Positions 1-64,000 of a stretch of DNA of 64,000 nucleotides are shown in pieces. The notes beneath the pieces are model-generated. The model was given only the letters and a program-made list of their open reading frames with translations, ran no database searches and was not told the origin of the DNA. A program made the position numbers and the translations under genes. Numbering within the stretch: the stretch's first letter is position 1; every line of letters starts with the position of its first letter. Location: the sequence record MG592671.1; one strand, written 5' to 3'.

Positions 1-449
1 ATACCATATGTGTAGTTAGCACGTCGTGTTGTATAAAGTGCACCAAGGTTTAATAACTTGATGTTGTTATAGTTCTGAAAACGAATAGCGTGACTTAGCA
101 CTACTTCAGAGTTTGCTTTCAATAACGCACCATTAAAGTTAATAGTCATATCATAAAGGTCATTGATTGTTATTGTAGTAAAGTTATAAGTCCCTGATGG
201 AAAATATATACTAGTAGGACGGCTTGTTCCGTGTATATTACTAACGTACTCAAAAGTTGCCTGAATAGCAGCAGTATCATCAGTAACGCCGTCTCCTACT
301 GCGCCAAAGTCTTTCACATTCACTACATCAGAAAACCGATCTTCCAATGTTCGTGAATCAGTGCTTCCTGTCGATATCACTGAACTATTGCTTAGTGAAG
401 CTTCTGGTAGAAGCCCCTCTGTGTTTCTAAAATTTACCTTAGTAGTCAT
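1..449 (-). CDS. tailspike/tail fibre protein, pectate-lyase-like beta-helix (5' part, runs off window edge)
   Basis: Hand-translated from ATG at 449 (AGGAG RBS): MTTKVNFRNTEGLLPEASLSNSSVISTGSTDSRTLEDRFSDVVNVKDFGAVGDGVTDDTAAIQ...IYFPSGTY; open to base 1. Confidence 0.85.
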   Translation of the reverse strand, partial: MTTKVNFRNTEGLLPEASLSNSSVISTGSTDSRTLEDRFSDVVNVKDFGAVGDGVTDDTAAIQATFEYVSNIHGTSRPTSIYFPSGTYNFTTITINDLYDMTINFNGALLKANSEVVLSHAIRFQNYNNIKLLNLGALYTTRRANYTYG

Positions 450-464
450 AATAAACTCCTAGTA

Positions 465-679
465 TTAAGAACAGATCAACAAGAATAATCCGCCGACAAC
501 TGCCCATACAAAATCCATAAATTCAGGAGTGCCATTACTAAGTGCATTCCATCCTTCTTTAGTGCTCCTATCAACGATACAATAACGGTGCTACTACAGG
601 TCAGCACCTAGTAAAGTTGTCCAGGTTCTTATCATCGCTCCTGCAATGAAGTGTTTTATCCTGCAGTGTTAATGTTCAT
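465..679 (-). pseudogene. frameshifted remnant of a small membrane protein
   Basis: ATG overlaps the upstream stop (TAATG); fragments IKHFIAGAMI / STVIVSLIGA / KEGWNALSNGTPEFMDFVWAVVGGLFLLICS* lie in different frames. Confidence 0.45.
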
Positions 680-3396
680 TATCTGACAGTTCCAGTAGCA
701 TCGCGCCAGTTAGAGCCATCCCACCAAATAGGATAGTTTAAATCAGTATCAAAATACTCATGAGATGTAGGTATATTTGCTGGTCGCTGTGCAGTCGTTC
801 CTCGGAAGTGCGTTCCTCGGTTATAGTTTCCATCTGTTCCATAAACATATATACGATTATCAGGTAGTGTTGTAATACTTGAGTTAGTTGTTGACCATGT
901 GTAGTCACTATATATGAATAGATTATTATATACAGCAGTTCCCAACTCGTAAGCGAACTCTACGTTAGTTGTGTTTGTTTCACGAATGGCGTGAATATGT
1001 ACATTATAACTCTCATTAGAACTAATATCACGTATCATATCTACCGTGCCATTGGAGCTATGGAAACACTTGAACTCAACGTTCTTTAATAATCCATCAT
1101 TTAGTACAAGTGCCATTGCTTCTGAAATTCCAGTTCCTAACTTACCTTGGAAGCTTGATTCATATAATGGATTATCAATACGAAACGAGCGCCTAATCTT
1201 CTCTGCGTGAACGTTGTCCATTATAATACGCCTGTTAGGTAGTATACCATAGAACTCTACAACATATTTCAATATATCAGCATCAGCATATGCAAGTAAG
1301 CCATTAATGTTTAAGTCGCGAACGATATCTAATAACATTGCTGAGTTTGTAAGCGGGTATAACTGTAAGTTGATGAATGTGTAGTTGGTTGATGTGTATA
1401 TTGATTCTGTTCCAGTGTTATCAAAGTAATCATTATACGGAATGCCAACTCTATCAGTAGTGGTAATTATCATAGGATAATCAGCCCTAATACCAACATC
1501 AGACCACTCGTGTGTCTCTGATGCGTAGTTATATATGCCTATACTGCCATAGTTATTATTAACTGTTGGGATACTTACTAGCGAAATGTATAGTTTGCGC
1601 AAGTTAATAAACTGACAATATTTGTTAGTATTTGTTCGTGCAAAGTAAATGCCGATAGTTGATGGAGAACTAAGTGATCCAGTAGCACTAAAGATTGAGA
1701 ACTTCTCAAGATTCACATTCTCACTTCCTGCAATTAGAATAACAGGATTATTATTGCCAGTATTACCGTAGATGATCGATCCCTGACCTCTGCTATTAAT
1801 CTTAGACTTAGCAACACCTTCAATCGTTACTGATCCATCATTTCCGTGATTGAATATTTCTAAGGATGTGTGGAAGTAGTAAGATGTTAGCTCAAATCGT
1901 AAACGACACGCATCTTCACGATCTTTGAAGTAATCCAAATACGCCTGAAGAGTTGGAGCAGTATCATATGACGAGTGGTCTAGGCACCCAAGTTGACTAA
2001 AAAGCACATCTTGGTAATTTTTAATCTCAATAGCAGTGCCGTTACCTAGATCGGCTTGAATTCCTGCTGCAACCTTAAGTGCATCAACATTACCAACAAC
2101 AATATATTCACAACCACCATATGCAATACCAACATAATCAGAAGCAGGATAGTAACTTCTAGTATGAACAGACATTCCTACAGTTAATGCGCCGGCATTA
2201 TCTATCATATCTTGATACGTGCTAAACCACGTGTTGGCATTTAAAAAACGCTCACCTAATGTTTGATTTAGTGTTGTTCCATTAGTTACTACTCCCATCT
2301 CAGCAGCATCAGACACCCATTGATTCAATGTTTTTGTAATCCCTGAGTCAGCTGATGCTGTAGAGCCACTAACATCAATAACAGAAGATGCGTAAATCTT
2401 AAAATCTATAATAGATCCTACTGGTGGGGCTGAAGTAAAACTTAAGATACCAGAACTATACGAGTAGTTATCTAATGAGCTTTGTAGCACACCGTCAATT
2501 GCCACAGTTGTTGTTGACCCTGATCCACTTGGTGCACCAGGAACAGGGAAATTGATTGTGTTTCCATCACCATTAAATTGCGCTAAACTTGGCGTAGCTG
2601 GCGGGACTGGTCTAGTAGCACCTACAACATATGGAGCAAACGCTTTTACGTCAATGTACGATTCATTTGACGGGGCTTCCTCAAACGTTACAGTATATGT
2701 ATTAGAATCATACGCCCAGTCTCGAATATATGCTTGTTGTACCCCGTTTAGCGTAATATCAATTCCGTACCCGTCAATATTAACTGGACTAGGACTATCT
2801 TCAGTGCCAGATCCTAATATAAATGCTTTTTGAACACCGTCACCTATAAAATTGTAGGTATTTGGTGCAGCGAAGCTAATATTATCTGAATTGAACGTTG
2901 CAGCAGTGTAAATATCAACAATATCTCCACTATATGCGCCAGTCGTTAGCGTAATGTCCGTACCATCAGTATTATAATCAGTAAATGGGTACTGCCTAAA
3001 GCCCCCAACAAAAACTTCATAATTTTCTGCTTGTGGGTTTCCTCCAGCAAATGGCGTTGCGAAAACAGTTTGTCCTTCAGTTGCAACGTGTCGAACATAT
3101 AAAACATCGCCGATGCTTCCGCTACCGCCAGTTCCTGCAGAATATACATTCCAGTTTCCATCTGGGGCTGATCCCATTTGTATTGGGTTTGCTGGAGCTG
3201 ATGACGGAGCATAGAACGGAACGCCGCCGGTTCCGGAGTCAAAAACGCGTATCTGGTCCGTGTCAGATACTTCAGCACCTTCTGTCCAGTACTGTACATT
3301 GTCTTTTGGTAATCCAAAAGTAGTCGCAATGGCACTCAAATATAATGAAGAATTGAACCCATTCAATCCTGAGTAAAGATCTGAGAGTTGAGTCAT
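679..3396 (-). CDS. tailspike/tail fibre protein (adaptor + 3 GDG..DGV.Q modules + beta-helix)
   Basis: ORF track 679..3423; better start MTQLSDLY at 3396 after AGGAG; ends with the common tailspike C-terminus RGTTAQRP..YFDTDLNYPIWWDGSNWRDATGT. Confidence 0.8.
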   Translation of the reverse strand: MTQLSDLYSGLNGFNSSLYLSAIATTFGLPKDNVQYWTEGAEVSDTDQIRVFDSGTGGVPFYAPSSAPANPIQMGSAPDGNWNVYSAGTGGSGSIGDVLYVRHVATEGQTVFATPFAGGNPQAENYEVFVGGFRQYPFTDYNTDGTDITLTTGAYSGDIVDIYTAATFNSDNISFAAPNTYNFIGDGVQKAFILGSGTEDSPSPVNIDGYGIDITLNGVQQAYIRDWAYDSNTYTVTFEEAPSNESYIDVKAFAPYVVGATRPVPPATPSLAQFNGDGNTINFPVPGAPSGSGSTTTVAIDGVLQSSLDNYSYSSGILSFTSAPPVGSIIDFKIYASSVIDVSGSTASADSGITKTLNQWVSDAAEMGVVTNGTTLNQTLGERFLNANTWFSTYQDMIDNAGALTVGMSVHTRSYYPASDYVGIAYGGCEYIVVGNVDALKVAAGIQADLGNGTAIEIKNYQDVLFSQLGCLDHSSYDTAPTLQAYLDYFKDREDACRLRFELTSYYFHTSLEIFNHGNDGSVTIEGVAKSKINSRGQGSIIYGNTGNNNPVILIAGSENVNLEKFSIFSATGSLSSPSTIGIYFARTNTNKYCQFINLRKLYISLVSIPTVNNNYGSIGIYNYASETHEWSDVGIRADYPMIITTTDRVGIPYNDYFDNTGTESIYTSTNYTFINLQLYPLTNSAMLLDIVRDLNINGLLAYADADILKYVVEFYGILPNRRIIMDNVHAEKIRRSFRIDNPLYESSFQGKLGTGISEAMALVLNDGLLKNVEFKCFHSSNGTVDMIRDISSNESYNVHIHAIRETNTTNVEFAYELGTAVYNNLFIYSDYTWSTTNSSITTLPDNRIYVYGTDGNYNRGTHFRGTTAQRPANIPTSHEYFDTDLNYPIWWDGSNWRDATGTVR

Positions 3397-3430
3397 AATT
3401 TTAATCTCCTTTAAAGGATTCATTTGTATG

Positions 3431-3438
3431 TATTTATT
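3431..3438 (-). promoter_or_regulatory. T4-type late promoter AATAAATA
   Basis: tatttatt 35 bp upstream of the tailspike start; the same motif precedes most structural genes and a gp55 homologue is present. Confidence 0.7.
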
Positions 3439-3454
3439 CGCTTCTTAGAGATAT

Positions 3455-3480
3455 AAGAAAAGACGCACTTAGGCGTCTTT
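3455..3480 (-). terminator. intrinsic terminator of the HNH gene
   Basis: stem aaagacgc/gcgtcttt with U-rich tail on the minus strand. Confidence 0.6.
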
Positions 3481-4248
3481 AGGTTTATTTCTGCATCTAT
3501 CAAAATGCCATCTCTGCATGGCACCTTTCTTACCTTGTTTCTCACAATGAGGACAGGTAACTTGCGGCTGTGCAGCTATTGCATCTCTTATTTTCTGCTT
3601 TGCATCTTCACTGTGAGTTTGCCCAAACATTGAATTATTTTCGCCCTTATTGGCTTCACTAATCTTATTACATGCTTCATCAGACATAGTTTTACCTTTA
3701 TGGAGCTTTGACATACGTTCTTTATGCTCCTTAGTATTAGCCCTTGCTGTCGCTTTTTCAGACATAACTGCTTTAGTTTCTTCTGTGTGTTTCTTACCGT
3801 AAAAATAGTTATTTTCACCAGTATTAGCATCTTTGATAGCTTGGATATGCTCAGCGGATAGTTTTCTACCCTTAGCCTTTTCAGATAAAATCTTCTTTGT
3901 TTCCTTAGTGTGTTTCTTTCCATAAAATGGATTATTTACGCCACTAATAGCTTCTCTTCCTGCAACATATTCATCTTCTGTAAGAGTTCTGTTATTATTT
4001 GGATCATTAGTCATCATAAACAAAGCATGAGCCATTCCTGGTGTTCTATGCCACTTAGCTAGATGGTAATGCGCCATATAATGTTCTCTAGCAGTTAAAT
4101 ACACCATGTTTTCAGCATCATCTGTGCCTCCCATTGACTTAGGGATAATATGATGATTCTCTACATAACATGGAGCTGAATCTTTTGTCCAGTCTCTGCT
4201 GGTAGCTATTTTTATTAGATTATTATATTGCTCTTCATGAGTTTGCAT
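3469..4248 (-). CDS. free-standing HNH homing endonuclease with NUMOD3 repeats
   Basis: YVENHHIIPKSMGGTDDAENMVYLTAREHYMAHYHL HNH core; repeated NPFYGKKHT.ETK (NUMOD3); C-terminal CPHC..GAMQRWHFDRC; start 4248 after AGGGAG. Confidence 0.92.
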   Translation of the reverse strand: MQTHEEQYNNLIKIATSRDWTKDSAPCYVENHHIIPKSMGGTDDAENMVYLTAREHYMAHYHLAKWHRTPGMAHALFMMTNDPNNNRTLTEDEYVAGREAISGVNNPFYGKKHTKETKKILSEKAKGRKLSAEHIQAIKDANTGENNYFYGKKHTEETKAVMSEKATARANTKEHKERMSKLHKGKTMSDEACNKISEANKGENNSMFGQTHSEDAKQKIRDAIAAQPQVTCPHCEKQGKKGAMQRWHFDRCRNKPKDA

Positions 4249-4270
4249 ACTTTTCTCCCTTGTATAATAC

Positions 4271-4280
4271 ATTATAACAT
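4271..4280 (-). promoter_or_regulatory. extended -10 promoter ATGTTATAAT (early/middle type)
   Basis: same motif upstream of clpA (26361), gp55 (51152) and the helicase-like gene (55959). Confidence 0.55.
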
Positions 4281-4316
4281 TTTGGATTAGTATTCGGTAG
4301 TTTATATAGTCGTAGG

Positions 4317-4336
4317 AAAACCCGCTAAAGCGGGTT
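4317..4336 (-). terminator. intrinsic terminator
   Basis: aacccgc-taaa-gcgggtt followed by TTTT on the minus strand, just after the tailspike stop. Confidence 0.65.
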
Positions 4337-4348
4337 ATAATATAATAG

Positions 4349-6856
4349 CTAAATTAATGCTCCAAATGCCTGCCATGTTCCCGGAGACCCTGCATCTGTG
4401 CATACCCATCCTATGTTAGTAAAGGTTCCGATCGACACAGTGTATACTATATCACCTCTTTTCCAAGTTCCTGTACTTGGTGCAGAGTTATCAAATATCA
4501 CATCTCGCTGCCCAATTTTATCACGAAGTACTATTTCCGAGTTGATAATATCGCCAATATTATCCTTGAATAAAACTTTAGTTTCTAGTGATGTTCCAGT
4601 GCTTCCAATGTTAGAATCTTGTCCAGAAAAATTATTACCTTGTATAATAACATTAATAGGAGAGTTAAATGTTCTAACTGCTGCTTGAGTTGCACCAGAG
4701 CGCACACTATTTCCTATTACTCTAGTATACGCGTCGCCTACATCTAATGTTATTCCATAGTTAATATTGTTATAAGGTACTAAAGTGTTTCCGATAATAC
4801 TGTGTCCATCTTGTTGGAAGTGCAATGAACTGTTAGAGCACTGAATGCATGTTCCAGTGCCATCATCCATGCCAATATAGTTCCCTTGGATACTTTGATT
4901 GATAGAATTATTAGACATGACTATACCAGCTTGCTCACAATGATCAAGTATATTACTTTCTATGTAATTATGAGAAGAACTATCTAGCTCAATACCTCTA
5001 CCAAATGCATCAATTAGATTTCCATTGATTATCCAACCTTCCGATGCTGCTGCATCACCATGTATGTGGATACCTTGGGAAGTTGTGGATGTATTATCTC
5101 CTCCCATAGTACAATTAGTAATAAAATTATTTACGCCTTGATGTAAAGCATGCAAGCCTTTACCAGTCCTGTTCATATTACAACCAGTGATCTGTGTTGC
5201 CCACGCCCATTCAGTAACAATTGAACGACTAAACCCATCAATAAACACATTTCTAAAAACATTATAATATGGTCTATTACCTGTAGTGCCAGGAACACTA
5301 ATCCCTATATACGTATTAGGTGATATAGTATGAAGCTGATTAGAATATATTGTTAAATTTTCTATTAAGCATCCTTTTGCTCCTGCTTCAAGAACTATGC
5401 CGTGATTACCTAAGCAAATAATTGTTGTGCTGCGACTAGAATTGCCAAACATGTGCATTCCAGATGGTATAGTTAGTACATCATCTGTTAAATATGCTCC
5501 GCTTCCAATTGTCCCGTCTGGTAAATAAACAGGTTTTTTGACGGTAGCTGCATAATCTATTGCAGCTTGGATGGCAGAAGTGCTATTAGTTGAGCCATCA
5601 GGAATAGCACCAAAATCTACAACATTTACTACATCAGAAAATCTATCACCTAATGATCTAGCATGTGTTGAACCTGTCGATAAAGCATTAATATCTTCTC
5701 CATTAGTTATCCACTGCTGTAATGATTTAGAAACACCATTAGCAGTAACAGAACCAGTACCAACATCACCTAACAATGGATCCAGCACAGGTTGATATGC
5801 AGTTACATCAATCTTGGAATCTACAATAGGAACTTCATCAAAGATAATTTTATTTGATTGGACCGTAAAATCAGAGTTAGGGACTTGGTGAACACCATCA
5901 ATATAAACTGAATATGCCTCAGCAGCCAGTTGACTAGTTGTTCCAGTATCAAAGCTTGACGTTACACCATCTGCTATTTGTGATGGAGCAACTTTAGGTT
6001 GCATCACCGTAGCAGCTCCGTAAGAATTGTTCACTATCACAGTCCACAAGTCACCAACATTAAGTACGTCAGATCCGAACTCAATAACACCTGCATTAAC
6101 TGTGTATGAGCTTTCGTGTTGAACTACTCCGTTAATGCTTACGAAGCAACTATCAAATGCTCCCAAAAGAGGTGGATCAATTTGATCTAGGGTATCAGTT
6201 GGTTGCACTTCACCATCATCACGCTGTGATGAAGCTGAAACTGCAGAGATACTCCACACCTCAAAGTCCCCGTCAGGAGATACTGGATATGTAGTTGGGG
6301 AAGTACCCTCTTTTGCAATATAAGGAACCCCTTCGTAGTATCGTATTTGTCCACGAGCAAAAGTCTCATCTGATAACCACATTTGCACATCTAACGATGA
6401 TATTTCTTGAATTGTGTCCCAATATGGTACTGCCACATTTCCGTTTGGTAAAGTAAACCCTCTGTCAGTTGCAGTGTCTTCTACTACTATTGCAGTAATA
6501 CCATTACTATCTCTCGCAGTAGTATAACCTTTAGTTGTAACACGTACCCCTGGTTCTAGGCTAAATTTCTGGAGAACTTCAACAGTTTCGAATGTAAAAT
6601 CTTGGACTTGTTGCCATTCTGGCGATGTTGGTCCAGTAGCGTCCATAACTACAGGAGATATATGAGATTGTGGAGCATAGTAAACTTTGTGATTGTATAG
6701 TCGCAGATCTTCAGGGGAAGTAACAGAAACATTTGCTTCCCATGCGTCCACTGATGTCTGTCCAAATGCTGCACTTAAGATATCTTTTTCTGATTGTAAA
6801 ACTTTAGGTTCAAGATTTGCGTTACGTCCAAAGAATCCAGTAAGTTGTTGTGCCAT
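4349..6856 (-). CDS. tailspike/depolymerase (beta-helix)
   Basis: RSLGDRFSDVVNVVDFGAIPDGSTNSTSAIQAAID..VYLPDG motif, Asn-rich parallel beta-helix repeats, C-terminal GTWKRGD..GWVCT.AGSPGTW. Confidence 0.85.
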   Translation of the reverse strand: MAQQLTGFFGRNANLEPKVLQSEKDILSAAFGQTSVDAWEANVSVTSPEDLRLYNHKVYYAPQSHISPVVMDATGPTSPEWQQVQDFTFETVEVLQKFSLEPGVRVTTKGYTTARDSNGITAIVVEDTATDRGFTLPNGNVAVPYWDTIQEISSLDVQMWLSDETFARGQIRYYEGVPYIAKEGTSPTTYPVSPDGDFEVWSISAVSASSQRDDGEVQPTDTLDQIDPPLLGAFDSCFVSINGVVQHESSYTVNAGVIEFGSDVLNVGDLWTVIVNNSYGAATVMQPKVAPSQIADGVTSSFDTGTTSQLAAEAYSVYIDGVHQVPNSDFTVQSNKIIFDEVPIVDSKIDVTAYQPVLDPLLGDVGTGSVTANGVSKSLQQWITNGEDINALSTGSTHARSLGDRFSDVVNVVDFGAIPDGSTNSTSAIQAAIDYAATVKKPVYLPDGTIGSGAYLTDDVLTIPSGMHMFGNSSRSTTIICLGNHGIVLEAGAKGCLIENLTIYSNQLHTISPNTYIGISVPGTTGNRPYYNVFRNVFIDGFSRSIVTEWAWATQITGCNMNRTGKGLHALHQGVNNFITNCTMGGDNTSTTSQGIHIHGDAAASEGWIINGNLIDAFGRGIELDSSSHNYIESNILDHCEQAGIVMSNNSINQSIQGNYIGMDDGTGTCIQCSNSSLHFQQDGHSIIGNTLVPYNNINYGITLDVGDAYTRVIGNSVRSGATQAAVRTFNSPINVIIQGNNFSGQDSNIGSTGTSLETKVLFKDNIGDIINSEIVLRDKIGQRDVIFDNSAPSTGTWKRGDIVYTVSIGTFTNIGWVCTDAGSPGTWQAFGALI

Positions 6857-6892
6857 TATTATTCTCCATTATAATAAGAATATATTTGTAAG

Positions 6893-6900
6893 TATTTATT
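6893..6900 (-). promoter_or_regulatory. late promoter AATAAATA
   Basis: tatttatt 37 bp upstream of the ATG at 6856. Confidence 0.7.
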
Positions 6901-6926
6901 CTGGATGTGTTGGAATTTTAGCCACT

Positions 6927-6957
6927 AGATAGCCCGCTGTAAACGGGCTATCTTTTT
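6927..6957. terminator. hairpin/terminator between tailspike cassettes
   Basis: stem agatagcccg/cgggctatct; T-run on the plus side only. Confidence 0.5.
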
Positions 6958-9430
6958 ATACATCAATAGATCCAAAGTCTTTCCAAGTTCCTGGACTTCC
7001 TGCAGTTACGCATACTTTGCCAATACTACCACCCGCAGTTGGTGTAAGTTTCCAAATAATATCCCCAACATTTCCTTCTATTCCTGTAGGAGTGCTGTCC
7101 GATACATATTCTTTTGCACCATTACGCTTAGAAGAAGTATACACATGGATTGCAGAGCTTGGTCTGTCGAACCTACCACTGTTAGAGCCAAGTCTAACAG
7201 TTCCTGAGTCAGCAGATGTTACTTGACCAATGCGATCATTTGTCGCAGATGATGATCTTCCAATGTTGTCACCGAGAACTAACTCGACAACTTCATCAGT
7301 TGAAACTTGTAAAATAGAGCCCCCGCCATAACCTCTGGCAATATTACCTGTAAGTACAATGCCAACGACATTCCCTGTATAACCTCGGATGTCTAATGCT
7401 GAGTAAGCACTGCACTCGATTATATTATCACTTATTTGTAGATCAGAAATAGAGTCGCCACTACCATTATTCATCCAAAGTTTCATACAGTTTGCATTTG
7501 TGGATTTGTTTATAAAAGTATTAGTAGATACATTAATATCTGTTAGTCCGTATCCAAATGGTGCTTCTAATACCGGGATTTCAGTTAACTCGCCATCTAC
7601 AATCTCAATACTATTGCCTGATATGGCCATATTATTAGTATCAGAAAAAACTATAAATCGAGTAGCACAGTTCTCAACTGTGTTGCCAGATACAGCCCAG
7701 TTTTGCATTCTTGCATCTCGATTCAGGCAGGCAACAACTGCATTATCTGTGTTCATGCCATTAAAATTACGGAATGTATTGCCAGTAATCGTTACATTAA
7801 CTGGGAAGTTGCCAACAGAGTGTTCGGTTGCTTCTTCACCAAAGATTCCACCTAAGCCACCGTCATAAACATTACCGATTACAGTAACATTTGAACTAGC
7901 GCGTATTTTAGTATGCATTTCGTAGCCAGTAGGGTAATCTGCAGATCCTCCAGTTCTTCCATAGAACTGGTTATTAGAAACAATATGATCGGATGATGCT
8001 TGTGTTGGTGTGGGATTTGTTGATAAGTAGATACCACGACGGTTAATAGTATTCTCAAAAATACACTCTGTTATCAACGTTTTCTGACATGCCTGTAATA
8101 CAATACCATATCCACCAGTTTGACTGCTAGTTCCATGATGTATATTAGCAAAGTTACAACTTTTAATTGTTATTTCAGATGCACCATCGATGAAGATTAT
8201 ACCTGTACCTACACCAGTAAAGTCACAATCTTTTATTTCAAACTTAGAGTATGCACCAGTCTGGACACGCATGCCATATCCAAGTTGAATTCCTGGAGGA
8301 GTCCCAGCTGGTCGCACATAGTTAGAACCTAACTTCAAATCACTAATCTTGATATCACCTGAGTTAAAATCTAATCCTATACGAAATACTCCTGAGTCCC
8401 AACGTATCCAAGTGTGACTTGTTCCAGAACCGATTATATGTATTGCGGTATTTCGTGTTAAGTCAGCTGTGATATAATATTCCCCAATAGGAAACCACAG
8501 TGTTCCACCTTCTGGTGTTGCATTAATAGCTGCTTGGATAGCAACAGTATCATCAGCGACACCATTACCAACAGCACCGTAGTCCTTTACATTTACCCAA
8601 CCAACTATTGGGATCTCAGAAGTCCACACAGATAATGTTTTAGTTTCCCCATTAGCAGATGTTACTGGATTGAAGCTAATATCAACAGAGCTGATATCTC
8701 CTACTTCTTCATTAAAGACAGCATTCAATATAGTGCCACTTGGGTAAGATTCAGTTAATTCAATAGTTCTGGCATCAATTATGTTATAGTCACCTGCACA
8801 TAAACGCCCGCTATCTACTAAATCACCGCAAATATAGTACGATGTTGCTGAAGTTCTGACTTTAGTAAAGTCAACAACTGTTTGGCCACTAGTGAGAACT
8901 ACTGTCTCAGTGATTCCGGTATTATTTGGAGCAGACGAAGGTTCAGCAACATTAGAAAACGCGCTAATTCTAGTCCCAGTAGGGTAAGATTCAGCTAATA
9001 TGATACTGTTTGTTGCACTGTCTGTCGTATATCTAGTAGAATCAAGTTTACCAGAGTCAACGAGATCGCCATCAATATAAAATGACGCAGACTCAACATT
9101 TATTGTTGATCCAAAGGTTACAACAAGCTGACTATCAGTTAAAACGTGTACTTCTGATGTTGTTGAGTTCACAGTGAACTCATGCCACGTTGTTGGGTCA
9201 GTTAGTGGAGATTCAGCACAAATAATTGTGTTAATTTCGCTTGCTGTTGGAGCATAATATGCTATTTTATCAAATACACGAATTTCGTCAGGAGCTGAGA
9301 TAGACTCGCCTTGAAACCAGTATTTGAGTTTATTTCTGTTAATTCCTAACGCTACTGCGGCTGCATCAAGAGTAAGAGCTGATTGGTCAATGCTGTTACT
9401 TCCTGCGAAAAAATCATTTAGACGACTCAT
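6956..9430 (-). CDS. tailspike/depolymerase (beta-helix)
   Basis: WVNVKDYGAVGNGVADDTVAIQAAIN..LWFPIGEY; many xxGN beta-helix turns; C-terminus related to the 4349 gene (VCVTAGSPGTWKDFG). Confidence 0.85.
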   Translation of the reverse strand: MSRLNDFFAGSNSIDQSALTLDAAAVALGINRNKLKYWFQGESISAPDEIRVFDKIAYYAPTASEINTIICAESPLTDPTTWHEFTVNSTTSEVHVLTDSQLVVTFGSTINVESASFYIDGDLVDSGKLDSTRYTTDSATNSIILAESYPTGTRISAFSNVAEPSSAPNNTGITETVVLTSGQTVVDFTKVRTSATSYYICGDLVDSGRLCAGDYNIIDARTIELTESYPSGTILNAVFNEEVGDISSVDISFNPVTSANGETKTLSVWTSEIPIVGWVNVKDYGAVGNGVADDTVAIQAAINATPEGGTLWFPIGEYYITADLTRNTAIHIIGSGTSHTWIRWDSGVFRIGLDFNSGDIKISDLKLGSNYVRPAGTPPGIQLGYGMRVQTGAYSKFEIKDCDFTGVGTGIIFIDGASEITIKSCNFANIHHGTSSQTGGYGIVLQACQKTLITECIFENTINRRGIYLSTNPTPTQASSDHIVSNNQFYGRTGGSADYPTGYEMHTKIRASSNVTVIGNVYDGGLGGIFGEEATEHSVGNFPVNVTITGNTFRNFNGMNTDNAVVACLNRDARMQNWAVSGNTVENCATRFIVFSDTNNMAISGNSIEIVDGELTEIPVLEAPFGYGLTDINVSTNTFINKSTNANCMKLWMNNGSGDSISDLQISDNIIECSAYSALDIRGYTGNVVGIVLTGNIARGYGGGSILQVSTDEVVELVLGDNIGRSSSATNDRIGQVTSADSGTVRLGSNSGRFDRPSSAIHVYTSSKRNGAKEYVSDSTPTGIEGNVGDIIWKLTPTAGGSIGKVCVTAGSPGTWKDFGSIDV

Positions 9431-9461
9431 GTGTCATCCTCCTATCATTAGTATTTGTTAA

Positions 9462-9469
9462 TATTTATT
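9462..9469 (-). promoter_or_regulatory. late promoter AATAAATA
   Basis: tatttatt 32 bp upstream of the ATG at 9430 (GGAGG RBS). Confidence 0.7.
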
Positions 9470-9492
9470 CACATAATATAATGTTTAAAGAC

Positions 9493-9517
9493 AAAAAATG
9501 CCCATCAAGGGCATTTT
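9493..9517 (-). terminator. intrinsic terminator
   Basis: aaaatgccc-atcaa-gggcatttt with a T6 tail on the minus strand. Confidence 0.7.
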
Positions 9518-9744
9518 AATACGAGTATTAGTTACAGGTGTGATGGTTTTATCTCCAGCATGTTCCTCTCCTGAACAGTGCGTGATTCTGCATCCATCTG
9601 AATATCTCCTTATACACTTCGCTGTACATGCAGTCTGCATTAACTAGTTGAACGAGTGGGTATAAGCTCTTCTGTTTCTCCTAGTCAATCTTCGCTTATT
9701 ACTTAAAACCTTTTAATGTTGATATAACATACTCTACTATAGTC

Positions 9745-11331
9745 TTACGGTGTAACTTCATTATCAACAACTACCTTCTCAACACCTATGTAGTAGATAT
9801 CGCTAAAGCCTAGATTGGTTAGATCTATCTCAAAGGTTTTTCTAAGAGTTCTAGCACCGGAGACTATTAATTCCGTCCGTGTGAAACCAGAGCCGCCGAT
9901 AAATGCAAAGTCATTAAAGATGATACCGATAGTCTCATCCTTTATCGTTGTAAAGCATCGACTGTTACCAGGATCCGGGATGTCGCTATGGATGAACACT
10001 ATTTTAAACTGGTCTGATAAATCGTAGTTAGTGTAAGTAAGATCGAACTTCAAGTTAGGTGTGCCTCCTTCATCTGCTGTGTTAGGAAGGGCCCATCCGT
10101 TATTACTACCACCTTCCCAAAGTAAAGTGTTTTCTGATACAGAACCTCTAAGACTATGGTGAAATCCGATATTATTGTACGCTAAGTATGAGTAATCTAC
10201 TTGGTCTTTCTCGCACACATACGGCACACTAAACAGAGGTACAATCTCTGAGTTACCATACACATGCAAGGCTGTTGGGTAACGACTATCGTATTCCGTT
10301 ACGGAGACCTGAATAAAGGCATCTGATACATCTGTGTTTGGTGTAACTCGGTTCCTAGTAAAGAAGTTGTTTGATGACTCCCCAATAGAAGAAGTTCTGT
10401 TAAACAGGTAGCGAATCATAGGCTCCCCTTCGTTATAACTAATGAATGCATTGAAGTGGTTGTTCTCAACACTTCAATGAGACGCGTTTTGTGAATACAT
10501 TAACACAGGGCTTGAATCAGATCCTGAGCGATCTAGGTGTTCCATGTAGTTATTTCTAAAATTGCACCCGAATGTATTGAACATAGACACACCGCCGCCA
10601 TGAGTAGCATCAAGAAAATCATTCTGTTCTATAACCATTTCCGCGCCTAAACCAAATGAACTTCCAGCCCAAAGTGTTCTTTGGCTATGTATATGCCTAG
10701 CGCATTTAAGGAAACGATTCTGACAGATGATCCCTAGAGTGTTTCCTGAGTCATTGATTCCAACACCATATCTGTAAAACTCGTTATTGCGTATATCTGA
10801 TCGATAGGTAACTGATAGTTGCAAACCAACCCCGTAATTATCTAAAACAGAGACATCGGTAACTGCAGGTGTGCCTGCATCTGAATCTGAAATATCATCA
10901 TATTTGCCTGTGAACTTACAGTCTCGTATTCGAATGTTTTTAATAGGGTTGGAGTTATTTTCCCAATCTGTGCTGTGGTCGTAACGAGTCTTGATGCCGA
11001 ATTTCGAAACGATTCCAAGAGACTCGACCCCAACTGTACCTGTCTGCGCCGCGACAGGAAACAGATCAAAAGCGTATTCAGTATCGTTTGTGTTGTTGAT
11101 GATTGAATACTCGTGACCATACCCTACAATAGTAATGTTTTTATGGCGAAGTTGTATAGTAGAGCTGATGTAATAGGTCCCCTCCGGCACAATCAACTTA
11201 CCCCCATTAATGGAATCAATTGCTGATTGAAAAGCTGTAGTGCTATCAGATACTCCTTTAGGATCAGCACCGAAATCTAAAACATTGACAGCAGCTCCAT
11301 CAATCATTCGATTATTTACTTTAGTAGTCAT
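9745..11331 (-). pseudogene. tailspike gene interrupted by a single in-frame TGA (10474-10476)
   Basis: The 285-aa ORF (10474..11331, VNVLDFGADPKGVSDSTTAFQSAID) and the 224-aa ORF (9745..10419) share one frame, joined by TGA plus 18 sense codons SVENNHFNAFISYNEGEP; 528 aa if read through. Confidence 0.7.
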
Positions 11332-11477
11332 TATATTTCCTCAGTCTTAACACTCATGAATGTCTTACCTAGGTAAGTTTTGTCAACAACGACATCACTA
11401 TGAGGGTTGTAGTTTTCTTCTAGCCATTTCTGGCCATCCTTAGCTAGATTGTTTTCTTCTAACATTTTATTATTCAT
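11331..11477 (-). CDS. small hypothetical protein (48 aa)
   Basis: MNNKMLEENNLAKDGQKWLEENYNPHSDVVVDKTYLGKTFMSVKTEEI*; TAAGGA RBS; stop overlaps the next ATG (TAATG). Confidence 0.6.
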   Translation of the reverse strand: MNNKMLEENNLAKDGQKWLEENYNPHSDVVVDKTYLGKTFMSVKTEEI

Positions 11478-11789
11478 TGTTTAATCCTTATAAGATCTAA
11501 GCTAAAACTCATCCTCCAGCCCTTTTTCAAATTCGTTGTCGATGGTACTAATTAAAGAAGTATTTGACAGAGTCTGCTATCTCTAAGAAGAGGCGGTTGA
11601 TTAAGAACAACTTGAGTCTTTTTGTTAGGTAATCTCTTGAGTGGGTTACTCCACTATGTCCATACGATGTTTCAAGTAAAAGACATCTGTTAATAGACCT
11701 TTAACATTGATTATGACAACTTTGCCGATACGCATGATTGCCTTTATTTTGCAAATTATACGTGTGGTATAGTCAGTCATAAGATCTCT

Positions 11790-13751
11790 TTACAGGAGAC
11801 GGTAGTTTACGCCTGGTGTGAAGTTAACCCGTACATCCCCCGCCAATGTAAAGTCGACAAAAAGAGATGATCCTGAAACACTATCAGTGAGTATTTCACC
11901 AACCTGTATGCTTCCTGTGTCATCTCCAATGAACACATTCTCGTTACCACCTGTAGTGTGTGGGTATCTATTGTCACGCAGTTTAAATCGCATACGAGAA
12001 TCAGTTCCTGAAAGTCCTTGAGATGAGTCGAACTCTAAGTCTGTGCTTAAGAATCTCTTGTGGTACTTAGAATCTTTAGTATAACAGTTTTCTAAGCCAC
12101 TATGCGGCATCCAATATCCATCAACAAGGTTGGCGTTATCCGGGCTGCCGTTTGCCAGATTTCTGAATTGAGAAGGGTGTGTTTGGAGTAATGCGTCGTC
12201 TAGATCAACATAGTTGTATAAAGCACCAGATGTGTATTGGTTGCCCCAGTAAATAGGCGTGTCGCTTGCGATAGCGTTTCTATCCCTAATCACACAACCG
12301 TTTTTCATAATCAGCCCGTCTTTCTCACCCTGCTCACTACCGCCCCATGCTTGAACTCGTGAAATGTACCCAGAAGGTTCGTAGTGCCCTCCGTTAAACA
12401 CGAGCTTTCCTCTTTGGTACTTATCAGGATCGTTAGCCCATACTAATGAAAACGGGTGGCTGAGGTTATAGCCGCCTTTGTTGACTTCGATGTTATTCAA
12501 TGTGAAGTTTACGGTATTAGTTGAATCTCTTCTGCAAATAAAATGACTACTCTCTTCACTTTCACCACCGTCATCCCAAACACGAGATCCGTCTATATTA
12601 ACAACCCCGTTCGATAGGATCACATCGCCATCCCCAAAGGCGACACTGTCTGTGACAACCCCATACAAGCCGGATTCACAGTAGAAGTTAGATAGGTTCG
12701 CATAGGCTAGATCGTCTATAGACCAGAACAAGTGCAGCAGACATGCAACATTATGCGCTTCAAACGCAGTGGCGGTGCACCTTGAACCAGATCCTATACC
12801 GAAAGCATAACCTAGTGTTCTAGCTGTCGCGTTCCCATACATATCTGAACATTGGCCCCCAGTCACAAACACTTCAACAGAATCTTCTGTATTGACCCAA
12901 CCTTTTGCAGAATACTGCGACGAACCCACAGGTACTCCATCTTCTCTGCGAACAAGGGTTTCTTTGTGTCCTACAAAGTTGGATAGATATGTAGAAGCTG
13001 TTGTTGCATTATTAGGAATGTCGGAAACAGAACCCACCCAACCATCTATACCTATTGACGCATAACCCAGAGATGCGGGGTTGGAGAAACTATCTGAGAT
13101 ATGTACATTAGCACACATTGAGATGTACAGTGGGCTGACTGACCCTGCTAATCGGAATTGACAGTTGTTGATATAGATATGGTTGCACAGCCCAGCGTAT
13201 AATGCATGTCCTCCGTTAGTAGCTAGGAAGGACAGCCTACGATCCTGTGTTAATGTTCGAGACGCGTCTGAGTCTCCCCAGTTCTCACCCTTACTCTCTA
13301 ATACAAAATTATCAAAGTGGATGTTCTCACAGTTAGTTAAGCTTAATATGGTAGGGTAGTACATTTTGACAGGTGAAACACTTTGATCTGCATTGTACAA
13401 TCCTCCGTTTTGGAATTTGATATTCTTCTTACTATCTAACCACAGCACTTCATTCTGCGAAAGGGAGTCTGTATCGCCTGCACCTGTAGATGGGATACCA
13501 TCTACATCAGCATATACTCTATAGACATTGCCGCCAAAATCTACTACATCTCCGTTAGAGAGGTCGTTTAATAGCGCACGAATAGCGGTAGTGTTATTAA
13601 CGGATGTTCCTGGGATAGCCCCGTAATCTCCTGGTTTTTTCATAGGGAGTTGCGGGACTACTGATTGATTTAAAAAAGTCTGTAGGTTCTGTAGATTGCC
13701 AGAGCCATCCCTATGCACACCATAGGCTGTATTCATCGAAGTTTTCGACAT
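11790..13751 (-). CDS. tailspike/depolymerase (beta-helix), short N-terminus
   Basis: KPGDYGAIPGTSVNNTTAIRALL..VVDFGGNVY variant of the pectate-lyase-3 start followed by beta-rich repeats; AGGGAG RBS. Confidence 0.7.
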   Translation of the reverse strand: MSKTSMNTAYGVHRDGSGNLQNLQTFLNQSVVPQLPMKKPGDYGAIPGTSVNNTTAIRALLNDLSNGDVVDFGGNVYRVYADVDGIPSTGAGDTDSLSQNEVLWLDSKKNIKFQNGGLYNADQSVSPVKMYYPTILSLTNCENIHFDNFVLESKGENWGDSDASRTLTQDRRLSFLATNGGHALYAGLCNHIYINNCQFRLAGSVSPLYISMCANVHISDSFSNPASLGYASIGIDGWVGSVSDIPNNATTASTYLSNFVGHKETLVRREDGVPVGSSQYSAKGWVNTEDSVEVFVTGGQCSDMYGNATARTLGYAFGIGSGSRCTATAFEAHNVACLLHLFWSIDDLAYANLSNFYCESGLYGVVTDSVAFGDGDVILSNGVVNIDGSRVWDDGGESEESSHFICRRDSTNTVNFTLNNIEVNKGGYNLSHPFSLVWANDPDKYQRGKLVFNGGHYEPSGYISRVQAWGGSEQGEKDGLIMKNGCVIRDRNAIASDTPIYWGNQYTSGALYNYVDLDDALLQTHPSQFRNLANGSPDNANLVDGYWMPHSGLENCYTKDSKYHKRFLSTDLEFDSSQGLSGTDSRMRFKLRDNRYPHTTGGNENVFIGDDTGSIQVGEILTDSVSGSSLFVDFTLAGDVRVNFTPGVNYRLL

Positions 13752-13974
13752 TTATTATTCTCCCTTGTGGGTTTAGTCTACTGAGAACACATTAAATAGA
13801 CATTACTACGCCTATATCTGCTATTGTTCTAAGTATTTCTCAAAGTATGACAATACTGATACAGCAACACCTTGTTAGGTTATCGCTGTAGTAATTTGCA
13901 TTGAATATTTAGTTAAGTAACTTACATAATAACCTTGTTGGTCTTCACAACACTGCGTCAGCTTATATAGTTGA

Positions 13975-16248
13975 TCACAGTATGCTTTGGAATCCTAATG
14001 TGAATCTGTCTGGATCTACTGCAACACTAGAAGTATCTGCAAAAAAGATATCAAAAGATGATGCTGTGATACTGCCAATACGATGTAGTAGGAAATCCGA
14101 GGAGACTATCCCTGATACAACTATTAATGGGCTACTGAAGTCAGGAACGGATGTCTCACGCGTTAACCGCCAATGCCCTGTTCCAATTTTTGAAAGAACG
14201 TATCCAGATTGTTCAAGCACAGGCGTTCCTGTGTTTCGATACTGGAAGTACATCAGAGCTCGAAATTTACCAGTAGGGGTGGTACCGTTTGGATCGTACG
14301 CTTCCCAAGACCTTTCTATATTAGCATCCCACTCATCTAGACCCAGGTACGCAGCATCCCCTGTTGAATTTGGTCCAATAGCACGTCGTTGTGTTGTTTT
14401 TGTAGTACGTGTTTCATCAGTATGCCCGAATACTACTCTACCACCAGAACCATGGTCTACACGCACTGTTGTGTTTAAACCTGATACTGGATGTTGATCG
14501 GAACCTTTAATGCCGAACTGTCTATCAGTTGTTCCGCCAAAGGCTGAGTTGAAGTCATCTTGGAGGTACCTATCTTGGACCTTCACTCTATCACCTTGAA
14601 ATCCGCCTACACGAAGAACATCTCTGTCTGTAAATACCCCACCTGCTGAGGTGCCGTCAGAGGTTATATTATTATCCCAAGTTGAAGAAGGATGGATGTA
14701 TAAGCTAGTAACCACGTTTCTCTGAAAGAGTTGACTATTAGTAGTGATGATGTCTCTTGTACTACCGTCAAGTGTGTACTCGTACCAATGTGTATCAAAT
14801 GTACATGAGGCAAAAGCTTTTGCCTTTAGTGGAACATTACAGTATTCAAATATTAGATTAGTAAACGAACATCCGTAAGCATTTTTATCGAAGATAATAC
14901 ACTCGTTGTTGTTGTTAAATTCACAATTTGAGATGTGTGTTGTTGTGCTATCATTACTGTTTACGTCTTCCGAAAAGAAGCAACGTGTATTAGAGTAAAA
15001 ATTACATCGATCAATATAGAAGTTAACTGTCGCTCCGGCAGTGCCGCCAATAGAGTGAAGAGCTGTGTTGAACACCCTAAAGGTACAATCTTGAAAACGT
15101 TGGTTATACCCAATTCGGTTGAAGCAGGTGGCTGTTCCAGCATTGCCTCGGAAGTATATATCCCTTACAGTACCACCAGGGTATGAGAACATCACTCCTG
15201 TATATCCTACGGGATGGGCGATCTCAGACACGCCATTAGCAGAAGTAGATTGTGAAATTCCACCCATCCCAACTAAGTTCTTAAACCTAAGATCAACTTC
15301 AGATCCGATAATAAAGACATGCCCATCAGGAACATATATAGTGTTTCCTAGATCTGAGTCAACAGCTCTTTGGAAAGCGTCAGCATCATCAGTAACACCA
15401 TCACCTACTGCTCCAAAGTCTTTCACATTCACAACATCACTAAAACGATCACCTAAAGTTCGTTGAACTGTAGATCCATTAGCTAATGCTGTGCTAGAAG
15501 TGACATCAGTCTCATCGATATTGCGCGGAGCGAACCACATAACGTCTATTTCTGCTAATTCATATGGAGCTTCATTGAAAACAATATCACCAGAGTTGTT
15601 TACATTGTAATCCATACCAGGTCGTTGTCTAATACCGCCAGCCCAAACCATTAAATTTGCTGGATTTGTTATTCTAGTAGACGGGGTACTAAACACAGTT
15701 TGCGTGCCATCTGCAATGATTGTGTCTTGTGTAAGAGGAGTGACACCAGTATCTTGACCTGCAACATTAGGAAGTAAAATCTTAACACTGATTTCTGACA
15801 AATAAGGCGGAGCTTCTCCTATAAAGGTTAAAACTTCCTGTGCAAAGATAAAATCAACACTTGGTGTTTGCGAAATACCGTCAATACTAACATCAACAGT
15901 TTCGGTATATGCGCCAGATGAATTAGGAACAGTAAAATTCATAGTTGTGCCATCACCTATAAACGTTGCAAGTACTGGACTATTCACATCAGAAGATTTC
16001 ACGATCCACTTATCATCTAATGCTGGATTTTCAGGTTGTGTTATTGGGTTTGTTGGTGATGCATCAGGTGCGTACCACGCAATTCCGTCAGTATATACAC
16101 GTATTTGTTCAGGAGACGTAACTGTCGCTCCGGCCTGCCACACTTGTACTGATCCTGGTGGTAATCCCCATAGAGTTTCCAATGTTTGGTGTTTTACGGC
16201 AGTGGCAGATCCTGCTACTCCCCCAAAATAATTTGAGAGTGATCCCAT
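13975..16248 (-). CDS. tailspike/depolymerase (adaptor + 2 modules + beta-helix)
   Basis: RTLGDRFSDVVNVKDFGAVGDGVTDDADAFQRAVD..IYVPDG; N-terminal domain shared with the 3396/6856/9430 genes. Confidence 0.85.
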   Translation of the reverse strand: MGSLSNYFGGVAGSATAVKHQTLETLWGLPPGSVQVWQAGATVTSPEQIRVYTDGIAWYAPDASPTNPITQPENPALDDKWIVKSSDVNSPVLATFIGDGTTMNFTVPNSSGAYTETVDVSIDGISQTPSVDFIFAQEVLTFIGEAPPYLSEISVKILLPNVAGQDTGVTPLTQDTIIADGTQTVFSTPSTRITNPANLMVWAGGIRQRPGMDYNVNNSGDIVFNEAPYELAEIDVMWFAPRNIDETDVTSSTALANGSTVQRTLGDRFSDVVNVKDFGAVGDGVTDDADAFQRAVDSDLGNTIYVPDGHVFIIGSEVDLRFKNLVGMGGISQSTSANGVSEIAHPVGYTGVMFSYPGGTVRDIYFRGNAGTATCFNRIGYNQRFQDCTFRVFNTALHSIGGTAGATVNFYIDRCNFYSNTRCFFSEDVNSNDSTTTHISNCEFNNNNECIIFDKNAYGCSFTNLIFEYCNVPLKAKAFASCTFDTHWYEYTLDGSTRDIITTNSQLFQRNVVTSLYIHPSSTWDNNITSDGTSAGGVFTDRDVLRVGGFQGDRVKVQDRYLQDDFNSAFGGTTDRQFGIKGSDQHPVSGLNTTVRVDHGSGGRVVFGHTDETRTTKTTQRRAIGPNSTGDAAYLGLDEWDANIERSWEAYDPNGTTPTGKFRALMYFQYRNTGTPVLEQSGYVLSKIGTGHWRLTRETSVPDFSSPLIVVSGIVSSDFLLHRIGSITASSFDIFFADTSSVAVDPDRFTLGFQSIL

Positions 16249-16282
16249 TTATATTCTCCTATAGATTATAGAACATTTATTA

Positions 16283-16290
16283 TATTTATC
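16283..16290 (-). promoter_or_regulatory. late promoter GATAAATA
   Basis: tatttatc 35 bp upstream of the ATG at 16248. Confidence 0.6.
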
Positions 16291-16327
16291 CACCTATAAC
16301 AAAAGGTAGATAAATGATTAGTCAAAT

Positions 16328-16352
16328 AAAAAGCCTGCGATGCAGGCTTTTT
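16328..16352 (-). terminator. intrinsic (bidirectional) terminator
   Basis: aaaaagcctgc-gat-gcaggcttttt directly after the stop at 16356. Confidence 0.8.
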
Positions 16353-16355
16353 GTT

Positions 16356-19300
16356 TTAAGATCTTCCAGTTGGGTCATTTTGAACAGCAACATACTTTGA
16401 TCCTGACGGATACGTATTATGCAATTGTATTTGAGTTGAACTTAAAACAGTTCTCTCAGATTGGAAAATTCTTACACCATTGATGTATAAACTGAAAGGA
16501 AAATCAGTATCAACATTTGAAAGAGTTATAATTGTTTGACCAGAAGCCAAGATACTCTCTTCTTCAATTGTTGTGAAGTCCCACACTGTTCTTTGTGTTC
16601 CATCAGTATCATTTTGAGTACCAAGAATGATTGAACCGATAGGATATGAACTATTGAGTGTTATTTGGTTATTACCAGTAACAACATAATCCCCAACAAT
16701 GCCGTTTATCGACGGGTATAGCTTGATGCCATTAATAAAGAACACTGAGCTAAATGCATCACTAATGAGACTGAAATTAACAACTTGTTGGGCAGGTGTT
16801 ATCAATGTAACAGCTTCTGTGATAGAATCTACTTCGCCACTACCTGATCCACCCCCTTCACCAATACCATCAACAATCTTCCAACCAATAGTGCTATCAA
16901 TAAATGTTAATTGCACCGTTGCATTATCGAGATCTATTCTTAATGGATCAGACGCTCCCATAATAAGATCACTAAGCGATTCAATAACAATATTGTTGTC
17001 TGATGCAGTCCCTCTGTAATCTGAAACAAACAAAGTATTGTTAACTCCAGGATTAGATGGTAAAACTAACCTAACCTCTTCCACTAATGTATCAACTAAG
17101 TACGCTCCATTGGCCTCAATAACCTTGTCAATATTAGTGTATTCCCAGAATTGACTTAGGCCACCTCCAGAACCACCTTCACCAATACCATCAGTTATTT
17201 TCCACCCCATTGAGTTGTCAATGAATGTTAGTTCGATAGTAACATTGTTGAAATCAAGTATTAATTCATCTGGCAGTCCCATAATAGGCTTATCAGATAC
17301 AATTGTAATGTTATTATTAAAACAATTGCCTGAATAATCAGATATCTTAACGTTATCATTCACAGTAGGGTTTGTTGGCATTGTGATTGTGATCGGATTA
17401 TCTGCTGTAACACATTGGTAATCACCGCCTATAACAGCAACTGTGTCAGTTGTTATAGTTTCCCAATCATCACGAGATGCGCCGCCACCGCCACCTTCAC
17501 CAACACCGTTGGTTATAACCCAACCTTCAGTATCATCATCACCCATGTACGTTAGTTGAATCATTGAACGATCTAGATTAAGAACTAAGTCTTCAGCTAC
17601 ACCAACAATTGGTCTACCGTTACCTTGGATATTGATATTATTAGTTGAACATGTTCCTTTGTGGTCCATTATATTAACAATATCAAATTGGTTAGGGTTT
17701 GCAGGTAAAATGCCAGTAAACGCACTTCCTGTGGTATCTACCATATAAGCAAATGCTGCCTCTAACGCCATTGGAGTTACTGATCCAGAAACAAATTCCC
17801 AGTTATCAATTCCACTACCTCCACCAGTTCCAGAACCTGCTGTTATTTTCCAACCTTGAGTTGAATCGATGTATGTGAACGTAAGTGCAGCGTTAGCAGT
17901 TCTAATTACTTGGTCTTCTCCAAGCACTCCATTTAGTGGAGCTCCGTTAGTTTTAACAATAATGTTATTTCTAGGAGATGTTCCGTAATAGTCAGCTACC
18001 CTAACGTACGCATCCTGGAACAGTAATGCTTCATCAGGATCAGTTGGCACTGCTGGCAAAGTAACAGTAACTGGTGTATTGGACGTATCTACCATATATG
18101 ATAGGAACGGCTCCACAGGACCTGCAAATGGGTCCCACTCGTACGGTGGTATCCAGCTAACAGCATCAGAACCTGCAAATTCACCTAGACCTGATGTGAT
18201 TTTCCAACCATAGTCATCATCAATATATGTTAATTGTACCACAGCGTTTGCTGAAGATACGATTAATGCTTCGTTACTTCCCATTATAGGTGCTGGATTT
18301 GTTGGATCTCCTGTTCCTATAATAGTAATAGGATTTGCAGGACTTGTTCCGAAATAATCAGCAATCCAAACAAAATCATTTATAACACCCGGTGGCAAAG
18401 TAACAGTAACTGGCTCATTAGTTGTATCAATGTAGTAACCAGAGTTCTGTACAACAGTGACATCAGAGTTACGTGCAAACCAATCAACTGTAACAGCACC
18501 GATTTGCGATCCTAGCGGTCCCCATTGAGCACCATCAAAGCCCTCAAACTGATTAACCTCAGTATTAAAGCGCATTGCACCATCTTCGCCTATAGGACGC
18601 TCTGCAATAGTACCAGATGGCACCACAATAGCACTAGAACCTTCAAATATTACTGATGGATGATTAATATCATCATTTTGTACTGTTATCTTGCTAACGC
18701 CGTCTACTGAAACGCCTAATTTATTAACAGACGACGGGATACTTGTATCTTTACTAACTGCATATAAGCCAGTACCTTCAAGTTTTATATCATCATCACT
18801 TGGCTTGAATGAAATGCCAGGAAGTTCACTAGTTCCGTGTTCTGCATGTATTTGAGCAAATGTTTCAAAGTAATTAGCTGTTATTTCCAGATAATTATTA
18901 ACAGTATCACCTAGGCTGTTATTTGTATTTTCTCTTGTTTTGATTGAGAATATAGACCCGGCTGCATTATCAGATTCTAGTGTTACTGCATTGTTATTAG
19001 CATCAGTTTTCGAACGTAAAGCAATAGAAGGATTAAAGTTCTCGATGAAAATGTCAGCATTTCTGCTTGGGACAAAATCACCTAGGTTATTTTTAATTAT
19101 CATTGTTGGAGCTACTGACGCACCTGACACTTCTTCTAAAATAAGACCAGCGCTAGTAGTTCCTTGACGATAAAATGCACCAACAGCTTGTCCTTGCGCA
19201 GTTGCAATGATATCACCATTAGATGCAGTTGAATCTCTGTAAAAACCAGTTTGAGACCCAGTTCCAAAATATAAGCTAGGCGCAGATGCAGAACCATTAG

Positions 19301-21146
19301 GCAGTGATAGCTTAGAAGACGTACTTCCAGGCGTAGATCCTATAATTAGTGATCCGTTAACATTAACATTGTCATTAGCTGTTATTGTAGCGTTTGCCAC
19401 TACAGTATCAGTGTTATCAGTACCTAAAATTGTACTTCCAGTAACATCTAGGTTTACTAACGTTAATGTTCCTTTAACATCAAGCACACTTGTGTTGCCA
19501 ATTGTTAATGTTGCACCAGTAACCTCAACATTATCTAGAAATTCAGTAGTTCCTGCAAAAATATTGTTCTCAGTAACGTCTGCCTTAAGATCAAGCTCAG
19601 CTTGGACAGTAACGCCACCTGTTGCAGTAACTAGTGATGCTGAATAATCCCCTAAAGATGCACTATATGCACTAGTATATACTGTGCCTTGTTCACCAGT
19701 AAACGATGCAATACCTGTAGGTATCACCATACTACCGCCGATTCGGATCCATGCTCCAGAATACCACACAATACTGTCGCCAGCATCATAATTCTCAGAT
19801 GTTCCTGTGATATCGTTATTATCAGAGGCATTTACTACAATATATTCAGTGCCATCCGCAGGAGCAACGCCGTCAACACCAGTAGCATCTAAAATATCGC
19901 CATTATCAGCTGTACCATTAGATGCGTTCTGGTTTAAATCAACCGTACCTGCCACATCACGAGGTGATGTGTTAATTCCATCAAGAAAATCACTTCTTGT
20001 TACTCCAGAAAGTGTGCCACCAACGTCCATTAGCACTCTGTCTGACATTCCAGGTACAGTTGTTCCTGCAACTTCAGACATATCGATGATTAACTCGCCA
20101 GACGCATTAAATCCAAGACCACTGTTTGTTCCTGCAATATCAACAGCAATTGATTGCGGGGATCCTGCTTGAAACTCAATACCATCGCCTGCAATTGCAA
20201 TTGTGGTTAAATCTAGATTAGTTAAACTATCATTTAGTAGCTGAACACTAACTGCTTCTGTAGGCTGTGGTGACGAAGTGTTAGTGACTCCTGTTATTTC
20301 GCCAGAAACTACCACAGTTCCGTTAAGAACTGTTGGGCCGTTTGCTGTTAAAGTACCACCAACAGTTGTGCCGCTTGTTGACGCTAGTGTGGAAGCTGTC
20401 ACCCCTGATGAGCTAACTACTGAACTACCAACAACAATTTCACCATTTTGGACTGCAATATCACCATTAGCTGAAATGATGTTGCCATTTTCTAAAAAGA
20501 TATTAGAAGTGCCACTAGGGTTATTATTGTTTGTAAGTAGTAGATCACCGCTATCAATCTCAAAGTTAACCTTTGTATTTGTCACATTACTTTTAAGAAC
20601 TAGATCACCGCCTGGTGACTGGATTTCCAATTTTGATGTGCCATTGGCAATGTAAGTTTCTCTATCAACCACTTGCCAATCATTTTCAACATTACCTGAA
20701 TCTGATTTTCGAACAATGAATACTTCAGAGTTATTGTTATCCAAAGTAAGTAGAGGAGTCCCTGTATCTTCATCAATAACACTAATGTTATTAACTTCTT
20801 CGAACCCAGTACCACTAATATGAACTGAATCACCAACAAAGGCTTCTGATTGTAGGACAATCACACAATCGCCGTTTTGTGTGTTAGCAAGAATATTTTC
20901 GCCACTTACAGCAGTGTACGGGCTATCTGTGTTATCAATAACAGTCCAAGAACCGCTTACTAAAGCAACCCATGTGTATCCGTTAAATCCTTCATATATA
21001 GCTGAATCCGTGTTGAATCGGATCATGCCTGTTCGAGCACCGGTATCTGATTCAGGTCTAGCAGACTCTGGCCCTTTCGGGATCTCTAGATACTTCTCAC
21101 CACGTACTATCAGACCTTCTCGGCCATCTAAACGTTTTACGCTCAT
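16356..21146 (-). CDS. long tail fibre proximal subunit/scaffold-like protein (T4 gp34-type repeats)
   Basis: five tandem ~105-aa repeats Y.(V/I)DT....TVTLP..P...D...I.DY.G....NNI.I...GWKI.G; two GxxRFNT...EGF.G..W motifs; start MSVKRL at 21146 after GGAG. Confidence 0.65.
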   Translation of the reverse strand: MSVKRLDGREGLIVRGEKYLEIPKGPESARPESDTGARTGMIRFNTDSAIYEGFNGYTWVALVSGSWTVIDNTDSPYTAVSGENILANTQNGDCVIVLQSEAFVGDSVHISGTGFEEVNNISVIDEDTGTPLLTLDNNNSEVFIVRKSDSGNVENDWQVVDRETYIANGTSKLEIQSPGGDLVLKSNVTNTKVNFEIDSGDLLLTNNNNPSGTSNIFLENGNIISANGDIAVQNGEIVVGSSVVSSSGVTASTLASTSGTTVGGTLTANGPTVLNGTVVVSGEITGVTNTSSPQPTEAVSVQLLNDSLTNLDLTTIAIAGDGIEFQAGSPQSIAVDIAGTNSGLGFNASGELIIDMSEVAGTTVPGMSDRVLMDVGGTLSGVTRSDFLDGINTSPRDVAGTVDLNQNASNGTADNGDILDATGVDGVAPADGTEYIVVNASDNNDITGTSENYDAGDSIVWYSGAWIRIGGSMVIPTGIASFTGEQGTVYTSAYSASLGDYSASLVTATGGVTVQAELDLKADVTENNIFAGTTEFLDNVEVTGATLTIGNTSVLDVKGTLTLVNLDVTGSTILGTDNTDTVVANATITANDNVNVNGSLIIGSTPGSTSSKLSLPNGSASAPSLYFGTGSQTGFYRDSTASNGDIIATAQGQAVGAFYRQGTTSAGLILEEVSGASVAPTMIIKNNLGDFVPSRNADIFIENFNPSIALRSKTDANNNAVTLESDNAAGSIFSIKTRENTNNSLGDTVNNYLEITANYFETFAQIHAEHGTSELPGISFKPSDDDIKLEGTGLYAVSKDTSIPSSVNKLGVSVDGVSKITVQNDDINHPSVIFEGSSAIVVPSGTIAERPIGEDGAMRFNTEVNQFEGFDGAQWGPLGSQIGAVTVDWFARNSDVTVVQNSGYYIDTTNEPVTVTLPPGVINDFVWIADYFGTSPANPITIIGTGDPTNPAPIMGSNEALIVSSANAVVQLTYIDDDYGWKITSGLGEFAGSDAVSWIPPYEWDPFAGPVEPFLSYMVDTSNTPVTVTLPAVPTDPDEALLFQDAYVRVADYYGTSPRNNIIVKTNGAPLNGVLGEDQVIRTANAALTFTYIDSTQGWKITAGSGTGGGSGIDNWEFVSGSVTPMALEAAFAYMVDTTGSAFTGILPANPNQFDIVNIMDHKGTCSTNNINIQGNGRPIVGVAEDLVLNLDRSMIQLTYMGDDDTEGWVITNGVGEGGGGGASRDDWETITTDTVAVIGGDYQCVTADNPITITMPTNPTVNDNVKISDYSGNCFNNNITIVSDKPIMGLPDELILDFNNVTIELTFIDNSMGWKITDGIGEGGSGGGLSQFWEYTNIDKVIEANGAYLVDTLVEEVRLVLPSNPGVNNTLFVSDYRGTASDNNIVIESLSDLIMGASDPLRIDLDNATVQLTFIDSTIGWKIVDGIGEGGGSGSGEVDSITEAVTLITPAQQVVNFSLISDAFSSVFFINGIKLYPSINGIVGDYVVTGNNQITLNSSYPIGSIILGTQNDTDGTQRTVWDFTTIEEESILASGQTIITLSNVDTDFPFSLYINGVRIFQSERTVLSSTQIQLHNTYPSGSKYVAVQNDPTGRS

Positions 21147-21177
21147 AGTTATCTCCATAAAAGAATATTATTTAAAG

Positions 21178-21202
21178 TATTTATTCTAAGGGGGTATAAA
21201 TA
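21178..21202. promoter_or_regulatory. back-to-back divergent late promoters (AATAAATA minus; TATAAATA plus)
   Basis: tatttatt at 21178-21185 and tataaata at 21195-21202 between divergent structural genes. Confidence 0.7.
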
Positions 21203-21228
21203 CCACATACAAGTATAGGAGAACAATA

Positions 21229-22170
21229 ATGGCACTAAGATCAAGACAGATGATGCCTGATACTGGTACTGACTGGAATTATCAAGGGGATGCGGTTGAA
21301 GCTGCAGGGTTCTATGGTATAACTACAGGATCACATACAGTTGCAATCTCAACTCAAGTGTTTGTGGGAAGAGTATATTTGATGGGTACATTAGAAAATA
21401 CCCCTGAAGATGCAGACAAAAATGATGGTTGGTTTGTGATTAAACCTAAGTCAAACAACATTAGTCAAAGTGTAGTACAACTAGTATCTGACGGTGTGAC
21501 TACTGAATACACACTAAATGCTCCTGGTAACACTAACAACGTTTTTTTAACTTTTGATGGTGTTACGCAAGTACCAAACAAGGATTTCACTTATTCCGGT
21601 AATATTCTAAGCTTAGTTGAATCGCCTGCAGACGGAGTTGTTATGGCAGTTAGAATAATGGCTCCTAACTATAAACCAGAGGATTTTGGTGAGATATTTC
21701 ATGTTGAATTTGAGGGTGATGGGGTAACTACTGAATTTATGTTGAGCGACACGGTAATACCAGGAAGCACAACTAATTTGTTTGTTAATATTAACGGGGT
21801 AGTTCAAACACCTTTTACTGATTTTACTTATAGTAACGGAGTTGTTAGTTTCTTTGAAGCTCCTTCTATTACTGAAGAAGGATTGCCTAATGTGTTTATA
21901 ACAGTTTACCCTCCAAGTGGTATTTCATCAAATGAAGATTACTGGGTGCAATTTCCTGTTAATGCCACTGATCCGGATCAAGGAAATGTTATCATTTCAC
22001 CAATATATGGTCCTAGAACCACAACTACTGTTATGGGTATTTTTGAAGGAAATTACACATACATTAAAGCAATTTTAGACAGAGATTATCTAGAACCGTA
22101 TGATCCAAACATGCCACAATACAAGCTAGATGCAGTTGGATCAATTAGTAGAATTCTAGTAAACTTTTAA
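21229..22170 (+). CDS. virion structural protein with two GDGVTTEF modules
   Basis: 313-aa ORF, AGGAG RBS, late promoter; modules like those in the tailspikes. Confidence 0.65.
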   Translation: MALRSRQMMPDTGTDWNYQGDAVEAAGFYGITTGSHTVAISTQVFVGRVYLMGTLENTPEDADKNDGWFVIKPKSNNISQSVVQLVSDGVTTEYTLNAPGNTNNVFLTFDGVTQVPNKDFTYSGNILSLVESPADGVVMAVRIMAPNYKPEDFGEIFHVEFEGDGVTTEFMLSDTVIPGSTTNLFVNINGVVQTPFTDFTYSNGVVSFFEAPSITEEGLPNVFITVYPPSGISSNEDYWVQFPVNATDPDQGNVIISPIYGPRTTTTVMGIFEGNYTYIKAILDRDYLEPYDPNMPQYKLDAVGSISRILVNF

Positions 22171-22200
22171 TATATTATAACATTTATAAGGAGAAACATC

Positions 22201-24015
22201 ATGGCTCAATATTTCCATGTGTTTGATACGCTAATTGAGGCGCAGGGAGCAACATTACCAGAAGGTGTTCTAGTTAAAACAAAAGGCGGAGCAGTTGTTG
22301 GGGATGGTCAAGGAGGGGAGTATTTAACAAGCACAGGCGGTATTATAGACACTAATGCCCCGCAAGGTATACAAATTAAGGCGACTGGCACAACAACACC
22401 AAGATCACTAGCAGATAGATTTGCTGATATAATTAATGCCAAAGATTTTGGAGCTATAGGGGACGGTACTACTGACGACACTGAAGCATTAAAAGCTGCT
22501 ATAGCAGAAGCTGCAAGAGTGAATAAGCGAGTATTTCTACCAACAGGCGCGTACTATATTACAGAGACTTTGATTCTCCCTGAGCAGTGCTGGATAGAAG
22601 GTGAACTACACTTCTTTAGAACTAATGGTTCAGCATCAGAAATCGTTGTCGACACTGATATAGTAGCAATTCAATTACAAGATTACACGCTAGGACATCG
22701 ACTTGATAATCTTGTGATTCGTTATGAAGGTGAGGTAGGAACTTCCACTAAGCCAGCAGTTATAAATCAATCTTTAGAACTAAATAATAACACTACAGCT
22801 AGTATGGGCGCCCACTTCGAAAATGTATATACTAGAAGATTCTACACTGGATTTCATATAAAAGCATGGTCTTGGCAAATACGCTTGATTAACTGTTGGT
22901 CTGAGCAGCACTTTCGCAATGGCTTCTATATCCAAGGTGATTTTACATCTGCTGCGTTAGTTCAATTTCTACACTGCTCTGCCATCACAGGTGATATATC
23001 CAATAATGCTATAGGGTTTTTAGTAGAAGGAGGTAACGTTATTCTAGATAACTGTCGTATTGAAAACAATGCATACGGGCTTAGAGTAGGGTATGACGGC
23101 ACTATTGCATCTGACTCCACCGGAGCAAACGTTACTATTAATAATGGCTACTTTGAGGGAAATAGACAGAGGGATATGGAATGCCGTTACGGCTCAAGTA
23201 TCACTGCGGATTACTGTCAATTTTTACATCAGAATTCTGGACATACAACAAACTGTATTTTATTCAGTACTGGCGATACGAGTAATGGCGGTTCAATAAT
23301 TATTCAACGCATGCTTGTGAAATCCAACAATGGCAACTCATTAAGTTACTTAATGATTAACGAAGATAACTCGCACATTTGGGTGAATGATTGTGAAATC
23401 TTGGACTTGGAAAATACTATGCAGGTATCACCGTATTTCAATGGTAGGTATGGTCCTCGTTATATTGGCTTCCGTGAGCATGACTTTGAAATAAAAGGTT
23501 TAGGTCTTAACTGGCAATACGAGTATGCTAGATTACAACATACTAACGGCACTGGATGGACTCCACAATTTGTATGTGATGGTGGGACATTCCCTGCAAC
23601 TGGAGGTGAGCGTTACATACAGTATGACGCAGCAGATGAACTTATGGTAGGAGATGTAGCCACTGGTAATTGGTATTATCGAAACTATCAAAAGCGTCCT
23701 ATTGAGTACAACTCTACTCCAAATCTAGCAGGTGATACTTATAGTATGCATGATAGAGCTGGTGTAATTGCTATTCGTTTTACTGGCAACCCAAGCACAG
23801 CAACTATTACTCTCGATGAAACGACAATGGTGACAGGGGATATATTCTTTGTGACTGACGGGTTTAAAGACGGGTACGGAGATTCGTCGACAACTATTAC
23901 TATAAACGTGGATGGAAAAAGTTATGTTAACAATCCGTTAGAAACTACGTTTTTTAAAAAAGTTCAGCTTATTGGGGGCTCCACCGCCTCTAGAGTAATC
24001 TCTTGGAAAGGGTAG
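22201..24015 (+). CDS. tailspike/depolymerase (beta-helix)
   Basis: RSLADRFADIINAKDFGAIGDGTTDDTEALKAAI..VFLPTGAY; TAAGGAG RBS. Confidence 0.85.
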   Translation: MAQYFHVFDTLIEAQGATLPEGVLVKTKGGAVVGDGQGGEYLTSTGGIIDTNAPQGIQIKATGTTTPRSLADRFADIINAKDFGAIGDGTTDDTEALKAAIAEAARVNKRVFLPTGAYYITETLILPEQCWIEGELHFFRTNGSASEIVVDTDIVAIQLQDYTLGHRLDNLVIRYEGEVGTSTKPAVINQSLELNNNTTASMGAHFENVYTRRFYTGFHIKAWSWQIRLINCWSEQHFRNGFYIQGDFTSAALVQFLHCSAITGDISNNAIGFLVEGGNVILDNCRIENNAYGLRVGYDGTIASDSTGANVTINNGYFEGNRQRDMECRYGSSITADYCQFLHQNSGHTTNCILFSTGDTSNGGSIIIQRMLVKSNNGNSLSYLMINEDNSHIWVNDCEILDLENTMQVSPYFNGRYGPRYIGFREHDFEIKGLGLNWQYEYARLQHTNGTGWTPQFVCDGGTFPATGGERYIQYDAADELMVGDVATGNWYYRNYQKRPIEYNSTPNLAGDTYSMHDRAGVIAIRFTGNPSTATITLDETTMVTGDIFFVTDGFKDGYGDSSTTITINVDGKSYVNNPLETTFFKKVQLIGGSTASRVISWKG

Positions 24016-24069
24016 TTTTAATAGCCACTGAAATACATTCGTTGTTCTATATGATATTAGATAATCACA

Positions 24070-24099
24070 AAGAAAGCCCGCTTTAAAGCGGGCTTTCTT
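24070..24099. terminator. bidirectional terminator (30-bp perfect palindrome)
   Basis: aagaaagcccgcttt|aaagcgggctttctt between convergent tailspike and clpA genes. Confidence 0.75.
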
Positions 24100-24104
24100 A
24101 TCTT

Positions 24105-26321
24105 TTACTTCTTGATGACTACTTTATCATCTTGAACAGTAAACGTTACTGTGCCACCATCAACTAAGCTACCAAATAGCATCTCAGGTGCAAGCGGCTC
24201 TCGTACATGCTTAGTAAGCAAACGCTTCATTGGTCGCGCCCCTAGTCCTGGCTCAATGCCATTCTTCGCGAACCAAGTTTTAGCCTTAGCGTCTAATTTA
24301 ACTTTTACGCCTTTGTCTGCAACTCGCTCATTAAGCTCACCTAAGAACTTATCAACGATATTTTTGATAGTGCTCTCTGAAAGTTCATTGAACTTCACAG
24401 TGGCATCTAAACGGTTTAGAAATTCTGGAGAGAAGAAGCCTTTGACTGCTTTATCAATACCATCTTCAGATTTACCATTCGCATTAACACCAATACTTGT
24501 AACCGCTGCGTTTTTAACGCCAAGGTTCGTAGTAAGAATAATAGTTACGTTATTCAGTTTTACTGACTTGCCAGAAGTGCTTGAACTTGTCGCACGACCT
24601 TCGTCAAGGATAGCAAGCAACGTTTGCATGATACTTGGATGAGCTTTCTCAACCTCGTCAAATAGTAACACTGCATTAGGGTGCTTATCAACTTCTGAAA
24701 TCAGTCGACCTTCGTCCTCTGAACCAACATAGCCAGGAGGTGAACCAAACAGTTTACTTACTGAATGTGGTTCTTTGTACTCAGACATATCAAAGCGTAT
24801 TAGTTCGTTACCCAACGCATCAGCAAGTGTTTTTGCAATTTCAGTTTTACCAACGCCACTTGGACCAACAAATAAGTAGTTACCTTGAGTTGAGCCGTGT
24901 TCACGTAGGCCAGCTCGGGCCACTAGTACTGAATTGGTCAAAACGTCAACTGCTTGATCTTGACCAAAGACACGACTAGCAATAATACCTTTCAAGTCAC
25001 GCATTTTCTCATTTTCAGTGCTTGCAATAATATCTAGAGGCAAGTTAGCGATTTTAGCAACAGCCTGTTGGACTAATTCAACTGAAATACTATCAGCTTT
25101 CATAGTACCAGCAATTCGATTCAACGATCCAGCGGCATCAAGTAAATCAATAGCTTTATCTGGGAAGTTTTTGTTATGGATATGCTGTTGGCTTAAACGC
25201 ATAACTGCATCTAATGTTGCCTTTGGATATTTCACATCGTAGTGCTTTTCATAAAATTTAGCAACACCAGCAAGAATTTCTTCAGTCTCTTCCAAAGTTG
25301 GTTCTTTCACATCAAGACGCATAAAGCGACGATTAAGCGCACCATCTTTTTCAAACTTGGAACGATATTCATCGTAAGTCGTAGCACCTAATACACGGAT
25401 CTCACCACGAGAAAGCTTAGGCTTCAACATGTTTGACATGTCTAAAGTGTTGTCTGAAGAAGCACCAGCACCCATAATAGTGTGGATTTCATCAATAAAC
25501 AAAATGTCTGATGGAGTTAACTCATCAATAACATCTTTCAAACGAGCTTCAAAGTCACCACGGTACTTAGCACCTGCAATTAGGGCGCCCATATCAAGAG
25601 AGTAAACAACTGCACCTTTAAGCGAATCGTCAACAGTTCCTTCAATAATGGCCAATGCTAGGCCTTCAGCAATTTGAGTTTTACCAACTCCAGGCTCGCC
25701 AGTAAGTAGCGGGTTGTTTTTTGTTCGACGACACAGAATCTGTGTAATATCTTTTAGTTCTTTGGTACGGCCAATGATAGGATCAATTTTGCCTTCAGCG
25801 GCTTTTTTATTCAAATTCACACAGTATTTTTGCAGGGCCTTGCCTGATCCATTTGAGTTTGTAGACATGCTTTCCATTTCTTCCTGATATGATTCTTCAT
25901 GTTGGCGCATTTCTAGAAATGCGAGAATATCTTCTGCTGTGATCCCCATATCAGCTAGAATATGCGAGCAGTAGGTACCTTTTGCAAACAGTAACTCAGT
26001 CAGTAAGTTCATAGATGTAAGCTGTCTGCCTGGGATCTGCTCTAATAGATCTTGGCATTGAATGCTTTGGTAAAAGTCTTCAAACTGTTTTGTTTTTCGT
26101 GGCGGATTGCCATCTTTTGAAACGGGGTAGTCATCACTACCTAATGCGTCAATTAAGCGATTACTCAATTGAACTGGGTCGATTTGCAAATCTTGGAACA
26201 AGCGCATTACATCATCACGCTCAGCTAACACGTAAAATACGTGATCAATCGTGATATATGTGTGTTTGTGTTCTTTCGCAAGAAAAATGCTTTTCTGAAA
26301 TAACTCTTTTACATTCAACAA
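24105..26321 (-). CDS. clpA: ATP-dependent Clp protease ATP-binding subunit (ClpA-like)
   Basis: Clp N-domain (HTYITIDHV); two AAA+ modules: GEPGVGKT/LFIDEIH, GAKYRGDFEARLK, GPSGVGKT/LLFDEVEKAH, PEFLNRLD, GARPMKR; lacks the ClpB coiled-coil; TTG start after GGAG. Confidence 0.93.
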   Translation of the reverse strand: MLNVKELFQKSIFLAKEHKHTYITIDHVFYVLAERDDVMRLFQDLQIDPVQLSNRLIDALGSDDYPVSKDGNPPRKTKQFEDFYQSIQCQDLLEQIPGRQLTSMNLLTELLFAKGTYCSHILADMGITAEDILAFLEMRQHEESYQEEMESMSTNSNGSGKALQKYCVNLNKKAAEGKIDPIIGRTKELKDITQILCRRTKNNPLLTGEPGVGKTQIAEGLALAIIEGTVDDSLKGAVVYSLDMGALIAGAKYRGDFEARLKDVIDELTPSDILFIDEIHTIMGAGASSDNTLDMSNMLKPKLSRGEIRVLGATTYDEYRSKFEKDGALNRRFMRLDVKEPTLEETEEILAGVAKFYEKHYDVKYPKATLDAVMRLSQQHIHNKNFPDKAIDLLDAAGSLNRIAGTMKADSISVELVQQAVAKIANLPLDIIASTENEKMRDLKGIIASRVFGQDQAVDVLTNSVLVARAGLREHGSTQGNYLFVGPSGVGKTEIAKTLADALGNELIRFDMSEYKEPHSVSKLFGSPPGYVGSEDEGRLISEVDKHPNAVLLFDEVEKAHPSIMQTLLAILDEGRATSSSTSGKSVKLNNVTIILTTNLGVKNAAVTSIGVNANGKSEDGIDKAVKGFFSPEFLNRLDATVKFNELSESTIKNIVDKFLGELNERVADKGVKVKLDAKAKTWFAKNGIEPGLGARPMKRLLTKHVREPLAPEMLFGSLVDGGTVTFTVQDDKVVIKK

Positions 26322-26360
26322 AATAAATTCTCCAAAATAATTATTTTTGCGCTATAATTA

Positions 26361-26370
26361 GTTATAACAT
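26361..26370 (-). promoter_or_regulatory. extended -10 promoter ATGTTATAAC for clpA
   Basis: 40 bp upstream of the clpA start; matches the motif before other non-structural genes. Confidence 0.5.
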
Positions 26371-26594
26371 AAAAATGTATGAATGTTGCAATTCCGCTGC
26401 ATCTGTTAAAAACTGATAGTTAGAAACTAACCTGTTAATAATGCTTATTTTTTATTCTAAAATATGTTAATTATTGCAAACATAATACAGTATAACATAT
26501 TTTTACGACATGTTAACTATATGCCAATCCGTGCAATATATAGATTTTACGATAGTAAATACTATAATAACTATTTTTATTAAGGATATCCGAA

Positions 26595-27650
26595 ATGTTC
26601 AGACTAGGAGCAAATAACAGAAATCACAATCCAGATATAGAGCTTGTTGATTCTCTTGTAGAGGAACAATACACAATAGGTGGTGTAGATATGTGGGTTT
26701 ATCGCTACTTAGGACCTAAAGGAACTCCAGGATCTACTGATGCAACAAAGCCAGATTTCATGGATGGGTCAGAAATCGATGATATTGGTAACCTTGTTTG
26801 GGGTGAGAATGCGCAACGAGATTACGATGTTAATGCTGTAACTTTGCCTATGAGTTATCAACAGCAAGATTCAACACTACAAATGCAAATACCAGGTCTT
26901 TTTTTGTGGGAAACTATGGATGTTACTATACCATATAGAATGATGATTAAACGTTGTGGTAGAAAAATCATGAATGGTGATGTTATTGAAATGCCGCACT
27001 ATCGAGATGATGAAATATTAAACTCTGATGATGTACTTAATAGATTCTACACTGTACATAATGCTCATTTTGCAGCTGAAGGCTACTCAATGATGTATAG
27101 TCGTCACATATGGAAATTACAGCTAGTTCCGTTAACAGATTCTCCTGAATTTAGCGATTTGCTAGGTGATCCTAACGATGAAGATTCATTAGGTAACTTA
27201 ATCGGATCAAATGAAAAAGAACTTGCAATAATGGACTCTATTATAGGCCAAGCTGATGCAGAAGTTCCGTATATACATTGGGATTCAGAGCAAATTTTCA
27301 CTAATGTTGACGAAACAGGGGAGACTAGCATTAGAGGAACGCATGATAACCAACGAGAAGGGCTACCACCAACAGAATATACTGAAGTTACAGAGTTTCC
27401 GTCTGATCCAATTAATGGAGAATGGGTTTTACGAACTGATTTTAAGGTTCCGTTGTTTTTTCAATACGAGTCAGAGCTATCAATATGGAGACAGTTTGAA
27501 TACAAAGGCAGACAGCCATGGACTGGGCCTGATTTAGAAGCATCAGATCTACTTAACAATACCAACACATATACCGATAGTGATGGAACAGTCAAACCTA
27601 GCAGACAAAGCATTCGTGACGTTATAAAGCCAGGTCTTGACGATATTTAA
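26595..27650 (+). CDS. putative neck/head-completion protein (gp14-like)
   Basis: EEQYTIGGVDMWVYRYLGP..GRKIMNGDVIEMPH..EGYS..WKL pattern; position next to the gp15-like gene. Confidence 0.55.
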   Translation: MFRLGANNRNHNPDIELVDSLVEEQYTIGGVDMWVYRYLGPKGTPGSTDATKPDFMDGSEIDDIGNLVWGENAQRDYDVNAVTLPMSYQQQDSTLQMQIPGLFLWETMDVTIPYRMMIKRCGRKIMNGDVIEMPHYRDDEILNSDDVLNRFYTVHNAHFAAEGYSMMYSRHIWKLQLVPLTDSPEFSDLLGDPNDEDSLGNLIGSNEKELAIMDSIIGQADAEVPYIHWDSEQIFTNVDETGETSIRGTHDNQREGLPPTEYTEVTEFPSDPINGEWVLRTDFKVPLFFQYESELSIWRQFEYKGRQPWTGPDLEASDLLNNTNTYTDSDGTVKPSRQSIRDVIKPGLDDI

Positions 27651-27680
27651 AATATAAGGGATGCGAAATTCCCTTATATT
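27651..27680 (+). terminator. hairpin after the neck gene
   Basis: aatataaggga-tgcgaaat-tcccttatatt. Confidence 0.55.
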
Positions 27681-27804
27681 ACTACTAGAGTACATGTTAA
27701 ATACTTACACATTTTTAATATATTTCAAAACAACTGATAAATCAGTTTTCTTAAGGAGAGTTTAATGATTATCTCAAATAATGCTAGAAATAAGGAGAAT
27801 AGTT

Positions 27805-29190
27805 GTGGCTAAACTTCAGTATTTCTATGATGGGCAAGTAGAACGCGTTATAAAACACTTAATTAGACTCTTTGGTGATTTCACAGTGCTTAATAACTAT
27901 GATGACAACGGAGAACCTGTATATAGGAGAGTTCCGTGTCGTTATGGTGATATTTCTCGCCAAGTAGCGTCGATTATACAAGGAAACAGTGAAAATACTT
28001 TAAAAAGCGCGCCGTTCATGACGATAAGTATAACAAGACTTAATATGTCAAGAGAAAATATCAGAGCACCACTAGCTGAGGATGTTATTGCAGGTACAAA
28101 CAAATATGATCCAGAAAAAGGTCAATATACTAATGAGTTGGAAGATATATACCACATTAGACGAAACAATCCAATCCCATGGGATCTAGAGTTTAGCGTT
28201 GATATTTGGACTACTACATTAGCTAACAAATTTGAGCTTACTGAGCAAATAGCAACGCTGTTTAATCCAGCTCTTGATGTTCAGTTAAGTACAAATCCTC
28301 ATGATTGGACATCTAAGATGACCGTTGAGAACACAGGATACACTTATAGTTCTAGAGCATTCCCGCAAGGTATTGAATATGATCTTGACATAGCTAGTTT
28401 TCAGTTTAAAACGGTAATGTGGATGAGTTTACCTGCTGCTGTAAGTAAAGCAAAATTAATACACCAAGTTAATACAAATCTACAAGAATCAACAGTTAGT
28501 GATGGTATTATTAGTGATATAGAAGAATTATCTTTAGATTTATTTGCGCCTAGTAATCATACAATAAGCGTATATCGTGAAACTAGTGATCCAACTAATG
28601 TATATTACGCTAAATTGTTAAATATGTACTACTCAGAAACCACTAATGGATTACCAGTAGCTATGGATTTGTCTAACATTTATTCATGGGATGAATTACT
28701 GAAATACTACACTAGTTCTGAGGACGCACCTAGCGAAGTTCAGCTTAGGTTGCTTGATGCAGTTGAGCAGACTCCAGGAATTGTAGGATCTATGACTATA
28801 CCAGACCCTGTAAGTGCTCCCAATGTTGCTCAAATTGTCATTGATCCAATTACGTTGGAATCAACAACAATCGATCCAATTAATGGGATAATTGATCCAA
28901 GAAAATTAGATTATAATAATATCCCAGGAACTAGATACGTTGTTCACGAATCTATTGAACGTTTCAACCTTGACCTAATAAACAACGACGGTATTGAAAT
29001 ATTTGCTGAACCAGGTGACATTATGTACTTGGATAATACGTGGAAAGTATACAATACTGTGTCAGGTGATGTTGTTGAAAATACTGCCAATAATAAGCGC
29101 TATAAATATTTAACAGACATAGGCTGGCATGAGCTTATTTCTCCAAAATACGCGACTGGCTTTTGGAGATTAGGGTTCAATGTCCAGTAA
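27805..29190 (+). CDS. putative tail sheath stabilizer/tail completion protein (gp15-like)
   Basis: YFYDGQVERVIK..VPCRYG..PWDLEFSVDIWT...QIATLFNP; GTG start at 27805 after AAGGAG (track start 27781). Confidence 0.65.
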   Translation: MAKLQYFYDGQVERVIKHLIRLFGDFTVLNNYDDNGEPVYRRVPCRYGDISRQVASIIQGNSENTLKSAPFMTISITRLNMSRENIRAPLAEDVIAGTNKYDPEKGQYTNELEDIYHIRRNNPIPWDLEFSVDIWTTTLANKFELTEQIATLFNPALDVQLSTNPHDWTSKMTVENTGYTYSSRAFPQGIEYDLDIASFQFKTVMWMSLPAAVSKAKLIHQVNTNLQESTVSDGIISDIEELSLDLFAPSNHTISVYRETSDPTNVYYAKLLNMYYSETTNGLPVAMDLSNIYSWDELLKYYTSSEDAPSEVQLRLLDAVEQTPGIVGSMTIPDPVSAPNVAQIVIDPITLESTTIDPINGIIDPRKLDYNNIPGTRYVVHESIERFNLDLINNDGIEIFAEPGDIMYLDNTWKVYNTVSGDVVENTANNKRYKYLTDIGWHELISPKYATGFWRLGFNVQ

Positions 29191-29201
29191 GCGAGGAAAT
29201 T

Positions 29202-29663
29202 ATGACACATGAAGCAGTTGGGGCAATTTTTTTATCCATAGACACAGGTCGAGTGATGCTAAATCTACGCTCAGAAACTGTAACATATGCAAATTATTGG
29301 GGTTTTGTAGGGGGCAAATCTGAAGGGAATGAAACCCCTGTGGAATGTCTTAAGAGGGAAATAACTGAAGAATTAGGAACAACTGTCCCTAAATTACAAG
29401 ACATAATACCTTTTGACGTGTTCACTACTAAAAATAGCAAATTTAGATATTATAGCTTCCTAGTTCTTGTGCAAGGCGAGTTTGTTCCTAACCTAAATGA
29501 TGAATCAAGTGGTTATTGTTGGGTTAAAATAGGTAACTGGCCTCAACCATTGCACCCAGGAGCTAGAAGTACATTACATAATGAAACATTATTGGAAGAT
29601 TTCAAAAATGTGTGGAATGCAAAGAAAAATGGGAAATTGCTATCAAACAATCTCCCATTTTAA
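29202..29663 (+). CDS. Nudix hydrolase
   Basis: perfect Nudix box G-KSEGN-E-TPVECLK-REITEELG; start MTHEAV at 29202 after GAGG (track start 29163). Confidence 0.9.
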   Translation: MTHEAVGAIFLSIDTGRVMLNLRSETVTYANYWGFVGGKSEGNETPVECLKREITEELGTTVPKLQDIIPFDVFTTKNSKFRYYSFLVLVQGEFVPNLNDESSGYCWVKIGNWPQPLHPGARSTLHNETLLEDFKNVWNAKKNGKLLSNNLPF

Positions 29664-29664
29664 T

Positions 29665-30816
29665 TTACGGAGTAATACTTGCAGCAGTGCCTAACGTTAT
29701 TTGTGGTATACCGATAAGTTTAAAACTAACTGACCATTGAATGTTTGCTTGTGATGTGACTAACCCTCTAAACATCAATCCGAAATAATCACCATTAATA
29801 GTGTCTTCAGGGGTAGTAGCTACTCCATCAGTATCAGCACTTGGCCAGTTTAGTCGAGGCTGCACTGAACAATCCCATCCTGAAGTACTGCCAGTTTCCT
29901 GAAGTACTTCCTTAACACACGAATTTGCGTATATTCCAGAATCAAAGTTTTCTTTTAAGATTCTAGGATCAGGGTTAACAAACAAGTTTGTGTTTGTTGG
30001 TAGTTGCGCTATAGCTTCTCGTTGCTGTTGCACTGACTGGACGGAAAATGCGCCCTGCATTTTCCAAGATTTCGTATTAGTTTTAATCACTGAATCTCTG
30101 GCTGCAATAGTTGCTTCCCATTTATAGGATCCTCCATACTTCAATGCATCATCGCCGCTCACTACAATGTCAGAACCACTTTTAATAGCCCCGCCTTGAT
30201 TAAATGTTGCGACATCTTTCCAAGAGTTTGCTAAGTGAGGTATTACCTTAACATTAATATTAGGAGATACTTCTGGGTTTAGCGTTGCATCATAATCAGG
30301 GTTACTCACTGATACAACTAAATTATCATCAAAGTACCTAATAGGCAATAAAGTTCTAAAAATACTATTTTGATCAACTCCTGTATCAATGATTCTCCAT
30401 TCCCCATCTATAAAGATTTTTAAGGTATCGCCTTTGTAGATTACCATCCTACCTTCATTGGCTTCGATTGGATCTGTTGAAACTTTAGAAATAACAGGAA
30501 CAGTCAACCATTCACTTCTATCAGATAATCCGTCAGCAGGAGCAATTAGAAGCTCACCACCCATACCAGTTTGATCCTCTGATCTAGTGTTATACCATAA
30601 CTGTCCTCGGACAGATGCAGTTGGGACATTATCTGATGCAAAATTTTCAGTTAACCATAGAAAGTTTTCATTTTGTGCTTGACCAAATTTAACTTTATTT
30701 CTACCAATAAGATTTATAGGAGCAGGAACTCCCTCTGGCACATTTGGTCCTAAGATGAGATTGTCAGAAATAACTGCATAAAGTGAACCATCGGTTCTTG
30801 CGATATTATAAGGCAT
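29665..30816 (-). CDS. virion structural protein (baseplate/fibre-associated)
   Basis: LIGRN...FGQAQNENFLWLTENFAS...GQLWYN motif typical of large-myovirus structural proteins; in the baseplate operon. Confidence 0.55.
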   Translation of the reverse strand: MPYNIARTDGSLYAVISDNLILGPNVPEGVPAPINLIGRNKVKFGQAQNENFLWLTENFASDNVPTASVRGQLWYNTRSEDQTGMGGELLIAPADGLSDRSEWLTVPVISKVSTDPIEANEGRMVIYKGDTLKIFIDGEWRIIDTGVDQNSIFRTLLPIRYFDDNLVVSVSNPDYDATLNPEVSPNINVKVIPHLANSWKDVATFNQGGAIKSGSDIVVSGDDALKYGGSYKWEATIAARDSVIKTNTKSWKMQGAFSVQSVQQQREAIAQLPTNTNLFVNPDPRILKENFDSGIYANSCVKEVLQETGSTSGWDCSVQPRLNWPSADTDGVATTPEDTINGDYFGLMFRGLVTSQANIQWSVSFKLIGIPQITLGTAASITP

Positions 30817-30826
30817 ACGTATCTCC

Positions 30827-31423
30827 TTATACTAATTGAGCGCGAACAGTGTATATTACCTGTAAAACTCTATTCTTAGATTTTTGCACCGGGTGAAAAA
30901 TAATATGTGTCAAGTGTTTACCTTCATTGTCATAAAGACCTAACTCGTCAAACAAATATTGATCTCGGTCAATCTCTTCTATACCTAACTGTTGTGTTCT
31001 ATCATTAGTTGCAGCATCTGAAGGTTCATTTAGTCCTAGCGTACAGGTACACACGATATCAGAAAAAACTTGCCCACTAATATGTACAGCTCTAACAGAG
31101 TTATATGAATCGTCAACTGACGGATCAACTTCGTTATTGATAATCTTTGCATAAGTCTCATTATATAGTTCAGCTAAACCTGTTGTATTTGGACGCTTGT
31201 AATTGATCAAGTCTTGTGCTTGAACGATACTCGTGCCTCCGTTACCAAAACGCATAGTTGTTATTACGCCTGCTTGATTACCAGCAATGCTTTGAGCTAT
31301 TGCATAAGACATGTTTTCTGGATGAATATCGTTAGAATCCTCTACAAGGACTTCCTTTGTATCGAAATCTATGATTTTTACATGACCTTTAAATATCATC
31401 ATTGGTTTTTCATTTAAATTCAT
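30827..31423 (-). CDS. conserved virion structural protein (baseplate region)
   Basis: GHVKI.D..T.EVLV...N.IH..N....FDELGL..THIIFHPVQKS.NR pattern; late promoter at 31455. Confidence 0.55.
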   Translation of the reverse strand: MNLNEKPMMIFKGHVKIIDFDTKEVLVEDSNDIHPENMSYAIAQSIAGNQAGVITTMRFGNGGTSIVQAQDLINYKRPNTTGLAELYNETYAKIINNEVDPSVDDSYNSVRAVHISGQVFSDIVCTCTLGLNEPSDAATNDRTQQLGIEEIDRDQYLFDELGLYDNEGKHLTHIIFHPVQKSKNRVLQVIYTVRAQLV

Positions 31424-31454
31424 TATGAATCCTCGTTAATGGATTTTATTATAA

Positions 31455-31462
31455 TATTTATT
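31455..31462 (-). promoter_or_regulatory. late promoter AATAAATA
   Basis: 32 bp upstream of the ATG at 31423. Confidence 0.65.
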
Positions 31463-31467
31463 CATTA

Positions 31468-31491
31468 AAAAAGGAGCCGAAGCTCCTTTTT
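31468..31491 (-). terminator. intrinsic terminator with cUUCGg tetraloop
   Basis: minus strand aaaaaggagc-TTCG-gctccttttt immediately after the 3771-aa gene. Confidence 0.85.
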
Positions 31492-31494
31492 GTA

Positions 31495-34400
31495 TTATGG
31501 CATTTTGTGAATATTAGTGCCAGCTGATCCTAGTTCCTCTTTCAAGGTCCTAGCAAACGACTCTCTAGATTCTTGTATAGACACAAATGTCCAAGCGTAA
31601 TCCCCAGGAATGGCATCATATGGTAGATATTGCATATCATACAAGCATACTGTTGAGTATTCGAATTCTGAATCATCAGTATCAAACGATACTGTAAGAT
31701 TCTCATCAAATATATCAAACAACCCTATAACTGGGACACCACTGTTATGGTATGACAGATCTAATGGTATTAAATTACCATCCTTATCTATTACTTTAGC
31801 CTCCTTATACAAACCCCCTTCAGCTGAACCATGCTCGCCTCTTCTGATATTGTCAAACATGTAAACAGTATTAGAGTTTACATATTCTCCATATAAGACA
31901 GTGTTAGGCTCATATAGTTCTAAAAGCTTAATTGTGTTGGAGTCAATAGTTGAGTAGTTAACTCCTGGAACTAAAGTTTCCCCATTAACAGTAAGAGTAC
32001 TATCTTCTATCGGGAACGGGATTGAAACAATCTCGCTTTGTTCACGATATTGACAGTCTATTACACCTGATGATCCAATACGCTTATAAAGTCTCATTAA
32101 GTTAGTGCCTTGTACTATATAATCTTCACCAACACCTTCGACTAATTGTACTCCATCAATTGAGAATGTTGTAAACTCAATGTCATACAAAATAGGAATG
32201 TCTTCAAACGTTGGATCTGCTTGATTACTAGCGTTTCCTGTAAAGCCAACTGTGTAGTTTATGTACTCTGGTACACCACCTGTCCCTTCTAATACTACAT
32301 CAAATAGTTCATGTGGGATGGACGGTGTTACACCACCATATACCTTGATATATTCAGTACCTACGTCATAAACATTATCAGAACCAGTTTCAATCACGCC
32401 TGGTGTGCTAAATGAGCTATCATTGTACCACATCTTCTCGTTTAATCTACCTGAGTTAGCGTTTTGTATGTTTCTGATATTCCACGACACTTCGTCGGAA
32501 CCTTTATCAAGCCTAAACACAAATGTCTTGCCTAGTTCAGCACCACTCGAGTAAACGTTATCAACATTCGGATTACCTATAGAGTAAACTCTATCATCTT
32601 GGAATACAGTTATTGATATTTGCTCACTCATTTGCAATTGAACAAGTTCCTCGGTACTTCCACTACTAATGCCTGGTCTAGCAAACCCGAGTGATATTTC
32701 TTGATATTCAACATCGTCATACAGACTAGTTTCATCAGGAATTGATGCTCTGTTTACTTGCTCAGCAGTCACAGTACCTACATACCAATATCCAACTTTT
32801 GTTACAGTGCATATGTCTATGTCGGATCCTGGAAGTATAACATTTGTGTTACTTACCGCATCGCTTATAGTAGAGAATACTTCAAAAGTATCTGAACTTC
32901 TTACTCTTACATAGTATTGACTGGTAATGTCAATACCACCTAAATCAGCACCAATCTTATAGGTATTAAACTTAACAGTATCTAAATCGTTAAATCCATG
33001 ATCTGCTACTGTTATGAATGTACCATTACTAGATACTGCACTGAAACCTTTGTTAGGTGTTAAGTATCTGCCATAGAATGAATCATAGTTCATATTAGTA
33101 ATTGATACAGTACTACCTAATGGAGCTGGGTTAATCTTGACCATTGTGAAGTTTGCATCCAAGAACATATTTCCATCTATATCAGTGTATATTGTATATG
33201 GAAAATCAGGATTTTCCACAAACTGAACTGGCATGCCAGATGAATCAATGAGATTAACAACTTCGTTATCTCGGAAACTAACTGTATATACCTCATCAGG
33301 ATCATTACACAATGGTCGAGCGTATCCCTCATTGACATCCCACGGATCCCTATCAGGATCTGCTGATGTTAGTATAACAGTATCGCCAACTTCTAGATTA
33401 CTTTCACTGTCAACAATAATGTTTTCAGTGTTAGTGTCTCTAACTTTAAATCTATGTATAAAGTGATCCGGATTAACCACATTGTGATCTGCCCAAGACT
33501 CGGCGATTTCTTTTATGTTATCAGGAACTGATACTATAACTTCATCTTGTCTATGCGGGTGGTTCATTATAAATCCTTGAACTTCTAATGTACCGAAATC
33601 AGTTTGTGGATCTCCGTATGATGTTCCAAAATCAAAATTAAATTTAGAAATATCATCTGCTGGAACTTCTGATGAAGACAAAACAGTCTCCCAATACAAT
33701 TGATTAAAACCTTCACTAGTTACGTGATCTGTTATGCAACGATATGCAATACCATCAACATCAACCACTGAACCGACAACGTATTGTGTTATATTGTTCC
33801 AAATAGGAATCAATGTCCAGTCATTTGGATCAAATTCACCAGGACCTACACTTTCTATGCTATCATTACGATAAACTCTAGAAATTGATAAGTCGTTGTC
33901 TTTATATGACACGTAAGAATCAGTACCATATACTTCACTTTCGCTAAATTCAAACCCTGTAAACTCGCAGTAGTAGCCATAATCAATAACCGAATAATCG
34001 CTAATACCATCCCCGTTTCTATCAATTGATTCAAAATAGACGTTGAATGTTGTATAGAAATCCTCTGCGTTAAATGATCGATTTCTGTATCGTATCCATG
34101 ATGTTTGAGTTTGTGTTAATGTGACATCTGGGTAGTTTGTACTACCTACATACACATAGTTCCACGGAACATCGCCTAAAGTGTTATCGTATAACCAAAG
34201 ACCTCGACTAGGAGCCAAAATACCATCTGCATTAGCAATGTCATTAACATATACATACGGAGATAGCAAACTACCGTCATCTTTACCGAAATCTACCACT
34301 CCTGGTAGTGCTGGTGCAGGTAGGCCGCTAAACGTTACGAACTTAGTAGCATTAGCACTATGATAGTCTCGCATATCTGAAATATCAAACATGTACTGAT

Positions 34401-37400
34401 TATGACTTGATACAGTATCATAAGATATGATATTTTCCTCGTAACCTGCGTTACCATATGCATTTTGATCATCAAAGTATTGCTCAGTAGTTGATGTAGT
34501 TGACGTGTAGTCTACTACGCTCAATAACTCCCCGGAATCATTTATTAAAGGATTTAATGGGTTATATGACTTGTCGTTTAAACTATCAGCAATAAATGTT
34601 TTACCATCGTTTACGTTTAAAAACCCATATTCTTCTAACTTTTCAGGAGAAACTCCTTGAGATAGCATATGGTCGTATAGTGCTGTTCCGTATGAGATAT
34701 ATCCTATTTCATCGTCATCGCTGTTGCCACTGTATCCTAAAGGCAATCTTGTTTGCGGAGTTCCATTAACTGTAGTTCCTTGGAACTCGCAATCCATTAT
34801 ACCATCAATTTGTTCTTGCGTTAGTGATGTATCGTCTAAGTAAAACCTGTTTGCTTGACTAAAGTATTGAACTAAATCACTTAGTTCTTGGTAAGAAATA
34901 GCTAAAATCTTCTCAGCGATTTCTCTTTCAACTTCCCAAGTATCAACACAAACATTAACAAACTTGTGATCAACAATATAAGTTACTGAACTTGATACTG
35001 TGGTGAAGTTAGGTAATTCGTTACTCCATACAGTCTCATTAATGTTCACGCTACTTACTTTATTAATCTCAACACGTAGAAACTCAAACATAGTTGTGTA
35101 AAATGAATTAAGGTCTGTTGTGCTTGGTTTAACTAACGACTCATCACTGATATTAAATGGGTTGCCATCTTCAATGATTTCAGCATTTTCAGTTAGCATC
35201 ACACTTGATGTTGCTGAGTACTTCTTAAATGCTTCTGCGTAGTCTTCAGCTCTAGACGCATCAGCAGTTATTTCACAACCTATTCTGTCAAAATACATTT
35301 GCATCATTTGCTGTCTAAAACGTAGCCTAGCTTGCGTTCCAGTATACTCGCCATCAGCCTTCTCGTCTATAGCATTTTCGTATAAAGATTGATCAATTGG
35401 TGACGGGTCACCTTCTATTAAATCACCAATTATCGTATCAGTATCTGATGTTTTTTGTTCAACAGCTGATCGAATTTTAGTTCTATACGGCTTGGCTTCT
35501 TTAAAGTATTCAATAACATAATCAACCTGATCTAAGTTCACTGTGTATCTATCACTTAATACTTGCTCAATACCAAACACATAAATGTATGATGTTTTGA
35601 ATACCCAATCAAGTACTGGTTGTTCTTGGTGTACATAATACAACATATCAAAAACAATCTTTGATTGTGCGCCATCAAATGTTTCAGCTAGTAATCGTAT
35701 TGCATCAATTATAACTTGCTCAGCATCAGTAACTGTTCCATCATCGTTGTACATTTCATGTTCTTCGATCAACTTATCATTCAGTTGAACTGTGCCATTT
35801 TGTCTACCAACAGTTTCTAGGTATGGAACATCACGAGTGAAGTTTCGTCTATATAGAGTCCATAAATTAACATTATCGAAAATTCTGTAAACATTTTCAC
35901 CGGCATCAGTATCAGGAATTTGATCAAAATTTGTGATATCGATGAAAGGAGTTATGTCGCTAAAACCTTCAGCATACCAATCATCCAAATCCCAAAAATC
36001 AGCCATTACAAGGTAATCAGATGTTACTTTGTTGATATCTTCGCTCTTCACTAGCGAGTGTACGCCAGTTCCTTGATCATTGATGATAATAGTACCCTGA
36101 GAGTCTTGTGTTGGTATTGTCTTTAGCTGATAATACCCATCATCTCGCACATGCACGAAGTACGTTAATGTTGTTTCTAACGGAGATGGTAGATCTCCGG
36201 TGGAGCTCAACAGTACTGATTGGTTCTCAACGTATACTTCTGGAGTATCAACGTCTAGCACAAGGTTACCATCAACATCAACAACGTTAAAATCAACTGA
36301 GTTAATCAAACGCGGTGTATCTGCATAATTAAAAACATTATTCATTAATGTTCCATTATTAGTAATGTTTTGTGTTTTGTAATATCCGTTAGCTGAGTCA
36401 ATAAGTTCACGACGAGCACTAAGCATGTCAACAAACCAAGTTTCACGTTCCATCGTTCCTAGTTCAGATTGAGGGTACACTAGTGGATAAGTAATACCAC
36501 CAATAATCTCTTGTCCTACTAACGATGATAATAGACGCGCCCATAAAGTTTCATTGAAGTTGTAATCATCACGTTCTTGGAACAATTCCCATTCCTTATG
36601 ATCATTAATCTCTAAGTCAGGGTTCTCACTATATGTGATCTGTAACACTGATTCATTATTAGTGATTATATCTTGGAATCCAGAACAAATAAACTCATTA
36701 TTACCAATTGGTGCAAACCACGGTAAACCTTCAGCAGTAGGATCCTCGATAATTCTCTCTAATTCTGAAATAGGCTTAGTTCGTCCATTGACTCGTGGAA
36801 CATATATAGCATCCTGCACCCAGAAATAGTAGTAAGTTTTTGTGACTCCAGTGCTAGTGTCGTACTCACTAAATGCACTCCAATTATTAACATCAGCAGT
36901 TCCGCTAGGTACATACCCGCCAGCATCTTTATCCAATGGAGCTTGTGATGCAACGTAATTGTCCCATTCTCCTGGTTGCACAGGTGAACGTACCCATTCT
37001 TTAAGGATAATTTCAGAACCTGGTAGCAATTTACCCCAGTTTTCTCGGCGGTACTTTCTTGTTAGTATCTCGTTTTCTGAGTTATCATTATTACGAACCG
37101 GCTGTGTATAATCTAGGTATAATGCAGCGCTCGTGTCCCACCACACTTTACCAACATGGTCCTTACCCCAAGCAGCTGATGTTGAATCATTACTGTTGTA
37201 TAGAGCAGGGTCTGTTTGCATTGTATATGAAACTTCAGAGCTCGCAACGCCAGGAACAATACCACGAAGTGGATCCCAAACATTCAAGTACGTTTCAGTT
37301 TTATTTGTGCTTTGATTGTATATTACTGGTCGATTAAAAGCTTTAGTATTAACAACTGGAACAGTTCTATCTTCAATAAATGTGTTTCTTTCACCATAAC

Positions 37401-40400
37401 TACCATAATCAACACGGTACGATACTAGTGTTGGGCTATCTGTTGAGAATGTTGTTGGAGTTAACACTGCATTGACAGTGATTTCTCTAGTAACAACAAT
37501 ATCTTCCCAAAATTCAGACCCGGTATCAGTTCCTGGTTCTTCTCCTACTGGTATAATACCTGCTGGATCGCTAATTTTAGCTTGGTATGTTCTATTCTGA
37601 TGCTTAATAATAGTCGCAGCAGATGTATTTGGATCAATCTCGTTATATTCAACTGTTGGATTCCACTTTTCACCATCATACGTGTCTTCGATCTGTGTGA
37701 AGAATCTCTCATTTGTTAACGTAACTGGTGTTGTATCTCCTTGCACGTAAAACAACTGTCCACTACGTAGGTTGTGATCATGGCTGAATATTAGTTTAGA
37801 TGCAACTTGTGTAGTATCTGTCTCACTTAATTGTATTGATTCAATACCAATCAATTGAATATCTAAGAATCTGTCAATTGAATATAATTCCCAGTTATTA
37901 AAGTTGTCTTTAAGAACCCAAGCCGACTGTGCTTCTGATGAATTATTTGATTCCCAAGCTTTTCTACGCTCAGAGATGACTGTAAGGTCCTCAGTGATGA
38001 AATCAGCATCATTTAAAGTCACAGGTCCTGCACTTGGCATATCAACAGTAAAATACTCATTTGATACCATAGGAAATTCTTGATTATCACTACTACGAGT
38101 TATCCATCTATCATCAAGTCCTCTAGTTCCATAATATGTGATAGTATCATCTTTATCACTTTCATACGTATCTGCTGAGTTAAACGCAATAATCTGCGGG
38201 TTCTGCTTCAGTTCATCCTCACGAACGATAAATTGTAGCTTTTGATTTCCACCTAACTTACCATAGTCACCAACCTTGATCGCCCACTCTTCAAGAGTTC
38301 GATAGTTATTTGTGCTTAACGTTTTAGATGTTCTAAGGATTTTATCAAAAGATTGGAACGTACCTTTCTCTTTTACAAAACCTTTATAAAAATTAACTTG
38401 GTTTTTAGGATTAAGTATAAGCTCACTTAAATAATCGCGAGTTTGGAATCCTATCATGTGCCTAGCTAAGTTGTTTAATTGAACAGAACTAGTCGGGTCT
38501 TCATTGTCGTAATAATGACGAAAATCATCAACAAGCTTTTCAAAACCAGGTAGTGTGTTATCATCAGTAACCATGAAACCAGGAGCTTCAAGTCTTCCGT
38601 TCCAACCATCAGTAATTACACCAACAACGCGAAGTTTGTCTTGATATAATCCGTATTGAGTGGAGTACATGATATCATTGAATATCGTTTTGTTATCGAA
38701 TATTATAGTATGTTCAAACTCTCGAATATTAAGACGTAATAACATCATTCGCTTATCAGAATCTTGGTCAACTCGAACAGTCATAACATTACCGATGCGT
38801 GTTGTATCGATCTCGTATGGATAGATACCATCACTGTTATCATCAAGTAGTGCCCATGTACCACCACTATATTGTGTCACACTATCAATAGCCCCAAACA
38901 CAGAACCAAACTTTGCAGTTTTTGCCGCTGGTGATAAAGAAATTAAATCTCCAATAATAGGTGCAGTAAAACTCCAATCAAGAAAATCATTACTAATTGT
39001 TTCCCAGTTGAACACTGAGCCGTTAGTTTGGATATCTTCGAAAATCCACCCTTGTGCTTCTAAGTACATACCATAACCAATCAGGAAGTCAACCACGTCT
39101 TGTCTACTTTTAAGTCTAGTGTTGTATTTTAAAATACTAGAATCACTATTCCATGTTAGGTACTTGATAAACGACTTATTGTTTGACGTAAATGAAGACT
39201 TTTTACCAGTTTTGACTGGTGTTAGGTAATTAAACTGTGAAGTTAAAGAGTCGTAACCATTAACAATGTAACCAGAACCGTCCCATGTTATAGAAACTCC
39301 TGATAACGTCTCTTGGCGTCTTACAGACGACTTATTAAGTGTTAGATGTTGGTTCTCTTGTGATACCAGACCAAAACTATCAGACACAAACGTTAAATTC
39401 TCTAGTTTACCAAAACCACCTAAACGATACGCTAGTCTAACATCAACTGAGCGAACAACATCACCGTAATATGTAGTAACATTTTTATGATCTTTGCGTA
39501 AATTATCTGAAACCCATTGTTGGTAACCTACAACCTCATTATTTGCTTCTCCATGCACTAGTTCGTTACTATCTAATATAATTCTATCAGATCCATCACG
39601 TTTCATCCATTGGATATCACCGTCAAAGTTGAAAGTTGTAAACTCAACACTATTCCAAAAATAGTTAGACCACTCAGCCGGTCTTGCACGGTATACTGAC
39701 AGTGCAGTATCAAACGATGCAAGGTTAGAGTTCATGTAGCTATACTCGTTTGGTGATACATCACTAAACTTCCAAGGTAGACCTTTATCTAGATCAGTTT
39801 CAGGCGCTGCATCTACCAATTTCAATTTGTCATCTGCTGGAGACAGAAGCTCGCCAGTTGTTTCGTTGAATGGCATTACCAAGTAGCTTCTAGCGAAACG
39901 AGTATCTACACCAGCACGATCACCTAAACGTACTGTTCCGGTAACCAAATCTCCTTGCGGACCCCATAAATTATCATCACTATAGAAAGTAATCCCATTA
40001 ATAGTTTCGGATGTATACTCATTGTCCCACCAGGCTGGCTTTTGCGTGAACCCTAGCATTTCCCACGGGCGTGTATTCGGATTAACTGTATCAAAATGAT
40101 CTAAGTATATCCCTCTCCAGTTACCACGAGCTTTAAGAGTTTCTCCATTTCTACCTTTGTAAAATGTGTAGTTTGTAGTTGACCAGTTCCACGATCTCCA
40201 ATCTTCAGTAACTGATGGTGACCCTAACGTAACGTGATTGTTGGCTGCCCAATTCGCGAACCCGATATTTGCAAAATTATCCCACTCATTAACCTGGTCT
40301 CCCATAGATGATACGTATGGAGAATAATCAGTTAATCTATTAGCACTAGGTTTAACATCAAATTCTGACAATCTAGGAATGTATGCTGAATTGGTAAAAT

Positions 40401-42810
40401 TAGCATTAATAGAGTTATAAATCATAGTCTCTAGCGCTAAAAATATAATATCACGTCTATTAGCATTCTCAGAATCATCATTAGTATCTTGGTTAAAAGA
40501 CAGTGAGTATGCACCAGTGTGTGCAATATTGTAATATCTTGTATTTTTACCATCAAAACTCATACGAACTCTAATAGAAGGTTCGAATGTAGGCAACATT
40601 CCTAAGTATTGCGGTGTTGCTGGGATGTACGTGTTGTTTAATTCAGTTGTACTAGCCATACCTGAATATGCAAACGGCATATCAGTATTTTTACCAACAT
40701 TAATACGACTAATGATATCTCGTACTAGATTTTCAGCAGTATCTATTAGAACAGTTTCTCCAGAATTGTTCACTCTTGTTAGTTGACTAGCTCTATCCAT
40801 CATTTCTAACGTATTCTTGAACTTATTCTTAAAACGATTGTACTCGGTCTGAACATAAATTGCTGCGTCAACAAGATTGATATTCTCATCAACATTATGA
40901 ATCATTAATGGCAGTAACGAACCTTCATTTTGGATAATAAGACGACCTTTAGACATGTCCTGTGGCGTTTCCCAGAAGTTGTTAACTCCATTAGGATTGC
41001 CACTGAATCCTTCTTGGTGTTCAATGATATCCACAAAGTGGTTAAAGAACCCACTAATAGCAATTTCAGTTACTGGTTCATTTTTGGCATTACTAGCTAA
41101 ATTTAATGGAACCTCGTATGCTCCAATATTAGTATTTGGTGTCATGAAGCGGCTATATGTCTCAATAGAGAATAAATCTTCATCAAGAATAGTAAAATCG
41201 TCAACTAGAAGCTCAATTGTCGGAACATTGTTAACTGTGGAAACATTATAAAACTCAGGGTCCAATAGAAATCCACTTTGTTCAACTCTAACATCAAACG
41301 ATCCATCAACTTCGTCAGGAGACATTGCTAACTCATAGCTTGATTTATAAAATGGCTTCGCTGGATCAACCTCGCCGTTTGCATCAAGCTCATACTGAAC
41401 TTCAGGACGGAACGTTTGTTTAACATATTGTTTTGAGCTATTCTCAGCTAGTTCCCAGTCAGTTCGTAGAGTGTCAGACGCAGGCACATATGCATCGTTA
41501 ATTATACGGAAAAAACGAGTATTAGTTTGCTCAGTTAAAATTCCGTTATTTCTATAATAATACGAAGTGTTTGAAATTGTATTATTAAAGATAAATTGTT
41601 GGTATGAGTCTCTGCTCACACGAAGCCCTAACGTTGAATCATATGATGCAGTTGGACTAACTTGGTATTCAAACAAAGATGAACCGGCAAATGTTGACTC
41701 AGGATATACTACATCATCAGAAAGAGATGTAAAATTGTAATCATACAGATTGAATTGTGGATACTGATTTCTAGCTTCTTTATTTTGTGAAAGTGTCCAG
41801 TTACTAGCATCCCAATGCACTGTCTTTGTACCATATACAGTTCCTTGCAAAACGTAGAAACTATCACCAGTTACTGGTGCACCAGTAGGGTGTTCTGAGT
41901 CAGTGAAATCTGGATCCAATGTAAGAGAATATAGCTCTACTCCGTTAACAACATTAGTCACAACTCGATATACACGATTATTTTCGCCAGTATTAATGAT
42001 GTTTGTGAATAAAACTTTCATTCCGTTTCGTAGAAAAACACCATCAATAATGATATTATCTGATGTTGGTCGTAGCATGATATCTTCTGGTTCAATCGTA
42101 TCACACAAAATGTTTACGTCACCACGATACACTCTACCGTGATTAAGTAGCTCGATATTACGTGTATATTGAATTATAGGTCTTGATGCTGAAACAAATC
42201 TGCCAGACTCTAACTCTGCAGGTGTGATTATCAGATCACCATTTGCATCAGTCTCGTTGATATGGTACCAGTAATTGAAACGACTCCATGCGTTGCCATC
42301 AATTGCTCCTCGCTGAGAAACGATGTAATCTGTGTCATTCAAATTAGACACATTTTGAGTATCCCAGTAGTAGTTACTAAAGTTAATAATCATATCAGGG
42401 TTAATTGCAGGAGACCATGAGTAGTATCTAGCCGTTAGAAGTCTAGACTGATTCTCTTCCTCAGACCCATAGTGACCTAGGTTATCAATAAGATCTTGAT
42501 ATGTTAATTTAGATAGGATATTTTCTTGATCATCCATTGACACCATAGATGGAACTAATTGATAATACTCACGCTCTTTTGAGACTTCATTAATGAAGAC
42601 TTTATTGTATGCAGCTTGAGAACTTCTATCGCCTATGTAGCCATCTAGGCTCTTACGTTGTTCTGGGGTGAACCAGTACTGTATAGAATCATCAAAGAAC
42701 TGCTGGATTTGCTCAATATTCTGAGCCCATTGTGGCATTTTCTTAATAGCCAACTTTTTCTGGACTTCAGTAGCAACTGTTTTTGGGGAGAAATTATAAT
42801 TTTCTGCCAT
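31495..42810 (-). CDS. very large baseplate/virion structural protein (3771 aa; possible gp7-like wedge)
   Basis: uninterrupted ORF directly downstream of the gp6-like gene, own TATAAATA promoter, acidic beta-rich composition. Confidence 0.7.
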   Translation of the reverse strand: MAENYNFSPKTVATEVQKKLAIKKMPQWAQNIEQIQQFFDDSIQYWFTPEQRKSLDGYIGDRSSQAAYNKVFINEVSKEREYYQLVPSMVSMDDQENILSKLTYQDLIDNLGHYGSEEENQSRLLTARYYSWSPAINPDMIINFSNYYWDTQNVSNLNDTDYIVSQRGAIDGNAWSRFNYWYHINETDANGDLIITPAELESGRFVSASRPIIQYTRNIELLNHGRVYRGDVNILCDTIEPEDIMLRPTSDNIIIDGVFLRNGMKVLFTNIINTGENNRVYRVVTNVVNGVELYSLTLDPDFTDSEHPTGAPVTGDSFYVLQGTVYGTKTVHWDASNWTLSQNKEARNQYPQFNLYDYNFTSLSDDVVYPESTFAGSSLFEYQVSPTASYDSTLGLRVSRDSYQQFIFNNTISNTSYYYRNNGILTEQTNTRFFRIINDAYVPASDTLRTDWELAENSSKQYVKQTFRPEVQYELDANGEVDPAKPFYKSSYELAMSPDEVDGSFDVRVEQSGFLLDPEFYNVSTVNNVPTIELLVDDFTILDEDLFSIETYSRFMTPNTNIGAYEVPLNLASNAKNEPVTEIAISGFFNHFVDIIEHQEGFSGNPNGVNNFWETPQDMSKGRLIIQNEGSLLPLMIHNVDENINLVDAAIYVQTEYNRFKNKFKNTLEMMDRASQLTRVNNSGETVLIDTAENLVRDIISRINVGKNTDMPFAYSGMASTTELNNTYIPATPQYLGMLPTFEPSIRVRMSFDGKNTRYYNIAHTGAYSLSFNQDTNDDSENANRRDIIFLALETMIYNSINANFTNSAYIPRLSEFDVKPSANRLTDYSPYVSSMGDQVNEWDNFANIGFANWAANNHVTLGSPSVTEDWRSWNWSTTNYTFYKGRNGETLKARGNWRGIYLDHFDTVNPNTRPWEMLGFTQKPAWWDNEYTSETINGITFYSDDNLWGPQGDLVTGTVRLGDRAGVDTRFARSYLVMPFNETTGELLSPADDKLKLVDAAPETDLDKGLPWKFSDVSPNEYSYMNSNLASFDTALSVYRARPAEWSNYFWNSVEFTTFNFDGDIQWMKRDGSDRIILDSNELVHGEANNEVVGYQQWVSDNLRKDHKNVTTYYGDVVRSVDVRLAYRLGGFGKLENLTFVSDSFGLVSQENQHLTLNKSSVRRQETLSGVSITWDGSGYIVNGYDSLTSQFNYLTPVKTGKKSSFTSNNKSFIKYLTWNSDSSILKYNTRLKSRQDVVDFLIGYGMYLEAQGWIFEDIQTNGSVFNWETISNDFLDWSFTAPIIGDLISLSPAAKTAKFGSVFGAIDSVTQYSGGTWALLDDNSDGIYPYEIDTTRIGNVMTVRVDQDSDKRMMLLRLNIREFEHTIIFDNKTIFNDIMYSTQYGLYQDKLRVVGVITDGWNGRLEAPGFMVTDDNTLPGFEKLVDDFRHYYDNEDPTSSVQLNNLARHMIGFQTRDYLSELILNPKNQVNFYKGFVKEKGTFQSFDKILRTSKTLSTNNYRTLEEWAIKVGDYGKLGGNQKLQFIVREDELKQNPQIIAFNSADTYESDKDDTITYYGTRGLDDRWITRSSDNQEFPMVSNEYFTVDMPSAGPVTLNDADFITEDLTVISERRKAWESNNSSEAQSAWVLKDNFNNWELYSIDRFLDIQLIGIESIQLSETDTTQVASKLIFSHDHNLRSGQLFYVQGDTTPVTLTNERFFTQIEDTYDGEKWNPTVEYNEIDPNTSAATIIKHQNRTYQAKISDPAGIIPVGEEPGTDTGSEFWEDIVVTREITVNAVLTPTTFSTDSPTLVSYRVDYGSYGERNTFIEDRTVPVVNTKAFNRPVIYNQSTNKTETYLNVWDPLRGIVPGVASSEVSYTMQTDPALYNSNDSTSAAWGKDHVGKVWWDTSAALYLDYTQPVRNNDNSENEILTRKYRRENWGKLLPGSEIILKEWVRSPVQPGEWDNYVASQAPLDKDAGGYVPSGTADVNNWSAFSEYDTSTGVTKTYYYFWVQDAIYVPRVNGRTKPISELERIIEDPTAEGLPWFAPIGNNEFICSGFQDIITNNESVLQITYSENPDLEINDHKEWELFQERDDYNFNETLWARLLSSLVGQEIIGGITYPLVYPQSELGTMERETWFVDMLSARRELIDSANGYYKTQNITNNGTLMNNVFNYADTPRLINSVDFNVVDVDGNLVLDVDTPEVYVENQSVLLSSTGDLPSPLETTLTYFVHVRDDGYYQLKTIPTQDSQGTIIINDQGTGVHSLVKSEDINKVTSDYLVMADFWDLDDWYAEGFSDITPFIDITNFDQIPDTDAGENVYRIFDNVNLWTLYRRNFTRDVPYLETVGRQNGTVQLNDKLIEEHEMYNDDGTVTDAEQVIIDAIRLLAETFDGAQSKIVFDMLYYVHQEQPVLDWVFKTSYIYVFGIEQVLSDRYTVNLDQVDYVIEYFKEAKPYRTKIRSAVEQKTSDTDTIIGDLIEGDPSPIDQSLYENAIDEKADGEYTGTQARLRFRQQMMQMYFDRIGCEITADASRAEDYAEAFKKYSATSSVMLTENAEIIEDGNPFNISDESLVKPSTTDLNSFYTTMFEFLRVEINKVSSVNINETVWSNELPNFTTVSSSVTYIVDHKFVNVCVDTWEVEREIAEKILAISYQELSDLVQYFSQANRFYLDDTSLTQEQIDGIMDCEFQGTTVNGTPQTRLPLGYSGNSDDDEIGYISYGTALYDHMLSQGVSPEKLEEYGFLNVNDGKTFIADSLNDKSYNPLNPLINDSGELLSVVDYTSTTSTTEQYFDDQNAYGNAGYEENIISYDTVSSHNQYMFDISDMRDYHSANATKFVTFSGLPAPALPGVVDFGKDDGSLLSPYVYVNDIANADGILAPSRGLWLYDNTLGDVPWNYVYVGSTNYPDVTLTQTQTSWIRYRNRSFNAEDFYTTFNVYFESIDRNGDGISDYSVIDYGYYCEFTGFEFSESEVYGTDSYVSYKDNDLSISRVYRNDSIESVGPGEFDPNDWTLIPIWNNITQYVVGSVVDVDGIAYRCITDHVTSEGFNQLYWETVLSSSEVPADDISKFNFDFGTSYGDPQTDFGTLEVQGFIMNHPHRQDEVIVSVPDNIKEIAESWADHNVVNPDHFIHRFKVRDTNTENIIVDSESNLEVGDTVILTSADPDRDPWDVNEGYARPLCNDPDEVYTVSFRDNEVVNLIDSSGMPVQFVENPDFPYTIYTDIDGNMFLDANFTMVKINPAPLGSTVSITNMNYDSFYGRYLTPNKGFSAVSSNGTFITVADHGFNDLDTVKFNTYKIGADLGGIDITSQYYVRVRSSDTFEVFSTISDAVSNTNVILPGSDIDICTVTKVGYWYVGTVTAEQVNRASIPDETSLYDDVEYQEISLGFARPGISSGSTEELVQLQMSEQISITVFQDDRVYSIGNPNVDNVYSSGAELGKTFVFRLDKGSDEVSWNIRNIQNANSGRLNEKMWYNDSSFSTPGVIETGSDNVYDVGTEYIKVYGGVTPSIPHELFDVVLEGTGGVPEYINYTVGFTGNASNQADPTFEDIPILYDIEFTTFSIDGVQLVEGVGEDYIVQGTNLMRLYKRIGSSGVIDCQYREQSEIVSIPFPIEDSTLTVNGETLVPGVNYSTIDSNTIKLLELYEPNTVLYGEYVNSNTVYMFDNIRRGEHGSAEGGLYKEAKVIDKDGNLIPLDLSYHNSGVPVIGLFDIFDENLTVSFDTDDSEFEYSTVCLYDMQYLPYDAIPGDYAWTFVSIQESRESFARTLKEELGSAGTNIHKMP

Positions 42811-42849
42811 TTTTGAGTCTCCAATGGTTATATTCTTTTAATATGTAGT

Positions 42850-42857
42850 TATTTATA
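42850..42857 (-). promoter_or_regulatory. late promoter TATAAATA
   Basis: exact T4 late consensus 40 bp upstream of the ATG at 42810. Confidence 0.75.
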
Positions 42858-42870
42858 TTAGTTACCGATA

Positions 42871-42898
42871 AAAAGAAACCCTGCATATGCAGGGTTTT
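42871..42898 (-). terminator. intrinsic terminator
   Basis: aaaccctgca-ta-tgcagggttt with a U-rich tail after the gp6-like stop. Confidence 0.75.
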
Positions 42899-42901
42899 GT
42901 G

Positions 42902-45900
42902 TTAGAATCCAATTCTAATATTGTTTACTGTTAGTGCATCGATTATATTAACCTCATTAACACTAGCTGTGTTCACAAATACTTGATCTGGCTCTGCGCT
43001 AATCTCAAATAAAGTGCCAAACTTTGAAGAGCTATTAGACGGAACGATAACTACTGATGCTATATCAGTAACCATTTTTTGATGTATATATGCTGCTAGT
43101 TCCGTAAAGAAAAAGCTTTCGCCGAAATCCCAGTTATCAACATCAAAAAAGGTGTTAGTTAGCGATATAACTTGTTGACGAATTTCGTCATCGCTAATTG
43201 AAGATCCTTGAGCTCGCACTACGCTAAATGTTGCTTGGTAATCTTCCTCAGCACCAGCACCGAATAACGGAATATACCTTGCACTATGCCAAATAACAGT
43301 GTCACTTATAGCCTTAATATCCTCAACCTCAGTAAATGTCTCTCTTAATTCAGTAGATGTTGGAGGCGCTGGTATTGCTATTGTAGTATCGCCGGCCGCC
43401 CATGCAACAACTTGATCATTGTATGCTGTTGTTAACACATAAATGTCATGAATGTTGGTTATAGCTGGATCTATTCTGTGATTACTTGGAGCAAAATGTT
43501 TCCATAAAAAATGGAGACTTATGCGTCCTTCATGATGTAGAATATTATCAACCTCTGTCATATTATACGCGTCTAAAGAAGCTATATCATTATATATGGT
43601 ATTCATAATATCAATAGTTACAAGAGCATTTGTTTCATCAATTGATGATGTGATTTTATAATATTTGTAGTCTACTTCATTATCAGGAATAAATGCAAAT
43701 ATAGTTCCCTCGGACCCGTATACTAATTGTCGCTTGCCGTAAGTTTCAGTAGGTTCGGTGTAGTTAGAAAGAATAAAGAACTCTACTAATGAATCGTATG
43801 TAATACGTTCTGTCTCATCACGTCTAACTAGCGTGAGATCCATGTACGATTCAGTATTATCATCGTTTCTACGCCAAAACACATCCTCAGATGCACCTCC
43901 TCCTAAAATACTTTCCATTAAGCTAGGATTTAGTGGATTATTAAACAAATCTAATGTAGGTGCAACTTTAACTCTAGTGTAATCAGTATAACCATCAATC
44001 TGATACACATTCGCAGCTATATCTAAATCAGAATCCGAGTTGTACCCTAAACCTGAGTTGAATGGATCATGATTGGAGCGAAGGATTTTTATAAGATCAC
44101 TTTGTGCTAAACCAGTGTTAATATCTGGAACATCTTCTAATTTAGTAAAGTAAAAACCAATATTATCACCGTAAAATATGTAATCTATACCTGGTGATAT
44201 AAAATCCCATGTTTTTGATGTATAATTGCATAAAACTACTGGATCATATATACTCGGCTCTGAACCATAAATTTTAGCCCAATTCGCAGGGTTAAAAGTT
44301 ACACTAGTAAAATCAGCAATAGCGATGTACAACGTTGTGCCATAACGAATCATGTCGTTTGTTTCATAGGATGTATTTTCTTCCCATAATCTAATATTTG
44401 GGTTTTGTGTAGGAACAAAAGCGTTTTCCCAATTTGACTCATTGAATATTAAGCCACTAGTGAACTCAGTAATACACTCATATACAGTTCCATCAACAAC
44501 TACCTTTTGTCCTTGAGTATATGTAGTTAATGGCTCCCAATTACGAATAACATTAGATCCAACAAATACCCATTTAGAAAAATCAAATGTAGTATCTCCT
44601 GCATGAGCTTGGTCACATCTCCAAAGATCAGTTCCGTATATTACGAAATCCCCTTCAGTATATGGATTAGTGGTGCTCCAGTTATCGATAACTAATGGCA
44701 GATCTTCCCATGTGTTGGATGTCCAAGTTGCTATTTGTGATGCAGTGACTGGGATTGTGTTCCAAGTGCTACTTTCTAAATCGTAAGTTAGACCAAAGTT
44801 TTCACTTTGTTCAAGCTTAGTGATAATTCTAGCAATCTCAGTAGAATTAAAAATACTTCGTAAATCTGGAAAATACTGAATTAACTGCCAATTAGCACTG
44901 CTTACTGCGGTACTTAAAGAATATTCACCAGTAGCTGAATCATAGCTGTTGATGCTACTCCAAACTCGTTGTGTTGAATCGTTTGTGTTTTCAAAAAGAA
45001 TAACAGCTCCTGGTCCGATGACAGGAGTAAAATCAGTCACAACCGGTGAAAATTTACCATATAATCCATACGGAGTCTTTCCTGGAGTTGGCTCCCACAA
45101 TACTGATTCACTAACCTGTACTAAGTTTTTTCTGTTTAACTCAGTTGTGTTATTATTCCAATAAATTCCATCATCGCCAGTTTCTTGATAAAGAGTTTTA
45201 GTGCTAAATTCTGATATGATAGGTTGGATTTTATTAATAATCACACTTTCCCATGAATTTAATGTAGGTAATATCTCATTAGTTTGCTGTATGGCATGAT
45301 CATTGTACAATACACCATACTCAGAGAAGACATCCACATTTTGATATTTCCCTGTAGGATCATTTATGTCGATAAAACGAGAATGACCGCTATATGTTCG
45401 GTTAACTGCTTTGGATTTTAACACGAGATTGCCTTGTTGCAATGGCCCAATGTTGTAGTCTTCACCAGTAATTAACCTATTTTGCGTATAGTAGTTTTGT
45501 GGAGCTCTAACTCGAATTTGATCAATAGTTTCTTGCGCTTGGGCATTTTGAACTTGATATTGCAAACTAAACTGCATATCTAGACTTTTTTGAGCGTTTG
45601 GCTCACTGGCAACTGTATACGAGTAACTAACGCTGTTATTTTGAATATCATTAGTCCTAATAGTATAGCTCAGTCCATTTGATGTTCTATACCATATACG
45701 GAATGTTCCGCGTGGAACAGTGCCACTTAGTGAATCAGGGAACCTTATTGATATCTTGTCACTATCATTAGTTATAACTGAAAATATCTTAGTAACTTGT
45801 TTATCAATACTATTATACGTGATATTCTGTGTACTTGGGACTTTATTCCAATGATCAGTTACTACCCCATCACTAGCAATTTCTTGTACCCAAACATCAA

Positions 45901-46765
45901 TTTCATTGATGTTTGCAACATCAATATCTACCGTTCTATTCTCTATTTCTAAATCAAACTCGAAATCATCAAACTTCAACGCACCTTGTTTGAACATTAA
46001 AAAGAATCCAGTATCAGGAGATGAAAAGCCATTTCCATCAGAGCGATAAATCATAAATTTGGAATTTTGCGGTTCTGGGCTACGCTCAACGAAAGCTCCT
46101 GTTGAATCAATGTCAGGGTTTACCACTTCAAAGTTCATACTTTGCCCGTTGACATTTGCTGAGAATTTCTCTGTAATATTACTAAATGCAACAGTGTTCA
46201 TCTGATACATGTGCGATGTGATTGAGCCATCTGAGAATCTCTTAACTGGATTACCGAAAGGATTAGTGTCGATAAAACAACTATTCATTACTAGAATGAA
46301 TTGCTCATACCAATCTGGATTAAGAGGATCATTCCACCTAATCGGAACTCCTGATAAAGAATTGCCATTAGAATCCCTAACATCGTATGTTGTTTGTATT
46401 TGGTTTAGTTTAACTAATCCCCTGGATGGATAATTCCTACGAGGGTTATACGAAAGCATACTTGCCAAACGCAGTACAGACTCTCGTCGAGAAGCAGTGT
46501 CGATAAAGTTCTCTCTAGTGTTTAAGTCCATACGGAATGCTAAATTTTGTCCTAAGTAGCTTATTGTATCTAAGATAAAGATAAACTCGTCATTCTCTAT
46601 CCAGTCATTAAATGTATCAGGATACGTCACACGAAGATGATTGACCATACTCTCACGTATAGTATCATAGTCGTAGCTTTGCAAATCGATCTGCCTAAAT
46701 GCCTGATAGACAACAGTCCAGTCCTCAGCAGCGAACAAATTAGATTGGCGATTTTGAATTGCCAT
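42902..46765 (-). CDS. gp6: baseplate wedge subunit (T4 gp6-like)
   Basis: SYDYDTIRESM..YPDTFNDWIEN..ENFIDTASRRESVLRLASMLSYNP..ETIDQIRVRAP...QNRLITGEDY. Confidence 0.85.
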   Translation of the reverse strand: MAIQNRQSNLFAAEDWTVVYQAFRQIDLQSYDYDTIRESMVNHLRVTYPDTFNDWIENDEFIFILDTISYLGQNLAFRMDLNTRENFIDTASRRESVLRLASMLSYNPRRNYPSRGLVKLNQIQTTYDVRDSNGNSLSGVPIRWNDPLNPDWYEQFILVMNSCFIDTNPFGNPVKRFSDGSITSHMYQMNTVAFSNITEKFSANVNGQSMNFEVVNPDIDSTGAFVERSPEPQNSKFMIYRSDGNGFSSPDTGFFLMFKQGALKFDDFEFDLEIENRTVDIDVANINEIDVWVQEIASDGVVTDHWNKVPSTQNITYNSIDKQVTKIFSVITNDSDKISIRFPDSLSGTVPRGTFRIWYRTSNGLSYTIRTNDIQNNSVSYSYTVASEPNAQKSLDMQFSLQYQVQNAQAQETIDQIRVRAPQNYYTQNRLITGEDYNIGPLQQGNLVLKSKAVNRTYSGHSRFIDINDPTGKYQNVDVFSEYGVLYNDHAIQQTNEILPTLNSWESVIINKIQPIISEFSTKTLYQETGDDGIYWNNNTTELNRKNLVQVSESVLWEPTPGKTPYGLYGKFSPVVTDFTPVIGPGAVILFENTNDSTQRVWSSINSYDSATGEYSLSTAVSSANWQLIQYFPDLRSIFNSTEIARIITKLEQSENFGLTYDLESSTWNTIPVTASQIATWTSNTWEDLPLVIDNWSTTNPYTEGDFVIYGTDLWRCDQAHAGDTTFDFSKWVFVGSNVIRNWEPLTTYTQGQKVVVDGTVYECITEFTSGLIFNESNWENAFVPTQNPNIRLWEENTSYETNDMIRYGTTLYIAIADFTSVTFNPANWAKIYGSEPSIYDPVVLCNYTSKTWDFISPGIDYIFYGDNIGFYFTKLEDVPDINTGLAQSDLIKILRSNHDPFNSGLGYNSDSDLDIAANVYQIDGYTDYTRVKVAPTLDLFNNPLNPSLMESILGGGASEDVFWRRNDDNTESYMDLTLVRRDETERITYDSLVEFFILSNYTEPTETYGKRQLVYGSEGTIFAFIPDNEVDYKYYKITSSIDETNALVTIDIMNTIYNDIASLDAYNMTEVDNILHHEGRISLHFLWKHFAPSNHRIDPAITNIHDIYVLTTAYNDQVVAWAAGDTTIAIPAPPTSTELRETFTEVEDIKAISDTVIWHSARYIPLFGAGAEEDYQATFSVVRAQGSSISDDEIRQQVISLTNTFFDVDNWDFGESFFFTELAAYIHQKMVTDIASVVIVPSNSSSKFGTLFEISAEPDQVFVNTASVNEVNIIDALTVNNIRIGF

Positions 46766-46784
46766 TATATCTCCTTATAATATC

Positions 46785-46950
46785 AGTCTAGTAAAATAGG
46801 ACAGTAACCTAGCAACGACTGTATTTTTATTGATTTTATGATGCTTTTGCAACATCGATTTGTTAAATCAAACTCATTATGGTTGAATTGTAGATGCCTT
46901 TACTCTTATAGTAAAGGGTCTGTGTTGATACCAACCATAGTAAACTCATA
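46785..46950 (-). pseudogene. decayed homing-endonuclease DNA-binding (HTH/NUMOD1-like) remnant
   Basis: fragments KGIYNS / IDVAK / KHHKINKNTVVARL in shifting frames. Confidence 0.3.
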
Positions 46951-46979
46951 TTATATATTTAGTCGTGTATACATGCATG

Positions 46980-47351
46980 TTATGATTGCATATCAATCAT
47001 ATTTTGATTGAATGAAATGTACAGTTCATCAACAGTATCTAAAACGAGGAAATTTAGCCGAACAACAATATTATATCCATTTGGAACTAGCTCAATAGTT
47101 ATACTAACTTCCTCCACTCTAGGATCCGTTTGGATTATTCGCCTTGTATCAGTTTCTAATAAACTTTGAGTATTAGGACGCTCTAATTCAAACAGCAAAT
47201 CCCATCCAATAAACCCGTAATCTTGATTCATTGCTTTCTCACCTTTACGAGTGTAAAAGTGATTTAGTAAATCTCGTTTAACAAGATCAACGTCTTGCAA
47301 CGTTACAGTGTTTCCTATTGCAGGTGATGCAAATCCTCTGAAAACCGCCAT
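46980..47351 (-). CDS. gp25: baseplate wedge subunit (gp25-like)
   Basis: LVKRDLLNHFYTRKGEKAMNQDYG..IWDLLFE..IIQTDPRV. Confidence 0.85.
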   Translation of the reverse strand: MAVFRGFASPAIGNTVTLQDVDLVKRDLLNHFYTRKGEKAMNQDYGFIGWDLLFELERPNTQSLLETDTRRIIQTDPRVEEVSITIELVPNGYNIVVRLNFLVLDTVDELYISFNQNMIDMQS

Positions 47352-47362
47352 ATAAAATCTCC

Positions 47363-50014
47363 TTATACTAATGCTCTGATTCTATCAGCAGCTTGTTTAG
47401 CCCTTTTCGGTGTTTGGTTGTACCACGTTGAATCCAACATTTCATCAGCCGCAGTATTGTAGTTGTGCTCTTTTAATGCTTGTAAGAAATTCCTAAATCC
47501 CAGGACTCCATTTTTCCCTAACTGAAAGCACATCTCAGCTAATACAAGTTGAGCATCATATGGTATCACTATACCATGAGAAGTCGCTATACTCTTAGCT
47601 TGGCCAATAGCAGTGCATGAATCATATGATAACAGATCATCTGCCTCTGTAGAGGTAATTCCTCCTGAGAAGTCCTCATTAGACTTAATTAAGTGACCAT
47701 ACCCGATAGTTAAATAACCTAACGAATCATTGTACGTTTGGAACTTGTCATTTCTGTATGTTCCAGTTGCCTTTTGATATTCAAGTGTGCCTTCATGTGA
47801 TTTAAGATTCTCAAGCAAGGCGCTATCTCCGCACTCTATCATCCAATTAGTTGGTTCAGGATCTCCTATCAACGTTACTGTTTCTATTTGTGGTGGACCT
47901 GAGAATGGCACTTTTGTAGGATAACTTCCTTTTGGTAAAGGATAAAATGTTGAACCTGATTTAGGAAACAATGATGCAATACTGCTAAAGTTTGTAGTAT
48001 GGACAAGCTCACTAGACGATGAATTAGAAACTTTTAATGGCTTAGCAGGATTAGTTAATACACCTTCAGATAAACTGGCACCCTCTGCATCTTTGCCTGA
48101 TTGTGTTTTTTCTATAAAAAACAAACCTGGATCTTCTGTTCCAACAAATCCTTCGAATGATGATCCTTGTCTTCTAATCTCAAATAACCATGATGCGTTT
48201 GTTCTTGCTGTGCCTATCTGACGTTTTTGTTTTATTTCATCTCTGAGTTGAAATTGCTCAGTGTCAACGTCAATATACTTATATGTTGTCGCAAAGCCAT
48301 TATCATGTGCAATAACAATAAAGTTATTCCCTATAGCTGACACAATCCCGTCATACGAACATAGTACGTTAGATGAACCTTCGATGGTCCACCCACTGTT
48401 TGTGATGGTATTCCCGTTAGGACCTTGGATGTTTTTGCCCCAAAACCCATATTGAGCAACCCTACCAGTACTAGGCATTGCCATACCCATCGCAGATCTA
48501 CTAGAACTAGATTCCACTCCAAAGTCGTTAGTTATTGATGTCTGAACTACGTCTTCAGCATCTACACTTACAACGTCTATTTTATCAGTTTTAACCACAG
48601 GTTCTGCTAGATTCTCTGCTGGTGAGGCCTTAGCAACACTAACTGACGCACCTGCAGCGACTGGGGTCGGAACTGGCTCGGTTGTGAATGTTTTTCCACC
48701 GTTCGCTCCGTTACCTGTATCAGATGATATGTAGTCGTGTGTGTGAGATAAGAAGCTTAATCCATCATTTGCAGAACGTAGGGCAGAACCGATAACAAAG
48801 TTTGGAGCTGTAACGTCAGAATCAGATTTAACTCCGCTAGAAACCATAGAGATTGCTCCATTAATGCTGATGTCAGCACTTCCTCCGCTAAGTTCTATTG
48901 ATGAAGTTCCAGTTATGTTAGTTTTAGGAGATTCTAACCTTAAATCTCCTTGAGCTTTTATGTCAGTAGTTCCATCACTGTTTAGTGATATCGTTTCATG
49001 ACATAATACGGAATATTTCCCTGCGACTTCTGTTTTAGAGTATCCACCAATCGATGTAGTAATGTTGCCACCAGCTTCAATGTTAATATCATTCTCGGCT
49101 ATTAAATTCATATCCCCTTTTGCTCTATAAGATATGCTCTTATACGCAGTCATAGTGATATTACCTTCAGCATCCATTTCCATTCTAGCAGTGCCATCTC
49201 TGTTAATAATAAAAACATTACCATCACTCTCAGATACTAAAATTTGAGCTCCTGATCTAGTTTTCAACACTATACCTTCGTCTTTTCTAGACCCTACTGA
49301 AGTGTCGTTAACCGGGTTCCCTAATTCTGTGTTTTGGTATCCTGTTTGGTCATCATTCCATGATGGCTGTGACATCTCATCATCCGTCCAACCATCATCT
49401 AAGCATATGTGGTTGCCTCTAGGTGATGTCATGCCGTATGTTTGTGATGGAGCCTGGCGACGTGCAGATCTATTTGGTATTCCTTTTTGAGTATCATATA
49501 GTAAATTTTGCTGTTTAAGGCCGTTCGCTAATGGAACATTAACGTACGGTTCTGTTGATGAGTTCTGTGAATTTCGATCATACTCTGTAACTGGTACAGG
49601 TGAGTCTATTCCTCCAGATTGTAACACCTGAGTGCTAGTTCCTGGTACCATTCCGTTCATACCAAAATCATATGCAGAGCTAAACCAATATGATTTTTCT
49701 GTTTGACCATTAACAAAAAAGACAAAAACTCTAGTTTCTACATCAGGCGGCACTGCCCAAAAACCATATGATTTTGGGAAAGTATCATACGATTCAGCAT
49801 TTGGAGTTCCAGAAGTTCTGCCAGCAAACGGTGAGGCATAGTCAGCAGTAATCCATGAGTTTTTATTGTTTTTATCAGATGCTGATCCTTCAACCCATAC
49901 CTTCAACCTTCCCATCTTTTGCGGATCTCTGTTATCTTTTACTATACCAACCTGTATAAAGCCTGTATTGAATTTAGCGTCTTGAATTTGAGCATTTTTC
50001 TCAAACTTATTCAT
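47363..50014 (-). CDS. gp5: baseplate hub/tail lysozyme (gp5-like): OB fold + degenerate M23-like domain + GH24 lysozyme
   Basis: GIVKDNRDPQKMGRLKVWV OB motif; C-terminal HEG..YNDSLGYLTIGYGH..EMCFQLG..EMLDSTWYNQTPKRA. Confidence 0.85.
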   Translation of the reverse strand: MNKFEKNAQIQDAKFNTGFIQVGIVKDNRDPQKMGRLKVWVEGSASDKNNKNSWITADYASPFAGRTSGTPNAESYDTFPKSYGFWAVPPDVETRVFVFFVNGQTEKSYWFSSAYDFGMNGMVPGTSTQVLQSGGIDSPVPVTEYDRNSQNSSTEPYVNVPLANGLKQQNLLYDTQKGIPNRSARRQAPSQTYGMTSPRGNHICLDDGWTDDEMSQPSWNDDQTGYQNTELGNPVNDTSVGSRKDEGIVLKTRSGAQILVSESDGNVFIINRDGTARMEMDAEGNITMTAYKSISYRAKGDMNLIAENDINIEAGGNITTSIGGYSKTEVAGKYSVLCHETISLNSDGTTDIKAQGDLRLESPKTNITGTSSIELSGGSADISINGAISMVSSGVKSDSDVTAPNFVIGSALRSANDGLSFLSHTHDYISSDTGNGANGGKTFTTEPVPTPVAAGASVSVAKASPAENLAEPVVKTDKIDVVSVDAEDVVQTSITNDFGVESSSSRSAMGMAMPSTGRVAQYGFWGKNIQGPNGNTITNSGWTIEGSSNVLCSYDGIVSAIGNNFIVIAHDNGFATTYKYIDVDTEQFQLRDEIKQKRQIGTARTNASWLFEIRRQGSSFEGFVGTEDPGLFFIEKTQSGKDAEGASLSEGVLTNPAKPLKVSNSSSSELVHTTNFSSIASLFPKSGSTFYPLPKGSYPTKVPFSGPPQIETVTLIGDPEPTNWMIECGDSALLENLKSHEGTLEYQKATGTYRNDKFQTYNDSLGYLTIGYGHLIKSNEDFSGGITSTEADDLLSYDSCTAIGQAKSIATSHGIVIPYDAQLVLAEMCFQLGKNGVLGFRNFLQALKEHNYNTAADEMLDSTWYNQTPKRAKQAADRIRALV

Positions 50015-50316
50015 TAATAGCTTCCTCCTAGAAGACGTTGCACTCTGTTATTTGATGGCACACGCAACGTGATACCTGCTTGAAAATCATATATAGGATC
50101 AGCAAGTAAGTCCATGTTGGCAAGAGTGAAAATATAATATAAACGTTCGTTATCATACAACTCTTTAGCAAGTTTAGCTGGATTTTCAGCATATTTCTCT
50201 GTAAGCGTAATAAACAAATCATCATCTGCTTCAGTAATCGGCGTTGGCTCGTAATAACCCAAGTACCATGTTTGAGGTGTGCTTCTGTACACTGAATATC
50301 GTGAGTAATTAGCCAT
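50014..50316 (-). CDS. baseplate wedge protein (gp53-like)
   Basis: NPAKLAKELYDNERLYYIFTLAN..DPIYDFQAGITLRVP; stop overlaps the gp5 ATG. Confidence 0.7.
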   Translation of the reverse strand: MANYSRYSVYRSTPQTWYLGYYEPTPITEADDDLFITLTEKYAENPAKLAKELYDNERLYYIFTLANMDLLADPIYDFQAGITLRVPSNNRVQRLLGGSY

Positions 50317-50376
50317 ATGACTCTCCTTTTACGAGATTTTTAGTGGATATGTGAATTTCTATAATTATTGGTAATT

Positions 50377-51099
50377 TTAGATAAATCCACCTTTAAGTAA
50401 CAATTTACCTTTCTTAAATTCATTTAAATTAAAATCATTAGTGACGTAACTTGCTGTTGGTTGCTGTTCAAGTGACACATTAATGTTCATTACTTGAGGA
50501 ACCCAAACTTTATCATCTTTCTTAATAAAGCTATCAAAAAACGTGTCTTTTGTACCTTCAGTTCCATAAAAACCGAAAGAGTCAGTTGCTTGGATTGGCA
50601 CTTGGATATAGTCTACATCATTTCTAAATTCAAAGTTTGTGTTCTTAACAACAACTGGAATGTCATTAAACATGTAGCTACCATATGCACTAAACAGCAT
50701 AACAGGAGGAGGAGTTCCTCTTGTAGATGATGATCTGCCAAAATCCATTTTAGTTAAAGTACGCAAGAAATGAATACTAGCTAACAGGTAGTATGCTTCA
50801 CTTGCATTACCAACATGAAATTCTCCAGCGACTGTGATTGTAGTATTTGCTGTATTTTCAAATGTATTATATGCTGCCACAGAATGGGTTGGTTGCGTTG
50901 ACTCGTAGTTTGCTGCCTGTGACACGTTAATAGTTGGTGTGGTTGGCCAAATCATTCCGTTAGTGGTTCTTAGTATAGACAACAGCCCTGGCCGAACTGG
51001 TCCTTCTGATGCATCGTCGCCGTATACGTACCCTTCAGCACCATCTCTAGGACGAAGTCTTACTCTTCGATCTACTGCCATTATATTAGTCCTTGTCAT
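50377..51099 (-). CDS. baseplate/tail-tube initiator-like structural protein
   Basis: GTPPPVMLFSAYGSYMFNDIPVVV pattern; TATAAATA promoter at 51111-51118; upstream of the gp53/gp5 homologues. Confidence 0.55.
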   Translation of the reverse strand: MTRTNIMAVDRRVRLRPRDGAEGYVYGDDASEGPVRPGLLSILRTTNGMIWPTTPTINVSQAANYESTQPTHSVAAYNTFENTANTTITVAGEFHVGNASEAYYLLASIHFLRTLTKMDFGRSSSTRGTPPPVMLFSAYGSYMFNDIPVVVKNTNFEFRNDVDYIQVPIQATDSFGFYGTEGTKDTFFDSFIKKDDKVWVPQVMNINVSLEQQPTASYVTNDFNLNEFKKGKLLLKGGFI

Positions 51100-51110
51100 A
51101 TTATTTTAGG

Positions 51111-51160
51111 TATTTATAGTATGTATCATATGAGTAGTAACCCAACACAAATGTTATAAT
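51111..51160. promoter_or_regulatory. divergent promoters: late TATAAATA (minus, 51111-51118) and extended -10 TGTTATAAT (plus, 51152-51160)
   Basis: direct motif reading between divergent genes. Confidence 0.65.
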
Positions 51161-51186
51161 AAAGTAACTATTAAAAGGAGCAACAC

Positions 51187-52089
51187 ATGACCGCAAAGCC
51201 TAAACGACAAAAGGTTAATTATCTTAATAATGCTGATTTATTAGTTGAAATTCACAAATCAAAAATGTCTTTTTGTGAACTCACTGATCAACGATATAGT
51301 TGGTATGACATTATTGTGTTTGAAGAATCAGATATCAATCATACCAATATAGAGCAAGGTAAACTAAACCGCGTAAAACGTATAAATTCGGAAATGCTAC
51401 GAACAATACAAAAAGAACACAACTGTACCCCTAAAAAAGCAACTGAAATCTTAGGTGAAGACAAACTCATCACAATTGATGACATTAACGATGACGAAGT
51501 AGTTTTCAGACTTATGTGTAATGATTGGATACCGCAGTGTCCTAAAAAAGAAGAAAACAAACTACGGACTAATTTTAAGCCGTTCAAGCAATTTATTATT
51601 AAAAATAATGCACCAGTTGAAGTTGCGAGATCGCACTGGGTAGGATCGTTTATTGATGGTGAGTTCCACCCGCGTAGGGGGAGATTAACAGAAGAACTAG
51701 GTAAGATGATTATAGTCCTTGCTAATAGAACCTCAAATAAATCAAACTTCCGAGGGTACACATACTTAGATGAAATGGTAAGTGATGCTACGTTGCAAGT
51801 TGCAACTAACGCATTAAATTTTGACGAGTCTAGAGAGACTATTCAACTTAATCCATTTGCATATTACACTACTATCATTCATAATGCATTTAGGCATATA
51901 CTGAATACTGAAAAGAGAAATAGAAATATCAGAGACGATCTTCTCATTGAAAACGGGTACGAACCTAGTACTACTCGAATGGCAGAGATTGAAATACAAA
52001 TGGTTAAGGATAACGAAGAGCGTCGACTTAACGAGCAAACACCAAAAACCACTTTTGGCGATGAAAGTATGTGGGGCGATGAAGACTGA
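51187..52089 (+). CDS. gp55: late transcription sigma factor (T4 gp55-like)
   Basis: NYLNNADLL...NFRGYTYLDEMVSDA..NFD..NPFAYYTTIIHNAF; upstream of gp47-gp46 as in T4; matching NATAAATA promoters across the window. Confidence 0.85.
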   Translation: MTAKPKRQKVNYLNNADLLVEIHKSKMSFCELTDQRYSWYDIIVFEESDINHTNIEQGKLNRVKRINSEMLRTIQKEHNCTPKKATEILGEDKLITIDDINDDEVVFRLMCNDWIPQCPKKEENKLRTNFKPFKQFIIKNNAPVEVARSHWVGSFIDGEFHPRRGRLTEELGKMIIVLANRTSNKSNFRGYTYLDEMVSDATLQVATNALNFDESRETIQLNPFAYYTTIIHNAFRHILNTEKRNRNIRDDLLIENGYEPSTTRMAEIEIQMVKDNEERRLNEQTPKTTFGDESMWGDED

Positions 52090-52190
52090 TACTATATTAC
52101 ACTTGCATTGCTATTTTAAATACAAAAACAATAGATGTAGTATATCAACATGTGGGCTGGACTGGCCCACAAAACAATAGGATTATATAG

Positions 52191-53228
52191 ATGGTAAACG
52201 AAAATCAACTTTTTGATAAAGTTATTCTCTGGACAGATATCCATTATGGATTACGTAACAATTCAAAAGAACATAATGAAGAATGTAACGCCTTTATTGA
52301 TTGGATGATAGAAGATGCTAAAAAGAACAACATTAAGGATTGTATATTTCTTGGAGATTATTTCCATAATAGAAGTTCAATAAATGTCAGTACTATGCAT
52401 TATGGATTAGCTGGTATGCGAAAACTAAATGATTATTTTGATAATGTTTGGTTTATAGTTGGTAACCATGATTTATTCTATAAAAATAAAAGAGATATCA
52501 CATCTGTTGAGTTTGCTGATGAATTTTCTAATATCCATCTTATAAATGAGATTACTGATATTGGCGGATGCACGTTTGTGCCGTTTCTAGTTGGTGACGA
52601 ATGGGAATCCCTTAAGCAAAAGAATCCGAAATATTTCTTCGGTCATTTTGAGCTTCCAGGATATAAATTAAACTCTCTTGTTCAGATGCCAGATCACGGA
52701 AAAGAATCTGATACTATGTTTAACTGTGATACTTTGTTTAGTGGCCATTTCCATAAAAGGCAAATGAAATCAACTGAGACTGATACTAAAATTGTATATA
52801 TTGGTAATTGCTTCCCTCATAATTTTAGTGATGCATGGGATGATGCAAGAGGTTCAGTAATATTAGAGTGGGGAGAAAAACCAGTATTTCGAAATTGGCC
52901 AGATGCTCCTAAATTTAGAACTGCTGATATGTCTGACGTTCTTGAGGATCCATCATATTACCTAGGTCCTAAAGTCACAATTAAAGTAACATTGGATATT
53001 GACCTAAGTGTTGAAGAGTTAATATTCATTAAAGAAACATATACAAAGTTTTATGGGTTAAAGGATTTCAACATCGTACAAGCTAAAAATCAGTTAGGTT
53101 CGGTTGAATTAGATGGGTCAGAATTACAAGCTGAGTCAGTTGATACAATAGTCGCTGATCAAATTAGCAACATTGATTCAAACACATTAGAAAAATCATT
53201 ACTATTAGAAATATACAATAGCTTATAA
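52191..53228 (+). CDS. gp47: recombination endonuclease subunit (gp47/Mre11/SbcD-like)
   Basis: DIH, GDYFHNR, GNHD, GHFE, GHFH metallophosphoesterase motifs. Confidence 0.92.
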   Translation: MVNENQLFDKVILWTDIHYGLRNNSKEHNEECNAFIDWMIEDAKKNNIKDCIFLGDYFHNRSSINVSTMHYGLAGMRKLNDYFDNVWFIVGNHDLFYKNKRDITSVEFADEFSNIHLINEITDIGGCTFVPFLVGDEWESLKQKNPKYFFGHFELPGYKLNSLVQMPDHGKESDTMFNCDTLFSGHFHKRQMKSTETDTKIVYIGNCFPHNFSDAWDDARGSVILEWGEKPVFRNWPDAPKFRTADMSDVLEDPSYYLGPKVTIKVTLDIDLSVEELIFIKETYTKFYGLKDFNIVQAKNQLGSVELDGSELQAESVDTIVADQISNIDSNTLEKSLLLEIYNSL

Positions 53229-53236
53229 GGAACACA

Positions 53237-55393
53237 ATGAATATTATTTTCAAATATATCGAGATGCGCAATTTTTATAGTTTTGGTAATGTCGTTCAAA
53301 AAGTAGAGCTCGACAGCTCTCCTTTAACTCTTGTTTTAGGACAAAATAACGATGCATCAGGAGCAGAAAACTCAGACAGTGCACGTAATGGTGTTGGTAA
53401 ATCCGCCATGATCCAAGCTATCAATTTCGGCCTATACGGAAAATCAGTAGGTAATAAAGTAAAAGTATCCAACCTAGTCAATAAAACTAACAAGAAAAAT
53501 TGCGAAGTTACTATTGCTTTTGAAAAAGATGGAATTCCGTATCGAATTGAAAGAAAACGAAATCCAACAAGTTTGTCCCTTTACATTGATGATATTGACA
53601 TAGAATCTTTGGATGATGAAGCTAGAGGCGAAGCTAAAGATACGCAGGAAGAGATTACTGACATTCTAGGAATGCCACAGGAAATGTTTAATCAAATCGT
53701 TACCCTAAGCACTTCAGTTGAACCATTTTTAGGACAAGGGCCATCTAAGCAGCGTGAGCTTATAGAACAGCTTTTGGGTATCACGCAACTATCTGAAAAA
53801 GCATCAGTATTGAAGGACTTAATTAAACAGACTAAGTCAAGCATCACTAATGAAGAATTTAAGCTAGACACTGTTACTAAGTCTAATGAAAAAGTTCAAA
53901 CTTCTATTAAACATTTAGAGTCACAATCTGTTAAATGGGATAGAGATACTGAGGATGGTATTGTGGAGTGTAAATCAAATCTCTCACTACTGTCATCTGT
54001 TGACATTGATTTAGAAATCACAAATCAGCATCTAGCAGAAGAGGCAAGAAAGCACAATAACAAGCTTGATGATTTAAAAGACCAAGTACAGTCATACAAA
54101 GAACACATTGATTCTTGGGAGAAAGATAAAGAAACCTCACTTAGTAATCTACAACACAAATACGATATTCTTTGTGAAATTGATATTGAGGATGAGTTGG
54201 CAAAACATAAAGAACTTAATGTATACAATGAAGAAAGTAGAAAAATTAACGATGCTATACAAAGATATGAATTTGTTAAAAAAGATGCTGTTCGTGTTAA
54301 ACGAGATGTCACTAGACATAAAGCTCAGTTAGACAAATATCAATCCCAGTTAGATATTGCTTTTGAATCGAAATGTCATACTTGTGGGCAAGTTCTTACT
54401 GACGAAGATCATACTGCTATCATTAGTGATCTAGAAAACAAATTAAACTCTACTAAAACAAACGTTAATGATAGTGAAGCTGAATATAAAGATCTACAAG
54501 AAAAAATGCAACACATTAGTGATTATGAGATATATGATCTAGGAGAGAAGCCAACAGTTCACTATGTTGATATAACACAAGCTTATGAACACGATTCTAA
54601 ATTAAAACGTTTGTCTGAGAAGATAAACGAAACTTATGTGATGGCGTGCCCGATGAATAGCGCATTAGAGAGAGTTCAGGACGAAATTAGTAATTTTGTT
54701 GAGCATGAAGTGCCTCTAACAGTGTATGATACAGTGGCTGAAGCTTATGAGCATAAAAATATGGTACAAGCACTCACATCAGAGCTAGAAACACTTGAAG
54801 CTCAATGTAACCCGTATGTTGATCAGATTAAGTCACTTAAGGCTGACTCACTTCAGAAAGTGGACTATGAAGAAGTGAATCGCCTACGTAAGTTGCAGGA
54901 GCATCAGGATTTCCTTGTTAGGTTGTTAACTAATAAAGACAGTTTTGTTCGTAAACGAATTATTGAGCAGAATATACAATTCCTAAATCAAAGACTAACT
55001 CATTATATTGATAAGTGCGGTTCTGAACATAAAGTAACATTCATCAATGATTTATCAGTTGAAATAGATAAAATGGGAGAAAATTTTGATTTTGAGAGTT
55101 TATCAAGAGGGGAAAAGTGCAGAGTTATAATTTCACTAGCGCTTGCCTTCCGAGATACGTACGAATCTCTGTACGGAGCTAATAATCTATTATTAGTTGA
55201 TGAATTGTTCGATTCTGGTACTGATCCTGCAGGTATTGAAGCATGTTATAAAATAATCAAAGAGATGAGTAGAAATAGACATAAAAACATTTATGTTATC
55301 TCCCACAGGGAAGAACTAATTGCTAGATCAGAAAAAACAATGTTAATCGTTAAAGAGAACGGATTTAGTTCAATTGAGATTGATGAAGAATAA
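53237..55393 (+). CDS. gp46: recombination ATPase subunit (gp46/Rad50/SbcC-like)
   Basis: NGVGKS Walker A, coiled coils with CHTC zinc hook, LSRGE signature, LLVDELFD Walker B, ISH. Confidence 0.92.
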   Translation: MNIIFKYIEMRNFYSFGNVVQKVELDSSPLTLVLGQNNDASGAENSDSARNGVGKSAMIQAINFGLYGKSVGNKVKVSNLVNKTNKKNCEVTIAFEKDGIPYRIERKRNPTSLSLYIDDIDIESLDDEARGEAKDTQEEITDILGMPQEMFNQIVTLSTSVEPFLGQGPSKQRELIEQLLGITQLSEKASVLKDLIKQTKSSITNEEFKLDTVTKSNEKVQTSIKHLESQSVKWDRDTEDGIVECKSNLSLLSSVDIDLEITNQHLAEEARKHNNKLDDLKDQVQSYKEHIDSWEKDKETSLSNLQHKYDILCEIDIEDELAKHKELNVYNEESRKINDAIQRYEFVKKDAVRVKRDVTRHKAQLDKYQSQLDIAFESKCHTCGQVLTDEDHTAIISDLENKLNSTKTNVNDSEAEYKDLQEKMQHISDYEIYDLGEKPTVHYVDITQAYEHDSKLKRLSEKINETYVMACPMNSALERVQDEISNFVEHEVPLTVYDTVAEAYEHKNMVQALTSELETLEAQCNPYVDQIKSLKADSLQKVDYEEVNRLRKLQEHQDFLVRLLTNKDSFVRKRIIEQNIQFLNQRLTHYIDKCGSEHKVTFINDLSVEIDKMGENFDFESLSRGEKCRVIISLALAFRDTYESLYGANNLLLVDELFDSGTDPAGIEACYKIIKEMSRNRHKNIYVISHREELIARSEKTMLIVKENGFSSIEIDEE

Positions 55394-55418
55394 AAAAGGA
55401 GCCTTAAGGCTCCTTTTT
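55393..55418. terminator. bidirectional terminator (26-bp perfect palindrome)
   Basis: aaaaaggagcctt|aaggctccttttt between convergent gp46 and endonuclease VII. Confidence 0.75.
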
Positions 55419-55904
55419 GTTTATAGTCCACGTTCCATTGAATACCTTAAGAGTGCCGTCTTTAATTAGTTTTCTGGCTTGATTCGATCTTTTTTTAACG
55501 TTCTCAAAAGGCTCTAAACCAGCCTCAGTTAATAAACGTTTTTGTTCTGTCGCTTTTAAGCCTTTAAACTTTTTTATATCCATTGTCAGAGCAGTGTGGT
55601 GAATTTTATTATTAGACACATCTGCTTCTAAGTAATCAGCTAAGTTCCTAAGCACTTCATGAAGTGGCTTATCAGTAAGGTGTTTCATATACCTATTAAA
55701 AGAATTTTGCACTTTGCCTTCAAAGGTGTTGCAGGTTCTGTCTAGCACAGCCCTGCAACGTTGTTCGCCAAAGTGTTGGTGGTCTAAGCAACCATCTTTG
55801 ATAATTTCTTTAGTAATAGGGTCTAACCCTTTCTGTTTTTTTAGAAGTTCACGTCTATATGACGCCGCTTCTTTCGAATTTTTTAAACGGTCATCCTTTG
55901 CCAT
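55404..55904 (-). CDS. recombination endonuclease VII-like (gp49)
   Basis: CLDHQH...RAVLDRTCNTFEGK catalytic pattern; LRNLADYL. Confidence 0.75.
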   Translation of the reverse strand: MAKDDRLKNSKEAASYRRELLKKQKGLDPITKEIIKDGCLDHQHFGEQRCRAVLDRTCNTFEGKVQNSFNRYMKHLTDKPLHEVLRNLADYLEADVSNNKIHHTALTMDIKKFKGLKATEQKRLLTEAGLEPFENVKKRSNQARKLIKDGTLKVFNGTWTINKKEP

Positions 55905-55997
55905 ATAGTTCGCCTCCCGTCGTTCTACATAGTATTTATGGCTGCACGTCTAGCTTTATGTTATAATATATTGTAACAACATAATTTAGGAGGTTAT

Positions 55998-57698
55998 GTG
56001 AAACACACAGAACTAAAACTCTATATACTTGACGCCATAGCTGGAGCAGGTAAAACACGAGCAATAATTTACGACTCAGTTCGTAATGCTGCAAATAATG
56101 AAAGGGTTCTCATTATTCAAGAAACATTGGATTTATTAGATCAAACCTACGTAGATATTAATAATTGGATAAAGCAACGAGCTATTACTGATGTTAAGGT
56201 TAAGCGCATACATTCATTAAGTAAAGATTCGTCTAAAGGAGTAGCTGGTTCTGCACTAGAGAGATGTCGATCTAACCATGCAGGTGAAATACTTCTGTTG
56301 ACGAAGGAAACATTTTTTGAAATTAGAACTAGAGGTTACGACTTTACTGGATGGGTAGGGTATGTGGATGAATTTTTGAATCCATTTAATGTAACTAAAT
56401 TATCTACAGAATGGAAATCAGCTGAGGTTTTTGAATCGTTATACATTCCTATTGAGGAAGATAGGGAATTTAATGAGATTGGCCCTAGTTCAGAATTGTA
56501 TAAAATTTTAAAATCAAAGCCTGATGATTATGCGTATAATGCCATGAAAGAAAGTGGCGTAATTAGGTCTTTGTCTGCACCATACATTCGTTGTTTTATT
56601 GATGATAAGAAAGAACATCTAGCAACTCTTATAACTCCTGACATTTTTCAAAATTTTAAAGAGGTAACAATATGTGGTGCAAAATACAACTATCATGAAA
56701 TGTCTATGTTTTGGAGAGATTATGACATCCTAGAATCACCACTTAAGTCTGAATTGTTGGAAGTTAAAACAGAAGCCACTGTCTGCATCGCATACGTAAA
56801 CAAAGTACGTTGGAGTTCATCTCTTAAAAGATCAAGTGACTTGATGTCTGCAATTGGTAAGTCCCTTAACGAATGGTTTGTTAACGAGAACTATATTATA
56901 TCAGAAAAAGAGCGCTTCAAGAATGATCTGGGCATTATTGAGTGGGGTATTGATAGATATACTAAGACTGAGACGACTGGTGGGGTTTTTATTGGGTGTA
57001 ATGTGGCTGGAATGAATAATTACCGACAGGATACCAATGCTGCTTTCCTGAGATCTTTAGGTAGACCAATTTCGTGGTACAAAGCGGCAAGGTCTATAAT
57101 GGAGTTTTCAATGTCTGATATTTTTGATCTCGAAATAAAATGTCATAATGCGTATTCTGCATATCAATTCCTATACAGAACTAATATACGAATCCCTACG
57201 TATAAAGGCGAGATAAACTACGTAGTAGGATCAGAGCTCATAGCCAGCACTGTTAAGGAGATGATAAATTCAGATAATGTTCTTTTATACGAACTACCTG
57301 TAGATATATCAGAAATTAAAGATAGTGACATGTGTTTTGCATTCCAAAGACTAGAATGGAAAGAAGAGGAAGAGCGAGTACAAGCTGAGTGTAAGCATAT
57401 GATTTCTGAGATTAACACGTTCCTCCGATCTGCATTAAACGACACTATTGCAATAGCTCGTTCTAAAAATCTTGCAAAGGATAAAAAGTTATGGGCGGAG
57501 ACGCAGCTAACTAATTATCGAAAAGCAAACAGAATTATAAGCACTAAGAGGGATAAGAAAAATCTCGAAAAAATAAAGGTTGCTCACCAATTAGTGTTTG
57601 GGGAAGATAATATCCCAGAAGTTCCAGAAGAAAAATCTCTTTCAGAAAAAGAACTTGTTATTTTAAGAGCATTAGAAAAGCTAAACATCATCAAATAA
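55998..57698 (+). CDS. P-loop NTPase, SF2/DEAD-like helicase-related
   Basis: AIAGAGKT Walker A, GYVDE Walker B, later GMN.Y and YQFLYRTNIR motifs; GGAGG RBS and TGTTATAAT promoter. Confidence 0.6.
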   Translation: MKHTELKLYILDAIAGAGKTRAIIYDSVRNAANNERVLIIQETLDLLDQTYVDINNWIKQRAITDVKVKRIHSLSKDSSKGVAGSALERCRSNHAGEILLLTKETFFEIRTRGYDFTGWVGYVDEFLNPFNVTKLSTEWKSAEVFESLYIPIEEDREFNEIGPSSELYKILKSKPDDYAYNAMKESGVIRSLSAPYIRCFIDDKKEHLATLITPDIFQNFKEVTICGAKYNYHEMSMFWRDYDILESPLKSELLEVKTEATVCIAYVNKVRWSSSLKRSSDLMSAIGKSLNEWFVNENYIISEKERFKNDLGIIEWGIDRYTKTETTGGVFIGCNVAGMNNYRQDTNAAFLRSLGRPISWYKAARSIMEFSMSDIFDLEIKCHNAYSAYQFLYRTNIRIPTYKGEINYVVGSELIASTVKEMINSDNVLLYELPVDISEIKDSDMCFAFQRLEWKEEEERVQAECKHMISEINTFLRSALNDTIAIARSKNLAKDKKLWAETQLTNYRKANRIISTKRDKKNLEKIKVAHQLVFGEDNIPEVPEEKSLSEKELVILRALEKLNIIK

Positions 57699-57712
57699 TA
57701 AACACCAAAAAA

Positions 57713-57742
57713 AAAAGAAAGGCAACTAGTTGCCTTTCTTTT
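57713..57742. terminator. bidirectional terminator (30-bp perfect palindrome)
   Basis: aaaagaaaggcaact|agttgcctttctttt; contains the TAG of the upstream minus-strand gene. Confidence 0.75.
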
Positions 57743-57929
57743 GTCGTTCTATGTGTTTGTTATGTCGATTGAGTATCATAGACCTATCAGGTAAAGGCAT
57801 TGTCCAAAGCTGATTGTAATCCATATTATTAATATGTATTAACATCTCAGCTAAGTTTTTCCTTATTTCCTTTTGGTTTAAATCCAACTCTTTTAAGTGC
57901 TCCTGTACTTCCTCTGGGGTACTAAACAA
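57726..57929 (-). CDS. small baseplate hub assembly protein (gp51-like)
   Basis: MDYNQLWTMPLPDRSMILNRHNKHIERQ; directly downstream of the gp26-like gene. Confidence 0.5.
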   Translation of the reverse strand: MFSTPEEVQEHLKELDLNQKEIRKNLAEMLIHINNMDYNQLWTMPLPDRSMILNRHNKHIERQKKGN

Positions 57930-57934
57930 GAGCT

Positions 57935-58777
57935 TTATTCGAAAAAATAACTAGGATCAAAACGTTGTCCTTTTTCTGTCCATTGATGTTGACAGTGTGG
58001 ACACTCCACCTCTATCACTTTTTCAACACCAATATCATTTACTGTTTCAGTCATATCCTTAAGCTCACTTATTTGATCTTTATTAAGCGTATTAATAAAT
58101 TCTTTAATATGGGACTTGGTATGGACTTTGTTGCCATCCGGAGTTTCGACATGATTAATACCATCCAAAACAATCTGAAAATTCAAATCAACCATGTTGG
58201 AATATGATTCCATGAAAGTGTCGATCTTCTCTTGTTCAGACAGATGCTCTAAGGCTCCAGACTGCACACTCATTGATAGTTTTTGTTGCTCAAATGCAAC
58301 ACGAGCTACCTTTGTTGCTCTATCCCAAGAATTAGGACGTACATGTATTACTACGCCAGATGGTAGTGAATATGTAGTGTTATTGGTTATTTTAGTCACA
58401 TTATCAAGACAGTGTTCGATATTTCGTTGTATTTCACCCTTTTTATCACAAGAAGGACATTTAACGCTAATATCGTAGGTCTCGTGGCCTGAGGCTTTAT
58501 AGATACCTAGTAATAATATTTCAATATCGTTAACACATAAATTTTGAGGACGTAGTACCTCAGGCACGCAGTTTTTAATAACATCAATAACAGCCTTGCC
58601 GTTCATCAATGCACTAGGATTGTTGAATTGATATTCATCCCTAGCAGACATTGGCTTGATGCCGATTTCACTTACATCAGCATCTTCATTTAGTATACCT
58701 GGCGGGTAGTATCTCGACGCAGCAAGACTTACATACACTTGATCAGGTATAGCGTATGACATTAATGGATTAGACAT
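57935..58777 (-). CDS. baseplate hub subunit (gp26-like)
   Basis: IKPMSARDE..DIEILLLGIYKAS..CPSC...CPHC..FDPSYFF. Confidence 0.75.
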   Translation of the reverse strand: MSNPLMSYAIPDQVYVSLAASRYYPPGILNEDADVSEIGIKPMSARDEYQFNNPSALMNGKAVIDVIKNCVPEVLRPQNLCVNDIEILLLGIYKASGHETYDISVKCPSCDKKGEIQRNIEHCLDNVTKITNNTTYSLPSGVVIHVRPNSWDRATKVARVAFEQQKLSMSVQSGALEHLSEQEKIDTFMESYSNMVDLNFQIVLDGINHVETPDGNKVHTKSHIKEFINTLNKDQISELKDMTETVNDIGVEKVIEVECPHCQHQWTEKGQRFDPSYFFE

Positions 58778-58810
58778 TATAACCTCCTTAGTTATATGCG
58801 AGTATTTATT

Positions 58811-60670
58811 TTACCCATTTGGGCCACTATTATCCTCAGAAGCTTTCAGTTGTTTTCGTCTATCACGAGCTGCTTCACTTGCAAGAGCATTTGTTTTTTG
58901 AACAGATGAAATAAGAGTGTTCATTTGCTCTTGTGTAATCCCATTATATCCTGTTTTTGTTGAGCTGTTGGTCGTAGGAGCTACATGCGAGTTAGACATT
59001 ACTGGTGTATTTGTAGTTTTTGGTGTTTTTGGGGTCATTGACGGGGTACCTCCTGCCCACACAGGCAGCCAACTGTTAGCTGTCGCAACAGCTGAATTAA
59101 CAGTATCATTAACAGTAGATGATATAGTATCTGTTATTGAGTCAGTGAGTGCTTCAAACCCAGTATCAGGTATAGTCCCATCAAACATGAAATCATTGAA
59201 CCATTTAGGGAATAAAGCGTCTGCTATAGTTCTCCAACTAGGTGGTCCAGAACTAAGATCTGTTGCAGCGCCAGTAACATAGTCAATAATAGGCTTCCCG
59301 TCAAGCACATCAACTAACCACTCTGGAAATAATCCCCTAACAAAATCCCTAACGTTAAAAACAAAATCGTACGTATCTGTTGCAAATGTCCAACTACCAT
59401 CAATTAGCCAGTTAGCCCAGTCTTCACCCATCCATTGAGATAAGAACGCTCTAGGATTTAAAAATGCAGATGCTGTTTGTTCTTTAGCTTCGTGAGTCCA
59501 TTTCTCAAACACCCTGTTCAAGTTATTTGTCCATGTATCCCAGTTAGATTCCACACGTTCTAAATCATTATTTTTATTTTGAAGATCTGCAATCCATTTA
59601 AAAATTTGGCCAGATGTGTCGTTTAAATCTTTGAATATAAACGACGCATTTGAAAGAGCATCTGTGAACTCGCTGCCACCTAATATGTCATTTATCTTTG
59701 CTGCGCCTTCTTTAGTAGTGAGGTCGCCAGCAAGGATGTTATCACGTATTTGTACGAACGCATCGCTTACTTCTGACGAGTAAGTGAACAATTTACCCAT
59801 TTCTGTGTCTGCATCAAAGTCCCCTTTATATACAAATCTCTGAAATTGCTCATTAAATGCTTCTCCAAAATCACCCATACCAGCTAATACTAGATTAAGA
59901 TTCTTAACACTTGCAGCCGCATCTTCTTTCGAAAGACCATTCTGATGTAAGGTTAGTGCCATGCTTAAGCCAGTGGCCCCTTCAGCAGATTTATTAAGCT
60001 TTCTGGTAAGTTCGTCTGTACTCACACCTAATACTTTACTGTAATGATTTAGATCATCAATATATTCTCTATTAGAGTTTTGCTGTTCTATTCTACTAAG
60101 CTTATCAAACACCCCATATGCTTTTTGTTGCTTGATATTACTAAAAATAGCTTGAGCAGCTTCTTGATTTGACATTCTAAGTAGACCCATGGAACGCTCA
60201 GTGTCTATAACAGATTTCATCATATTACCAAAATCTTTAGCACCATCCTTTCCCATACTAGCCAACACACTCTCAGCTCCACGAGCTGCATTCTGGAACT
60301 CTTGGAAGTCCAGTCTACCATCAGCTAGAGCCATGTTAAGACCTAACATGCCATTAGTAGCATCGAAGCCTGCTGTATTGAATGCTTTAAATTGTTGTAG
60401 TGATGCATCCATATAGTCATATAGTTTTTCACCAGCTTCAGCCATAAGAGCAATAGGTCCTGCAGCCTTGCCTGCAGCACTTGTTAATTTTCCTACTCCT
60501 TTAATGGCACCTTTAGGGCCTTTAATTGCATCAGAGAAATCATCCAATCCTAATGCCCCTATCCCTCCACCAGAGTTACTACTGTTTGGAGGGGGTGGAG
60601 CACTTCCAGGGGAACCACCAAGTTGTCGAAGAATATCCTCTAAGAGTTCTTCTGTTGTTCTTTGAGCCAT
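58811..60670 (-). CDS. putative tape measure/tail length determinant (gp29-like)
   Basis: Ala/Gly/Lys-rich helical N-half, Trp-spaced repeats; between hub genes; late promoter at 60696-60703. Confidence 0.55.
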   Translation of the reverse strand: MAQRTTEELLEDILRQLGGSPGSAPPPPNSSNSGGGIGALGLDDFSDAIKGPKGAIKGVGKLTSAAGKAAGPIALMAEAGEKLYDYMDASLQQFKAFNTAGFDATNGMLGLNMALADGRLDFQEFQNAARGAESVLASMGKDGAKDFGNMMKSVIDTERSMGLLRMSNQEAAQAIFSNIKQQKAYGVFDKLSRIEQQNSNREYIDDLNHYSKVLGVSTDELTRKLNKSAEGATGLSMALTLHQNGLSKEDAAASVKNLNLVLAGMGDFGEAFNEQFQRFVYKGDFDADTEMGKLFTYSSEVSDAFVQIRDNILAGDLTTKEGAAKINDILGGSEFTDALSNASFIFKDLNDTSGQIFKWIADLQNKNNDLERVESNWDTWTNNLNRVFEKWTHEAKEQTASAFLNPRAFLSQWMGEDWANWLIDGSWTFATDTYDFVFNVRDFVRGLFPEWLVDVLDGKPIIDYVTGAATDLSSGPPSWRTIADALFPKWFNDFMFDGTIPDTGFEALTDSITDTISSTVNDTVNSAVATANSWLPVWAGGTPSMTPKTPKTTNTPVMSNSHVAPTTNSSTKTGYNGITQEQMNTLISSVQKTNALASEAARDRRKQLKASEDNSGPNG

Positions 60671-60711
60671 GTTTAACTCCTAAAGTTATTTTTGGTATTT
60701 ATTTAGTTTGA

Positions 60712-62835
60712 CTAATTATCGCCATTCGCTCTATTAACAGATCTCATTATAAACCCGCCTTTTAAGCGTTGGGTGAATTTTCCACCACTAAATGTACTTT
60801 CTAGATTAAATATTCGGTAAACAGTTTGCGACATTATCTGATCTCTTTGAGTCATAACTAATCCTAAGCTACTTATGTCTCTTGGTGGCTCTAGATTTAA
60901 TAGCAAGTACGGCTCAGCTGTTATGTTATTCATAGTATATTGACTGTCCCCTGGATATGTGGTATATTCCTCTCCACACAAATTTCTAAGCCTATTAAGT
61001 AAAGTCTCTTCGGAATTTCCTAGCCAGTACGGATCCCCAATAACCTCAATATCTAAAGTTCTCATAAAAGCATCATTGTAATAATTCGATTTGATCGATC
61101 TTTTGATAACCTCGTCGTCAGATGCATTCTCTGTATCTGTTGAGCTTGATACCTCTTTTAGATTTCTATAATCAATAGGGATATTCAAATGATGATTCCA
61201 AGCGCTAGTATCCTTTGTGTTAGTAGTATCGTAAAGCTCGTTAAAGTCTTCTAGATACCTAGTAGATGCAGTCACTGTATCTCTAGCTTGGCTAGATTCA
61301 CCTTCAGTTTTAACAGTATTGGCACTATACGCGTTTTGTTTATTAACAGATGATGTTGTGTCAGCCTGTTCTTCGGATGTTTTAGTTTCTTTATTCGGAG
61401 TAGATGTGGCATATTGCTGATCTTGGTTACTCGAATTAAGAATTTGATTCTCGATTATAGCATCGGACTTTTTAATACCTTTAAAATTCTTTTCTTGAAT
61501 TAAGCTTTGTATATTTCTAACGGCTGCATGATTATATTGTGAATCCATGCTAATATCTAATGATATAATCTCAGTATTAAGACCGCTGAACATGTAATCA
61601 TATCTGCGCATGTTTATTTTTTTTGTTTGCTGGTCATTAGTAGTTAGGATACCTTCTAGCGTTTCTTTCATGTCCACTGAACTATCTCTATTCCTAATAT
61701 CTGATATATCCTGTATATCAGCTACTTGATAAGGAACAACATATACTTCATAACGATAAACTTCACGATTTAAGAGTTTATCGTATCCGACATAAAATTG
61801 AAATGGAATAACATGTACGAACTGACGCAATTTACGTATCCCTGCATCCTCGTCAGTAACAGCACAATCAAGAATCTCATCTATAACTGAACCTAAAGTC
61901 TGAGATCCTTTAAAATTAAACTTCCTACCACCTGGGTTCCCTTTTTTATCAGCATCCACAAGTGTATCTTGCGTTGCATTTTTTATAATAGAGAGATCTC
62001 CTATAGTACCTTGAACAAATATCTTAAAATAACTATTAAGGTCAATATCATTAGGGAACTGAGTTGGCCAGTACCCATATTGTGCATTTTGAATACTATT
62101 CATTTTTTCCTCAAGCGCACTCAATGCAGACCCAACAGTGTTGCTGGTTATCAATTCTGATTGTTCCCCTAGCATCCATTTTGATAAATCTATCCCATAT
62201 GCTCTAGTTGACATTTGTAAATTATACATTGTTCCGGATGCAGATACTTTTCCTGGAGCTCTATCAATATTGACTCTCCAACGTTTTCTGCTGTTTGGAA
62301 TAGTTACTGGGATAGGGGATGGACTGTTAGGATCAAAGCCAATAAAACTCAATTCTAGCACAAGTGGGATATCTACAAATTTCTTGTATCCTAAATTAAT
62401 AGATAACGCTGCCATTTCATCGATGAAATACATTCCTCTATTTTCCATTAAGTCCATTGTAAAACTCAATGCAGTTCCGTTTTTTGTGGCACTAGTTCCA
62501 GGAGCAGTCGAACGCATTTCTACAGTATCTATAGTATAAGTCCCTGTCACACCAGATTCAGCAATAATTACCTTATCAGACTCTGTCTGTCCTTGGAACG
62601 TTTGAAATTCTTTATATTTGTTCACTGGAAAAGTGTAAAGCTTCCAGTGATATGTTACATTTTCATAGCCTAATAATATATTATCGTAAGGCTCGATAAT
62701 ATCATTTAAATCTATCACGTTTGAGGTAGTGTTAGGCTCGGAATCTCGTTTCGCCTCCTGCTGACCTGCGTTAGTTGCAGGATATGATGGATCATCAACT
62801 GATTTGGCATTTGAGCGGTATGAGTTAGATGCCAT
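60712..62835 (-). CDS. baseplate hub protein (gp27-like)
   Basis: IIAESGVT..LDIEVIGDPYWL..YRIFNLESTFSGGKFTQRL; late promoter at 62862-62869. Confidence 0.65.
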   Translation of the reverse strand: MASNSYRSNAKSVDDPSYPATNAGQQEAKRDSEPNTTSNVIDLNDIIEPYDNILLGYENVTYHWKLYTFPVNKYKEFQTFQGQTESDKVIIAESGVTGTYTIDTVEMRSTAPGTSATKNGTALSFTMDLMENRGMYFIDEMAALSINLGYKKFVDIPLVLELSFIGFDPNSPSPIPVTIPNSRKRWRVNIDRAPGKVSASGTMYNLQMSTRAYGIDLSKWMLGEQSELITSNTVGSALSALEEKMNSIQNAQYGYWPTQFPNDIDLNSYFKIFVQGTIGDLSIIKNATQDTLVDADKKGNPGGRKFNFKGSQTLGSVIDEILDCAVTDEDAGIRKLRQFVHVIPFQFYVGYDKLLNREVYRYEVYVVPYQVADIQDISDIRNRDSSVDMKETLEGILTTNDQQTKKINMRRYDYMFSGLNTEIISLDISMDSQYNHAAVRNIQSLIQEKNFKGIKKSDAIIENQILNSSNQDQQYATSTPNKETKTSEEQADTTSSVNKQNAYSANTVKTEGESSQARDTVTASTRYLEDFNELYDTTNTKDTSAWNHHLNIPIDYRNLKEVSSSTDTENASDDEVIKRSIKSNYYNDAFMRTLDIEVIGDPYWLGNSEETLLNRLRNLCGEEYTTYPGDSQYTMNNITAEPYLLLNLEPPRDISSLGLVMTQRDQIMSQTVYRIFNLESTFSGGKFTQRLKGGFIMRSVNRANGDN

Positions 62836-62965
62836 GATTCTTCTCCTATGGTAATTTTAGGTATTTATTTAGAGTGTGAACTGATATCAAAATGTTTTAA
62901 TAGATAAATAACTAACAGAATAGAAAGTTATGAGTGATGTAATACTATTGAATTATTAAACAAGA

Positions 62966-63517
62966 ATGAGCCTAGTAAACGTTATGAAGAAAAATAACTT
63001 AGGTGCAATAGCACCATCAGAAAAAAAGAAAGGTGTTACCAACGGAATTACCAATAAAATAGTTTGTTTGAGCGATGTGCAGGTATACTTAGATTCTGGT
63101 TGGGTTTTAGGAAAGACCAACATAACAGAAAAAGATAAAAACAAATACAAAAAAACATCAAAAAAACTCACAGGAAACACTGTTAACTGGTCAAAAGAAG
63201 CAAAACAACAACGCAAGATAGACAACGCAGTAAGGCAGAGTAAAGGAATTTACCACACTCCTAAAGGGGACTTTTACAGTTCATCTGAGGCAAGAACTGC
63301 TAACGGAGTGAAAACCCAAGATTCTATTATAAACCGATGTATTAAATTAAATTTGAAAGTAATTGGCAACAAAGTAAGTAAAGGTGATATTAAGCCAGAG
63401 TGGAGAGGTAAGACTTGGGAAACTCTTGGATGGGGCTTTACCCCTAAAGAAAAAGTGGAAAATTGGGATTTAGTCGTGACTAAATACTTTACAGATTTAT
63501 ATAAGGAGGCCGACTGA
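62966..63517 (+). CDS. homing-endonuclease-derived DNA-binding protein lacking a nuclease domain (probable remnant)
   Basis: VTNGITNKIV....YLDSGWVLG and KGIYHTPKGDFYSSSEA motifs typical of HEG DNA-binding tails; no HNH or GIY-YIG core. Confidence 0.5.
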   Translation: MSLVNVMKKNNLGAIAPSEKKKGVTNGITNKIVCLSDVQVYLDSGWVLGKTNITEKDKNKYKKTSKKLTGNTVNWSKEAKQQRKIDNAVRQSKGIYHTPKGDFYSSSEARTANGVKTQDSIINRCIKLNLKVIGNKVSKGDIKPEWRGKTWETLGWGFTPKEKVENWDLVVTKYFTDLYKEAD

Positions 63518-64000
63518 TGGCTACTTGGAAAAAGCATATTTCAGCAGTTAAGCTTAGAAATAAAAAAACTAAAAAAAGTAGAGGCGGGTCAGGAGCTAAA
63601 CAGTCAAACTATTCTTCTTATCTCCCAACAGTATATACTGGGATTACAAATAGAACGGATAGATACCAGCAATACGAGCAAATGATCCAGGATCCAGAAA
63701 TTGGAACAGGATTAGATATTTTAGCTGATTTTTGCACACAAAACGATGACGACCGCACAGGCCCATTTGAAATACTATACAAAGATGACAATATGGGCGA
63801 AATTGAAGTTACTACGTTAGAAACATCATTAAGTAGTTGGATTGAGAAGAATGATTTTAAAACTCGTATTTGGGATATTTTTCGAAATACGCTTGTTATG
63901 GGGGATCAATTTTTTGTCCGTGATCCAGAAACGTATGAACTAATATGGTGTGATCCAGCACATGTTGAGAAGGTAACAGTTAACGAATCTGAAGGTAAAG
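63517..64000 (+). CDS. gp20: portal vertex protein (gp20-like), 5' part
   Basis: Hand translation from ATG 63517 (TGATG overlap, AAGGAGG RBS): MATWKKH..SNYSSYLPTVYTG..RYQQYEQMIQDPEIGTGLDILADFCTQ..GDQFFVRDPET; open to window end. Confidence 0.8.
   Translation, partial: MATWKKHISAVKLRNKKTKKSRGGSGAKQSNYSSYLPTVYTGITNRTDRYQQYEQMIQDPEIGTGLDILADFCTQNDDDRTGPFEILYKDDNMGEIEVTTLETSLSSWIEKNDFKTRIWDIFRNTLVMGDQFFVRDPETYELIWCDPAHVEKVTVNESEGK

What the first reader, a model, noticed from the sequence alone, without database searches (positions are those of the whole stretch)
1..24015. Arsenal of eight tailspike/depolymerase genes, several built as self-contained expression cassettes
Seen: eight genes (449, 3396, 6856, 9430, 11331, 13751, 16248, 22201) carry a pectate-lyase-type start motif or a beta-helix body, and the bodies look mutually dissimilar. 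Four have their own NATAAATA late promoter 32-37 bp upstream, and hairpins separate most cassettes. Known: multi-depolymerase phages (PhiK64-1/RaK2, CBA120) use one spike per surface polysaccharide. Inference: this is a plug-and-play multi-receptor system with potentially new polysaccharide specificities, and the cluster continues left of the window.
Basis: partly seen in the sequence, partly recalled or inferred. Interest (0 to 1): 0.7.

Follow-up and report, generated by a model that had tools for sequence, protein, structure and literature searches.

The report
Vibrio jumbo phage tailspike arsenal
A giant marine Vibrio phage carries eight different sugar-binding tail spikes here (thirteen genome-wide), several sharing their working part with small phages that kill the same bacteria: a known broad-host-range strategy, found in a new lineage.

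Summary
The window is Vibrio phage 2.275.O (MG592671.1, 348,911 bp), record 248001-312000. All eight genes exist at the stated starts and all are right-handed beta-helix tailspike-type proteins: six by Pfam PF12708, two by structure model or profile comparison. The bodies are mutually dissimilar. Four genes have an ATAAATA late-promoter motif 31-36 nt before the start codon. Terminator-like hairpins follow five genes.

Corrections:
- The cluster does not continue left. Only the first gene crosses the window edge, and thymidylate synthase follows it.
- One of the eight spikes is split by a single in-frame stop.
- The block also holds a 1600-aa fibre with tandem CBA120 TSP4 XD1-like repeats, an anchor-only protein and a homing endonuclease.
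- Five more spike genes lie elsewhere in the genome, giving 13 in total.

Additions:
- Four long spikes share an ~85-aa N-terminal anchor.
- Spike bodies are 39-77% identical to the single receptor-binding proteins of small co-isolated Vibrio phages.
- Four of those six small phages share a host strain with 2.275.O in published host-range data.

Verdict: a new member of the known RaK2/phiK64-1/CBA120 kind of multi-spike adsorption system. Interest is moderate.

The parts
1..449 (-). g405 (NVP2275O_405), short-N-terminus beta-helix spike, 534 aa. The gene runs 1155 nt beyond the left window edge (record 246845-248449).
   Evidence: PF12708 E 1.7e-13. Body 39% identical to the RBP of Vibrio phage 1.042.O and 38% to the 1.036.O tailspike. 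Left neighbour is thymidylate synthase.
679..3396 (-). g406, long spike (905 aa from the Met at 3396; GenBank start 3423): shared N-terminal anchor, beta-sandwich modules, beta-helix body.
   Evidence: No Pfam hit. Body residues 380-914 are 77% identical to gp03 of Vibrio phage 1.253.O. Model and Foldseek give the tailspike fold. The C-terminus matches CBA120 TSP3. Anchor alignment A3.
3431..3438 (-). Late-promoter motif of g406
3459..3480 (-). Terminator-like hairpin at the end of g407
3469..4272 (-). g407, free-standing HNH/NUMOD3 homing endonuclease inserted between two spike cassettes
   Evidence: NUMOD3 E 1.4e-40 and HNH. PHROG homing endonuclease E 4e-52.
4319..4336 (-). Hairpin after g408
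   Evidence: dG -10.4
4349..6856 (-). g408, long spike, 835 aa. The body has no close relative.
   Evidence: PF12708, NosD and Beta_helix hits. Sf6 tailspike 2vbe E 9e-13. Best phage hits are <=28% identical.
6893..6900 (-). Late-promoter motif of g408
6927..6953 (-). Terminator-like hairpin after g409
   Evidence: dG -18.1
6956..9430 (-). g409, long spike, 824 aa
   Evidence: PF12708 E 9e-17 and Beta_helix E 7e-11. Body 277-823 is 56.6% identical to a Vibrio phage Vc1 protein. The anchor is shared with a Tara Oceans protein that carries an unrelated body.
9462..9469 (-). Late-promoter motif of g409
9495..9517 (-). Terminator-like hairpin after the split spike
9745..11331 (-). Split short-N-terminus spike (annotated as NVP2275O_411 plus 410): one beta-helix body interrupted by one in-frame stop codon, no frameshift.
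   Evidence: One colinear tblastn alignment of 468 columns, 46% identity, to the single 814-aa gp44 of Vibrio phage 1.201.B. One internal stop in the shared frame. PF12708 E 1.3e-13.
11331..11465 (-). g412, 44-aa ORF overlapping the start of the split spike; function unknown
   Evidence: No Pfam or PHROG hit
11790..13751 (-). g413, short-N-terminus spike, 653 aa (GenBank start 13736)
   Evidence: No Pfam, PHROG or PDB sequence hit. 82 representative relatives, best 39% identical. Model pLDDT 91.7 with HK620 tailspike as top fold match. hhalign to g409 95%. A relative sits after gpJ in a V. cholerae prophage.
13975..16248 (-). g414, long spike, 757 aa
   Evidence: PF12708. phiAB6 tailspike 5js4 E 1e-23. 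Body 268-755 is 74.7% identical to gp35 of Vibrio phage 1.178.O, up to 90% in the central helix.
16283..16290 (-). Late-promoter motif of g414
16328..16352 (-). Terminator-like hairpin after g415
   Evidence: dG -14.1
16356..21158 (-). g415, 1600-aa non-enzymatic fibre, the candidate stem or hub: four tandem ~107-113-aa repeats of the CBA120 TSP4 XD1-type domain (about residues 1100-1440). The C-terminus resembles the anchor modules of g409.
   Evidence: PDB 7rfv/7rej/7rfo E 1.5e-9 to 8.5e-9. These entries are CBA120 TSP4-N. Tandem DNA repeats. PHROG tail-protein families with 3-5 stretches. g415 1443-1598 matches g409 87-244.
21178..21185 (-). Late-promoter motif of g415
21195..21202 (+). Late-promoter motif of the divergent g416-g417 unit
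21229..22170 (+). g416, 313-aa protein built only of the beta-sandwich modules found in the long spikes' N-terminal regions, with no body; a candidate adaptor
   Evidence: BLASTP to g414 72-228 and g406 223-335. PHROG virion structural protein and tail fiber families.
22201..24015 (+). g417, spike with a ~75-aa N-terminus, 604 aa, 30 nt after g416 and without its own promoter motif. The body has no close relative.
   Evidence: PF12708 E 3.4e-12. Best phage hits are <=34% identical, at the helix start only. The N-terminus resembles g208 of the second cluster.
24070..24099 (+). Bidirectional terminator-like hairpin closing the cluster, between g417 and the convergent ClpB-like gene
   Evidence: dG -21.3

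Best explanation
The block encodes most of the host-recognition apparatus of a jumbo myovirus: a set of different trimeric beta-helix tailspikes, each expected to bind and probably cleave a different surface polysaccharide of Vibrio strains.

Shown by computation:
- All eight proteins have the tailspike beta-helix fold and mutually unrelated bodies.
- They fall into two N-terminal classes.
- Four long spikes (g406, g408, g409, g414) share an ~85-aa N-terminal domain followed by repeated beta-sandwich modules. Each has its own ATAAATA motif, ribosome-binding site and, mostly, a terminator.
- Four short spikes (g405, the split one, g413, g417) begin the helix 15-77 residues from the start, have no promoter motif of their own, and lie directly downstream of a long spike or of the anchor-only protein g416.
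- g415 is a 1600-aa fibre with four tandem TSP4 XD1-type repeats.
- The spike bodies, but not the anchors, are 39-77% identical to the single receptor-binding proteins of small sipho-, podo- and myoviruses isolated at the same site on the same host species. The homology starts at the helix-start motif.

Inferred:
- The genes are transcribed late from a T4-like late promoter, as proposed for other RaK2-like phages.
- g415 forms the stem that is fixed to the baseplate. The long spikes dock by their shared anchor, on g415 or on the baseplate wedge. The short spikes ride on partners encoded in the same transcription unit.
- Bodies are gained by recombination at the conserved helix-start motif, so the phage pools the specificities of several narrow-range phages.
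- Published host-range data fit this. 2.275.O kills 7 strains of 7 hsp60 types and shares a host with four of the six Nahant phages whose spike body is homologous to one of its own.
For: - Identity and annotation.
- Fold.
- Dissimilar bodies.
- Shared anchor. The same anchor (51% identity) carries an unrelated body in a Tara Oceans protein.
- g415 repeats and their match to CBA120 TSP4-N.
- Promoter motif: it is depleted in the window yet always upstream of genes. The same ATAAATA motif is reported before structural genes of the RaK2-like phages CBB and GAP32 (PMC5259590). The phage encodes two sigma-factor-like genes.
- Terminators.
- Position next to the baseplate and tail genes.
- Body homologues: 1.253.O 77%, 1.178.O 75%, Vc1 57%, 1.201.B 46%, 1.042.O and 1.036.O 38-39%.
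- Raised GC3 in g413, the split spike and the g414 body (0.32-0.40 against ~0.25 in core genes) fits recent import.
- Host sharing with 1.178.O, 1.253.O, 1.036.O and 1.042.O, from the source data of PMC8766483. Hypergeometric P is 7e-6 to 4e-4.
- The RaK2 and CBA120 precedents: PMC10253068 and PMC8825819.
Against: - There is no direct evidence that any of these proteins is in the virion or is enzymatically active. Catalytic residues were not identified.
- Only the XD1-type domain, described as a spacer in CBA120, was detected in g415. The XD2/XD3 docking domains and the D1/D2 head domains of CBA120/RaK2 spikes were not found in the window proteins.
- The shared anchor has only a marginal match to a solved baseplate-bound fibre (phiTE, E 6.6e-4). 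Who docks on whom is therefore conjecture.
- Thirteen spikes contrast with only seven killed strains.
- Three host-sharing phages (1.202.O, 1.256.O, 1.265.O) have no receptor-binding protein homologous to any 2.275.O spike.
- The host-sharing statistic is post hoc and the published table was truncated in the copy I read.
- One spike is interrupted by a stop and no suppressor tRNA exists.
- The g406 model is of moderate confidence and TM-scores are low (0.28-0.44).
Confidence: 0.75

Rival explanations
1. Only the four long, anchor-bearing spikes, with g415 and g416, are virion parts. The short-N-terminus beta-helix proteins (g405, the split one, g413, g417, and g205-208 and g380 elsewhere) would be free, non-structural depolymerases released at lysis, or decorations at other sites of the particle such as the tail surface.
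For: - Their N-termini are very short: 12-77 residues before the helix.
- In the window they lack promoter motifs of their own.
- g380 sits next to the tail sheath gene and g205-208 sit among early or metabolic genes, far from the baseplate genes.
- A RaK2-like relative, CBB, carries unexplained tail whiskers (PMC5259590).
Against: - Several short spikes begin with the same conserved short peptide (MTT[K/R]V..N), which suggests a docking role.
- Their bodies are homologous to the sole virion receptor-binding proteins of small phages.
- Three of the five spike genes outside the window (g206, g208, g380) carry the late-promoter motif within 45 nt of the start; g207 has it at -70 and g205 has none.
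- In Klebsiella podoviruses, second spikes dock through a short conserved N-terminal peptide (abstract of PMC13352976).
Confidence: 0.2
2. The cluster is largely an archive. Spikes are captured by recombination faster than they are lost, and only a few are in use, so most contribute nothing to the present host range.
For: - One spike is split by a stop.
- A homing endonuclease sits inside the block.
- There are 13 spike genes but only 7 killed strains.
- GC3 is not yet adapted in three bodies.
Against: - Twelve of the 13 genes are intact open reading frames of 500-900 codons. In the window they have ribosome-binding sites, promoters or operon positions.
- Host sharing tracks spike homology for four phages.
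- The strain panel tested was limited to one site and season.
Confidence: 0.15
3. The beta-helix bodies are binding modules or enzymes of another kind (deacetylases, epimerase-like), not glycan-cleaving depolymerases.
For: - PF12708 and the PDB sequence hits include mannuronan C5-epimerases, adhesins (PfbA) and glucanases as well as tailspikes.
- No catalytic residues were verified.
Against: - The best structural and sequence matches are hydrolytic or lytic tailspikes: Sf6, HK620, phiAB6, CBA120 TSP2/3, K2 depolymerases and RbmB lyase.
- Seven of the nine RaK2 long-tail-fibre proteins are reported to be depolymerases (abstract of PMC10253068).
Confidence: 0.1

Closest known systems
Adsorption complex of Klebsiella jumbo phages RaK2 / phiK64-1 (Alcyoneusvirus) and phiKp24
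   Same: - Jumbo myoviruses of the same broad group. The core tail protein is 37-41% identical.
- A gene block of many different beta-helix spikes beside tail and baseplate genes.
- Spikes have modular N-terminal regions. One long protein carries several TSP4-like XD domains.
- ATAAATA-type late promoter, reported in the relatives CBB and GAP32.
   Different: - No spike or anchor here is detectably homologous to RaK2 proteins beyond the XD1-type repeats and the generic helix-start motif.
- D1/D2 head domains were not detected.
- Many spikes have N-termini of only 12-77 residues.
- The spikes are spread over three loci, 13 in all.
- The host is a marine Vibrio.
- Nothing has been shown experimentally.
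CBA120 (Kuttervirus) TSP1-4 branched tailspike complex
   Same: - Several spikes of different specificity are assembled on a protein with T4 gp10-like XD domains.
- g415 matches the TSP4-N crystal structures (7rej, 7rfo, 7rfv) at E ~1e-9.
- The C-terminus of g406 matches TSP3.
   Different: - The match covers the XD1 region only, repeated four times in tandem. XD2/XD3, the domains shown to bind partner spikes, were not detected.
- g415 has no beta-helix body of its own.
- The spike N-termini are a different family.
Two-spike systems of Klebsiella podoviruses (KP32, K11, KP34): anchor spike with a branching domain plus a second spike with a short docking peptide
   Same: - Short spikes start with a conserved short N-terminal peptide.
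- They are encoded directly after a longer anchor-bearing partner (abstract of PMC13352976).
   Different: - No sequence similarity was tested or found to those peptides or branching domains.
- The pairing here is inferred only from gene order and the absence of promoters.
Single tailspikes of small Nahant-collection Vibrio phages (1.178.O gp35, 1.253.O gp03, 1.201.B gp44, 1.042.O gp53, 1.036.O tailspike) and Vibrio phage Vc1
   Same: The beta-helix bodies are homologous over their full length, 38-77% identical and up to 90% in the central helix of g414. The host species is the same, and for four of them a host strain is shared.
   Different: - The N-terminal attachment parts are unrelated.
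- Those phages carry one spike each and mostly kill one to four strains.

Membership tests
Right-handed parallel beta-helix tailspike / depolymerase (pectate-lyase fold) | Beta-helix fold with the N-terminal cap or start motif (Pfam PF12708 / PF13229) | tested here: met
   PF12708 is above its cut-off in six of eight. g413 is met by a high-confidence model plus Foldseek and hhalign at 95%. g406 is met by a moderate model plus Foldseek.
Right-handed parallel beta-helix tailspike / depolymerase (pectate-lyase fold) | Separate N-terminal particle-attachment module | tested here: inconclusive
   Four spikes share an ~85-aa N-terminal domain that matches no Pfam family and only marginally a phiTE baseplate fibre (E 6.6e-4). 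Four have only 15-77 residues before the helix.
Right-handed parallel beta-helix tailspike / depolymerase (pectate-lyase fold) | Glycan-cleaving active site (paired acidic residues in the groove) and activity | not testable with these tools
   No residue-level mapping was possible. Only fold-level similarity to active enzymes was found.
Right-handed parallel beta-helix tailspike / depolymerase (pectate-lyase fold) | Presence in the virion as a trimer | not testable with these tools
   No proteome or micrograph of this phage was found in the literature.
Branched multi-tailspike adsorption complex (CBA120 / RaK2 type) | Several different spike genes clustered with baseplate or tail genes | tested here: met
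   Eight spike genes lie in 24 kb, followed by the tail sheath stabiliser, baseplate hub and wedge genes.
Branched multi-tailspike adsorption complex (CBA120 / RaK2 type) | T4 gp10-like XD domains on a hub protein | tested here: inconclusive
   The XD1-type region is matched in g415 (E 1.5e-9) and repeated four times. XD2/XD3, the partner-binding domains (PMC8825819), were not detected.
Branched multi-tailspike adsorption complex (CBA120 / RaK2 type) | D1/D2 head domains (Pfam PF18668 Tail_spike_N) at the spike N-termini | tested here: not met
   There is no PF18668 hit in any window protein, even at E <= 1. It occurs in 6 of 63 distant relatives of g413.
Branched multi-tailspike adsorption complex (CBA120 / RaK2 type) | Physically branched fibres at the baseplate | not testable with these tools
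   This needs micrographs or cryo-EM of the particle.
RaK2-like jumbo myoviruses | Homologous core structural genes and a genome of about 350 kb | tested here: met
   The genome is 348,911 bp. The tail sheath stabiliser is 37-41% identical over 97-99% of its length to EJP2, XaC1, GAP32, CBB, RaK2 and K64-1. No close relative exists.
T4-type late promoter | TATAAATA-like box at a fixed short distance upstream of late (structural) genes | tested here: met
   There are 15 ATAAATA sites in 64 kb (expected 29.9). All lie upstream of genes and 12 are 19-39 nt from the start codon. The same motif is reported for CBB and GAP32.
T4-type late promoter | Transcription starts there late in infection, driven by a phage sigma factor | not testable with these tools
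   Two phage sigma-factor-like genes exist. No transcript data are available.

The most novel reading that the evidence does not exclude
The phage may use a two-tier docking code not described for RaK2 or CBA120. In it, four long spikes share one anchor domain. Nine short spikes carry only a 6-10-residue conserved N-terminal peptide (or a ~75-aa module), and each rides on the partner encoded just upstream in the same transcription unit. The helix-start motif is conserved even at the nucleotide level: 63-81% identity over the full-length copies (up to 89% over a 35-nt stretch) among the phage's own spikes, and 72-84% to spikes of many other phages. It would act as a universal recombination joint. 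Through it the jumbo phage would capture receptor-binding bodies from sipho-, podo- and myoviruses that infect the same hosts.
Probability: 0.3. Interest if true: 0.65.

Novelty: new member of a known kind. Interest (0 to 1): 0.5.

Why it matters
Multi-depolymerase jumbo phages are so far known in detail only for Klebsiella and a few other enterobacteria. This is a marine Vibrio example from a collection in which 248 co-isolated phages and their hosts have been sequenced and cross-tested. The idea that each spike adds one host type can therefore be checked against natural data.

Spike bodies shared at 39-77% identity with narrow-range phages of three morphotypes, together with the matching pattern of shared hosts, give a concrete picture of how a generalist phage may be assembled from specialists in the wild.

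g408 and g417, whose bodies have no relative above ~30% identity (g413's best relative is 39% identical), may recognise uncharacterised Vibrio polysaccharides.

Tried and rejected
- **Close relatives for cassette comparison.** Megablast against 50,697 phage records finds only the phage itself. An IMG/VR scan with g415 found nothing. The word-index protein search with the g409 anchor found a single relative, on a 3.3-kb Tara scaffold.
- **Read-through of the split spike.** I looked for a suppressor tRNA over the whole genome. ARAGORN finds 18 tRNAs and none reads a stop codon. GenBank's 116-nt 'tRNA-OTHER, anticodon TTA' is not confirmed and would not match this stop type. Rejected.
- **g412 as a frameshifted N-terminal piece of the split spike.** Rejected. 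The split spike starts with the same peptide and upstream ribosome-binding region as g405, and the comparator's N-terminus leaves no trace upstream.
- **Pfam at E <= 1 on all N-terminal regions.** Only sub-threshold Phage_T7_tail-like hits.
- **g406-family against g413-family profile comparison.** Probability 11%, not informative.
- **Rfam on the cluster.** Nothing.
- **Nested plus-strand ORFs of 115-171 aa.** No family hits; treated as spurious.
- **Host-sharing phages 1.202.O, 1.256.O and 1.265.O.** No similarity to any 2.275.O spike. 1.184.A shows only 27% identity to g206.
- **Published host-sharing table.** It is truncated in the stored copy, so the full list of phages sharing hosts with 2.275.O could not be read.
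- **Sigma-70 promoter scan.** No excess over shuffles (59 found against 63.9 expected).

Full report
**Identity and setting.** The first 24.1 kb of the window are 100% identical to record positions 248001-272100 of Vibrio phage 2.275.O._10N.286.54.E11 (MG592671.1, 348,911 bp). This is a myovirus isolated on Vibrio cyclitrophicus at Nahant, and no other phage record matches beyond ~80 nt. GenBank already labels most of the genes 'pectin lyase fold' or 'parallel beta-helix'. No paper in the library discusses this cluster. A core tail protein just right of the cluster is 37-41% identical over its whole length to the RaK2, K64-1, GAP32, CBB, Munch and XaC1 group. The phage is therefore a lone, distant Vibrio member of the RaK2-like jumbo phages. 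The cluster is followed by the tail sheath stabiliser, baseplate hub and wedge genes.

**The observation.**
- All eight start coordinates are gene starts. Similarity to the other long spikes begins exactly at that Met and a strong ribosome-binding site precedes it.
- Pfam PF12708, the helix-start motif, is significant in six genes.
- g406 has no Pfam hit. A model of its body (pLDDT 69.5) matches only phage tailspikes in the PDB, and its C-terminus matches CBA120 TSP3 by sequence.
- g413 has no Pfam, PHROG or PDB sequence hit. An exhaustive search gave 82 relatives. The resulting model (pLDDT 91.7, pTM 0.89) matches the HK620 and Sf6 tailspikes and the V. cholerae lyase RbmB. Its family profile aligns with the g409 helix at 95% probability.
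- Body-to-body similarity is absent. Only the 40-130-aa start motif (30-54% identity) and N-terminal modules are shared.

**Promoters and terminators.**
- ATAAATA occurs 15 times in the window, against 29.9 +/- 5.2 in shuffles. Every copy lies upstream of a gene in the right orientation, and 12 are 19-39 nt before the start codon.
- In the cluster the motif precedes g406, g408, g409 and g414 by 34, 36, 31 and 34 nt, and also precedes g415 and g416.
- The same motif was proposed as the late promoter of the RaK2-like phages CBB and GAP32 (PMC5259590). The phage has two sigma-factor-like genes.
- Terminator-like hairpins with G+C-rich stems and flanking A/T runs follow g415, the split spike, g409, g408, g407 and g417.
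- The likely transcription units are g415; g414 through the split spike; g409; g408; g407, whose transcription signals were not resolved; g406-g405; and, divergently, g416-g417. These units are inferred, not shown.

- The cluster does not continue left. g405 ends 1155 nt beyond the edge and thymidylate synthase follows on the other strand.
- The gene starting at 11331 is part of a spike interrupted by one in-frame stop codon, with no frameshift. A single colinear alignment (468 columns, 46% identity, outer bounds 9772-11169) joins it and the next annotated ORF to the single 814-aa gp44 of Vibrio phage 1.201.B. No suppressor tRNA exists among the 18 tRNAs.
- The block also contains g415, g416 and an HNH/NUMOD3 homing endonuclease.

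**Anatomy.**
- Four long spikes share an ~85-aa N-terminal domain with invariant positions (alignment A3), followed by repeated beta-sandwich modules. These modules also make up g416 and the C-terminus of g415.
- g415 (1600 aa) has four tandem 107-113-aa repeats. They match the crystal structures of CBA120 TSP4-N over its XD1 region (E ~1e-9).
- XD2/XD3, the domains shown to bind partner spikes, were not detected. PF18668 head domains were not detected either.
- The short spikes start the helix 15-77 residues from the N-terminus. g405 and the split spike begin with the same peptide and a similar upstream region.

**Modularity and origin of the bodies.** Each body has its closest relative in a different small phage.
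- g406: 77% to 1.253.O gp03.
- g414: 74.7% to 1.178.O gp35, up to 90% in the central helix and 73.6% at nucleotide level.
- g409: 56.6% to Vc1.
- The split spike: 46% to 1.201.B.
- g405: 38-39% to 1.042.O and 1.036.O.
- g413: 36-39% to prophage spikes, one of which lies after gpJ in V. cholerae.
- g408 and g417: no relative above ~30%.

In each case homology begins at the helix-start motif and the N-terminal parts are unrelated. Conversely, a Tara Oceans protein has the g409 anchor (51% identity over 271 residues) joined to an unrelated body. The start motif is conserved at nucleotide level among the phage's own spikes (63-81% over the full-length copies, 89% over one 35-nt stretch) and in 106 phage records. 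GC3 is raised in g413, the split spike and the g414 body (0.32-0.40 against ~0.25 in core genes).

**Whole-genome view.** I fetched the rest of the record. A profile of the start motif finds five further spike genes. Four form a second cluster, g205-208 (record 119023-126300), and g380 (227156-228745) lies beside the tail sheath gene. All are confirmed as beta-helix and tail-spike families, except g205, which spans two loci and was only scanned locally. With g406 and g413 the arsenal is 13 genes.

**Link to published host range.**
- In the supplementary data of Kauffman et al. 2022 (PMC8766483), 2.275.O kills 7 strains of 7 hsp60 types in two named species.
- It shares one host each with 1.036.O, 1.042.O, 1.178.O, 1.184.A, 1.202.O, 1.253.O, 1.256.O and 1.265.O.
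- Four of these eight carry a body homologous to a 2.275.O spike.
- Of the six Nahant phages with full-length body homology, four share a host with 2.275.O. 1.201.B, whose homologue here is split, shares its only host with no phage.
- The overlap is unlikely by chance (P 7e-6 to 4e-4). It is post hoc, however, and the stored table was truncated.
- 1.202.O, 1.256.O and 1.265.O show no homology.

**Interpretation and limits.** The evidence supports a multi-spike adsorption apparatus of the kind known from RaK2, phiK64-1 and CBA120 (PMC10253068; PMC8825819). Its parts are not homologous to those systems beyond XD1-type repeats and the generic helix start. Still untested: virion incorporation, trimer docking order, enzymatic activity, and the role of the helix-start motif as a recombination joint.

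Noticed in passing
outside the window: record 119023-126300 (L012/L011) and 227156-228745 (L009:41156-42745): There is a second cluster of four beta-helix spike genes (NVP2275O_205-208) among early or metabolic genes, and a solitary one (NVP2275O_380) next to the tail sheath gene. All have short N-termini. The ATAAATA motif precedes g206, g207, g208 and g380 (28-70 nt upstream); g205 has none.
   Followed up: partly
window 31495-42810 (-) and 42902-46765 (-): A giant 3771-aa ORF (NVP2275O_424) with its own ATAAATA motif, followed by a 1287-aa protein annotated with a carbohydrate-binding module 5/12. They lie between the spike cluster and the baseplate hub genes and may be further fibre or baseplate parts.
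   Followed up: no
window 3469-4272 (-): A free-standing HNH endonuclease with three NUMOD3 motifs sits between two spike cassettes, bracketed by hairpins. Homing endonucleases can promote exchange of flanking DNA.
   Followed up: partly
window 24105-26321 (-): A ClpB/ClpA-like two-ring AAA+ chaperone gene converges on the last spike gene and shares a strong bidirectional terminator with it. The phage also carries several ClpP-like genes, GroEL and GroES elsewhere.
   Followed up: no
window 9745-15450: A contiguous stretch (the g414 body, g413, the split spike) has GC3 of 0.32-0.40 against about 0.25 in core genes and in the spike anchors, as if imported more recently.
   Followed up: partly
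record 171224-171339 (L010:1224-1339): GenBank annotates a 116-nt 'tRNA-OTHER, anticodon TTA'. ARAGORN does not call it, nor the annotated tRNA-Ser (ACT), but it does call an unannotated tRNA-Val (AAC) at record 189306-189378.
   Followed up: partly
L014 (Tara Oceans scaffold, ENA ERZ28654009), 604-3237: An 877-aa protein has the same N-terminal anchor as g409 (51% identity) and an unrelated C-terminal part. It is the only other carrier of this anchor found, and hints at uncultured relatives of this phage in the open ocean.
   Followed up: partly
window 8525-8596, 5556-5693, 15359-15496, 250-387: The helix-start motif is recognisable at DNA level among four spikes of the phage (63-81% over 72-138 nt, 89% over 35 nt between g405 and g414). 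It is also recognisable in spike genes of Vibrio, Streptococcus, Pseudomonas and Salmonella phages.
   Followed up: partly
window 11331-11465 (-): A 44-aa ORF whose stop overlaps the start codon of the split spike. It has no relatives or family hits and follows a 324-nt gap without a promoter motif.
   Followed up: partly
record 73729-74841 and 214316-215515: Two phage-encoded sigma-factor-like genes (PHROG 351). Either could be the factor that reads the ATAAATA promoters.
   Followed up: no
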